Positions 1 to 64,000 of a stretch of 64,000 bases of DNA are shown piece after piece. Source of the DNA: Gordius albopunctatus (taxonomy: Eukaryota); contig OZ193909.1 of the NCBI GenBank assembly GCA_964276515.1, positions 20,708,001 through 20,772,000 of the forward strand. The letters run 5' to 3'. Below the pieces are notes generated by a model. It ran no database searches. It had not been told where the DNA came from and saw only the letters and a program-made list of their open reading frames with translations. Position numbers and translations under genes: made by a program. How positions within the stretch are numbered: the stretch's first letter is position 1; each line of letters opens with the position of its first letter.

Positions 1-1599
1 AGTCAGTAGACTTGTATTTAATCCATAGAAGAAGTTTATGGCATCTTGACTTATACTGACATGGTCACACCTCGCTAATTGGGCCACCACTGCTCCGCGC
101 ATACCTAGTGTGGGTAGACTGAGCATTTTGGTAATCCTGGGCCAGAATCGTCCCTCAACTGAGTCATGCATGGGTTGGGCTATGAACCACATAGCCTGTT
201 GCATCCCGTGCATGAAATCTTCGTACACGCGGTGATTTATTGTAAGCTTCTCGATCACCGAGATAATTAATTGCTGCGTTACATTGACCTCAAACTGATC
301 CGGGATTATGGGACAATTGACAGCCCCTATAATGTCGGTCGTTCGCTTACCGTTTGGTATTGGTTCAATAAGTACAATATCCTGGTCTATAAAGAATGGT
401 GTTGACCTTGTATTGCCTTTAAGTGCATAAGCAAGCACAGCTACTTGTTGATGGCTGAACCCCCTTAAGTTGACGTAGTATTTGTAGTCAACAAGGGTCT
501 TGTAGGCTGTCTCGTCCTGAGGCCAAATTGTTTTGATTGGGCCGAAAAGTGACGTCGACGGGTCATAAGTGTATTTGAATCGGTTAGCATCAATCGGGAA
601 GTAACCGTTTGTGAATCCATAATCGATACCCCCTGCTGTCCGATCAATTACTGTATGGCAGTCTTCATATATAGGGTATGCCCAACACGATGTGTGTAGT
701 GTGAGGGGCAGGAGCATCGGTGATGCGATTAGGTTATGGTATGTCGGATCAACTGGTAATCCGTCAGCTAGTCGGCCTGTGTCGAAGTACTCACGTTCAA
801 TAGCTGTAGGCATGTACCGATATGGTAGGCCATCTGCTGCCGGTTGTTCTTCTGGTTTTAGTGCGCGCTCGTGAGCTCGCACTCTGTTCAGGTAACCATC
901 AAGGTGGTTCTTGATTGTAGCTGCGTGTTGGTTCCAAATCGAGTGGGTAGCTGGGATGGGTCCAAACTGCAGAACTATGATTGGTGTGAGTTCTGTCACA
1001 ATAAGCGAGTTTTGGAGGTGGAGACAGGTGTTGAGAAACGGGATACTCAACTGGGTTTCGACATTATGCCTAGAGTTTTTTGAAAACATGTCTAGCAGGT
1101 AAACCTGTTGTATTAACATGGTGAATAGTGCAGAGTAGTTTTCATATGCGTCACGCATAAATGTGTCGTTGAAAAATTTATCAAGATACGGATCTCGATG
1201 ATAGTATTCTGTGGTTATGGCACGCAACAACCCGAAATTGGAGTTGGTACTGAGATTGGCCTTCCAGATGCATGGTGGGCCATAGATGTTAACGTTTGTA
1301 ACTGTCATGACTGGGATTCGCTCTTCTAGCCTTCTGTTGAGTACGTCGTTATACTCAGATTTGACTTCATACCTCCCGCCTTTTTTAGCGAGGTCAAGAT
1401 TTCCAACTTTCTCCAAGTCTCCAGACCGATCCGCTTTATAACATAGACCGAACGTTGCCTGTCCCTTAGCTACTCCGCAGGCCTGTAAGTCAAGGTCTAC
1501 CCTGATAAGGGCCGACCCATCAACAAAGAAGTTTGGTCTGACATTGTGAGGCACAAAACCTTTAACGTTGAAAGGATCAAATATATAGGGGTTTGACAT
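1..1599 (-). CDS. Totivirus-like capsid protein, endogenous copy A (3' end runs off the window)
   Basis: ATG at 1599-1597. I read all 533 codons to position 1 and found no stop. Translation MSNPYIFDPFNVKGFVPHNVRPNFFVDGSALIRVDLDLQ... is colinear with 37496-40180 (position 1 = 38531), with a net 51-nt in-frame length difference. Absent from the ORF track because it has no stop within the window. Confidence 0.85.
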   Translation of the reverse strand, partial: MSNPYIFDPFNVKGFVPHNVRPNFFVDGSALIRVDLDLQACGVAKGQATFGLCYKADRSGDLEKVGNLDLAKKGGRYEVKSEYNDVLNRRLEERIPVMTVTNVNIYGPPCIWKANLSTNSNFGLLRAITTEYYHRDPYLDKFFNDTFMRDAYENYSALFTMLIQQVYLLDMFSKNSRHNVETQLSIPFLNTCLHLQNSLIVTELTPIIVLQFGPIPATHSIWNQHAATIKNHLDGYLNRVRAHERALKPEEQPAADGLPYRYMPTAIEREYFDTGRLADGLPVDPTYHNLIASPMLLPLTLHTSCWAYPIYEDCHTVIDRTAGGIDYGFTNGYFPIDANRFKYTYDPSTSLFGPIKTIWPQDETAYKTLVDYKYYVNLRGFSHQQVAVLAYALKGNTRSTPFFIDQDIVLIEPIPNGKRTTDIIGAVNCPIIPDQFEVNVTQQLIISVIEKLTINHRVYEDFMHGMQQAMWFIAQPMHDSVEGRFWPRITKMLSLPTLGMRGAVVAQLARCDHVSISQDAINFFYGLNTSLLT

Positions 1600-2910
1600 G
1601 GTAGGAGTAAATTGAGAAGTCGAATAATTATCTGGCAAGTTGGGGAGGAGCAAATATTTTCCCAACCTTCTCGTCAACACGTTGAGTTATCGACGCTAGT
1701 TTTGGAAAACTTTTTTTCTTATGTTTCCGCGATAACCGCGTTTTTGATACGACTATACATACTCTGTTAATGCGGATGCGTCGTACGCATTCCGATGCGT
1801 TTATCTTCTTTGGTTTGTCCCCCTAAAAAATATTTTTTTAACAAGTTTGTTTATTTATTTGTAGAAATAAACACTATAAATAAAAACAGACATAGAATAA
1901 AAAGAATAATATATTATGTATACATAAATATTTATCCGAGTTTGAAGGCTGGTCAGAGATCACCCAGGGATTTGAAATTCTATTTAGCAATATTAGGATG
2001 CAAATTTTTTATTAAAGAGCTCATATTGTTTTGACATAGAAATAAGAAAGAAACCATAGACTAGTTATACACCAGACTGGGGAACCACTGATATATGGGT
2101 GTATCCAGCATTGGAATTAGAGGGGAGGGCAATAATGATTTAGGAAAGGGCTAATTGATAGTTTCTCAAAATTTAAGCCATAATTTTAATAACTTTCAAA
2201 GAATATTTGAGTTAGAGGGGGGCAACCACCCCTCTTAATTATAAGCAAGAATTAAATTTTATATTTTTATACCTCACCAATAATAATCATGAATTTGCAT
2301 AAGTAATCTTAAAAGTAGGATTCAAAATTATATTATGTGTCTAATAGAAATTTATATTTATAAACCCATAGGCAACATACACTTAAAAAATGAGATTGAG
2401 TGAATAATACTTACCAAAGAGTTTGATTGTAGCAATATTTTTTATCAAAAACATCTTTCATTGCCTATAATTTATCACATTTTAAGGAATTTACAAGATT
2501 AGGTAAAGGTTGATTTTCATTTGTATTCATATCTTTAGTTTCTGTTGTCAATTTTGTCATTTCTTCATAATGAGATCTATAACGTGCAAAGAGGCAGTTG
2601 ATTATTAAAAAAAATATTTTTTAAATTACAATTTTATTATTTAAGTAATATAAAGTATTAGGTAATACATAAAATGGCATAATATTAAGTGATTCAGTAT
2701 AACCTACATTATTAGAGCTAAGGGATAATAATTTTAATATTTTTGTTAAATAAAATAATATAGATACTTTTGTTTCTTTGGAAGTATGAATATCGCCAGA
2801 TATATATAAATGAGTAGATGCCATGTCATATGGATATTATAATAAATTACAATATGATTTGATCCATCAAAACGATAAATTTTTATATTTCACAGAGGAA
2901 GTACATTTTT
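1600..2910 (-). pseudogene. Degenerate 5' exons of PLEKHM1-like paralog A, directly upstream of the capsid
   Basis: 1612-1830 matches parent 26300-26520; 2400-2600 matches parts of 27530-27860; 2621-2824 (MASTHLYISGDIHTSKETKVSILFYLTKILK) matches 28743-28937. Most of the RUN exon is deleted; frameshifts and stops are present. Confidence 0.85.
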
Positions 2911-3246
2911 ATGATGCCCTATCAACTCGCCGAAAGCAATCTTACCGAATTCATCCTGGTACATTAATGATTTTCTCCGCATTATCATAAAGAAGGCCCT
3001 AATTGAGTAACTTTTATAATAATTATCATATTTAATATAAAAAATACCTAAATTATAATTTTAATGCGAAATTGGATAATTAATATGGCTTTTGGGGGGG
3101 GGGGAGACATTTTCTAATTGTGGCGCATTTTTTAACATTGGGACATTCAATTCGGCAAGTTGACGGGTCATCCATTTTTATCACCCGAAAATTGAACAAG
3201 ACAACTATATCTCAGACCAGATCCATCATTAGAAGTTTAAGAAAAT

Positions 3247-6200
3247 TTCTTTTTCTTCTTCTTCTTCTTTATCAGTTATTTGGTCCCACATTGGTGGGGT
3301 TTGTTTTGATAAGTTTCTTCCATCTTGACCGGGTGAGCGTCATGTCTTGACTAATCTCTTTAGTATCCATAACTTTATCGACTTGCCCTTTCCACGTGAC
3401 ACGGGGTCGTCCTCTTCCTCTCTTCCCCGGTACCTCCATGTCCAGTACTTTTCGATTTACGTCATCCGTATCCCTTCTTAGTATACCATACCACCTTAGC
3501 CGATTTTTGTTAATCATATCCGCCATAGGTTGAATACCCATTTTTGTCATGAGAAAGTCATTCGTCATATAATCGAGCTTAGTATACCCCAAGCTCCACC
3601 GTATCATTCTCATTTCTGTGGCTTGTAATAGCTTTAATTCCGTGGTGTTTAATGCACATGTTTCACTTCCATAGAGTAAAACCGGTCTTACGATGGATTT
3701 GTAAGCTTTGCTCTTCAACCATATTGGCATTTTCTTGTCGCGCATTACACCGGATATACTTCGCCATTTAAGTCATTCTTTTTGGATCTGGGCATTAACT
3801 TCCGTTGCGCAACCTCCCTCTTGATGTAGCATCGAGCCGAGGTATGTGAACCTGTCTAATTTTGGGTACTTTATATGGTCATCCAGCGATGAGGTGCCTG
3901 TACCGTTCATTTCCATGTAAACCGTTTTTCGATCGTTGACCTTTAAACCATATCCAACTAAGCGCTTTGACCACTTTTCGGCTTCTTCGAATACTTTATC
4001 CCTTGTTTTCTCGCATAGTACTATATCATCGGCATATAGCATACAGCATGGCGATGGTTTTTGAATGTCCCTCGTTATCATGTCTATAATTATATTAAAT
4101 AATAAGCGACTTAAAGCAGAGCCTTGATGTAATCCAATATTAACCCGAAAAGTTTTAAAGTCTCCAACTGTCGTCCTAACGCAAGAGTTTGAAGCTTCAT
4201 AAATATTTTTCATAAGCCGTATATATGCGTCAGAGATATTTTGTTTCTTCCGGCACCACCATATTAAATCGCGGGGACCGTGTCATAAGCTTTCTCCAAG
4301 TCTATAAAAACCATATGTAGGTCTTTCCTCTTTTCACCATACTTATCCATCATTTGTCTTAGGGCCAAGATTGGGTCGATTGTGGATTTTCCTGCCAAGA
4401 ATCCGAATTCATTAGCCGATATTTTCACCTCGCTTTTCAGCCTTGTTACTAAGATCCTTTCCAAAAGCTTCAAGGAGTGGCAAGTTAGCTTGATACCTCT
4501 GTAATTGCCGCAGTCCTGAGGGTCTCCTTTGCCTTTAAATAATGGTATAATCGTGCTTTCTCTCCATTGATTACTGATTCGCTCTTCTACCAATATCTTG
4601 TTAAGGAGCTTCGTCATGGTGGTGACTCCTTAGGTATTCCATCAGGACCATTTCCTTTTCCTTTTTGCATCTTGTTCATTTGTGTCCTAACTTCATCCTC
4701 CTGAAAGAGTTCGACCATACTTATATTTGGCTCAATTTCGGGAAGGGAATCTTTGTCATTTGCAATATTCATAAGTTTCTTAAAATATCCTTTTTCCTTT
4801 CCACCTTTCCATCACTTCTTTCGGCTTGAATAAGGTTTGACCCTTCTCGCTTTTGACTATTTTAAGAACTCCGACATCGCGACTTTTCTTCTCCCTTATC
4901 TTGGCCAATTTGTACATAAGCCTATCGCCCCCTTTATGATCCAGTTTGTTTGCCATCTCTGTGTACGCGGCATTCTTCGCTTTTGTAACGGCCTTTTTTG
5001 CGGCCCTCTTTGCGTACCTGTACTCTTGATAATCCTCCGAGTTTTTTGATTTATGCCACCATTTATATCTATATAGATCTTTCTTTCTTTTGATGAAATC
5101 TTTAACCGATTGATCCCACCACCATAGTTCCCTATTCATAGCTTTGCCTCCTTTGGTCTGTCCTAGAAAACGAATCGCTGTTTCCTTAACGTCTTTAGAG
5201 AGCGTCTCCCAATCGTCGTCTACGTCCCTTTGCAACTTCCTTGCACACAAGAGTGAGCAGGCTTTTTGATGGTATTCTTCGTTCGTCGACGTATCCTTTA
5301 GCATTTCGTATGGAATTCGAGGTTAATATACCTTTCTTCTTTTGGGAATTACTCTTCTGTCAAGATCCATAACAAGGGGACGATGTTGCCTGGCGATTTC
5401 TTCTCCCGGTATTACTTTGCAATCCTTGATACTCCATAAGTCCTTTCGCCGTATAAGCAAATAGTCGATTTGACTAAAATGCTTCCCACTTCTATAGGTC
5501 ACAATATGATCTTCGCGCTTTTGAAAATAGGTGTTAACGATCGCCATGTCATATGCTTGGGATACTTGGAGCAGTTTTTCCCCTTCTTTGTTCTTCAGAC
5601 CATGGCCATAGCCTCCATGATTGCGTTCATATCCGAGGCGATCTTTCCCTAGGTGAGCGTTGAAATCTGCCCCAATAATTAGCCTTTCTTCCTGTCCTAT
5701 TCCTTGTATTTCCTTTTCCAATTAATCGAAGAATATGTCTTTCTCTGATTCCAAACATCCAATTTGGGGGGGGGGCATACGCGCACATAACGGTTAGGAG
5801 GCCCCCTTGATCTGCAATCTTCACCCACATTAGCCTGTCGATACAACGCTTGACTTCCACCACCTTGTCCTTGAACGATTCGCTTACAACGATACCGACC
5901 CCGTTTCTATGATTTGATGACCCAATGTAGAAAAGCTTGTATCTTTCGAGAAGAAAATATTATGTAGGATAAAGTAATAATTACTTTATTGTATAATATA
6001 AATTAAATCTTTGGAAGAAAAGTAAGTGAGTAAAAAGAGTTTTAAACTCCTTTTATATACTCGTGAATTAATTGAATAAATCAATCAAGTTTAGTGGTGC
6101 CTCCGCGAGGTATAAATAAATCAATTTAGTGGTGTCTCCGCCAGGTATGCTTGATTGGTCAATTAACGTCGCGAAGTAGTAAGGTAATGTAAATGAGACA

Positions 6201-9200
6201 ATTAAGTCAATTGACGCAACAAATATTCCGCTGGGTAAAAACGGAGTTCATATAAAATTAACAAATTTTTTTGGCCAATGAACTTGTCGGCCAGACTTGG
6301 TAATGGTTGTGTTGAGAAGTGTTACGCTAGGTTTTGTGGAAGGTTTTGTAGAAGAAACAATGGTAGGTTGGTTTGAATTTTGGGTCGTTGAGTGATTGTT
6401 TGGTTTGGGTGCATTTGGGTCAACTGCTGATTTCGGGTTATCAACCTTATGCTCGAGGAAAGCTGGCTTTAATCGATCGATTGAAACGGTGTCTCTTTTT
6501 CCATTGTGGTCTATGACGAAATATTTAGAATGTCTTTCGATTACCTTGTAAGGACCTTCGTACGGAGGGACTAAAGCTTTCCGAAGCCAGTCAATTCTTA
6601 TAAATACGTGAGTGGCTGTAACCAAATCGTTGGTAATCTTTTGTTTGATATTTGATGGTCTGGTGGGTGTAAAACGAACGGTATCAAACTGCTCCTGAAG
6701 TCGTTGGATGTAATCAGCGGCATTTATGTCCCAATTTGAAGGTTGCAAAAAATCTCCTGGTAGTCTCAAAGAGGTACCGTATACCAGTTCAGCGCTCGAA
6801 CAGGACAAGTCTTCCTTGAAGGTGCTTCGGATACCCAGGAGTACAAGGGGAATTCGATCAGACCAATTGGTAGTGTCTTCTTCTGCCATAATCGAACTTT
6901 TTAGTTGTCGATGAAATCGCTCTACCATACCATTGGCTTGTGGATGGTAAGCTGTAGTGGTTATATGATGGGAACCTAATAAACTAGATAAGTGTTTAAA
7001 CAGGGCGGATTGGAACTGGGGGCCTCGGTCTGTGGTTAATGTAGTGGGTACTCCGTAGTAAGCTATCCAATGCGTCAAAAATGTTCGGGCTACTGTTTCA
7101 GCTGATGCGTCGTTGATTGGTATTGCCATGGGCCACCGGGTAAAACGATCGACTGCGGTGAAAATGTAGCTGTGTCCATTAGACGGCGGCAATGGGCCCA
7201 CGAGGTCCACGTGAACATGACTGAATCTTGCGTCAGGCTCCGCGAAAGTGGCTGGGACTGTGATGGTGTGTCTATTAACCTTGCATTTTTGGCATGAAAC
7301 GCACTGTTTCGTCCAATCTCGCACCTCTTTATTCATTCCAGGCCAGACGAAACGTTTGGAAATCAGTTTTAATGTTGGCCGGGAGGCTGGATGTGACAGG
7401 CCATCTAGGTGCTCAAAATCTTCGCGTCGTAGGCTCTTGGGTACTAAGGGTCTTGGAATTGTGGTGGATGTATCGCAGGTAAGGGTTAAACTCGTACCTG
7501 GAATTGAACATTGTTCCAGTTTAAGGGATCCCAGCTATTCGGTTGAGTATTGTTCCCGTTGTTGTGACATAGCTATCCTTTCCGTTATTGTGGTATTTGT
7601 AAGTTGTATGGCATCTATCTCTGTTCGCGAAAGAGCGTCCGCCACGATATTTGTCTTTCCATTGATGAATTGGATGTCGGATGTAAATTGTGATATGTAA
7701 TCTAGCTATCGTATTTCCCGTGGTGAGTATTTGTCGGGTTTAGAATTGAGAGCGTAAGTTAACGGTTTGTGATCAGTAAAAACTGTAAAATCGCGACCTT
7801 CTAAAATATGTCGGTACTGTTTAATTGAAAGATAAATTGCAAGTAGTTCTCTCCCGAATGTACTGTATCGAGTTTGTGTTTTGCTCAATTTCAGGGAGAA
7901 AAAGGATAAAGGACTGATTTCCCCTTTTACGGTCTGATGAAGTACGGCTCCAATGGCAGAGTTTGACGCGTCGGTTGTAATAGAGATGTTGGCACCATCC
8001 ACTAAATGATTAAGGGTCGAAATTTCTTCGAGCATTATTTTAATCTTGTGGAATGCGTCGTGTGCGCTCTGCGTCATGTCCAAAAGTCCTTTTGCGTCGT
8101 TGAGGAGATCCGTCAGTGGTTTTAGATGTCGTGCACAGTTGGGTATAAAACGCCTGTAAAAATTTACCATTCCCACGAAACGACGTAGTTGTGTCATAGT
8201 GGTCGGGGTGGCGAAATTCTTGATGGCTGAGATCTTCTCCGGTATTGGCGTTAAACCTTGTGGGGAAACTTGATGTCCTAGGAAATCCAGAGAAGAACGT
8301 CCCCATTGACACTTGTCCAGGTTGATCTTTATATCAAAATCTCTTAATCGAGTAAAAACTTGACGTAAGTGGTCTAAATGTTCACTAGTTGATGTACTTG
8401 CGATCAAAATATCGTCAAAATATGCAAAGGCGAAATTGAGACCACGGAGAACTTGATCAATGAAGCGTTGGAATGTTTGAGCAGCATTTCGTAAACCGAA
8501 AGGCATTCGCAAAAATTCATAAAGACCGAAAGGTGTGGTTATTGCAGTCTTTGCGATGTCCTCCAAGGCTACGGGTATTTGATGGTAAGCTCTGACTAGA
8601 TCTATTTTTGTATAGATGGTTGTGCCGGCTAGGTTGAGTGAGAAATCGTGCAGGTGTGGCAAGGGGTAACGGTCCGGTATCGTTATAACGTTAAGGGCTC
8701 GGTAATCTCCACATGGTCGCCAATCTCCAGGAGTTTTTTTCGGAACCATGTGCAATGGAGAACTCCAGGAGCTTTCTGAGGGTTGAATTATGCCGAGTTC
8801 GAGCATATGAGTAAACTCCTGTTTGGCAATTTTCAGCTTGACAGGGTCTAAGCGTCTAGGTCTGGCATAAACGGGGGGTCCTAGTGTACGTATGTGGTGG
8901 ACTACTTTGTGGCTTACGCGTGACCTGTAATTTGGAGGGGTATAAATCTCGGGGAAATCTTTTAAAACATTTTTAAAATATGGTGAATCGATCTTTATTG
9001 CGAGTTGTAAATTGTGCAAGCTCGAATCAATATATCGCCCATAAGACTTTAAAGAAGTCTTAGGGTCTAATAAACATTTGCGGCGTATATCAACGAGGAG
9101 GTTATAATGATTTAAAAAATCAGCCCCGATGATCGGTGTCTTAACGTCGGCGATGGTAAACACCCATTGAAAACTTCTCCGTAAGCTAAGGTCCAGTTCC

Positions 9201-10990
9201 ATTGATTTCTGGACATATGTCAGTATGGAACTATTGTTTGCAGCTTGGAGGCGGATGTGTGAGGGGGTGAGATGGTGGTTACGTGGGGGTGGTATGACAC
9301 TTAGTTCCGCGCCAGTGTCTATTAAAAAACGAAATTTCGTTAATTTATCAAAAATAAAAAATAAGCGACTGATGTTATGGCCTGAACCGGGTGTCGCGGA
9401 TTCTGGCAGGCCTATGGGTTTGACAAGGAAATCGGGATATAATTGCAAGTTTGTCGGCATTTCGTGGCCTTTTCCTTATATCTTTGGTGATACCAACACC
9501 AATCCTGGGGAACGTCTGCGTGGGGTTGAAACGGGGATCGAAATCGCCTTGATGTAGACCTACTTCTCGACCGAAAACGATTTTTTTGACTGACCTCTTG
9601 CCGTAATGCCTCGATGCTCACGCTCAGTCTATTGACCATGTCTCTGAGCGTCTCAATATCGTTGCGGGATCTCTGTGTGGCAGGGACGACGTTGGATATT
9701 TGCGACGTATGGTACGTTTCCGCGATTTTATCAGCTCTTTCAGCTAGCTTGACTAACGTCTGGTCACTTGCACAGATCGCCAAGATGCTGGCCATATTGT
9801 TGTCCAGTTTTTCCAACCACAGTTGTTTTAAAATGATGTCGTCCATTTTGGCGGTACCCAGGAGGCTTTTCATGTGTCTATAGAGTTATGAGGGTGTACG
9901 ATCGCCCAATTCCACGTTGGACAGTAGGTCGTGTAATCGTACTGAGTCCGATTTTGTTGTGCGGTCGATGATAGCTGACCGGATGGTAGTGTACGGGGCC
10001 TGAGCCGGTAGATTCTCCAAGTAATCTTGGATCTCTATTGTGACTTCTTGTGGGAGGCATTCAATCACGTATCCAAGTTTGCTAGACTCAGATGTTATTC
10101 GTCGAATCGTGAAAAGGGCCTCTATCTGGACAAACCATAAGCGGGGATTTATACGATTGAAGGGGGGCAATTTGAAAAACATAGCGTTTTCCGATTTAAT
10201 TTGGACGTCATCAACTTGGTTGGTATCCATTTACAAGGTTGCGTATAACAAGGGTTGGGTAAGGGTAGGGTAGAAGGAGGCGTATAAGAAGGGTGGGTCA
10301 CCACTTTCGAGAAGAAAATATTATGTAGGATAAAGTAATAATTACTTTATTGTATAATATAAATTAAATCGTTGGAAGAAAAGTAAGTGAGTAAAAAGAG
10401 TTTTAAACTCCTTTTATATACTCGTGAATTAATTGAATAAATCAATCAAGTTTAGTGGTGCCTCCGCGAGGTATAAATATATCAATTACGCGAGGTATAA
10501 ATAAATCAATTTAGTGGTGTCTCCGTGAGGTATGCTTGATTGGTCAATTAACGTCGCGAAGTAGTAAGGTAATGTAAATGAGACAATTAAGTCAATTGAC
10601 GCAACATATCCTTCTCCTAATTCGCGAGCTTTCGTTCCGTTCCACCTCGTCTCTTGTAGCCAGGCGATGTGTACCTTTCTTCTTTTTAGCATCTATGCGA
10701 CCTCGATGCTCTTCCCCGTCAACGTTCCCACATTCCAGCACGTAATTCGCATTCTTTCCACAACTAATTTCCTTAACCGCCTTCGTTGTGAGTTAGGCAG
10801 TAACCCTAGTGTATTTTTCACATTGCACGGGCGGAGTATGCAGTGCGCGTCGTTTGTGGAGGACGCCCTAGCCTTTTTTTTTTGTAAAATCTTGTTTGAA
10901 ACTATCATAATTTTGGATTTGATTTTTATAGCCGGTTTCCGACCTGACGCCAACCCTCCAATTTTTGCACACGGACTTGGGACCGTCAGA
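3247..10990 (-). mobile_element. RTE-clade non-LTR retrotransposon, near full length, frameshifted, interrupted by a Gypsy element
   Basis: APE motifs (ITCWNVGTL, LQETRW, ADFNAH, SQIDY, QHRPL), RT (FIDLEKAYD, GLHQGSALS, YADD), C-terminal RLRWYG..RGRGRP, and a (GAA)n tail at about 3250-3268. Confidence 0.9.
5944..10606 (-). mobile_element. Ty3/Gypsy LTR retrotransposon (gag, protease-RT-RNaseH-integrase) with internal stops
   Basis: LTRs at 10305-10606 and 5944-6221; 4-bp TSD tatc (5940-5943 and 10607-10610); PBS TGGTGACCC at 10295-10303. Motifs LIDTGAE, YFDD, TDAS, FTDHKPL, VHVDLVGP, TDRGPQF, GPY. Stops at 9886 and 7706. Confidence 0.95.
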
Positions 10991-11173
10991 ATTTGATTGG
11001 CAAAAATTTATTAATAGTGGGGAAAATAGGAAATCTTTACATGGAAAATTCCCGGGAACTTTTAAATTTCCCGATAAGTACCCTTTGAGTTTATTATAAT
11101 TAACATCTTTTATATACCTAAAGGTTATTTAATTTTTAATTGATGTTAATGCTTAAAACATTTGGTTCCTACT

Positions 11174-12610
11174 CAAGGGCGTAGCCAGGATTTGCTGAAG
11201 GGGGGGGGGGGGTTTAAATTTTTGGAAGCCTTATTTTTTTGGAAGTAATTAAAAATACAACAAAAATATATGATAATATAACAAAATATTTAAAAACTAT
11301 AAACAATTAATATCGACGTTTTTTAGATAAAAATGCATTAATAATATCTTCTGTTTTGGGCGTATATTGTCTATGTTCATTTAACAAGGTTAATCCAGTA
11401 AACCTAAATTAAAAATTAGTAAAACCATTTAATTTATTTTTCTTGTCCCATTGTGTTCCTCAGGTAAGTTTTTAGTCTTTTTAAAGCTGAAAAACATCTC
11501 TCATTAGAGCATGTTGTAACGGGGAGTGTGGCTAAAATATGGTAGAATGTTTTTATATTTGGATGTAGTAATTTTAATTTGGACGCATGATTGGTTAATG
11601 TTTCCAATGCATTGGTAGGCAAATTCTCTAATTCACAGTCCTTGAACGACTGATACCACAATTTAATATCCTATTTGAATTGTTCTTGACAGCCGTCAAG
11701 ATCTTTTTCATAAAAATCTGCCAATTTTAGAAAGTTATTTAATATCTCTGTTAAGAGCATGACAGGGGAATTAATTAGAAGGGAATCAAATCCCAACAGT
11801 ATTTCCTTGTTTTTTAGAAACCTTTCATCAATTTCCACCAAAACCGCATCTAAAAAGGAGTTATACAACGAAACTCTGTAATAAGTTTCTGGACAAGATG
11901 TTTCAATGTTTGAACGAAGAGTTTGTCGTGAGGCTCTCCTAGGAATAGTAATTTTGAAATCATATATATCTCCTAGTGACAAGACATCATTGTAGATTGT
12001 TCTAAATTCATCTTGGGAATTTTCCCGCAAATGTTGAATCTGTATAAATGCATTTTCGGCTGCATTTATGGCCTGAGAAAGGTCTATATTAATCCTTTGC
12101 AAATAATTGCTAAGATTAATAGTGTAAGAGAAAATTTGATTTAGCATGTACAAAGACAGCCAAAAGTTGGATGTCCTTAATGATGAAAGCAAAATCGCCG
12201 CATTGGACGATGATTTTTATAACTAACAATTACTTACCAATTGTTAGTGTTTGTTCCTCCTCTACTTCAGAATTAGCACTATTTGTATCTTTCTCCTCAG
12301 AAATGTTACTCTTTTTAGGGAAGTATGTATAAATGAAATATCGCTTCATATTAAGATGCGGAACTTAATTTTACAAGTAAGATCAGTTTTGGAAGCTTTT
12401 AATCAAAAATTAAAATTCCGAAATTCAAAATTTATTAACTTGTTGACTTAATTTTTTGACATATATAAATATAAACGCAGCAATTGACACTAGCTAAATT
12501 AATTATAATTATGATTTTCAATAATTTTGTGTTGTGTTTTTAAAAAAAGTAATATCCAAGGGGGAGGGGGGTTAAAACCCGAAACCCCCCCCCCCTTCCC
12601 TACGCGCTTG
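11174..12610 (-). mobile_element. Internally deleted hAT DNA transposon
   Basis: Termini caagggcgtag...ctacgcgcttg; 8-bp TSD ttcctact (11166-11173 and 12611-12618); C-terminal hAT motif LPVTTCSNERCFSALKRLKTYLRNTM. Confidence 0.88.
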
Positions 12611-12720
12611 TTCCTACTTGATTATAAATGATCATTAATTACTTGCTTATATTATTAAGTTAATGATAATTTGAAGTCTATATTACATTGCTTTTAAACT
12701 CTATTAAAAAGTAGATTCCT

Positions 12721-13159
12721 CTTCTTCTTTATCGTGTTGAAAATCCCACAGACTGGGGTACGTTTTCAGCAGCCTCTTCCAACTGAGTCGCGTAAATGCC
12801 ATGCCAATTTCCATCTGTTTGACGTCCATATCCTTTTCGACCAGTCGTTTCCAGGTGGCACGTAGTCTGCCCCTTCCTCTTCTTCCAGGCACTTCCATCT
12901 CCAGCGTTCGCCGTGTGACATAGTCTTCGTCTCTTCATAATACATGGCCGTACCACCGCGGTCGATTTTCTCTTAAGAAGTCCTTCGTCGCTTGTATACC
13001 CATCTTTGTCATCAAGGATTCGTTCGTCATGCTATCCAGCTTGGTATAGCCTAAGCTCCATCGCACCATTCTCATTTCCGCTTTTTTTTACAGCCAGCTT
13101 CCGACCAGACGTCAACCCTCAACTTTTTTCACACGGACTTGGGACCGTCGTTGGTAGTG
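12721..13159 (-). mobile_element. Short bipartite RTE derivative (5' UTR fused to 3' end)
   Basis: 13081-13150 resembles the RTE 5' end at 10920-10988; 12721-13080 encodes the RTE C-terminus and GAA tail. About 17-bp TSD ttaaaaag(t/a)agattcct; empty site at about 42650-42665. Confidence 0.75.
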
Positions 13160-13579
13160 TTAAAAAGAAGATTCCTATGGGATATTAATAATTGCTAAGT
13201 ATGTCATGACGTTAAATATCTGTTGATTTATTTAAAGCTATTTTTACAAAACATATTGCTGCAAAGGTTTAACTGTTTTAAAAGGTAAAGATTTTTATGT
13301 GATTTGAATAATCACTAATCAAGTATGCTTTTATGTCAAATATTCCTTTATTTATAAGATTTATATACTTAATTCTATAATAAAATAAAATCTGCTCCCT
13401 ATAATTCCAAAAATTGTCAAAATTTATTAAAATTATGGCTAAAATTTGAAATAATGATTATTTTGCCCCCCCCCCTAAATTATTCTTGCCCCCCCCCCTC
13501 TAATTCCAAGACGCCCATGAATAAAAGAAATTGCAAAAAAAGGCAATTACACTTAAAGTTCAAAATCCTATCAGATGTG

Positions 13580-14300
13580 GTTAATTTCATGGAAGGAATA
13601 TGCAATAATCAAGTGATTAGTGCTCTAGCAAAAGAATATTTTCACCACTGCCTTCTACTGCGACCTACGAAAGGATTTCATTGCAGTTCGAAGCGCATAA
13701 CATATCCCAGGCAGTTCCAGTGGCAGGTGCGCAGAAAAAATGAAGGGTTATAGGTTGTTTATCGATTGAAGTATTCCAAGTGGTGGCAGGGATGTCGTAT
13801 CAGTCAACCCAACAAATGGGCGTTCGAGGAATTAACAAACAGGTTGCGTAAGTTATTCAAAACAAATAATTATCGCCTGGCGCAAAGATTCATTCTTGGG
13901 GATATTCGCCATATAGGGGAACGCCGAAATACTATTCGTGCGCAGACTCAAAACCGCAGCAAAGAACAGCAACTTCAGAACTGATGAGTTCCAACACACT
14001 TATGGATCAGTTTATTCTGGGACTGCAGAAAAGACAGGGAAATGGCTGAATGACCTTGAATATGACAGGATCTTCGAGATAGTATGAAAACGGAGGCGAT
14101 CGATGAAGGGTTAAAAAGGTTGCATGTTACAGCCGAGGAGGCATTTGCAATGGATACGTAAATAGTCGGCCATAACTTGATCCGGTTCATCCATACTTTA
14201 TTTATATCGACTTATATATTAATGCTAATTTGGTTCAATTTTAATCGGACACGGCATCTGTCATAAAGATCGTGCCGATCCTCCTCTGGAGGGAACCCCT
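13580..14300 (+). pseudogene. Old hAT-transposase and LTR-gag remnants (duplicated at about 43280-44320)
   Basis: Fragmentary HLAAYLLNSRF / PPSTAAYER hAT-like motifs (clearer in the 43280-43750 copy) and RRLKTAAKNNNF gag-like residues; many stops. Confidence 0.4.
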
Positions 14301-14969
14301 ACCAACCGTGGCAGACCTCACCCCGACCGTCTATGGGTATGGAAACATAAAGATAGTTGCCGAGATTCGCCTAGGGCAGAAAAAGTCCCGCTTTATACAC
14401 TTGGATTAAAGTTATATCTAGCATCAGTAAGTGAAATCTATCCGGAATCTGCATATCAAGTTATTTTTAGTTTTAAAAAGGTTGGATGCCACAAATTTTT
14501 AGATATTAAATAAATTTTTATATAATAAAATCATAATATATAAATTTTTGGGATGTTTAAACTCTTTCATATCGCATTTACATCACCCTCATTGTTTACT
14601 AGTATAATGGGTCTTATTAGCTCCACATGATATAAACAATTTATCTGTTTGTGGCAAAAATTAAATTTGTCAATTAAAGGTATCGCCAGAAATTATTTTG
14701 TATTGGCAAGCACACCTAAATTAAATTATGTGTCCGCTTCAATAAAAGTGATTGCAAAGCAGTGGAATTATATAAATTATTCAAACTTTTAGGAATGGTA
14801 AACCATTCGAGATTTTAATCATTTGAGAGGAATAAATGCAAAAGACACCTTAAAACTTTATAAATTGATTTAATTTTTCATCTGGAGGTAAGTCAAAAAG
14901 TATTTGCGAAAAAGATGAAAATTTTTCAGGATCGTTGATACAAATAAAAATAAATTCTATTACTAAAAA

Positions 14970-16418
14970 TAGTGCTATAAACATTTGTAAAAAAATCGAA
15001 CGGGTTCGCGTTCAACGTTCATTGACAAAAATCGAACGCGTTCATGTTTGTTTTAAAAAAAAGGAACGCGTTCACGTGTTCACGTTCGTTCAAAATTTTA
15101 TGATAAATTTTTTTAAAATTTAATTTAATATAAATAAATGTCTTATATTTTTTAATACAATAAATAGCCATAAAAAATAATAGTTTTACTTCGAAAATAT
15201 AATTATAAATCAATATAATCCATTTTCTTATTGATTTTTAATAATAATTGTTTTCAAAATGGTGGTCTGATAAGCAGGAACGCTTGGCAGTTAATACAGC
15301 ATTAGTTATACTAAAAACCCGCTCCACAGGGGCAGGTGAGGGGATTGGAGTATTATACTTCTTCTTCTTCTTTATCAGTTATTTGGTCCCACATTGGTGG
15401 GGTTTGTTTTGATGAGTCTCTTCCATCTTGACCGGGTGAGTGCCATGTCTTGACGAATCTCTTTAGTTTCCATAACTTTATCGACTTGCCTTTTCCACGT
15501 GACACGGGGTCGTCCTCTTCCTCTCTTTCCCGGTATTTTCATGTCTAGCACTTTTCGATTTACGTCATCCGGGTCCCTTCTTAGTATATGCCCATACCAC
15601 CTTAGCCGATTTTGTTAATCATGTCCGCCATAGGTTGAATACCCATTTTTGTCATGAGAAAGTCATTCGTCATATGGTCGAGCTTAGTATACCCCAAGCT
15701 CCACCGTATCATTCTCATCTCCGTGGCTTGTAATAGCTTTCCTTCCGTGGTGTTTAATGCCCATGTTTCACTTCCATAGAGTAACACCACGATGGATTTG
15801 TAAGCTTTGCTCTTCAACCATATTGGCATTTTCTTGTCGCACATTACACCGGATATACTTCGCCATTTAACCCATCCTTTTTGAATCCGGGCATTGATTT
15901 CAGTTGCGCAACCTCCCTCTTGATGTAGCATAGAGCCGAGATAAGTAAACCTGTCTACATTAAGTATAATACTGCAAAATATGGAATATTATACTTAATA
16001 AACAAATTTTTTAAAAGAGGAAATTTATTAAAAGCATTTAATGTTTTGTCCATGGCTTCAAAAAATTGCGACAAAATATCATCCTCCAATCCGCCCTCTA
16101 TTTCCTCGTCAAAAAATGATATCTCGGAATCGACAGCTCTTTCATTATCAATTCTAGTGGTTTCAATCCCTTTTTTCAATAACATTATGGAAACAGGAAA
16201 AACACCTGATTAAAAAATATAAGACTTTTTTGTTGAAAATTTGGATTAACATTAATTTCCAAATAAATAAAAAAGGGTTTTTAAAATTAAACGAACGTTA
16301 AATTCGAACGCGTTCATCAAAAAAAAGAACGCGTTCACGTTCAAAGTTCACCAAAAAATAAAAGAACGCCGTTCATGAACGCGTTCATAAAAATTGAACG
16401 CGTTCATTTACAGCACTA
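14970..16418. mobile_element. Non-autonomous hAT element containing a 5'-truncated RTE (15359-15955, minus)
   Basis: TIR tagtgct(a/g)taaa; TSD actaaaaa/attaaaaa; AACGCGTT subterminal repeats; empty site at about 57775. The nested RTE 3' end is nearly identical to 3250-3857. Confidence 0.8.
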
Positions 16419-17576
16419 ATTAAAAATAATCTCCTTTAAGTCTGTGAAATTAAAAAAAAGCTCTTGCTTATTTTAAACCATAATTTGCTGCCTTATTTCT
16501 ATAGTGGCGAAATATGAATAAAGTATTATGAATATAGTGCTTTATATAAATCGTCAAATAAATTACTTGAGTATCATCTTATTTAGTTACTCGGGAAAAA
16601 TTATAACTAGTAGTCGAAGTTCTTAACGTGAAAGTAACTGTTATAGTTGTTAAATTGCTAAGTAGCTTCAACTAAAAACGCGAGCACGAACACTAGCTGT
16701 GTAATATGCTAGTTTCGGTACAATAGTTTTAACAGTAGCATGTAAAAATGCTCGAGAGCTTAGTCGAAGCAGCCCAATCTGTTAAAAAAATTAGCAGAAG
16801 CTCGAGCAGTAAATTCGAGCAGAGATAGTAGATTGATTGAATTGCTATTTGTTAAAATTTAGTTACTTACAATATTTGCTCATATTATATATCATAAATA
16901 AATTAAGAACTTTGCCCCCCCCCTCCCCCCTGGTGAAACAATTCAATCTAGAGGTCTGCAACGGGCCGTTTTTAGATGCTCGGCCCGCCCGTACCCGTTT
17001 TCAAAACTTTAAGGCCCGTCCTAGCCCGCCCGTAATTTTATTTCACAACTTCAGGCCCGTCCGTAAATTTTGTAGTCCCGTCCCTAGGTTTTTCAGGCCC
17101 CTTTAGAAAAACGTCAGGCTCGCTCAAATTTGTTTAAAACTCCGCGCCCGGCCCAATTCATCAAAAATTTCGCATAATTTTATTTTTTGACATATTTATA
17201 AAAAAAGCATCAATAATTATCATGTAAAAATGATAAATCATCAATTATTTCAGCAGTTAGTTAATACACATAAAAAATTTTACTATAGGACTACTATTAC
17301 ATTACTCTAACAAATTACATAAGAATATTCCACTTTTAATACTTCACTTTTATTTGATCAATTTAAGTTAATAGACCTAAGAAGTTTTCATTATTACCAT
17401 AAAATTAAAATACTTTAATAAAATCACATGAGAATATTCAGCTTTCAATAAGCAGCCAGGATTTTCTCAAGGGGGGGGGGGGAAATTTAAAAAAAAAATT
17501 TATAGCATTTTTATTTCAACAACAAAAATTTGAATTCACAAAATATAAAATTTGCATATAAAATAAAAAAGAGTTA

Positions 17577-19563
17577 TTATAAAATAATTTTATATTTTAT
17601 TTTCCCCATTAAAAAAATATTAAGAACTACATCGGGAGTAAAAGCTAACTCCCGATGAATTGTCAATAAAGCCAATCCATTTAATCTATTCTTAGACATG
17701 GTATTTCTAATGTAAGTTTTTAGCCTCCTCAGCGTTGAGAAGCTTCGTTCATTAGTACACGTTGTGATTGGAAGGCAAGCTAATAGATATAGAAGAGTCG
17801 TTATATTTGGTAGGGATCTTAATATATTATGTTCGGATAAGGCGTTTAAATGATTCTTTGGACGAGATCCTTCTGAGATCTTAGATAAGAAGGTCATATA
17901 CCAGATATTGAATTCTGCTATGAGATCTTCATTAGTCCCTTGGAGGTCATTTGCATAAAACTCCGATAGAAAATTTATTTTTAATCGAGTTACTGGTGAA
18001 ACAATAAAGGAATTTTGGGGAAATAAAATTTGGAAATTTTCCAAAACTTGTTTCTTGTCCAGAAACCGTTCATTTAATTATGTAATAAAAATATCAAGTA
18101 ATGGTATAAATATAGTAATTTTGTAGTATTCTTGAATGGATTCAGTATTAATGTTACTTCTACAAGTTTGTTTTTTTTGCAAACCGAGGTTTTTTGAGCT
18201 CGAAATCATACAACTTGGCCTTGTCTTCAGCGACTAAAAAAACTTGTTGAAACTCTTCATCAACGTTGTTTCTGTTTGATCTACTAAAGTCTCCGCCAAC
18301 TGTGTAACTTGTTGAAGATGCAAGTCATTTTTTTGCAATTGCTTGGATAAAATAGATGTGTAGCCAAATAGTTTATTCATGCATAAAAGGGAAATTAAAT
18401 ATTCTGACTGCCGTAGAGAAGTGAGCAACGTTGCAGCTTCTGTTGCAACAGCGTGGTCATAACAGGTTGAAATTTTTTCCAATGGCGGATATATGGCATC
18501 TTGAAGTAAAATATGGGTGGAAACGGCATCGTGCCGTGATGCCCAGCGGGTCGCACACACTTGCTTTAATTTTTCTATAGGAGGTTTGTCTTCCAATTTT
18601 GACAACATTTCAATAAGAACCTGACGACGTTTCGGATATTTAAAAACATCGTAAACTTTAGAAACAATCCCTATTAAAAAAAATTATATTTTAAATATAA
18701 TCTATATATTACCCATGCAATTCCGTATAGTGGGAATGGTGCAGGCATCTGATAGAGCTAAATTTAACGAATGTGATGCACAATGAACATACCGTTAAAC
18801 TTCCCGCTCATATTCCGGGCCCCATCATAGCCCTGGCCTCTTAACAAATTTATATTAATATTTAGATCCTTTATGTTTTTGATAATTATATGTCCTAGCT
18901 CCTTTCCTGTTGTGTCAATATCTGGGACAAATTGCAAAAAAATTTATTTTATGGCTAACGTTGAAGTATCAATCGTGAAAAGGGGAGATTTGTTAATTTC
19001 ATTGGCTAATTTATTGAGGATTAATTCATTACAAATGGTTATAACCTCATTTTGAAAATGAGGACTTAGGTAAAGGGCATTTTTCAAAAAGTCTGAAAGT
19101 ACTGGCTCCCCATTAGTCCGGTATCTTAAGAGGGCTCTAAAATTACCGGAATTATTATCTTGTACATCAGATTTAATAGGTCCAGAATCTTTATGGCCTC
19201 TTAAGGCCAATCCTTGAATCCCCAATGTCAAAATAGTATCAATGATGGGAGCTATCTACAAAGCTTTTTCCCATCTCTAATTGATTTTAGAGATATGGCT
19301 GTCTGTATTGAGTCTATGTGATATAAATATTTTTGGTGTAAATTAAAAATTTCTGTAGCATCTTTCCATCTTCTGAATGGTTCAGAAACTAGCCCCTTCA
19401 ACTTATGTTGCCCCTTTCCACCAAATTTTGGGCCAAAAAGTACGCATGTTTTACAGAACACCCCATTTTCCTTTGGCGAATAGACAAGCCAGCTCCATTT
19501 CTGGAACCAGGAGTGTTGAAATTTTAATTTTTTTAGTGTGGTATCATGAGGAAAATTGAACAA
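17577..19563 (-). mobile_element. Frameshifted hAT transposase (TTF zinc finger / DUF4371, ZMYM1-like type)
   Basis: FQHSWFQKWSWLVYS..VFCKTC, GLALRGH, NSGNFRALL, CATRWASRH and LPITTCTNERSFSTLRRLKTY spread over several ORFs. Confidence 0.85.
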
Positions 19564-20789
19564 AATGGTGGGTTGATAAATTTCATCATGTAGTTCTAGC
19601 TTATTTTCTTCAATATTTTTATTATTTACATATAAACTTATGTGATAAGGGAAAGGGTCGCTTGAATCTAAATTTAATTATTTAAAAAGATTTAAAATAC
19701 AAAATCAACTTTTCATAAACTTAGAAAATATGTATAATTATAAATACCATTTCGTTTGATTATTAAAGGTAAAATGCCAGTCTCAATAGTATCTTGTGAT
19801 AAATTTTGTTGGCTAACTTCTATAAGTATAAAATACATAAATAATATAAAAACTCGGGCCTTCGGCCCTCGTGGGAAGGGGAGGAGGGTAGGGAAGGGGG
19901 AACTCATCTACACTCCGTATAAATGTATCATATTTGCTATGCAATTTATGGAAATACTTACGTGAATATTGCAAAACGAAGGTTGGAAGCACTAAATAAG
20001 TGTATATGCCAAATATCATAAAGGGGGAGAGAGGGAGCGAAGGGGAAGCTTTATGGTTAGTTAAATTCTACGGGAAACAGTTGTATTAATTTATATTTAG
20101 GTAGACAAATTTTTACTTGTCTATTTTTAAAGACTATTTTTAATATAGGAAGAAAATTTGGAGGGAAATAAGCAATAATTTTTTCACAAAATAAATTCAA
20201 AAAAAATGGAAATCCTAAATTTTTTAAAAGTGCCCGGGGTTAGTCATAGCCCATAAATTAACTCTGACGTTTTTACTTTTTTTAGTGTAGGCTAACTCAT
20301 ATCAATAAAAAGATTGTTTCTTTATAAAAAATTTAGAAAATGCAAATGTAATATGATTATTTTTTCTTTTTATCATGCCATTTGTAAAACACAATGAAAA
20401 ATGGCTAGCAATAGCCCCTCTCCGACTAGCCCCGACCCCTATTTTAATAAACAATTAATAATGTAGATAAATGAAAGACAAAACCTAATTTTATGCAAGA
20501 ACACAAAAAAACAAAATATAGTAATCTTTAAAATAAATAATTCAATGTGTAAAAATGTATATGAAAGAATATTAATGTTGAAAACCTAAACACTAGCACA
20601 TGCAAAAAACAATCATGAACAAAATATCACATTTGAGAATAAATAAAAATATTACATTAGTTTTTATGGCCTCTAGTGATTATGGGTCTAACAAACATTA
20701 TATTATAAAACACCACAATGTTAAGAATTTGCAGAATTGTTGGGAGAAATTTTTTGTTGAATTTGAACAATTTTTAATTAAAAAAATCA

Positions 20790-21830
20790 AAAATTTGGCC
20801 AATGGTCATTTCTTCTGCATTGGTCAGTACCAACAGATACTCTATAAGTCAATGATAGCCAAAAAAACGGAAAAAAAATTTTGATGCTCACTTTGGCCAA
20901 TGGTCATTTTTTCCCATTGGTCAGCAGCCAGCACACGGTAAAAGTGGATATAAATTCATAAGAGTAAAAAAAACGAAAAAAAAATTTTCGAATCACATTT
21001 TGGCCAAAGGTCATTTTTTTCCATTGGTCAGCAGCCAGGACACGGTAAAAGTGGATATAAATTCATAATAGTCAAAAAAAACGAAAAAAAAGTTTTCGAA
21101 TCACATTTTGGCCAATGGTTATTTTATTCCATTGGTCAGCAGCCAGCGGACGGCCAAAAAGTCATAATAGGAATGGTAGGAACAGGAACAATCATAATAG
21201 TCAAAAAAAACGAAAAAAAAATTTTCGAATCACATTTTGGCCAATGGTCATTTTATTCCATTGGTCAGCAGCCAGCGGACGGCCAAAAAGTCATAATAGC
21301 AATGGTAGGAACAGGAACAATCATAATAGTCAAAAAAACGAAAAAATAAACTCGGATACACATTTTGGCCAATGGTCATTTTTTTCATTGGTCAGCAGCC
21401 AGCGGACGGCCAAAAAGTCTTATTATCAATGATAGTAACAAGAACAATCATAAGAGTCAAAAAAAACTCCGTGATTCTAACCCAAAAACTAGATAAATTG
21501 CATAGCAATTATTAAAAAGTATAGGGTAATTATCAATGTTAACCTATTCAAAAACGAAAAATTTGGATTTATTTGGCCAATGGTCATTTTTTCATTGGTC
21601 AGTAGCCTGCGGACGGTCAGAATGTCATATTATTAATGGTATTAACAAGAACAAAATATTAATTTAATTTAAAAAAAATAAACAAATTTTGTCCTCTCCG
21701 GGTCTCGATCCACAACCTGCAAGTCGGGAAGCTGGTGTAAATAACTTGGTGGACGACGGACGGACGACGGACGGACGGACAACAAAAAACGAGCCCATAA
21801 ATTGCATAGCAATTAATAAAAAAAGTCTTT
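20790..21830 (-). repeat. Tandem array of about 100-130-bp units beside a (GGAC)n microsatellite; DINE/Helentron-like
   Basis: About seven ttggccaatggtcatt...cattggtcag units starting near 20795, 20893, 21000, 21108, 21237, 21365 and 21573; ggac repeats at 21750-21780; aaattgcatagcaa motif at about 21495 and 21800. Confidence 0.6.
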
Positions 21831-23533
21831 AACAAATTATAGATTAAACGAATCGGGGTCAAAGTGGCAGAATGATGAAAAAGTAGCAGAAGAAGTCGGG
21901 GTGAGGGAAAATGCGAAGCGCGCAGACATTTTAGAATTATACGAAAAAACGACATACATTAAATTGTGATTTTCATGTATTATCTGGGAGAATTTGTCTC
22001 ATTTTTGAGCAAGGATAGAAGAGGTATACAAAATATAGATTTTAAAGCATGTTTAATTAGAATTTAAAAAATCTTCAAGAAGTGGGCAGGTACTGACCCT
22101 TGGTCAATATTCTTACATCAAAGCTAATATGGGTAAAAATCATCAGACCTATTGGAGATGCATAAAAAGGAAATGTGGGGGGAAAGGAATCCTTAAGCAT
22201 TAAAAATTTGAAATAACTAAGGATCATACATGTAGTACAACAATTCCATCCACAAGTAAGCTTGCAAGTTATTAGTCATTATATACATCCTACAGGTAGT
22301 TCAAACATTACAAATGAATTCTTGGAACCTCCTTTAAATCATGACCTACCAAATCTTGACATGCAACTCAGTATTTTTTGCAACAAATGATAAAAAGCCC
22401 GTCCGTACCCCGGGCCTGCCCGTGCAGATCTCTAATTCAATCTATTACTATCTGCTCGAGCTTCTGCTAAATTTTTTAACAGATTGGGCTGCTTCGACTA
22501 ACCCTCGAGGATTTTTACATGCTACTGTTAAAACTATTGCACCGAACAGCTAGCACTCATTGTGCTAAACTAGCATATTACACAGCTAGTGTTCATGCTC
22601 GAGCATAGCATATAGTTAGCATTGTTAAAGTTAGCAATTAGCAACTCTAGTAACTGTATATTAACAAGTTCCTTTAGATAAGGATGGTATTTGTATGCTA
22701 CTTCTAGTTTCATTTGAATTAATTCACGTCACGCTACTACTTTTCAAGTCTAATTTATTTTTTAGAAAATCTTGGGGGATCTCTTTGAGATTAAACGTTT
22801 TAGAAGTGGCAGAAGGAGCACCATCTGAGTGTACTCTAGCAAAGATCGCAAAGACTTAAGAGATACACACTTCACTTTTCGATTTTTATATATGTAAAAC
22901 TATTATTTTTCCCTCTGTCTCGATATATATATATATTTAGTCTATTCGCGTTTCGATTAATACACCCAAAGCTAAACGCCAAAGGCCGCCCAAAAAATTC
23001 ACATAAAACGCGTTGGGTGGTTTTTGACAAAAAAGCCAAACTCTAAAGCCCCCACCCCAAGAAATTTCACCTAACACACTATAAAAGGCTGGGTGCAAAT
23101 AAACGCTAACGCCTGCAGGCGACCAACAGAAAACCTTGGTTTTTTACAAAACTACCATATAGTATATAGGTGAAGACAAAATGTGGAGGCAATAAGACTT
23201 GGTTGGCTAAAAGTTCTTAATTCTTTTCAAAGCTATAAAGAAACTGAAAAACCAACTCGTATACACAATGTAATGTGCTAAGTATACAAAAGCTACCCAC
23301 CGTTAAAAATGATCTAATCAATGTGAACCTAAATGCTGAAAAAAGTGTAACTATATATAAACTTATTGTATTTATTAAAACTTACTAAACATTAAAAAAA
23401 ACATCTCAAGATTTGTTTACAAACTTTGTCACATGCCAAATTTACACAAAATGTTTCTAAATAATATTTTGCTGCTAGAAATTAAATTTTATTATCAATA
23501 GAATATTGCGCATAGATCGGAGATACAAAATCG

Positions 23534-26500
23534 CTAGGTAGCGTCTATAAAAAAGTTTGAAGCTGATTCTTTGTTTGCCTCGCTTAAACATCGTCTACAA
23601 ACGGGATTCATAACATATTGGAGCCAAGGGGAGAGTAGGTGTGGGAGCGAGGAGGGAGAGCCAATAGAGGGTAGGGTGTGTGAAGTTAGGACATGACATC
23701 CCCGGCACAGCAGTCTTTTAGAGGAGCAGTTGGGACAACAATGAACGTGAGATTCAATGGATTGCAATGATTCCTTTAAACTTTGGACGTAGCTGTTCGG
23801 TGTCCCAACTAAGTCACCGACGGAATACAGCTCTTCTGGCAACACCTCTGCCCTTTCTTCGCCTAATGGTGTACATGTTATGAACAAGACAGATCACAAA
23901 TTGCATAGCAAATTAATAAATTAAAGTGCTTAGTTAGGTGGTGAGAACGAAGGTTAAAAACAAATTCGATAATAGATGATGTATCCATGGGCGTAGGCAG
24001 ATTGAGGGGGGGGGCAATTAAGATTGGGTAGGGGCGAAATGATAATTTTTAGTTATTTTAATTTCTTGATTTAAAGACCCTACCTCCCCCGGCTAGGCCC
24101 ATGGATGTCTCCATCACGATAGTGCGAAAGGTGTTGGCTGCCGTTTGAGGCATAACATACTGAACGCTATTTGATTTTTTTAATTTATAATTTAATTTAA
24201 AAAATCAATATTAAGCTAATTACACATAACAAAAGTCCATTAGAAAAAAAAATATATACTGAAAATTATAAAACATTTGCTTATTTGCTAAAGGCGACAT
24301 TAGCGCCACCTATAATAATTTTTTTAAACTATAGGTGTGATAGGAGTCCTCTTTTAGTCTACTATATTATTAGTCTATGTCCTTAACTTACCGCGGCGGG
24401 GCTGATTAAGGTAGGTGAGTATGGCGGTTACGAAATCCCCATTTCCCCGTCTATTTTTGAGAAATTTTTGGGCGACCCTCAAAGAACAAGATGACAAGTA
24501 GAGGTTGTACAACGTGTACAGGGCGCTTTTCATGATCCTTATGGAGTCGAGACCGGGAATGCTATGGTATAGGGGACAATCCCCCCTTCCTAATCTTATT
24601 AGAGGATCATTTCGACAAGTGTCCAACAACACCTTATCGCGATGGCATACCTGTCCGGGATCACACAAAATAGAGTAATCATCATCATGCATATCCAGTT
24701 AAGGATAAATTATGGGAAAGATCAGTAAAATTAAGAAGGCAACTTTACGTGGCGATTCACGATTATGCATTAAGATTATGAGAAGTTATATAAATTTAAA
24801 GTTTAGGGGCATCATTATAATTCTTTGCGAGGTAATTTTATAGCTTACTTTGTACAGTTTGAAATCCCAATTGAGCAAGAGTCTGGCGGGAATGATTGAG
24901 CTTTCCTTGAGGTGGCAATAGGTGCAATAGTAGAGGCCATCGTAATGGCATACCCTGTACTCCCTCCCGAACCCTGGCATTACGCAATTGTTGCAAAGTG
25001 TAAATTAATAATATTAATAGAAAAGTTGGCAAGACAATTTCCTTAAACCCAAACTAACATTTCGAAACCTACTACGTCTATAGCCTTGATTCCATTTCAA
25101 ATTATAGAGAGGTAGAGGCATGGGCGTGGCATTGGGATTAGAGGGGGGGGGGCAATAATGATTTAGGGAGGGGAAAAATGATTATTTATTTGAAATTTTA
25201 GCCCTATTTCAATAAATTTCAACTTTAATTCGATATAAATATACCGATTGATCGAGAACAGAGTGGGCCGGCGCAGGTATTATTTTGCAGGTCGAGTCCC
25301 TTCTCATTCTGCATGGCGTCGTGCAAGCACAAAAATTTCTTCAATCCTCGTTCAGAGATATCACCTCGTTCCAGGATGGTTGGATGATTGCTTAGCAATA
25401 TTCTGTAATCTACGGCGCGCACACACACACACACACACAAACAAACAAATGAATGAATGAGTATACATCATGTATTAATTGCTATTGAAGTGTCCTCCTG
25501 TCCACTTTGATTTCATAGAAATCGTTGGAAAAATATGATTAAAGAGTGTGACATGCAAATATGGCTTACACAAAGGAAGGAGGCTTTGATATTCTCCAAG
25601 GTACAAGAGGGGCATATCAGCTTCTTTAGGAGGAAGCAACTCGTCCACTGAAGTAGCTTCCGACACTTTCAACTTTTCAAATTCCTCTCTACCCATCTCA
25701 GCCATCTCCTTAATAATGATCATTATCATCGAGGACTAAGAATCGAGTAAAATTAAAAATACACAAAAATGGTATTAAGTAAAATGAAAAGGGAAGGGAC
25801 AGGACCATCCCCATTCTTCTCATCACATCGCATCGCATTAACTAGTGTTGTAAAAAGAGGGGTGGGTTTTGTTGGGGGGGGGGGGGCTTAAACAAAAACA
25901 CAGATCATACGTTTTTTGCCCGTTTCTCGTAGTCGACATTTAGGCCAAGTCGAAATTTGGAAAAGAGACGAGAAGATTTTGGTGTATTTTTCAAAATAAA
26001 GCCAGGACTTTTTACAACACTTGGCACTACTACGACTCAAACTTAATTGAATACAAATCTAATATAAAGCGGTGTTGGAGGAATTGGTGAAGAATTTACA
26101 CCAAGTTGCGGAGTTGTAGCCGGGATTCGAGGCTGTTGTAATATGGATGGAGAGCTCAAGCATGCTTCAACACTACCACGCACCTCCTCGTTTTCCGTCA
26201 ATAAATGCTCATTTGTGAGTTCTTCCCTTTCCCCCTTTATCATAACTTGTTCCGGGGCAGCATGAGGAGGGTTGGGAGTCCCGCTAGATGATACGAGGGA
26301 TTGCGAAGTCGAATAATCATCTGGCGAATTGGGGAGGGGCAAATATTTTGCCCACCTTCGTGTCAACTCGTCCAAAGTTGAGGTATCGACGCTAGTTTTG
26401 GAAAACTTATTTTCCAATATTTCCGCGATAACCGGGTTTTTGATACGACCAAACCTACTCTTTGACTGCGACTGCGTTGTGTGCACTGCGGAGCGTTTAT

Positions 26501-28937
26501 CTTCTTTACTTTGCCCACCTACAAATATATGTTTTGTTTAACGAGTTTGTTTATTTATTTATAAACAGACACAGAATAAAAAAAACAAAAAATAATATTG
26601 TATAAAAATTATAGCTCGTCGAAGGCATCACGGGTATCATCCTCAAAGAGCGACCAACGATCGGGCCGGCAGGGATTTGAAATTGTAAATAGCGATTAGG
26701 ATGCCCATTTTTTGTTAGAGAGCATGATTTTGTTTGACATAGAAAGCATAGACTAATAATAATACACCTGAGTGTACTTTATTAAGTAAGGGCTGTAGGC
26801 CAGGGCGTAGCTAGGGGGGAGGCCGCTCTAAATCCATAAACTCTTTGCGATTTATTAAAATTAGGCTAGAATTTCGAAAAATGATGATCATTTAGCGCCT
26901 CCTCATATCATTATTGCTCCCCCTCTAATTCCAATGCTAGCTACGCCCACGGACCTCCTTGTATGTTAGAGACGTATTTTGTTCGTCGATTTAATTAATT
27001 GCTGCTCAAGACTTTTTATGTCACAAAATCGAATAAGGGAGGGCATACAGTAAATTGCGTAACAAAGTTAGAATAGACAATTTGAAGATGAGGGTTCAAA
27101 CTAGAGCTCTGCAAGGGTGACCCGACCCGACCGGTTGAAAATTTCTAAATGCCTCCGGGTCGTGTCGGGTTGAAAACTTTTAACTTTTGGATTGGATCGG
27201 ATCGGGTTAAAAACGCATTAGTGTCGAATTTGGGTTGAGAAAATTTAAACGCTTCCGGGCCGGGTTCCGGTTAAAAAGGTGACTTTGCAGGGGTCTAGTT
27301 CAAACCCCCATCTCATCCAAACTACTACTAATTTAAATGTAACATAGACATGAAGTTTAAAAAAAACAATTTGAATCACAATCTATTTATAACTTTTTAT
27401 AACTAAATAATAACAATTGATTACGACTCTGCATAATGAATGTTAAAAGTAGGAATCAAAATTAAATTATGATATGTTTAGTAACAATTTAAATTAATTA
27501 GGCAACATTCAGTTTAAAAATGAGATCACGTAATTAATAATACTTACCAATAATGGTATTTAAATCTTGTACCCCAAATATGTCACAGTTGAGATGAGGA
27601 TTTGTGTCAGGAGTTAATATTATATTATTTTCATCTAACTCTTCTCCTATAGGAATGTATTCATCAAGGGTTTGATCGTAACAGTATTTATGGCTTGTAA
27701 CATCTTTCATTGCATAAGCTTTATTGCATTTTAAGGAATTTAGAAGGTTAGGTAAGGGTTGATGTTCATCTGTATTAACATCTGTAAAATTTGGTGTTAA
27801 TTTTGTTCTCTCTTCATAATAGGGTCTATAGCCTGCCACTATTAAAGAGGCAGTTGATAATTTACATTGCATTGTGTTATATTCTTTAGAAAATGCTTTA
27901 GCAGGATAGTATATAATGGGTGAAAGCACATCTGTTTTAGGAAAACTTGTCAAAGATGTTCTTTTTGATGTATTAGTTATATGAAATAGAGGGAGATTTA
28001 TTAAAAGCTTGATTAGTTGTGTCATTAAAGACATATCTCTTATATAGGCATGTGGCAGATATAGATGATTTAATTGGCATTTTAAATTATAAACTTTATT
28101 AATATCTTTTAAGTCAATACATGTATCAATCAAGTTCTTTATGTATAAATTATTATCATTTGTTTCATTTTGTATTAGTGAAATAATTTTGTCTGACTTA
28201 TCAATAACTTCATTTTTGTCAAACTTGAACTCATTAATTATAAAAGTGATATAGAGCAGTAGAAAGTTTTTTAACAGAATACCCTTGTTTATACAGTATC
28301 TAATCCAAGCTTTACCCAATGTGTGGGGACTTAGAACATCTTCAAACATGTTGATTTTTTCATTGACATTCATATATGCACTGAATTTTGCTATGTGTTC
28401 TAAAATTTTATAATTATTTGTTATAATTGCAAAATTAAATAGTTCATTATTTAATGTTTCACAAAAATCTTTCCCATGATTTGATAAATGTGCATTATCA
28501 TTTAGGAGCACCATATGTTTTGCTAAAGTCCAAAATTGTATATCACATATATTTGCATGATTATTCTTTTCTTGATCCTCCATAGAAATTGAATTATTTC
28601 CTGATATAAGGTCTCCGTCTTCGGTTTTCACTAGGGAAGCATTAATGTCAAAATCAATGCTAGTTTTATTCAATCCATGGAAAAATACTGCTTCTAACCC
28701 AATACACAGCTAAGATAAAAATATATTTTAAGTCCAATCTTATTATATAAAAAATCTTACCGAGTTAAGTAATTCACAAAATGGCATAATATCAAGAGAT
28801 TCAGTTTCCTTGTATCCTTCATTATTAGAGCTAAGGAATAATAATTTTAATATTTTTGTTAAATAAAATAATATAGATTCTTTCGTTTCTTTGGAAGAAT
28901 GAATAGGATCCGATATGTAAAAATGAGTAGTTGCCAT
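23534..28937 (-). CDS. PLEKHM1: PLEKHM1/Rubicon-family protein (N-terminal RUN domain, C-terminal Rubicon-homology zinc domain), multi-exon
   Basis: Phase-consistent GT-AG exons: 28937-28761, 28709-27548, 26518-about 26056, about 25708(or 25735)-25570, 25409-25245, 24973-24849, 24650-24392, 23862-23534. RUN motifs LCIGLEAVFFHGL and GKAWIRYCIN. RH motifs EKGLDLQNNTCAG..CSRSIG, CHYDGLYYCTYCH..IPARLLLNWDF, LYSVGDL, HVHCCPNC. Orthology to PLEKHM1 rather than RUBCN/DEF8 rests on the EKGLD motif plus RUN and is untested. Confidence 0.8.
23986..24103. mobile_element. Small hAT-type MITE (catgggcgtag family; relatives near 2095, 13500, 25119, 26800, 40677, 42550)
   Basis: catgggcgtag...ctaggcccatg with TSD gatgtatc/gatgtctc; intronic. 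Confidence 0.7.
27102..27297. mobile_element. hAT-type MITE in intron 2
   Basis: tagagctctgcaa...ttgcaggggtcta with perfect 8-bp TSD gttcaaac. Confidence 0.8.
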
Positions 28938-29949
28938 GTCATATGGCTATCATATGGGATCATATGGAAGATAAATTTACACCATATGCTTCCATAATGC
29001 CTGATATTCTTTTAAATACTTTAGGGAAGTACATTACACTAAAATTTTACAACTTAAGACGCCAATATCCCAGGCTCATCAGATATTTAGGTGAATTAAA
29101 TTGAGAAAGGGTTTATTAGTGGATTATGGTTACCTAGGCAATTTGACTAAAGCAACTCGAACATCGGTTACCTAGGAAAAAACTTAAGCTTTATTATTCA
29201 AGCATTCACAACTCTCACTATTCATAAATCTTAACCTTGTTATTCGACCAATTATTATAATTTAAATCTCTCGTTATTATTGACACAAGTAAACTTACTA
29301 GATGTATATAAACACAATATGTTACATAAAAGAATTCATTCTCTTGAATCATTTGGGTTATATTAAAAGTAGAAACTTATTTCTCTACAGGATAAATGCA
29401 GGCATAATTCATAAAAAAGAGTCCTGAGAACATGAAATTGAAATAGTTGTTACTTTTAAAAAAAAAAAAACATGAACTTGTACTTGTTTTTTTCAAACTG
29501 AACTATGAACTTAAAAACTTGGGAATAGAGAATGGTGGACATCAAAGTGGGTGATCGAACTGAAACACATTGAGGAGATCGCGTTCCGCTAGTAATATAA
29601 GAACCTAGATAGATACCCATAGCGGATATGAAAAGCCCCGAGCTATCTAAAGCACTAGAGCGGTGAAAAAAGTTGAAGACTGAAAGGTTGCGAGCTTACG
29701 TGTGTGTAATGATTTTGATATAGTTTAATACATTTGTTTTATTTTTCTATGTTTCTCGCGGAATTATGTTTGATTTTAATTTCTCGTATTTTTATCGCCA
29801 TTCCTTCTTATAAAAATAAATCCCCTATTCCTTTTATACTAAATCATAATTAAAATATTGATACTAATGAGTTGTCTATAATGCATATTTTATGATATTT
29901 TTACGATTTTAATTAGTTATAAAATTATTTTCTATAAACTAAGTAAGTT

Positions 29950-32900
29950 CTTAACCGAGCCAGAAATACCTTGTAGTGGTGGTTGAGCTTGTGTACTCTC
30001 GTGATCCAAGAAGCTATACCTTTGGTAGCCAAACACAATTTTTATGTTTGTTACTGGTGGGGTCACCCTATTGGCAAGGTTCTTGGTGAAGGGTCAGACT
30101 AAAATTTCTGGGCTTTTTGTGAAATGGAAGTGCTAGATTAAGCCTATCAATACGAGTGGTCAAAAGAAAAGTTTAATTCACCGAAATGACTGCATCATAA
30201 AGAATAGTAGGAAGTCAAGCACCAAAATCTAACATAGTTCCGTCAGGCTTGGAAGGCCGGGATATCAATACTCCCTCATTCCATATAAACCAAAATGTAT
30301 ACTACAACAAAGACGCAGAATGAAAAACATAGGGCGTCCCCCTTAAGCGACGCGCGCATTCTTCGCCTGGAATGTGTGGGAAATAAACAAAGGCTACCGC
30401 TCTCTCAACAAACGGAAGCGGTTAAAGACATTAGTTTGCGTAGGATAAAGTTCGGGTCATGGAATATTGGTACAGTGACTAGCAAGAGCAGAGAATTGGC
30501 AGACGTTCTAAGGAGGAGAAAAATCGATATCGCTTTTATACAAGAGACCAAATGGAAGGGCGAAAAAGCAAAATACATAGGTGACGGATACAAATTATAT
30601 TTTTACGGTACAGAAACTCACCGGAATGGCATCGGTATAGTTCTATCGGAAGCAAACTGTCGTCGACGTTAAAAGAATCAATGACAGAATTATGGCGATA
30701 CAGCTTTGTTATAAATCTACTACGATAAACGTTATATCAGCATACGCCCCTCAAAGTGGATGCTCTGAGACGGAAAAAGAGTCTTTTTGGAAGGAGCTTG
30801 AAAATGTTCTATCCCAATTCGGTAAAGAAGGAATAATAATTATCGGAGCGGACCTCAATGGTGACGTGGGAAAATCAAGGGGAGGATTTGAAAGAAATCA
30901 CGGTGGTCGGGGTTACGGCCTAAGAAATGAAGGAGGTACGGAAATTCTAGAAATTGCTCAAGCTTTTGACCTAGCTATAGGAAATACCTTCTTCAAAAAG
31001 AGACAGGAACATCTTATAACGTACAAAAGCGGCAGCCGTACCACTCAGATAGATTTCTTTCTAGTCAACAGAGTGCACTTAAAGTATGTTCAAAATGCTA
31101 AGGTAATACCGAGTGAAATATTGGCCTGCCAACACAAGCTGTTGGTGATGGACTTTATATTAAAGGGCCTTAAAGGGCAGAAGGTACAAAGAGTAGCCGC
31201 TACTATACAATAGAGGAAACTAAAGGATAATATTCAATATTTTCAGGAACAAGTAATTAAACATGCTGAATTTAAGGGAAATACTTCATGTGAGGATCAA
31301 TGGAATGATATAGCTGCCACAATGCGAAAAGCGGGACGACAAATACTAGGTGAAAGCAAGCTGGTGGTGGAATGAAGAAGTGCAAAAATGTATCAAGGAA
31401 AAGAAGAGATTGTACAAAGTTTGGTATAAAAGCAAGGATGGTAAAAATGATAAGCAAGCTTACCAAGTAGCTAAAAGATCGACTAAAAAATTCGTAGCGA
31501 AAGCTAAAAACAAGGTGTACGACGATATAAATGTAAAACTAAACTCAAAGGAAGGAGATAGATTTATCTACAAAATCGCAAAGTCAAGGGCCCGAAATTC
31601 TAAAGAATACCTAGAATGCCGGCTAATTAAGGGTAAAAAGGGAGAAATACTAACGCACGACAGCCATATACTACAAAGATGGTACGAGTATTATAGCGAT
31701 TTATCAATTGAAAAGGGGCCCGTAGTCGAAGACACTAACGAGGAAAATACAATAGGAGAATTAAACACAGCGGACTGGATCACGGAAACGGAAGTGAAAG
31801 TTGCTATGGGTAAACTAAAGTCAGGAAAAGCTCTTGGACCCGACAATATACCAATAGAGGGCTTCAAAGCGTTAGGCAATACTGGTGCACAAATCCTCGC
31901 CAACCTTTTCAACAATATCTTGAAAACGGGTAAAATGCCTGACGAGTGGAGGGATAGCTACATGATCCCGATATACAAGATGAAAGGGGACATTCAGGAT
32001 TGCAACAATTACAGAGGGATAAAGCTTATGAGTCACACTTTCAAGGTGTGGGAAAAAGTGATCGAAAAACGGCTTCGGAGTATGGTTCAAATTCGAGATA
32101 ACCAATTCGGATTTATGCCTGAGAGGTCTACAGCAGACGCTCTAAACAGTGTTAGAAGATTAATGGAACGGTTTAAAGAAAGGGAAGAGGATTTGCACAT
32201 GTGTTTCATCGATCTTGAAATAGCGTTCGATAAAGTTCCTCGTAATTTAGTTTGGAAATGTCTTGAAGAAAGCAATGTGCCAGAAGCATACGTTAGAGCA
32301 ATAAAGGATATGTACAAGGGAAATAGAACGTATGTTAGAACAACGGTGGGGACTACAAAGGGCTTCGCCATTAATACTGGAGTCCATCAAGGTTCGGCTC
32401 TTAGTCCCTTCCTATTCATAATGATAATGGATAATATTACCAAGGATTTGGGCGAGGAAGCTCCTTGGGCAATGATCTTTGCAGACGATATAATTCTCTG
32501 TGCCAAAAGTGAACAAGAATTGGCTAATACCGTAAATAGATGGGTAAATGCAATAGAAGATAGTGGTCTCAGGGTAAATCGAAAGAAAACAGAATACATC
32601 AAGACAAAGTTTAAATCGGATGAAAACCAGCAAAGTGCAACCCTTACTTTAGGCGATTGGCAACTTACAAGTGTGGATTCCTTCAAATATTTAGGATCAA
32701 CACTTCAATCGGATGGTGGAATGGATAAAGAAATCCAAGCAAGGATAAATTCCGGATGGCTCAAGTGGAGGGACTTGACAGGTGTTCTGTGCGACAAAAA
32801 CATCCCGAGAAGACTGAAAGGCGCACTGTATAAATCCATCATACAGCCAAGAGTCCTGTATAGCTCGGAATCATGGGCTATACGTAAAAGATACGAGCAA

Positions 32901-33282
32901 CGTCTTGCGACCATGGAGATGAGAATGCTAAGATGGGTGCTAGGGGTAAGCAAAAAGGACCATAGGCGAAATGATGAAATAAGAAGAATTTTGGGTACTA
33001 CATCAATTGCGACAAAGCTCTTAACAAATAGACTAAGATGGTATGGCCATGTCGAAAGAAGGGACGATAGCTACGTAGGAAAGAAAATCGAGATGATAAA
33101 TTTCGCAGGAAAACGAAAGAGAGGAAGACCCAAGCTTACCTGGATTCATAAAATACGGCATGATATGAAAGTCCACATGATAAAGAAAGATCTATGTAAA
33201 CATAGAAACAAATGGAAACGAATGCTGAAAGGACTGACCACCAGCCTAGGTGACAAGCAGTCATAGAAGGAAGAAGAAGAAG
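29950..33282 (+). mobile_element. Full-length RTE-clade non-LTR retrotransposon (second family), lightly disrupted
   Basis: 14-bp TSD aaactaagtaagtt (29936-29949 and 33283-33296); APE (SWNIGT, IQETKW, ADLNG, TQIDF); RT 31350-33266 (GVHQGSALSP, FADD); (GAA)n tail. Confidence 0.95.
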
Positions 33283-34094
33283 AAACTAAGTAAGTTATGA
33301 TTTTAATTTATTCACCTAATAAACTGATTAAAAATATTTCTTCCTAGAATCGATTTATTTAAGGTCGTTTAGCATGCATTGCTTATCTTTAATTCTTACG
33401 AATCCCTTTAAAGTAGCAGAACGTTAAAAAATTAGCAAAATGGTGGGGGGAGGGGGGGGGGTGCAAAGCATTTATTTTAAATTGTACTACATAAGAGCAT
33501 AAATCTAATTGTGATTTAATTTAATATAAAATTAGTCAAACCTAACTTAAAATTTATTCTTAACATAAATTATTATATATAATATCAATTATTTGGGGGA
33601 AAAAATATATTGCTACCTCTAACATAAATTCAATTTCACCATATCAAAAAACATATGTTAAGTCCTGACAAATCTTGATGAATGAGTTCTGACGAAATTA
33701 ACTGTTATGTCTCTGCTACTTTGACAGGGTTCCATTCTTACCACAAGTTTACTATGTTTCCCGCGGAGACTTTTAAAATGTCATTTGTTCTAGCCATTTG
33801 TATCTCAGTCCCCCTATTGTTCTTTAAACATTATCCCCGAACATTCTTATATTCAATATCGCATTTTTAAACTCTAGGACTAAATTTCTCCGGGTAATAA
33901 ACGTTCCTTTTCTTACCTTTTTAACATATTAGGTTTCAATCTTAGCCAAGTATTTCTTGCAACGTGAATTGCTATTGCACTTAGATACCTAATCGGAGGG
34001 CGTTAAATCTGGGAACAGAGACTAAAATTAAACCCTATCTCCTAGCTCAAAACAATGCATCCACATTTTACATTAGTTATTGTTTTATGATAAA

Positions 34095-34989
34095 CTAGCT
34101 GTGCCCGGCCAAGCGTTGCTTTGGCTCAGTCCTAAGGTATTTCGGGAATCTGAAAAAGCTATTTTACCCCTGGCCGCCCTGGGAACCTACGGGTAAAGTT
34201 TCAACCGAATTGGGCCGATAGTTTCAGAATTTATCCCTTTTTTAAAACTAATAGGAATTTTACGATTCTGCAAAATCTATTAATTTAAATTTTATTTATT
34301 TAATTTGAATAGTTGATTAAACCCCAATAATTTTGACCGTATACTGTAACATTTTTATTATACTTTTAAATATCTAATTCGAGAAAACTTCAGCCTTGTA
34401 TATATGACGTCATTATTGTATATGCTGCTATAAATTTTTTTTTATTTATATGTTGTTTATTTGAACGCAAGAACATTATAAAAACGAAGTGTCAACATTC
34501 GAGAAATATAAATTATGATTCAAAAATGTCGCATGTGTCATCTTGTAAAAGTGGCCAACTGTCGGCCAGAGATTTAAAATTGTACTTTGCTATAAAAATA
34601 CCAATTTTTTGTTCAAGTAAAAATTAGTGGAATATTTAGAAGGCGGGCAGCGGCGGCTGATTCCTTTAAAAAGTAAACTGGCCGGGAAATGTGCGATATT
34701 TTTAAAACGAAAAAGTATTTTAGGATTCTGAAAAAGCTATTTTACCCGTGGCATCCCTGGGCATCTACGGATAAATTTTCGCGCGAATCGGGCCGGTAGT
34801 TTTAGAATTAAGCCATTTTTTAAAACTAAAAGGCCCATATTTTTCAAACTAAAAGGAATTTTAGGATTCTTAAAAAGTTATTTTACCCCTGGCCGCCCTG
34901 GGCATCTATGGTTAAATTTTCACGCGAATCGGGCTGGTAGTTTCAGAATTTAGCCCTTACATAGATATCCTTGACATTTTATTAAGTGA
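34095..34989 (-). mobile_element. Non-autonomous Helitron with internal repeats and a decayed CRE 3' fragment
   Basis: On the minus strand it starts A|TC at 34989 and ends gccgggcacagCTAG|T at 34095. Three copies of an about 100-bp unit; 34420-34700 resembles 35750-36020. Confidence 0.65.
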
Positions 34990-35193
34990 TTGCCACATTT
35001 TACAGTATCTCGCAATCGCAAGATGTCATATGACGTCTTTTTTAAGTGCCAAAACGTATAAAACAAAAAAACCTGACCCCTCGAGAACTAATGTACCGAT
35101 TTGGCTCGAATAAATCTTAAAACATGCTCACTGCGAAAATTTTGAGTCAAGGTCTGGTTGTGTTCCAAAATTGGTGGCGGCCTATATACACAC

Positions 35194-35619
35194 CAGAGAC
35201 CAGATTTGCCTGGCCCGGCCCGCTGCCCGACAGGCCCACGGGGAACTGTCCTGAATTTTAACTTTCGGGCGGGCCCGGGCGCGCACCATAACAAGATTTG
35301 GGCTATTCGGGCCCAATTTTCTTTATAAAACAATGTATTATATTGTTTTTGTGTATATTTTGCCACTTTTTTAATTGATTTCATAATGTTTGTTAATCCT
35401 AGTTCTCATTTAAAAATAAATCAAAAATTAAGATAAAATTTTTAAAAAATATAACGATATTAGTGCTAAAATTTTTAAAACACACCATTTCGGACAGCTA
35501 GGATAATTCGGGCATTGCCGGGCGGACATATAGAAGGGTTCGGGCGGGCTCGGGCGAGCAAATTAAATATAAAATCGGGCCGGGTTCTGACAGAAAAATT
35601 CAAACAAATCTTACCTCTG
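35194..35619. mobile_element. hAT-type MITE (copied at about 52936-53352)
   Basis: cagagaccagatttg / caaatcttacctctg termini, GCCCG repeats, imperfect 8-bp TSD atacacac/atacagat. Confidence 0.65.
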
Positions 35620-35689
35620 ATACAGATACACAGTTTCATTTTTATATATAAGATTTGCTTTAAGCTATAAATGTGATAGAAACTTAAAA

Positions 35690-36225
35690 TACAACACTAC
35701 ATAAAATAGCTGTCGGCATTCTATTTAATATTAATATGCGTGCCTAACTTTTTTTTAAATTATAATATTGTTTATTTGAAGGTAAGAACATTATAAAAAC
35801 GAAGTGTTAAAATTCGAGAAATACAAGAGCGGGTATAAAACAAAATAAAAAAAAATATAATTAAAAAGCATCGCATGTGTCATCTAATATAAGTGGCCAG
35901 ATGTCGGTCAAGGATTTAAAATTATACTCTGCGATAAAGATACCATTTTTTGTTTAAGTAAAAAATTTGTGGAACATTTAGAGGGCGGACAGCGACGGCT
36001 GATATCTTTAAAAAGCTTGATGGCGTCAGGACCAAAAGTCCTAGAACACGAGGCAAAGATATTAGAGGGTAGGGGGGCCTTGTATTTTACCGTTTTGCTG
36101 TGTTCGGCGAGGGTCATAGCATTGTAGTTCTGGTTAGAGAGGGCGAAAATGTCTATGCAGGTAAAATCCCATTTAAGGGGTAGACCATTTTGCCAAGGGA
36201 TGAGAGTCGGGGTTGATTATTTCCT
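35690..36225 (-). mobile_element. 5'-truncated CRE-clade retrotransposon 3' end
   Basis: Encodes PWQNGLPLKWDFTCIDIFA...FASCSRTFG, homologous to 50190-50250 and 56378-56600. Confidence 0.7.
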
Positions 36226-36822
36226 GTCTATTTTTAAGAAATTTTGGAGCGATCCTTAGGGAACACGATGACAAGTAGAGGTTGTAGAACGAGTACAAGG
36301 CGTTTTTCATGATTCTTATAGAGTCGAGACCGGGAATATTATTGTATAGGGGACAATCCGCATTCCGTAATCTAATTAAAGCATCATTTCGACACATGTC
36401 CAACAATACCTTATCGCGATGGTATACCTATCTATACCAGGTCACACAAAATAGGGTAATCATACTTGATTATTCCACACGGTTTTCTAGTTTAGAATAA
36501 ATTTAAAGAAAGACTACTAAATGTAATAACGCACAATTTATATGGTAATAAGCCGTAAATTAAAAATATTACGCATTAAAATTACGAGAAGTTATAGCAA
36601 TATAAAGTTCAGGGCGGTCATTATTACTTTGTAGAGTTTGAAATCCCAATTGGGCAAATGTCTGGCGGGAATAATTTAGCTTTCGGTGAGGTGGCAATAG
36701 TAGAGACCATCGTAATGGCATACCCTGTATTCTGTTCCGAACCCTGGCAGGCGTCATCAAACTATATGTAATAAGCAATTGTTGAAAATGAAATTAATAA
36801 ATAGAAATGTTGGCTAAGACGA
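36226..36822 (-). pseudogene. Degenerate RH-domain exons of PLEKHM1-like paralog B, downstream of the viral insert
   Basis: DMCRNDALIRLRNADCPLYNNIPGLDSIRIMKNALYSFYNLYLSSCSLR matches 24450-24650; 36620-36745 matches 24849-24973 with a frameshifting deletion. Confidence 0.88.
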
Positions 36823-36833
36823 AAGGAACTTAC

Positions 36834-37655
36834 GTTTGGAGATGCAAGATTAATCAAGACCTATAATGTTCCGGTTTCTGGCATTACCACTGACGCTAGA
36901 TTGCGTGATGTGTTCATGTTGGAACCGGATGTTATGAAGACCATTACAATCTTGTTCTGAAAAACGCAAGTGTCCTAAGTCCACAAGCGATAAAACCCAT
37001 CCACACCTGTTTTTGTACCAATCTAGCCCATGTCTAAGTTCATGTATTGACATGTGTCGTAGATATGCTGCTGACGTAGGTAAATACTTGGCTTCAAAAT
37101 TCCCCTTGAACCACTACTCAGTGACCTTGGGTATCGAGTGGTTGACCCAATTAACCACTTTACAATGGTACACATGGTCTAATATTTTTCGGTCGTCTGA
37201 AGCGTTGAAGGGAAATAGGTCGTAACCAAAAAGTGATCGTGAGAAAGGAGCGTTTAGTAATCAGCGCTTGTCGGTGTCCGATGTCACATAGTAGGCAGTC
37301 ATGTTAAGGTGACGAAGGTACACCGCATAAGCCGTCATGACCCATCTCTGATTACATATTCCTACCGCCCTGCATGTATTCTACGGTGTCTGACATCAAA
37401 CAATATATTATCGCACGTAGTAAAATCAGCTATGTTATACACCCCTGAAGCCGCGTCTGCATGTCGTAAGTAGCCTGGTATATTGGATAATTCCTCTATT
37501 GCCCTGGCGCGGGAGTTGTGTTCACTACCTCGGACACTGTGAGACCGTCTATCACTAGAGGGGAGGTTATATCGTTCAGGATTGTGAGTGACTTCAATTG
37601 GTCGACAAAGTCGGTCCCTGGTAATTGTGCCCGATCCCAGTCTACGTGAAAATCC
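36834..37655 (-). pseudogene. Truncated, disrupted N-terminal region of the totivirus-like polymerase ORF
   Basis: The -1 frame is open from the slippery site for about 96 codons to a TAG near 37361. After a frameshift it reads AVYLRHLNMTAYYV...SRSLFGYDLFPF...SAAYLRHMSIHELRHG with TGA (about 37261) and TAG (about 37115). No catalytic RdRp motifs remain, so the assignment rests on position and recalled N-terminal similarity. Confidence 0.6.
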
Positions 37656-40180
37656 TCACTTTGTAAGTCGTATGTCGCCCTAATGTAGGCTGTATACTGA
37701 GCTGTTCCTGTGTCAGCTACAGTAGCATTGAGCGTAAATGTGGACCACTTACTGCTTGTTGGTATGATGTTATTTTTATTGTTGTTACCCCTCAATAAGT
37801 ATACGCCGTTGCGATGCCAGCAATACCACAAATCCACGTTTTCTGCTAGTTGGGGTTCAGTCCTGAAGCAGTGTTCCCGTGCTTGTTGGCCTATGAGAAC
37901 GTAGGATAACATCTCGACGTTGTCAGTATATGCTGGAGGGTGTGCAATCTCAGTATTGTTTGGTGCCCACATCGTGAGCGATGTATTGTTACCTGGTGCG
38001 TAATAGCTTATGTCGAAGCCTTGCCATCGCCTGACCACACCGTGCGCCCACAAGTCGTAGTAATCAATACCAATGCATAGTCTACTTTTGTACGGCTTCG
38101 TCGCAAGCGCTCCGCGAATAAAGACGGTGTACAGTGGGGTCCCTTTGAGTAGACTACCTCCAAGCCCGGCAATCATGGGGGTGCCACTCGGGTGAGGAAG
38201 CTTCTTAAAAACGAGGGTTCTGGTACAGGAGTTATATTCATACCCGTACGATGTGAAGTCGGCACTAGTCGAAGTTAGTTGTAGCCCATCGTTAATCACA
38301 TTGTCGAGGCCATTCTCTATCATGGGGTCAGGGCACCGGAAGATGCTAGTCCTGGCTGTCCTACCAGTGACAGCAGTGATAAGGGCTGTGGCACGATGCG
38401 GGGTCTGAATTCGTGGAATAATATCAAGTCCCTCTTGTAACAGTAGGTGTGCGGAGCTCTTCCTATTTATCATGTGAATATATTCTCCGTGACACCATGC
38501 TGCGTTTATAAAGTTTGACACAGTGTACTGAGCCAGTAGACTTGTATTTAATCCATAGAAGAAGTTTATGGAATCTTGCGTTATACCGACATAGTCATCA
38601 CTCACTAATAGGGCGACTACTGCTCTGCGCATACCTAGTGTGGGTAGACTGAGCATTTTGGTAATCCTGGGCCAGAATCGTCCCTCAACTGAGTCATGCA
38701 TGGGTTGGGCTATGAACCACATAGCCTGTTGCATCCCGTGCATGAAATCTTCGTACACGCGGTGATTTATTGTAAGCTTCTCGATCACCGAGATAATTAA
38801 TTGTTGCGTTACATTGACCTCAAACTGATCCGGGATTATGGGACAATTGACAGCCCCTATAATGTCGGTCGTTCGCTTACCGTTTGGTATTGGTTCAATA
38901 AGTACAATATCCTGGTCTATAAAGAATGGTGTTGACCTTTTATTGCCCTCAAGTGCATAAGCAAGCACAGCTACTTCTTGATGGCTGAACCTGCTTAAGT
39001 TGACGTAGTATTTGTAGTGAACCAGGGCTTTGTAGGCTGTCTCGTCCTTGAGCCAAATTGTTTTGATTGGGCCGAAAAGTGACATCGATGGGTCATAAGT
39101 GTACTTGAATCGGTTAGCATCAATCGGGAAGTAACCGTTTGTGAATCCATAATCGGTACCCCCTGCTGTCCGATCAATTACTGTATGGCAGTCTTCATAT
39201 ATAGGGTATGCCCAACACGATGTATGTAGTGTGAGGGGCAGCAGCATCGGTGATGTGATTAGGTTATGGTATGTCGGATCAACTGGTAATCCGTCAGCTA
39301 GTCGGCCTGTGTCGAAGTACTCACGTTCAATAGCTGTAGGCATGTACCGATATGGTAGGCCATCTGCTGCCGGTTGTTCTTCTGGTTTTAGTGAGCGCTC
39401 GTGAGCTCGCACTCTGTTCAGGTAACCATCAAGGTGGTTCTTGATTGTAGCTGCGTGTTGGTTCCAAATCGAGTGGGTAGCTGGGATGGGTCCAAACTGC
39501 AGAACTATGATTGGTGTGAGTTCTGTCACAATAAGCGAGTTTTGGAGGTGGAGACAGGTGTTGAGAAACGGGATACTCAACTGGGTTTCGACATTATGCC
39601 TGGAGTTTTTAGAAAACATGTCTAGCAGGTAAACCTGTTGTATTAACACGGTGAACAGTGCAGAGTAGTTTTCATATGCGTCACGCATAATTGTGTAGTA
39701 TATTTTATCAAGGTGCTCCCAATGATATTCTTCCGGAGTTATGGCACGCAACTCCTTGATATGCTCCACTGAATTGATAGACCCGGCTGAAGTGATTAGT
39801 CGAGCGTTGAGCCCGAAAATGGAGTTGTATCTGTGATTGGTCTTCCAGATGCATGGCGGGCCATAGATATTAACGTCTGTAACTGTCATGACTGGGATTT
39901 GCTTTTCTAGCCTTCTGTTGAGTATGTCGTTATACTCAGATTTGACTTCATACCTCCCGCCTTTGTTAGCGAGGTCAAGATTTCCAACTTTCTCCAAGTC
40001 TCCAGACCGATCAGCTTTATAACATAGGCCGAGCTCTACCTTTCTCTTAGCTACTCCGCAGGGCTGTAAGTCAAGGTCTACCCTGATAAGAGCCGACCCA
40101 TCAACAAACAAGTTTGGTCTGACGTCGTGAGGCACAAAACCTTTAACGTTGAAAGGATCAAATATATAGGCGTTTGACAT
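37496..40180 (-). CDS. Totivirus-like capsid protein, endogenous copy B (894 aa, intact, intronless)
   Basis: GC-richer intronless ORF with NSIFGLN..IT..G.I, MRDAYENYSAL, DRTAGGTDYGF, EVAVLAYALEGNKRSTPFFIDQD and C-terminal EDF at a GGAUUUU site; capsid-then-pol layout of Ghabrivirales/totiviruses. Confidence 0.82.
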   Translation of the reverse strand: MSNAYIFDPFNVKGFVPHDVRPNLFVDGSALIRVDLDLQPCGVAKRKVELGLCYKADRSGDLEKVGNLDLANKGGRYEVKSEYNDILNRRLEKQIPVMTVTDVNIYGPPCIWKTNHRYNSIFGLNARLITSAGSINSVEHIKELRAITPEEYHWEHLDKIYYTIMRDAYENYSALFTVLIQQVYLLDMFSKNSRHNVETQLSIPFLNTCLHLQNSLIVTELTPIIVLQFGPIPATHSIWNQHAATIKNHLDGYLNRVRAHERSLKPEEQPAADGLPYRYMPTAIEREYFDTGRLADGLPVDPTYHNLITSPMLLPLTLHTSCWAYPIYEDCHTVIDRTAGGTDYGFTNGYFPIDANRFKYTYDPSMSLFGPIKTIWLKDETAYKALVHYKYYVNLSRFSHQEVAVLAYALEGNKRSTPFFIDQDIVLIEPIPNGKRTTDIIGAVNCPIIPDQFEVNVTQQLIISVIEKLTINHRVYEDFMHGMQQAMWFIAQPMHDSVEGRFWPRITKMLSLPTLGMRRAVVALLVSDDYVGITQDSINFFYGLNTSLLAQYTVSNFINAAWCHGEYIHMINRKSSAHLLLQEGLDIIPRIQTPHRATALITAVTGRTARTSIFRCPDPMIENGLDNVINDGLQLTSTSADFTSYGYEYNSCTRTLVFKKLPHPSGTPMIAGLGGSLLKGTPLYTVFIRGALATKPYKSRLCIGIDYYDLWAHGVVRRWQGFDISYYAPGNNTSLTMWAPNNTEIAHPPAYTDNVEMLSYVLIGQQAREHCFRTEPQLAENVDLWYCWHRNGVYLLRGNNNKNNIIPTSSKWSTFTLNATVADTGTAQYTAYIRATYDLQSEDFHVDWDRAQLPGTDFVDQLKSLTILNDITSPLVIDGLTVSEVVNTTPAPGQ
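37649..37655 (-). promoter_or_regulatory. -1 ribosomal frameshift slippery heptamer G GAU UUU
   Basis: Correct phase in the capsid frame (GAG GAT TTT), 50 codons before the stop; the -1 frame continues open past the capsid stop. Confidence 0.7.
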
Positions 40181-41620
40181 GATAGGAGTAAATTGCGAAG
40201 TCGAATAATTATCTGGCGAGTTGGGGGGGGGGGAGAAAATATTTTCCCAACCTTCTCGTCAACACGTTGAGTTATCGACGCTAGTTTTGGAAAACTTTTT
40301 TTCTAATGTTTCCGCGATAACCGCGTTTTTGATACGACCATACATACTCTGTGAATGCGGATGCGTCGTACGCATTGCGATGCGTTTATCTTCTTTGGTT
40401 TGTCCCCCTAAAAAATATTTTTTTAACAAGTTTGTTTATTTATTTGTAGAAATAAACACTATAAATAAAAACAGACATAGAATAAAAAGAATATATTATG
40501 TATACATAAATATTTATCCGAGTTTGAAGGCTGGTCAGAGATCACCCAGGGATTTGAAATTCTATTTAGCGATATTAGGATGCAAATTTTTTATTAAAGA
40601 GCTCATATTGTTTTGACATAGAAATAAGAAAGAAACCATAGACTAGTTATACACCAGACTGGGGAACCACTGATATATGGGTGTAGCCAGCATTGGAATT
40701 AGAGGGGAGGACAATAATGATTTAGGAAAGGGCTAATTGATAGTTTCTCAAAATTTAAGCCATAATTTTAATAACTTTCAAAGAATATTTGGGTTAACCA
40801 CCTCTTTTAATTATAAGCAAGAAGTAAATTTTATATTTTTATACCTCAACAATAATAATCATGAATTTGCATAAGTAATCTTAAAAGTAGGATTCAAAAT
40901 TATATTATGATGTATTTAATAGAAATTTATATTTATAAATCCATAGGCAACATATACCTAAAAAAACATATTGAGTGACTAATAATACTTACCATTAATG
41001 GTGGTTAAATCTTGTGCTCCAAATATGTCAGTTGAGATGAGAATTTGTATCAGGACTTCTCCTATAGAAATGTATCCATCAAGGGTTTGATTGTAACAAT
41101 ATTTATGGCTTGTATTATCAAAAATATATTTCATTGCATATAATTTATTACATTTTAAGGAATTTACAAGATTAGGTAAAGGTTGATTTACCTTTGTATT
41201 GATATCTCTAGTTTCGGTTGTCAATTTTGTCATTTCTTCATAATAAGGTCTATAACGTGGAAAGAGGCAGTTGATTATTTACTTGTAATCCAATACACAA
41301 CTAGAATAAAAATATATTTAAGGTACAATTTTATTATTGAAGCAATATAAAGTAAATCTTACTGAGTTAAGTAATACAGAAAATGCCATAATATTAATTG
41401 ATTCAGTATATCCTACATTATTAGAGCTAAGGGATAATAATTTTAATATTTTTGTTAAATAAAATAATATAGATACTTTTGTTTCTTTAGAAGTACGAAT
41501 AGAGCCAGTATAAATGAATAGATGCCATGTCACATGGCCATCATAAATTACAATATGATTCCATCAATCAAAACGATAAATGGCCTAATGTTTTTTTATT
41601 TCACAGAGGAAGTACATTTT
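40181..41620 (-). pseudogene. Degenerate 5' exons of PLEKHM1-like paralog B, splice signals retained
   Basis: Homologous to parent exons 1-3. GTAAG donors at about 41362 and 40992; AG acceptors at about 41301 and 40408; about 850 nt of the RUN exon deleted. Confidence 0.85.
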
Positions 41621-42096
41621 TATGGTGCCCTATCAACTCGCCGAAAAGAATCTTGCCGTATTCACCCTGGGATATTAATGATTTTCACCCGATATCATAA
41701 AGAAGAATATCTTTTAAAAAAATTATCATAATTAATATAAAAAATACCTAAATTGCAACTTTAATGCGAAATTCGATAATTAATATTGTTTTTTGTTGGG
41801 GGAAATTTTATAATTGGGGATATTTTTTAACAGGTTTTCTGCAAGTTGACACCCAATTTTATCACCCGAAAATTGACCAGACCCAGGAGAATTTGATTGA
41901 CAAAAATTTATTAATAGACAATTTAGAGATGTCATCTAGAAAATAGGTAAATTTTACGAGGAAACTTCCTCGGGAACTTTTAAGTTTTCCGATAATTTCT
42001 CTTTTAGTTTATTATAATTAACATATAATATATTTAGTCTTTTAGATGGTATTTTTATATACTTAAAGGTTATTTAATTTTTAATTGATGTTGACG

Positions 42097-42296
42097 NNNN
42101 NNNNNNNNNNNNNNNNNNNNNNNNNNNNNNNNNNNNNNNNNNNNNNNNNNNNNNNNNNNNNNNNNNNNNNNNNNNNNNNNNNNNNNNNNNNNNNNNNNNN
42201 NNNNNNNNNNNNNNNNNNNNNNNNNNNNNNNNNNNNNNNNNNNNNNNNNNNNNNNNNNNNNNNNNNNNNNNNNNNNNNNNNNNNNNNNNNNNNNNN
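42097..42296. other. Assembly gap (200 N)
   Basis: Run of N. Confidence 1.
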
Positions 42297-44374
42297 GGGC
42301 GGCCGCCCCCCCCCCCTGAATGAGAATTTTTCTATTTTTTAATGTAAATTTATGTAAAAATTGGAAAAAATTAGTGTTTCGCCCCCCCCCCGATTGAAAT
42401 TAAGTTTAGTAGTTGCGTTTGTGTTAGTTCCTTCATACATCGTTTTACATATCCTCTGTACACTGTACTGTTGATTACTAACGTTAAATACCAAAAAAGT
42501 AGTCTCGGCGATTTTTTTTGCTCGCCCCCCCCCTGATCCGAAAGCTGGCTACGCCCATGTACTTGATTATTAATAATCATTAATTATATGCTTATATTAT
42601 TAAGTTAATGATATATTGAAGTCTATATTACATTGCTTTTAAACTATATTAAAAAGAAGATTCTTATGGGATATTAATAATTGCTAAATATGTTATCACG
42701 TTAAATATCTGTTGATTTATTTAAAGCTGTTTTTACAAAACATATTGCTGCATAGGTTTAACTGTTTTAAAAGGTAAAGATTTTTATGTGATTTGAATAA
42801 TCACTAATCAAGTATGCTTTTATGTCAAATATTCCTTTATTTATAAGATCTATTTACTTAACTCTATAATAAAATAAAATCATGGCCAAAGCCGGGGAGG
42901 CAGAGAGCGGCAGCTACCCCCTCTAAATCCAAAAATTGTCAAAATTTATTAAAATTATAGCTAAAATTTGGAATAATGATCATTTTGCCCCCCCCCCCTA
43001 AATTATTCTTGCCCCCCCCTCTAATTCCAAGACGCCCAAGAATAAAATAAATTGCAAAAAAGGCAATTACACTGAAAGTTCCAAATCCTATCAGATGTGG
43101 TATTGGTATTGTTATTATGCTTGAAAGCTAGGCTTCAAATAAAGCTATTGTCAAAGAAACAGTATTATTTTTTAGGTTTTTTGTTTTGTTAAACTATAAA
43201 GGCAAAAGGCAAATTTTCTGAGACAATGAGGTTTAATTCAAAATACCTTACCATTTTTATGGCTAATAAATCTAAAATAATGCAGGTGGATGGACACCGA
43301 GCATTTTTATTTGACGTTTTTGAAGCATTTTATTCAATAAATACATGATTGGACGAAAGGTCATCGTAAAATATGAGCCAAACCCTTATTTATTGGATTA
43401 ATAAAAGATAGCATTATGCTGTCTAGAAATTCATTTGGCCGCCTACTTGCTTAATTCACGTTTTTGTGGAAAAAATTTAAGTGGAAAAGATTTAAGGTGA
43501 TTAACTGTGTTACCCGTCTGGCGTTAATGCGAAACTCAACCACGGAAAGGTTATAACGAATCTTACTGAATTTCGTGGTAGAGAAATGATATGGGCCAAT
43601 GTTGATTATACAAAGCCCTTAATTTCATGGAAGGAATATGCAATAATCAAGTGATTAATGCTCTAGCAAAAGAATATTTTCACCGCCGCCTTCTACTGCG
43701 GCCTACGAAAGGATTTCATTGCAGTTCGAAGCGCATAACATATCCCAGGCAGTTCCAGTGGCAGATGCGCAGAAAAAATAAAGGGTTATAAGTTGTTTAT
43801 CGATTGAAGTATTCCAAGTGGTGGCAGGGATGTCGTATCAGTCAACCCAACAAATGGGCGTTCGAGAAATTAACAAGCAGTTTGCGTAAGTTATTCAAAA
43901 CAAATAATTGTCGCCTGGCGCAAAGATTCATTCTTGTGGATATTCGCCAGATAGGCGAAGCCGAAATACTATCCGTGCGCAGACTCAAAACCGCAGCAAA
44001 GAACAACAACTTCAGAACTGATGAGTTCCAACACACTTATGGATCAGTTTATTCTGGGACTGCAGAAAAGACAGGGAAATGGCTGAATGACCTTGAATAT
44101 GACAGGATCTTCGAGATAGTATGAAAATGGAGGCAATCGATGAAGGGTTAAAAAGGTTGCATGTTACAGCCGATGAGGCATTTGCAATGGATACATAAAT
44201 AGTCGGCCATAACTTGATCAGGTTCATCCATACTTTATTTTTATCGACTTATGTATTAATGCGAATTTGGTTAAATTTTAATCGGACACGGCATCTGCCA
44301 TAAAGATCGTGCCGATCCTCCTCTGGAGGAAACCCCTACCAACCGTGGCAGACCTCATCCCGACCGTCTATGGG

Positions 44375-46807
44375 TAGAGACCTGCACGGGCGGCCCGAGC
44401 CCTAAATTCTGAGGCTCCAAAATTCCGGGCCGGGCCTAATTCATAAATATTAGGCCCGGCCCGGAATAATTTTGAGGTAGTAGCCTAAGTAGTCTTTGAT
44501 TCTGTTTAAAAAATATATTTCAAAAAATTAATTAATTAAAAGTTATTGCATCTGTTAAACATTCATTCATTTAATTCGCGCTTTTTTCAATATAATACAA
44601 ACAATTGAGTATGGAACAAAGAAGAAAACTACTGCAAATAGCTGAATATATCCAGAAAGATTTTTATAAGGTAAGATAAAATCTTAGGGGGAAGAGTCCA
44701 GTATGGAAAAGATTCCTTTTTGTCTATGACAATATGGATATGAAGATAGATTAGGTTTTCTGCAAAGCTTGCAAGAATGTATTATCTTATAATTCTTGCC
44801 AATCAGGTATTTAGTAATGTTAGTTTTGATAATGCTTAATAGGGAACACTCATCTCCAAAGGCATAAATGCTCTGAAGAAGTCCAGAAAAAGAAAAATAT
44901 AGAAAAATTGGACAATTACTTATGCAAGCCATCCTCAACAAAACTTAAAAACCCTGCAATAATTAAAAAATATCTGATATCCTCAATAGCCCATTTTTGT
45001 GGAAGGGATATGAGATCTTTCAATACAATTCATGGTGATGGGTTTATACAATTAGCCCAGCATTTAATTAGATTGGGCTCAATTCATGGTAATATTGATG
45101 CTAAGGATATTATGCCATGTCCAACAACTATATCCAGACATATGGTTCAAACTATGGAACATGAGAGAAATAAGATATATCCCACCATTTTCAAAGCCCT
45201 TTCTGAAGGACACTGCTCAGGTATAAAATTATAAATCAAACTATATAATGTATTAATAAGGCACAACAGATATGTGCCATGGTGGTTATAAAAAAACAAC
45301 TATATTACATTGACGTTACACTATGTGATTGGTTATAAACTTTACAAAATTGTATTGTTTATTAAGTTTGAAGAAGACAGGAAAACTGGGGAAAATATAA
45401 AAGAAATACTAAACAAATTTCTTTCTTTAGGTATTATATTATGTTTAGGTTTTATAAAATGGTTTTAAGGTTACACCCATAAACAGTTCTTAGATATGAT
45501 CATAGTTACTGATCAAGGCAGTAACATGATCAGTGCCTTTCAATGTCAAAAAAGGCTAAATTGCTCAGCTCACATGCTCAACACGATTTTACGGAACACA
45601 TTTAAAAATGAGTATCTAGAGCAGAATCATCCAATTATCTATGAGACTATGAGTCAGTGCCAAAGCCTTATTGTAGATATGAAACGGACAGAGTGAAAAA
45701 CTTAGAATTTATATTTATTAGGTTGGTAAATAAACTGACTCAAGGCCTACATTTATGTGTGGAAACAAGATGGAATAGCCGTCTTCGAATGTTTGAAACA
45801 TTTCTTAATGTTTACAGTGAATTGAGAAGTCTTCTTGAAGGGTCGACACTTCTTGTTAAATTTAATGACATAAATAAATATATTGTGGAGGAGCTTGTAA
45901 CCTTTTTGAAGGTTTTCAAAATTGCAAGTGACGATCTAGAGGCAGATCTGAGACCAACTTTGCATCTAGTTGGTTTATATTATTATAAATTGGAAAAAGA
46001 GATGGAGTCATACATCCAAAAAAATACAACGATGAAAATTTTAGCATCCCGTTGTCTAGAATTTTTACACAGCAAGTTTACACTTGATATAAATCATAAA
46101 TTAGCCATATTTTTATCTCCCCAATTTAAAAGTTTGAAAATGTTCCCCCCATCAGATTTTAACATGATATGCCAAGTAGTTAAATCCCTAGTTTCTAGGG
46201 ATGGGGGCCATTCATTACAATCACAAGTAACTGGTGTTAGTGCCAACACTCATTCAGTTCAAGGTAATTAATTAATTCTTAAAATATAATATTTATAACT
46301 AGGTGGTGATGGTTCATCGTTTCAAGACTTTAGTACGTGGCATGAAACATCTTCTATGGCGGAAGATGTAGAGGAGAATGAAGTTGACAATTACATAAAG
46401 TTAAAGATCAATGAGAAAAATATAGAATTATTGGAATGGTGGAAAGACCACAGTAGCCAATTTTCAGCGCTTAGCTGCCTTGCTTGTAAGATTTTTTCAA
46501 CACCTGCTTCATCTGCCTCGAGTGAGAGGTGTTTTTCGTCCGCGGGCCGCATTTTTGAAGAGCGGAGAACAAATTTAAACTCTGAGATTTTTGATGCTTG
46601 TATTTTTTTACATCAAAATAGTTCCATTATCGATTTATAATTTTATTATGTGCGTTTTATTTTTTAATAAATAATTTTACCAAAATTGCGTTTGATTTAA
46701 TTTTTAGCAATTATTAAAATTCCGGGCCGGGCCCGGGCCTTGTTTTTAGAGATGCTAAAATTCGGGCCCGGGCCGGGCCTTAAAAAAATCGATTTTGCAG
46801 GTCTCTA
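44375..46807 (+). mobile_element. hAT transposon (hobo/Hermes/Ac-like transposase, apparently with short introns)
   Basis: TIR tagagacctgca; 8-bp TSD tctatggg; empty site at about 14330. Motifs VTDQGSNM, CSAHMLN, TRWNSR, LEWWK, PASSASSERCFS. Confidence 0.93.
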
Positions 46808-49800
46808 TCTATGGGTATGGAAACATAAAGATAAGTGCCAAGGTTCGCCTAGGGCAGAAAAAGTCCCGCTTTATACACTTGGATTAAAGTTATATCTACC
46901 ATCACTAAGTGAAATCTACCCGGAATCTGCATATCAAGTTATTTTTAGTTTTAAAAATGTTGGATGCAACAATTTTTTAGATATTAAATTAATTTTTATA
47001 TAATAAAATCAACTTTATATATATATAATTCTCTTGTCACGGTGTGTTGTCCTCAACTCCTCCGAAACGGCTGGACCGATTTAGATGGAAATTTCTGTGA
47101 ATATTTGGTAGGTCTGAGCCTAGGTTTTTTAGTATATTCCAAATCGTTAAGTTATAAGACGGTCGAGTTATTTAGGTCTATACGTTTTGACGTTTAATAA
47201 AATGTCAATCAAACGCAATCTCATGACGTAATGCGTATCTATCGTGTTCTTTGAAAATTTGAATATACAGTTCTTTAGTAAAAGTGTATCACTTCACTTA
47301 TAGTATTTTCTAGACCGTCATGCGTGTAGATAGTGTAGTCTGATAAATGTAAGCATGTGCTGCGGAAAATGGAAACTTTTTACGATTTGAAACATTAAAT
47401 CAAAGTCATTTTTTCTTATTTTTCACGACAATTATTATTATTATAGGACGGTCGTGTCACCTCCTGTGTGGCTGGCTAAATAAATTAAAAAATCTAATTT
47501 TGTTATTTTTTGCGCGTTAAATAAGGAGAAAAATGAAAATACTTTTAACAAAGTGCCAATAAATGTTGATATATCTCAGTAGGCCTATTTTAAACAAAAA
47601 AGAGGCTTTGCTTAGGAGGTTAGAGGATATTCGCATGTTTCGCAAATAACCGAGATTAATGATGTTGCTCCGGTTGCCTCGGGCCGGAATCATACAAATT
47701 AACGTAAGACAGTGGTCATTTTATGGAGCATTTTAAACCTGGACTGTGGATTATTAAAATAATTAAATAAAGATAGAATACATGTGAACAACAAAGTGAG
47801 TTTAAAAAACCTTATTTTTTGTCGAACTTGACATGATAATAAATTAATTAAGGAATTAAAAATTGATTAATAAGCATCGGCATTAAACACCAGGGAATAG
47901 AACTTATAAAAGCCACGGAGATGAGAATTCTACGGTGGAGCTTGGGGTTAACTAAGCTCGACCATATGACGAATGACTTTCTCATGACAAAAATGAATAT
48001 TCAACCTATGGCGGACAAGAGGATGACCCCGTGTCACATGGAACGAGCAAGGCGATAAAGTTATGAAAACTAAAGAGTAATCAAGACATTGCACTCACCC
48101 GGTCAAGATGCAAGAAACTTATCAAAACAAACCCCACGACCGTGGGACCAAATAACTGATAAAGAAGAAAAAGATTCAAACAAAGGGCTTCACCCCTGTA
48201 CCCCGGCTGGGGCTGCCCCTCTAAACCTTACTCAAGGGGCTCCGGCCCTTAAACCTCTGTCTACTTGCTGTCTTTGTGTGGCCTTATTAGGCTCTTCTAA
48301 ATTCGTATGGGAGCATTCATTTGCTATGCAATTTAAGCAATAGTAAAAATTAACGGAGGGCAAATTGAGGTTAAAGGATCGGGCTACGTCTATAATGGTA
48401 CCTGTGAGGTCGCTGAAGCCATTAACTCATTTCCCCTAGATTCTGCAGCCGGCCTAGACGGAATCCGCCCTGTATATCTCCAAGATTTACTTAAAATTAA
48501 TAACCTAAACTCAACATGCCTCCTAAAGGCCATAACATCGTTATGCAATCTCATTGTCAATGGGGACGTGCCTCATGAAATAATACCTATTTTGTTTGGT
48601 GGCAAATTGATAGCGATTAAGAAGCCAGACAATTCACTAAGACCTGTCGCTATTGGGGGAGTTTTTAGGAGGATTATTTCTAAAATAATATGTAATAAAA
48701 TCAAACCGATCCTTTCCACTAACCTAAGTCCACATCAATTAGGTTTTGGAATAAAGGGTGGCTGCGAAGCTGCTAGTCATGCCGCTAGGCTAGTCCTCAA
48801 AGGCATACCATCGGATTATTGCATGGTCAAACTAGACTTTGCCAACGCTTTTAATAGCATTCGTAGAGATGTCCTTATCGAAAATTTTCTCGAGAAATTT
48901 CCGGGAGTTCCATAACTACATCTTATTAAGTTATGGCTCAACATCCTTTTTAAGATTTGGGGATTTTAAAATAAATTTATCTGAAGGTATCCAACAAGGT
49001 GACCCATTGGGTCCGCCATTATTTTGCTCAGGCATCCAATGTTTAGTGGAAAAAATATCGCACGAATGCGACCTAACACTTAATATTTGGTACTTGGACG
49101 ATGCCACTCTTTGTGGTCATCCTCGCGAAGTTTTTAAAGCCATCAAAATTATAAAAGATTTCGAACCAATTTTAAAACTAAAACTAAACGAGACCAAATG
49201 TGAGATCTTTCAACCCCCTGATTACTCATTATATCCACATATTACCCCTTTTTTAGCAATCGAGAAAGACGCTATGTGCCATCTTGGATCGCCTATAGGT
49301 GGTAGAGTTGGACTCGCAACTTATTTGGAGAAAAATCTCTCTATTTTAAACTCAAAATTAGATCTCTTAAAGTGCTTGCCTTCACACCACGCTTTTTACA
49401 TAATGAAAAACTATTTTAATATTTCAAAAATTCAACACTGTTTTCGCTCTTAAAGTGCTTTTTTACACTCGGAAATTTTAAACCTCTTCGAACAGAATAT
49501 TAAATCTATTTTACAATCTATTTTAAATATAAAGTTAAATACTCATAGCTGGTTACAAGCTTCGCTGCCAACCAAATCGGGTGGTTTAGGGATTCGCTCA
49601 CCTGCCGCAATATCTCTAGTCTCATTTATTTCATCTTACAAATCGGTACAAGATACCATTTTTAAGTTGTATCCTGTTAAAGAAGACCCGCTTTTACCCA
49701 TTGCTTTAGCTATTTGGAAAAACAATACCAATCCCGGAACACCTTTGCCACAAACCTCATGACAAAAAGATTGGGATACCGGACTTGTGTTGCTCTCCGT

Positions 49801-50254
49801 TGATTATCTAATTTCGAGTAGCGATGCAAGTCAGTGTTCTAATTTAAGGTCGTTTTTGTTTGATGGCTCAGGTCACGAATGGCTAGAGGTCTACCCAAGC
49901 TGTCTCACCGGGATGATGCTGGAGGACTCGGAACTTTCGTACTCCATAGCTCTGAGGCTAGGGGTGATATTTTCGAAGCCATTTATTTGCCGAAATTGCA
50001 GCATACTAGTAGACGAACAAGCCAGGCATCCCTTACACTGTCTGGCAAACAAATTTAAATATGTTAGACACAATAAGACCAATACCTTAATTCAAAGTGC
50101 ATTGAAGAGAGCAAATATCCCATCCATCTTGGAGCCATCGGACCCCTCCTTGGAGGGACGTATGCGTCCTGATGGATCTTCTTTAGTCCCATGGAGCAAT
50201 GGTCTTCACCTTAAATGGGACTTCACGTGTATTGACCTATTTGCCCCCTATAAC

Positions 50255-53200
50255 TGTTGTATACTGCAACTGCACCATGCGCGTCTGTATACTGCACCAT
50301 GCGCGTTTATTCAAAATATGTTTATTCAAATGATGTTCATTATCAAGTCACTATCACGCAATCACCCCACCATCACGCGATCACCCTACCACCACGCGAT
50401 CTGACCCTATATATACAAAATTTCTATTATTTATTTAGACTTTTACGTGTTTGGTAGTTAAGATTCCAAAATAAATAGATTAAGTCTCATCAAATGGCGG
50501 TCGGCTTCTTCCCTTACTTTCCACCCATATAGTCCTTCTGATAATATAGACCTGTATATTTCGCAATTTAATCATTATCATCTAGTAGTTGGCGGCGATA
50601 AGAAATCCCTTTTCTTGACGGTATGCGGGTCGGATAATTACGAACTACTGATCAATCTTCTTTCTTCTTCGGACCCGTTACAAAAGACGTTCGATGAAAT
50701 AGTGTCCACCTTGAAAAGTTTTTTCGCTCCCTCTCTGAGTGCTATTGTCCACAGATATAAATTCCACAAATGCGTACAAATAGAAGGTGAAAATATTGAT
50801 GCCTTTGCTGCTAAACTGAAAGGTATATCTATCAATTGCAACTTTGGAGCCTCTCTCGAAGAAAATCTAAGGGATCGGTTCGTTGCGGGGTTACATAATA
50901 ATAAGATTGTGGAGCGACTATTGATTATAGATAATCTGACATGGCAAGGGGCATTAGATATTGCGAGATCAATGGAACGGGCAAGATTCTAAAGCCATAT
51001 GTTGACCCAACAATTGGAACCCGTTCATACAGTGACTAACAAACACCCAGCATCAAATATGAAATGTTTCGCATGTGGGGGTAACCACCTTCGATTCAAT
51101 TGTAAATTCCGTTTTGAGACGTGTTATAAATGTCATACCCAAGGCCATATCGGAAAGATATGCCGTGTCAAACAGGTTTCCTCATTAGATTATTTCCATT
51201 TAAAAGACTCGTTGCGGTCATGCTATGCTTTGAAGGTAAATGACCGTATTTTAAATTTTGAAATTGACACCGGTTCAGCAGTCACCTTAATTAATTCTCT
51301 CAATGGGGCCCACCTTACATCTCAACCGTGTTGTACCGAGTTAAAGGGTTATGATGGTTCGTCTATACCGCTAAAGGGATCGGCAAGAGTAATCGTGCAA
51401 GAAGAGGACACAAACCACCAACTCTTGCTTTACGTCGCTGATGGGAACGGGCAAAACATTTTGGGAAGAGACTGGTTAAGGATATTTCCACACATATTAC
51501 GTCAGCTAGCTAGGATTGGGAGCAAAACAAACCCTACAGGTGTGGATGGGTTTTATCGCTTGTGGACTTAGGACACTTGCGTTTTTCAGAACAAGATTGT
51601 AATGGTCTTCATAACATCCGGTTCCAACATGAACACATCACGCAATCTAGCGTCAGTGGTAATGCCAGAAACCGGAACATTATAGGTCTTGATTAATCTT
51701 GCATCTCCAAACGTAAGTTCCTTTCGTCTTAGCCAACATTTCTATTTATAAATTTCATTTTCAACAATTGCTAACACATATAGTTTGATGACGCCTGCCA
51801 GGGTTCGGAACAGAATACAGGGTATGCCATTACGATGGTCTCTACTATTGCCACCTCACCGAAAGCTAAATTATTCCCGCCAGACATTTGCCCAATTGGG
51901 ATTTCAAACTCTACAAAGTAATAATGACCGCCCTGAACTTTGTATTGCTATAACTTCTCGTAATTTTAATGCGTAATATTTTTAATTTACGGCTTATTAC
52001 CATATAAATTGTGCGTTATTACATTTAGTAGTCTTTCTTTAAATTTATTCTAAACTACAAAACCGTGTGGAATAATCAAGTATGATTACCCTATTTTGTG
52101 TGACCTGGTATAGATAGGTATGCCATCGCGATAAGGTATTGTTGGACATGTGTTGAAATGATCCTTTAATTAGATTACGGAATGCGGATTGTCCCCTATA
52201 CAATAATATTCCCGGTCTCGACTCTATAAGAATCATGAAAAACGCCTTGTACTCGTTCTACAACCTCTACTTGTCATCGTGTTGCCTAAGGATCGCTCCA
52301 AAATTTCTTAAAAATAGACAGGAAATAATCAACCCCGACTCTCATACCTTGGCAAAATGGTCTACCCCTTAAATGGGATTTTACCTGCATAGACATTTTC
52401 GCCCTCTAACCAGAACTACAATGCTATGACACTCGCCGAACACAGCAAAACGGTAAAATACAAGGCCCCCCTACCCTCTAATATCTTTACCCCTATCTTT
52501 GCCTCGTGTTCTAGGACTTTTGGTCCTGACGCCATCAATCTTTTTAAAGATATCAGCCGTCGCTGTCCGCCCTCTAAATGTTCCACAAATTTTTTACTTA
52601 AACAAAAAATGGTATCTTTATCGCAGAGTATAATTTTAAATCCTTGACCGACATCTGGCCACTTATATTAGATGACACATACGATGCTTTTTAATTATAT
52701 TTTTTTTTATTTTGTTTTATACCCGCTCTTGTATTTCTCGAATTTTGACACTTCGTTTTTATAATGTTCTTACCTTCAAATAAACAATATTATAATTTAA
52801 AAAAAAGTTAGGCACGCATATTAATATTAAATAGAATGCCGACAGCTATTTTATGTAGTGTTGTATTTTAAGTTTCTATCACATTTATTGCTTAAAGCAA
52901 ATCTTATATATAAAAATGAAACTGTGTGTCTGTATCAGAGGTAAGATTTGTTTGAATTTTTCTGTCCGAACCCGGCCCGATTTTATATTTAATCTGCTCG
53001 CCCGAGCCCGCCCGAACCCTTCTATATGTCCGCCCGGCAATGCCCGAATTATCCTAGCTGTCCGAAATGGTGTGTTTTAAAAATTTTAGCACTAATATCG
53101 TTATATTTTTTAAAAATTTTATCTTAATTTTTGATTTATTTTTAAATGAGAACTAGGATTAACAAACATTATGAAATCAATTAAAAAAGTGGCAAAATAT

Positions 53201-56200
53201 ACACAAAAACAATATAATACATTGTTTTATAAAGAAAATTGGGCCCGAATAGCCTAAATCTTGCGCGCCCGGGCCCGCCCGAAAGTTAAAATTCAGGACA
53301 GTTCCCCGTGGGCCTGTCGGGCAGGGGGCAGGCCAGGCAAATCTGGTCTCTGGTGTGTATGAAATAAATTGGGAGGGGTAATCGGGTATGAAGCAAAGCT
53401 TAAATTAAAAAATGAGTTGTGTCCACGTTTTTTCCGCCCTAGACCTATTCCCTATATGTTAAAACCTAAAATTGACGAAGAATTAGATAGGTTAGTTAAA
53501 GAAGGTATCTTAAAACCAATAAAATATGCTGAACATGCTGCTCCTATTGTAACTGTTATTAAAAATAACGGAAGCATCCGTATTTGCGGCGACTTCCGTG
53601 ATTTAAACAAGCACCTCTTAATTGAAAAATATCCTTTGCCACGAATTCAAGATATATTTGCTCAACTAGGCGATTTTAAATATTTTAGCGTTTTGGACCT
53701 CAAGGATGCCTATTTCCAAATAAAAGTTAACGAAAATTCTCAAAACCTGTTAGCAATTAATACGCATAGGGGCCTTTTTAAATATACTAAATTACCTTTT
53801 GGCATAGCCTCGGCCCCAGCTATTTTTCAAAGATTTATGGATTCATTATTTAGAAATAATAAGGGAATAGTAGTTTACCTAGATGACATTATCATAGCTG
53901 GTAAGACAGTAGAGGACCATAATCAAAAATTGGAAAAGGTTTTTAAAGAATTGGAAAAATCAGGCCTAAAACTAAAATTAGGCAAGTGTAAATTTTTGGG
54001 AAAAAAAGTGGAATATTTAGGACATACCATTAGTAAAGACGGAATTTTTACCACTGACAAGAATACTAAAGCAATTTTAGCAGCACCAGCCCCAACTAAA
54101 ATAAAAGAATTACAATCTTTTTTAGGTATAGCAACATACTACGCGAAATTCATAAAAAATTTCTCTTCTTTAGCACAACCTCTTTATAAACTGCTAAGGA
54201 AAACAGTAGCTTGGAATTGGTCCATAGACTGTACAAATGCATTCAATGACATTAAAAAAGCCATTATCAAGGCCCCGATATTAAAACATTTTGACCCCGA
54301 GTTACCGCTAATACTCTCAACGGATGCTTCATCTGAGGGACTCGGTGCAGTACTTTCCCACGAAATTAAAGGTTATCAGCACCCTATTGCTTTTGCGTCC
54401 CGCACCCTTAACGCTGCTGAAAGAAATTATAGCCAAATTGAAAAAGAAGCTTTAGCCATCATTTATGCTTTTAATAAATTTAAGGAATATTTATATGGCC
54501 TCCATTTTACCTTACTTACAGATCACAAACCATTAATATCAATATTCAACCCTAATAAAAACATATCACAAGGCATGTCAGCAAGACTTCGGAAATGGAC
54601 CTTGTTAACAACACCTTATCATTATACCATAAAATACAAAATTGGGAAGCAAAATACACAAGCTGATATGTTATCCACGCTTCCGATACAATATGAAGAA
54701 ACGCTAAAACAAGGATAAGAAGATGATATACACACCATTTATGAAGAACCATTCCAACTTTTCCCCATTACATCCGCCGACATAGAGCGTCATACTCGTA
54801 AAGATCCTATCCTGGGACAAGTCTATAACTATGTACTCCATGGCTGACCGAAGAAAGTTACTCTAGATCTAGTAGTTTACCAACAACGGCAAAGAGAACT
54901 CACCACCTTAAAAGGCTGCATATTTTGGGGATACAGAATTATTATTCCTCAAGGATTAAGGCAAACCATTTTGAAACTAATCCACTTAGGACACCCAGGC
55001 ATGAGTCGTTCAAAAATTTTGGCTCGTCAACATCTCTGGTATCCAGGTATTGATAAAGATATAGAAGGTTATGTTCAAAACTGTGCGGATTGTCAACAAT
55101 GGTTTACTGGCACAACCGAATTAGCAACGCAAAAATGGGAAAACCCGGGAAAACCATGGTCTAGATTACATGCCGATTTTTGCGGACCAATTTATGGGTA
55201 TTATTACCTAATTGTAATTGACGCCTACAGTAAATGGCCCGAGGTGATCCCTATGACAACGATAACAACATCAAGCACTATTAACGCTCTCGAAGCTATT
55301 TTCTCAAGGTTCGGAGTACCTAGCACCCTGGCTACAGACAATGGGCCTCAATTTACAAGCACCGAATTTAAAACATACTGCAAAACAAATAACATTCGTA
55401 ACGCATATTCCAGCCCGTATCATCCTCGATCCAACGGAGAAGCTGAACGTTTTGTTCGAACATTTAAGGAGTTCTTGAACAAAACTAATAATTTTAAAAA
55501 CGATAAATTATATAACTTTCTGTTTTCTTATAGGAATACCATTCACCCAACAACTGGATTAACTCCAGCCAATCTATTAATCAAAATACAACCAATCGGT
55601 CCATTAAATTTACTCAAACAACATGTAACTGTTCTTGACAAAGACGAGTTGGCACCCATCAAACGGAAATTTATAATTGGAGATAGAGTGTGGGTTAGAA
55701 CTTTCACAACTAATGATAAATTATGGGCAACGGGAAAAATAGTAAAAATCTTAGGCCCTGTATCATACATGGTAGAAATGGATAATGGAGCATTATGCAA
55801 GAGACATGGTGATCATATTAGAAAATCTTTAGATGACGCAAACACGCTAAACGATGAGGATCGATGGGCTGACATTTCACACGCAATACCGGGTGATCTA
55901 CCACAACATGAACCCAGTGATTTACTTGACGCCACCATCCCGCAACAGCCTAACCTACCACATTATGGAGCTAGCGATAATATGCTAGTTTCCATTCCAC
56001 CCCTGCCCTCACCTCTACCCCCTCGTACGGACTCCCCTCATTCACCTATACCCTCACCCGAAATAACGGTCCGGCGATCTACACGAATCCGAAAACCTAT
56101 AGAAAGATACGGAATAACATAAGGGGGTAGGAGATGTTGTATACTGCAACTGCATCATGCACGTCTGTATACTACACCATGCGCGTTTATTCAAATTATG

Positions 56201-56372
56201 TTTATTCAAATGATATTCATTATCAAGTCACTATCACGCAATCCCCCCACCATCACGCGATTACCTTACCACCACGCGATCTGACCCTATATATACAAAA
56301 TTTCTATTACTTATTTAGACTTTTACGTGTTTGGTAGTTAAGATTCCAAAATAAATAGATTAAGTCTCATCA
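50255..56372 (+). mobile_element. Ty3/Gypsy LTR retrotransposon carrying a foreign 1.8-kb insert
   Basis: 238-bp TG..CA LTRs at 50255-50492 and 56135-56372; TSD ataac; PBS-like TGGCG; PPT aagggggtaggaga; CCHC knuckles, IDTGS, YLDD, TDAS, HADFCGP, TDNGPQF. Confidence 0.95.
51536..53360 (+). repeat. Inverted copy of 35186-37010 (viral pol end + RH exons + CRE tail + MITE)
   Basis: acaggtgtggatggg... through ...tggtgtgtat is the reverse complement of 37010-35186 with few differences. Confidence 0.95.
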
Positions 56373-58692
56373 ATAACTACAACAATGATTCTTTAGCTGT
56401 CGCAGAGGGGCGGAAAACTAATAAATACAAAGCCCTATTATCCTCAAACATTTTTATTCCATTGGTTGCTTCGTGTTGAGGCACCTTTGGCAAACAGGCC
56501 TTAGCCTTTTTTAAAGAGGTAGGAAGACGTTCTCCCCCGTCTAAACATCCGGTATCCTTTTTACTTAAACAACGACTTGGTATTCTTATAGCCAAGTACA
56601 ATTTTAAATCGTTCGCGGATTCTTGGCCAATTTTGGAAGATCCCCTCGATGATGATATATTAGAATAGTGTATTATTTTATTTGACGCATTTTGTCTTTT
56701 ATATTTTATGTATTTATATTATATTACTATAAAAAAAAACTACACAATATATCAGCAAAACATGATAACAATGAGACCCTATTTCAATAAAGCTTAGTTG
56801 GCGGCAAATGATATACCTAAAGTTTCTCAGCTGATGTAAGCAGAATTGTAGTTTGCCCAAATAAGTAAAAAACGGAACGCGCTAAAATATGTTCAGGCGC
56901 AAAAATAAAACAGATTTTCAGGGCGAGTTTGGGTTTTATAGAAGTTCGAAAAGGCCATTTGCCAGAATCGTGATTTTGTAGTAGGATCAAAAAATGTTTT
57001 TAGCACCTTTAATAAAAAAAACTAACCTGTGGCAATTTACAAATTTAATAATTCTTTGGGTATGTACTAATTTATTTGGCAGTATATTTATATAAGCAAA
57101 ATGTGTAAAGCAAAGCAATAAAAAATTTGATGTTAAGTACTTTGCTTTATTTATTTATATTTTGTATTTAGTGTGTTAATTCTTCCTACTTTAAGTTTGT
57201 GAATTATTTCCCATTGGACAATTATATTTTAATCGCTCATTATATGATCGAGATATAACGATGAGCGTGCACATCACTTATAGTATATTCTAAAAATAAT
57301 GTATATAGCAAAACAACGTTTGCCGGGTCAGCTAGTAATATATAAATTTTTGGGATGTTTAAAACTCTTTCATATCGCATTTACATCACTCTCATTTTTT
57401 ATTAGTAGTATAATGGGTCTTATTAGCTCCACATGACATAAGCAATTTATCTGTTTGTAGCAAAAATTAAATTTGTCAATTTAAATAGACATGAAGGTAT
57501 CGCCATAAATTATTTTGTATTGGCAAGCACACCTAAATTAAATTATGTGTCAGCTTCAATAAAAGTGATTGCAAAGCAGTGGAATTATATAAATTGTTCA
57601 AACTTTTAGGAATGGTAAACCATTCGAGATATAAATCATTTGAGAGGAATAAATGCAAAAGACACCTTAAACTTTATAAATTGAATAATTTTTCATCTGG
57701 AGGTAAGTCAAAAAAGTATTTGCGAAAAAGATCAAAATGTTCGGGATCGTTCATACAAATAAAAATAAATTCTATTATTAAATATAATCTCCTCTAAAGT
57801 CTGGAAAATTAAAAAAAAGCTCTTGCTTATTAATGAATAGATTTAAAAGTATATATTCGCAATTTAAACATAATTTGCTGCCTTATTTCTATAGTAACGA
57901 AATTTGAATAAAGTATTATGAATATAGTGCTTTATATAAATTGTCAAATAAATTACTTGAGTATCATCTTATTTAGTTACTCGTGAAAAATTATAACTAG
58001 TAGTCGAAGTTCTTAGCGTGAAAGTAACTGTATATTAACAAGTTCCTTTAGAGAAGGGTGGTTTTTGTATGCTACTTCTAGTTTCATTTGAATTAATTCA
58101 CGTCACATCACCCTACTTTTCAAGTCTAATTTATTTTTTAGAAAATCTTTGGGGGATCTCTTTGAGATTAAACGTTTTAGAAGTAGCAGGAGGAGCACCA
58201 TCTGAGTGTACTCTAGCAAAGATCGCAAAGACTTAAGAAAAGAGATACACACTTCACTTTTCGATTTTTATATATGTAAAACTATTAGTTTTCCCTTTGT
58301 CTCGATATATATATATATATATATATATATTATTTATTCTATTCACGTTTCGATTAATACACCCAAGGCTAAACGCCAAAGGCTGCCCAAAAAATTAACC
58401 CAAAACGCTTTGGGTGTTTTTAACAAAAAAGCCAAACTCTCATATAACAATAAACATTCGAATTCATGGTAACTCTCATTGCGTGATTCTTTTTCTCTCA
58501 ATGGCCTGCGTTCGCCTACCAATCATCTTTCGAGGTAAATCAACTCTAGGTTTATCATCTCCACTACATAAACGAGGAAAGTTCGAAAGTTATCTCACAT
58601 ATTAGATTTGTATATAATGCAGACAAAACAGCTTTATTCTATAAAAGTTTGGCTACATTGCATATGAAGACACTGATAAATATTATAAAGAA

Positions 58693-60960
58693 CTAGCTGA
58701 CCCAGCAAACGTTGTTTTGCTATATATATTATTTCTAGAAAATACTATAAGCGATGTGCATGCTCATCCTTATGCCTCGATTATATAATGAATGATTAAA
58801 ATATAATTGTCCTATGGGAAATAATTCACGAATTTAATGTAGGAAGAATTATTAACACGCTAAATATAAACACAAAAAGCAAAGTACTTAACATCAAATT
58901 TTTTATTGCTTTGCTTTACACATTTTGCCATATAAATATACTGTCAAATAAATTAATACATGCCTAAAGAATTATTTAATTTGTAAATTGCCACAGGTTT
59001 TTTTTTATTAAAGGTGTAAAAAACTTTTTTTGGCCCTACCGCAAAATCACGATTCTGGCAAATGGCCATTTTCGAACTTCAATCAAAACCCCAACGCCCC
59101 CTTGAAATTCTGTTTTATTTTTGCGCCTGAACATATTTTAGCGCGTCCAGCTTTTCACTTATTTGGGCAAACTAAAATTCAGCTTACATCTGCTTACAAA
59201 CTTTAGGTATATCATTGGCCGCCAACTGAGCTTTATTGCAATAGAGTCTCATTGTTATCATGTTTAGCTGATATATTGTGTAGTTTAAGCCAACAGGTAC
59301 TATTATAGACGTAGCCCGACCCTCTACCCTCAATTTGCCCTCCGTTAATTTTTACTATTGCTTAAATTGTATAGGAAATTAATGCTCCTATACGAAGAAG
59401 AGCCTAATAAGGCCACACAAAGACAGCAAGTAGACAGGGGTTTAAGGGGCACAGCCCCTTGAGTAAGGTTTAGAGGGGCAGCCCCAACCGGGGTACATGG
59501 GTGAAGCCCTTTGTTTGAATCTTCTTCTTTATCAGTTATTTGGTCCCACGGTCGTGGGGTTTGTTTTGATAAGTTTCTTGCATCTTGACCGGGTGAGTGC
59601 CATGTCTTGTCTACTCTTTAGTTTTCATAACTTTATCGCCTTGCCCGTTCCATGTGACACGGGTTCGTCCTCTTCCTCTCTTGTACGGCACCTCTATGTC
59701 GAGTACTTTCGATTTAGGTCATTCGTGTCCCCCTTAGTATATGTTCATACCACCTTAACCGATTTTCGTTAATCATGTCCGCCATAGGTTGAATATTCAT
59801 TTTTGTCATGAGAAAGTCATTCTTCATATGGTCGAGCTTAGTTTACGCCAAGCTTCACCGCAGAATTCTCCTCTCTGTGGCTTTTATAAGTCACCCTTCC
59901 CGGGTGTTTAATGCGGATGCTTAATAATCAATTTTTAATTCCTTAAATAATCTATTATCATAATGTCAAGTTCGACAAAAAATAAGGTTTTTTTAAACTC
60001 ACTTTGTTGTTCACATGTATTCCATCTTTATTTAGTTATTTTAATAACCCACAGTCCAGGTTTAAGATGATCCATAATGACCACTGTCATACGTTAATTT
60101 GTATGAGTAGTACGGCCCGAGGCGAAAAGCCATTTTTTGCCCCGAATCGAGCCCGGAGCAACATCATTAATCTCGCTTATTTCCGAAACATGCGAATATT
60201 CCCTAACTTCCTAAGCAAATCCTCTTTTTTGTTTAAAATATGCCTAGATATACAGCATTAAAAACTGAGATATTATGAGGGGTCGTAAAAAAGCATTGCC
60301 CACAAACCTTACTTTGGTCAATAAGCTATCAGTGTACTCAGATAATTCATAAAAACTTAAAGCAACCGGTAGGAGTTAGGGGCGGAGTCCTTCTTAGAGG
60401 TCCTAAGAACTGAGATATATCAACATTTATTGGCACTTTGTTAAAAGTATTTTCATTTTTCTCCTTATTTAACGCGCAAAAAATGACAAAATTAGATTTT
60501 TAATTTATTTAGCCACACAGGAGGGGACACGACCGTCCTATAATAATAATAATTGACGTGAATTATTTTAAATTTTCTACAAATTTATATAATTTTATGT
60601 TTTATATTTAATTTTACTCAATATTTCTCTGTTTTTGTTTCAATTTAGTCTTTAAATTTGTATGTCTTGTGTTTCAATTCTCTAAAAAAATATCTGTTTG
60701 CGGAAGAATACATTGACAACACGATAGATACGCATACGCAGTATACGTCATGAGGTGGCGTTTGAGTGACATTTTAGTAAACGTCAAAACGTATAAAACT
60801 AAATAACTTGACCATCTTAAGACTTAGAAATTTGGAATATAATGTAAAACCTATCCTCAGACCTACCAATCATTCGCAGAAAGTTTCATCTAAATCGGTC
60901 CAGTCGTTTCGAAGGAGTCTAAGAACAAACATCGTTTCACGAGAATTTTATAGATATAGA
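58693..60960 (-). mobile_element. Non-autonomous Helitron, copy 2 (uninterrupted), with an RTE 3' fragment
   Basis: A|TCTATATC 5' end at 60960; gctgggtcagCTAG|T 3' end at 58693; RTE fragment at about 59520-59915. Confidence 0.88.
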
Positions 60961-61086
60961 TAAGCAAATTAAACTATCATAAATAAACATTATTATTTTT
61001 TCATAAGGACTAGTTATGGTAGTCATTAGAATTTTTGATAGTGATTATTAGAAATTTGTTAAGAAAATGCTACCCCAGCTTAATTA

Positions 61087-62306
61087 TGTAGGCAAACAAA
61101 TTACAGTTACCTTGGAAGAGATTTGGTTGTAATACGCACAAGGTAGAAATAGAAAGAATACACACATATTATTTGATGTTGTCATTATCTTCTTTCTATG
61201 ACTGCTTGTCACCTAGGCTGGTGGTCAGTCCTTTCAGCATTCGTTTCTATTTGTTTCTATTCTATTGCTATATAAACTCGACTTTTATAGTTTCACTATT
61301 CAGTTTTGCTTTTTCTCCTCAATAAATTATATTCCAACACCACTCCATTCTTCGAAATCCCAGATGGTTAAAAAGGGGTCTGGGGTTGACCTATCTTTTC
61401 TAATGTCCTATTTAGAACAGATAAAACTTCTGTTAGTTCTTTAGGGTATGCATCAGTGGAGTGTTTTTTTGAGTTATGAATGTTATTAACATAGTTATTT
61501 TTTGGCCAGCATGATGCGGTCGGCTGTTTCCGTCAATTTTTCAAGTGCAGTATCTTCAGTACACGAGACTAATATGGGGATGAGTTCACACGGCAATTTG
61601 TTGAGCCAGAGTTCCTTTAGAATCTTTTGGTCAAAAACGTATTTTCCCACTAAACTCTTCATGTACCGTAAAAGCTGAGATGGGGATCTATCCCCTAAAT
61701 CTACTACCGTTAGAAATTCCATCAATCTTGATTCATCTGAGACCCTCTTGATAAGTGCTTGTTTGAGTTTTTGAAATGGTTGATCAGGTGGGATCTTAAT
61801 GATTAAATCCTCCAACTCTTCGGCGATTTTGGGGGGTAACGTTTCAAGAATGTACCCAAATTTTGCTTTTTCGTAAGTAATTCTTCTTGCGTGAAATACG
61901 GCCTCTGCCTGGGCCAGCCAAATTCTAACATTTCTGCGATAAAATGTGGTTATTTTCAGCTGGATAGTTGCTTCACATTCCTGTTTATCTGTAAAATTAT
62001 CCATTTAGAACCCCCCTTTTAAATCAATAATAGTTAGGGAAAAAATGATTGTTTGCGAGCAATAACTAATTAATTTATGAGATTGTTGTGGGAAAAAAGA
62101 ACGGGGTCACCATTTATAGTGAGAGGGGTTGGAATATAATTTATTGATGAGAAAAAGCAACACCGAATGGTGATACTATAAATGTCGAGTTTATATAGCA
62201 TAGATAATGACAACATTCAAATGATGTGTGTGTATTCTTTCTATTTCTAACTTGTGCGTATTACAACCAAATCTCTTCCAAGGTAACTGTAATTTGTTTC
62301 CTTACA
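61087..62306 (-). mobile_element. Gypsy gag fragment between two inverted LTR copies
   Basis: gag 61495-62004 is similar to 9412-10230; PBS TGGTGACCCCG at 62102-62112; LTR at about 62115-62306 (minus) and a homologous copy at 61087-about 61345 (plus) containing an about 75-nt RTE tail. Confidence 0.75.
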
Positions 62307-63411
62307 CTTATAATATAAATTAAAAATTTCTTACGCTGATCGATGTTTACAAATAAATAGATTGAAAATTGTAACTAAATTTATGGGGAATTTACAATAA
62401 TTTTATTTAAACGTTAGCACTCAAACGGTTCAAATTGTAGTAAATTTATCTAAATGCTAATATCCTCTTAAATAGTATAATATGATATTTGTAATTTATA
62501 TCAGATCTTATTATCGAATCGAAACAGATTCACAATATTCTCATTTATTCCGCCAAGTAAAAGCGTAAAGCACAAACTAGACAATTGACTTTGATATCCA
62601 AATTTGCTAAAGATTTTAAAATTTATGGATTGTAACTGTAACTTAATTACAGTTACAATTCCTTTAGCAATTAAAGTAACTAATTACATTTATTTATTGT
62701 GAAAAAGGGGACTAGTTCCAGTAACTATTTACATGTAGCTTGTTACTTAACAGCTCCACTATTAATAAACGTTATAACCACTTGATTTTCAATTTGCCGG
62801 TATTGTCTGATTTTGTTTTAGGATAAGGCGCTCCATCACTTCTAGCAAATTATTGACAAGGCTCGCATGTAAAAAATCTTATTATTGTATTTCATAATTA
62901 AAAATTATTTTTGCATACATTATATTTAAATTTGTGCTAATTTTGTATCTTTAACCATTATTTAACAGGTCAAAGAGTGACATAGCCACGAAATATTTAT
63001 TAGTAGTCTTATTATTTTAAGTTGTTTAGAATTTAAAATAAAATCCTCTTACTCACCATTACGTTAGTTAGGCTTGAAGTCTCAAATATTTTATTGTACT
63101 ATAAACCTAAATTCAAACTGAAATCCAATAAATCTATTATAATAAACAGACAATCAGGGTTTTTTATTAAAAAGATATGCGTCACAATTTATGAAATAAA
63201 TTTAAAACAACATGAATGGAAAAACATTGTTGACGTCTATATTGTAACTGGAATATGAATGCAAAACAATCAACATAATGATTATTGTATAATTATGGCT
63301 AAGTTACTGAAAAGAGTTCAAGTAAATAGTAGTTACAAGTATAAATATATCGATAAATTTTATATTTATAATAGGTGGGTTTTTTCTACATGATTTTCGG
63401 TTCTATAACAT

Positions 63412-64000
63412 ATGCTTCTATTTGGTCACGTTTTGTTTAAAGCAGCATTATTATTTACGACTACAACAGTGGAATTGCCAATATATCAATTTTCAATTTT
63501 TAATTTCGAAAGTAATGAACCATTCCTTCAAAGTTCCAACAACATTTCTTGCTCTACCCTATGCAAATGCTTGAAGGCTACCAAAAAAATCTTAATTCAA
63601 TGTAGAGGGGCAATCAAAGAAGATGAATTAACTAAAACAATTAGTACGATAACTACGACATACTTTGACGTCTCGGTACTTTGGTTAGATTTAATCAACA
63701 AACACGATTTTCCAGATCCTTTTCCTCAATTGAAATCTTTGTTGGCAATTAAACTAAAGGTTCCAAGATTAAAATTATCTCATACCGGCATTAAATTCAT
63801 CAATCGTGACACTTTTAATGGTATGACCGAAATCGAGGTTTTAGATCTATCGTACAATTTTTTATCGACGTTAGAAGGAAGCATATTTGAGGGATTGTAT
63901 ATGCTGATGGCTTTGAATCTTGAATTTAACAAAATTCTCAATTTTGACATCAGCATATTAAGTTCTAATCATGAATTGACAACTTTGGATATATCGAGTA
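63412..64000 (+). CDS. Extracellular leucine-rich-repeat protein (partial, runs off the window)
   Basis: Stop-free frame MLLFGHVLFKAALLF... with an LRRNT-like CSTLCKC...IQC and LRRs LKLSHTGI, IEVLDLSYNFL, LMALNLEFNKI, LTTLDISS. Not in the ORF track. Confidence 0.75.
   Translation, partial: MLLFGHVLFKAALLFTTTTVELPIYQFSIFNFESNEPFLQSSNNISCSTLCKCLKATKKILIQCRGAIKEDELTKTISTITTTYFDVSVLWLDLINKHDFPDPFPQLKSLLAIKLKVPRLKLSHTGIKFINRDTFNGMTEIEVLDLSYNFLSTLEGSIFEGLYMLMALNLEFNKILNFDISILSSNHELTTLDISS

Follow-up and report, generated by a model that had tools for sequence, protein, structure and literature searches.

Capsid-gene domestication is known in yeasts. According to the consulted sections of the reports, cp1 of Debaryomyces hansenii is a totivirus capsid gene that stands alone in the nuclear genome; it shares 42% identity with the virus it cures, has been tested experimentally and is the model for negative complementation (PMC6166632). 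Scheffersomyces carries STORM TLC1-4, an array of capsid genes (bioRxiv 10.64898/2026.05.24.726934; PMC13756089), and the same work defines the YxDGH-type decapping loop of L-A-type Gag (PMC13756089). Among the planthopper ToEVEs, NlToEVE14 is described as having a developmental role (PMC10636211).

We analysed a 64,000-nt stretch of DNA (hereafter, the window) holding a related locus, set in host-gene duplicates in a probably animal genome. Like the STORM array as described in those sections, the locus has duplicated L-A-type capsid open reading frames (ORFs) that are open beside pseudogenised neighbours, with relaxed selection, a long branch, a retained fold and a partly retained decapping loop. 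By contrast, STORM has a yeast host, its expression has been demonstrated and one of its copies is a full Gag-Pol, whereas this locus has a dead pol and a host that is likely an animal. The consulted sections do not describe the STORM array as built inside a host-gene duplicate, as this locus is. The window also resembles cp1 in its stand-alone capsid gene, but the overall identity of its Gag, a putative interfering capsid, reaches at most ~26% with any virus sampled. Like the planthopper ToEVEs, it places toti-like sequence within host exon-intron structure in an animal genome; those elements match arthropod toti-like viruses in the portions of the report consulted, whereas the window encodes a full-length Gag near rust, mildew and leaf-associated totiviruses. 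No title or abstract opening among the papers listed linked a totivirus with PLEKHM1 or was tied to this locus, and supplements such as the ToEVE lists (PMC10636211) may include it. The features of the locus are as follows.

1..1599, minus strand: copy 1 Gag ORF, from the ATG at 1599 through 533 open codons to the window edge, with a 57-nt in-frame deletion relative to copy 2
1600..2841, minus strand: decayed remains of duplicated host exons 1-3 ahead of copy 1, with intron-1 sites deleted and intron-2 sites retained
23534..28937, minus strand: intact parent, a RUN and Rubicon-homology (RH) gene (PLEKHM1/Rubicon-like) of at least eight exons, between both capsid copies
36220..36820, minus strand: host sequence after the pol remnant of copy 2, comprising the end of intron 5, RH exon 6, which is broken, and RH exon 7, which is still open
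36820..37655, minus strand: viral Pol remnant, first ~240 residues (two HSPs with L001 Pol as tblastn query, sum E 6.9e-5)
37496..40180, minus strand: copy 2 Gag (capsid) ORF, from the ATG at 40180 to the stop at 37496, 894 aa, 0 in-frame stops
37649..37655, minus strand: GGATTTT, a -1 frameshift heptamer close to the Gag 3' end (heptamer type according to the consulted part of PMC8973213)
39185..39199, minus strand: YEDCH, counterpart of the YHDGH/YDDGH decapping loop (L-A Tyr150, Asp152, His154; motif definition in the consulted part of PMC13756089)
40181..41545, minus strand: decayed remains of duplicated host exons 1-3 ahead of copy 2, with the RUN-coding part of exon 2 deleted and the exon-3 frame stopped ahead of the Gag ATG
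51536..53360, plus strand: third, inverted fragment, a 97.6% copy of 37010-35186 with pol tail, RH exons and flank, capsid absent, inside a gypsy element

The 894-aa ORF matched a leaf-associated totivirus (E 2.5e-75, 27% identity over 95% of its length). A further homology search returned 55 matches, 37 of them at E<=1e-30, and the named relatives were rust, mildew and leaf-associated totiviruses. A profile search against the L-A capsid (1m1c) gave E 6.9e-35. The structure model, for which a viral alignment served as input, had a full-length fold (pTM 0.82) with a low-confidence C-terminal tail; it aligned to 1m1c (VIA) with Z 24.6 and rmsd 3.5 over 610 residues, and a second comparison with the L-A capsid fold gave E 1.7e-22. 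A Pfam scan of the ORF itself did not find PF09220, yet both totivirus matches from the first search have this domain. Homology and the modelled fold together confirmed the totivirus-capsid identity proposed in the initial annotation, specifically as an L-A-type Gag. Beyond this fold, the locus shares with Saccharomyces cerevisiae virus L-A a gag-pol overlap with a -1 heptamer and the cap-pocket residues; unlike L-A Gag, the window Gag is DNA-encoded, has no working Pol, shows about 12-13% structural identity and carries an extra ~120-aa insertion ahead of the decapping loop.

The window Gag kept 58 of 71 virus-conserved alignment columns and lost 13; some shell residues conserved among viruses were lost. 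Its terminal branch (2.31) was the longest among the 41 rows of a quick tree, where it paired with another long branch, and we therefore name no donor virus. The closest viral row in the tree alignment was 26% identical, no cognate virus was among the sampled rows, and a metagenome scan with P0003 gave no match. By analogy, such drift from viral norms with the fold kept matches the pattern of yeast cp1 and the STORM TLC genes.

Seven parent exons (28937-24392) with GT-AG borders joined into 787 codons without a stop, and an additional RH exon lies at 23893-23534. The Pfam scan detected RUN (PF02759, E 6.4e-5) and, on three exons, RH (PF13901; E 7.8e-14, 5.1e-5 and 1.4e-6), in agreement with the claim that an intact RUN/RH parent lies between the copies. 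The domain layout of PLEKHM1 includes RUN, RH and PH domains; no PH domain matched on the parent exons, each scanned separately. Weak searches limited to longer proteins returned no homologues, whether of a RUN or of an RH exon of the parent, and the Atlas yielded just ankyrin-like leads of low recognition. Transposons are abundant in the region. Their set, an LRR gene and the RUN+RH gene make an animal the probable host.

Both capsid ORFs follow intron 2 and exon 3 of parent type, and host similarity ends at the same point in both, which is the Gag ATG or within a few bases of it. The two same-strand copies thus share a junction in exon 3 of decayed duplicates, as initially described, and this supports the proposed single integration followed by duplication. 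Host exons flank the virus sequence on both sides and the same junction occurs twice within the window, so the sequence is integrated in host DNA. Runs marked "DNA?" also contain it; no RNA run was among those listed, which carries no information about expression. We rejected an assembly artefact as the source of the junction because it was found twice with independent mutations. The insertion was not a clean one, however: in copy 2, the virus replaced ~1.25 kb of the host gene (parent ~26290-25040 has no counterpart), and the RH exons resume at ~36820, past the pol remnant. The initial annotation had further proposed that the host gene's transcription and splicing scaffold was captured. The intron-2 donor and acceptor are the only splice sites surviving in both duplicates; the intron-1 sites are deleted in copy 1. 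Capture of the transcription scaffold was not supported: farther than ~20 nt ahead of its ATG, the parent upstream region showed no similarity to the duplicates (scores 25 and 23 versus shuffled maxima of 34 and 33). The exon-3 remnants contain upstream ATGs, three in copy 2 and two in copy 1. Most host exon remnants were broken, as claimed, with the exception of RH exon 7 of copy 2.

The pol frame overlaps Gag in -1 with the slippery heptamer, as expected for an L-A-type virus, and GGATTTT is also present near the Gag end in loci L001 and L002. Pol itself is broken, as initially noted, by one or more frameshifts located between 37392 and 37323 and by two in-frame stops; the remaining polymerase is missing, and the longest stretch of pol still open matched no Pfam domain. 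A 1-nt deletion was fixed in the pol remnant of runs X1 and X2. This remnant, about a quarter of the capsid length, serves as a same-age control for the capsid frame. The 894 capsid codons contain no break, whereas the ~190-205 codons specific to pol carry a minimum of 3 and possibly 4 (conditional P 0.005-0.006 for k=3 and ~0.001 for k=4), a lower disruption rate in the capsid. The claim that both capsids are open holds for the whole of copy 2 and for the 533 visible codons of copy 1, whose 3' third of Gag and pol lie beyond the window edge.

All capsid indels seen were in frame (6 out of 6, versus 8 out of 19 in the flanks; (8/19)^6 = 0.006). Those between the copies measured 3, 3 and 57 nt, and those in run X1 measured 3, 15 and net 126 nt, the last falling in the low-confidence C-terminal tail. 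Indel evidence from the reads came from 12 of 35 and 12 of 43 rows, so frameshift alleles may be hidden. No stops occurred among the 81 substitutions between copies (neutral P 0.05-0.07) or among 121 pooled capsid substitutions (P 0.013-0.02). The locus was chosen because its frame is open, and all of these contrasts carry that ascertainment. Taken as sequence comparisons, they indicate that the capsid frame outlasted the co-integrated pol and host exons and looks protected; we infer selection as the cause.

Amino-acid constraint appears weak. Between the copies, dN/dS was 0.69 (bootstrap CI 0.45-1.10, Fisher P 0.15), and changes did not avoid virus-conserved columns (P 0.33), with weak avoidance in the pooled set (P 0.01). 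Among the best 40 of 234-340 read-variant rows by support, 31 of 37 classified codons were non-synonymous, at or above the neutral share. The earlier view that the capsid is maintained for its protein thus found support in the frame and no clear support, as purifying selection, in the amino-acid comparisons. The distal flanks showed 12.6% divergence and 14 indels over 780 nt, which makes a recent duplication untenable. The proximal flanks differed by 3.1%, below the 5.1% of the ORF, so the copies have been homogenised and are not independent witnesses. Substitutions between copies clustered at aa 46-50, 114-164, 377-414 and 519-545; we dropped positive selection as a reading of these clusters, since unconverted tracts explain them equally and omega is not >1.

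Runs labelled as another organism (organism B) contained two capsids, one a ~93-94% copy and the other diverged but of the same length. Of 40 listed differences, 25 were common to run X1 and organism-B run X4. The organism-B runs contain capsid pieces, and no gag-host junction was seen in them; uncovered capsid parts were not counted as absent, and the small-share runs X3 and X6 were left out as evidence for the close copy. An estimate of ~8 capsid copies from summed depths was dropped: depths in X1 of 712 (parent exon) versus 1458 (capsid core) correspond to roughly two copies, and read depth gives no true copy number.

Together, these observations are consistent with the following model. An L-A-type totivirus cDNA may have replaced the middle of a duplicate of the host RUN/RH gene, and the virus-bearing unit would then have duplicated, with patchy gene conversion between the copies. 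The capsid frame would have remained open while pol and the host exons broke. Because the frame is open where seen and its surroundings are broken, the host probably keeps the capsid as a protein; it likely expresses this stand-alone protein from transcripts that either span the surviving intron 2 or begin at a new site. Mixed assembly of this protein with related totivirus capsids would abort them; such a decoy step is the most likely one by analogy with Debaryomyces cp1. We give a probability of roughly 0.4 to this reading, a domesticated, relaxed decoy capsid like yeast cp1 and STORM in a probably animal genome.

The same weak constraint could reflect a neutral endogenous viral relic, with an unused capsid left open by chance and by gene conversion between copies. 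A dN/dS indistinguishable from 1, many radical replacements among the variants, the lost conserved columns, the uORFs, the missing promoter homology to the host and ascertainment on an open frame all fit such a relic, but the breaks in same-age pol (P<=0.006), the in-frame indels, the absence of stops in capsid differences and the related stretches under a second organism label do not, and we consider it unlikely. Retention of the locus as a source of antiviral small RNAs (piRNA or siRNA), with the open frame incidental, has a precedent in the piRNAs that arise from most planthopper toti-like EVEs in the consulted part of PMC10636211, and would suit a transposon-rich region. It predicts neither in-frame-only indels nor the contrast with pol, and we rate it as quite improbable.

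Two further alternatives also have the protein in use. The capsid might have been domesticated for cap-binding or decapping chemistry, acting on capped RNA, either in host mRNA turnover or on viral RNA, and not as a shell decoy. Indeed, Y328, D330, H332, Y647 and W738 occupy the positions matching the L-A cap pocket as described, YEDCH is identical in both copies, and the consulted part of the STORM work offers TLC4 as a precedent. However, the loop keeps Y, D and H while its Gly, found in 40 of 40 viral rows, is replaced by Cys; with 82% of conserved columns kept overall, the survival of all five pocket residues is no surprise (0.82^5 = 0.37); and H332 was assigned by motif, the printed 1m1c alignment omitting L-A 142-199. 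We hold this use to be improbable. A self-assembling particle that packages host or its own RNA, as in Arc/PEG10-like co-option, would be favoured by the full-length predicted fold and by a C-terminal tail that tolerates variation such as the 126-nt loss. Against it, conserved shell residues are lost, yeast cp1 and cp2 form no particles according to the consulted part of PMC6166632, and the deletion in copy 1 takes 19 aa out of a segment alignable to L-A (46-141). Because of this deletion, the decoy fits better than an ordinary RNA-packaging particle, to which we assign as little weight as to a small-RNA source.

A broader reading, which we regard as rather doubtful, is that a fungal-type L-A Gag was domesticated in an animal lineage and became a fast-evolving protein with several copies and an antiviral or cap-binding role. 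It would have been born when viral cDNA took the place of the central part of a duplicated endolysosomal gene, with the junction precisely at the Gag ATG. Its variants would be shared between species, as a long-running arms race with a still unsampled totivirus would predict.

With an inactivated pol beside an open capsid of equal age, the locus carries its own clean natural control; it also offers a base-level record of new-gene birth inside the scaffold of a host duplicate. If the decoy reading is true, this kind of defence would extend outside fungi, to a probably animal genome that keeps a full-length L-A-type Gag open, and the window Gag would point to an unsampled totivirus lineage.

Among 7993 scored candidates, two matched the 894-aa ORF, both of them totivirus capsids (best E 2.5e-75). 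A second search gave matches to 55 representatives, of which 37 reached E ≤ 1e-30. Ten were looked up; four are unnamed JGI proteins, and the other six belong to named viruses associated with rust, mildew or leaves. An alignment was then built from the ORF and 40 related sequences (the two matches of the first search plus 38 of the 55 representatives, with fragments and weak matches excluded). The resulting profile matched Gag of Saccharomyces cerevisiae virus L-A (PDB 1m1c) at E 6.9e-35. The predicted structure, a model that leans on the viral alignment (pLDDT 77, pTM 0.82), matched 1m1c at E 1.7e-22 and, in a separate comparison, at Z 24.6 (rmsd 3.5, 610 aligned). Profile and structure thus bear out the initial annotation of a totivirus capsid, here with the L-A Gag fold. 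The capsid has a GC3 of 0.49, compared with 0.22 for exon 2 of the host gene. A quick tree gave the protein the longest end branch (2.31), and no row was more than 26% identical to it, so the donor virus is unsampled. The locus comprises the following features:

40180 (ATG) to 37496 (stop), minus strand: capsid ORF copy 2, 894 aa, open
From 1599, minus strand: capsid ORF copy 1, the second copy, 533 open codons and then the window edge
28937 to 24392, minus strand: parent host gene, seven exons, GT-AG borders, joined into 787 codons with zero stops
23893-23534, minus strand: additional exon of the parent gene
37655, minus strand: GGATTTT heptamer, found close to the end of Gag in viral contigs L001 and L002 as well

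The parent gene, with a RUN domain (E 6.4e-5) and a Rubicon-homology (RH) domain spread over three exons, is intact and lies between the two capsid copies (~95% identical), as first described. Decayed duplicates of parent exons 1–3 lie 5′ of each copy; they encode no host-capsid fusion protein, because exon 2 has lost its RUN-coding part and a stop closes the exon-3 frame ahead of the capsid. Host similarity breaks off at the identical point in both copies, at the Gag ATG or a few bases away. The proposed shared junction therefore stands, but not as a simple insertion: 3′ of copy 2 the host gene picks up again at ~36820, in intron 5, and parent 26290-25260 had no counterpart there (score 28 versus a shuffled maximum of 34), indicating that the virus replaced ~1.25 kb of the duplicate. 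The duplicate's RH exon 7 (36220-36430) is still open, with ~75% identity to the parent, and the adjoining exon is broken.

A captured transcription and splicing scaffold had also been proposed. Intron-2 donor and acceptor are kept in both copies, but copy 1 has lost those of intron 1, and we found no similarity between the parent's upstream region and sequence 5′ of the copies. Judged from these sites, splicing through retained intron 2 is possible, while promoter capture is unsupported. The sequence shared farther upstream is a high-depth repeat. Copy 1 has an 86-nt deletion ending just ahead of the intron-2 donor, and the exon-3 remnants contain three (copy 2) and two (copy 1) upstream ATGs.

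Elsewhere in the window, the pol tail and RH exons recur in inverted orientation at 51536-53360 (97.6% identity), between gypsy protease and RT parts (LTR-like repeats at 50255-50493 and 56135-56373); this segment looks like a templated insertion from a source 15 kb away. Fragmented, nested transposon copies (RTE, gypsy, hAT-like, CRE-like RT) occupy 12615-23044, 42560-47026 and 56737-60958, a tandem array lies at 20794-21690, and a leucine-rich-repeat gene starts within 63409-64000 (PF13855, E 7.7e-12). N bases number 200, including a run at ~42097-42200.

Read runs from another study, labeled as another organism (organism B; X3, X4 and X5), yielded a 93-94% identical capsid copy over 38206-39354, at depths similar to a single host exon (X5, 394-399 versus 381; X4, 158 versus 206); the small-share run X3 had no close copy. 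One end of an X4 contig at 38206-39312 carries what we take to be Illumina adapter, making that boundary technical. X3 and X4 also contain, on contigs of 1534 and 1614 nt, a further capsid stretch that has diverged more; set against window 38043-38767 it shows no length difference over 660 nt, and it is either another EVE or an older paralogue. No capsid-host junction was seen in organism-B runs. Variants common to X1, a further run, and organism B made up 25 of 40 listed rows, a listing biased toward shared ones. The exon-3 remnant (40192-40409) differs at 21 positions from organism B's parent exon versus 31 from X1's, a hint that the duplication predates the split of organisms A and B.

GGATTTT is a known totivirus slippery site (PMC8973213). 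L001 Pol aligned weakly but colinearly with 37673-36979 (sum E 6.9e-5; two frames, two stops). Of ~860 Pol residues, the remnant covers just the first ~240, with at least three breaks in ~190-205 codons (four if a stop in an unaligned gap is counted). Because pol arrived together with the capsid, it is a fair comparison: the capsid, with no break in 894 codons, has the lower disruption rate (conditional P 0.005-0.006; ~0.001 with four breaks). The claim that pol and host exons are broken while both capsids stay open thus holds, copy 1 over its visible codons. Indels between the capsid copies measure 3, 3 and 57 nt, and those listed for X1 3, 15 and net 126 nt; among those listed, 6/6 in the capsid were in frame versus 8/19 in the flanks. 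Neutral simulation left no stop in 5-7% of runs with 81 substitutions and 1-2% with 121. Divergence in the distal flanks is 12.6%, and 14 indels separate the copies there over 780 nt.

Evidence for an open capsid frame is accordingly good; that for sequence constraint is weak. Capsid dN/dS was 0.69 (CI 0.45-1.10; P 0.15), and 31 of 37 classified variant codons were replacements among the read variants listed (the best 40 of 234 and 40 of 340 substitutions, and 12 of 35 and 12 of 43 indels). Between-copy changes did not avoid virus-conserved columns (P 0.33; pooled changes, P 0.01), 13 of 71 of which are lost in the capsid. The proximal flank is less diverged than the ORF (3.1% versus 5.1%), which suggests conversion and makes the copies non-independent. 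We put the probability of maintenance at the protein level at about 0.65; a neutral relic, with the substitution data on its side and the intact frame against it, is unlikely, and retention as a small-RNA source would be quite improbable.

The decapping residue of L-A is His154 (PMC6164181). It belongs to a YHDGH/YDDGH/YNDGH loop, and Tyr452 and Tyr/Phe538 make up the rest of the pocket (PMC13756089). The Gordius capsid keeps Y328, D330, H332, Y647 and W738 at the predicted positions, yet the loop Gly of 40/40 viral rows is Cys; retention for cap chemistry is improbable. In copy 1, 19 residues are missing from a stretch aligning to L-A, and an RNA-packaging particle, suggested initially, now appears as doubtful as the small-RNA role. 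Tentatively, and at somewhat less than even odds, we favor a decoy protein that would poison assembly of related totivirus capsids; the kept fold and length and the drift from viral norms fit such a decoy. Fv1, Arc and PEG10 are further cases of capsid co-option for comparison. By analogy, Debaryomyces hansenii cp1, a nuclear capsid gene, poisons assembly, curing L-A with no particles formed (PMC6166632).

A literature search for totiviruses together with PLEKHM1 found no paper. The closest system is STORM, the Scheffersomyces capsid-gene array (bioRxiv), in which yeast capsid genes have been duplicated and stay open under relaxed selection next to pseudogenes. In animals, PMC10636211 describes toti-like co-option in planthoppers and counts 5686 toti-like endogenous viral elements across arthropods; integration by itself is thus common. 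Unlike these, the Gordius locus has variants common to X1 and organism B, and places a full-length fungal-type Gag in what is probably an animal genome, where the capsid gene arose inside a duplicated host gene, joined to it at the Gag start codon.
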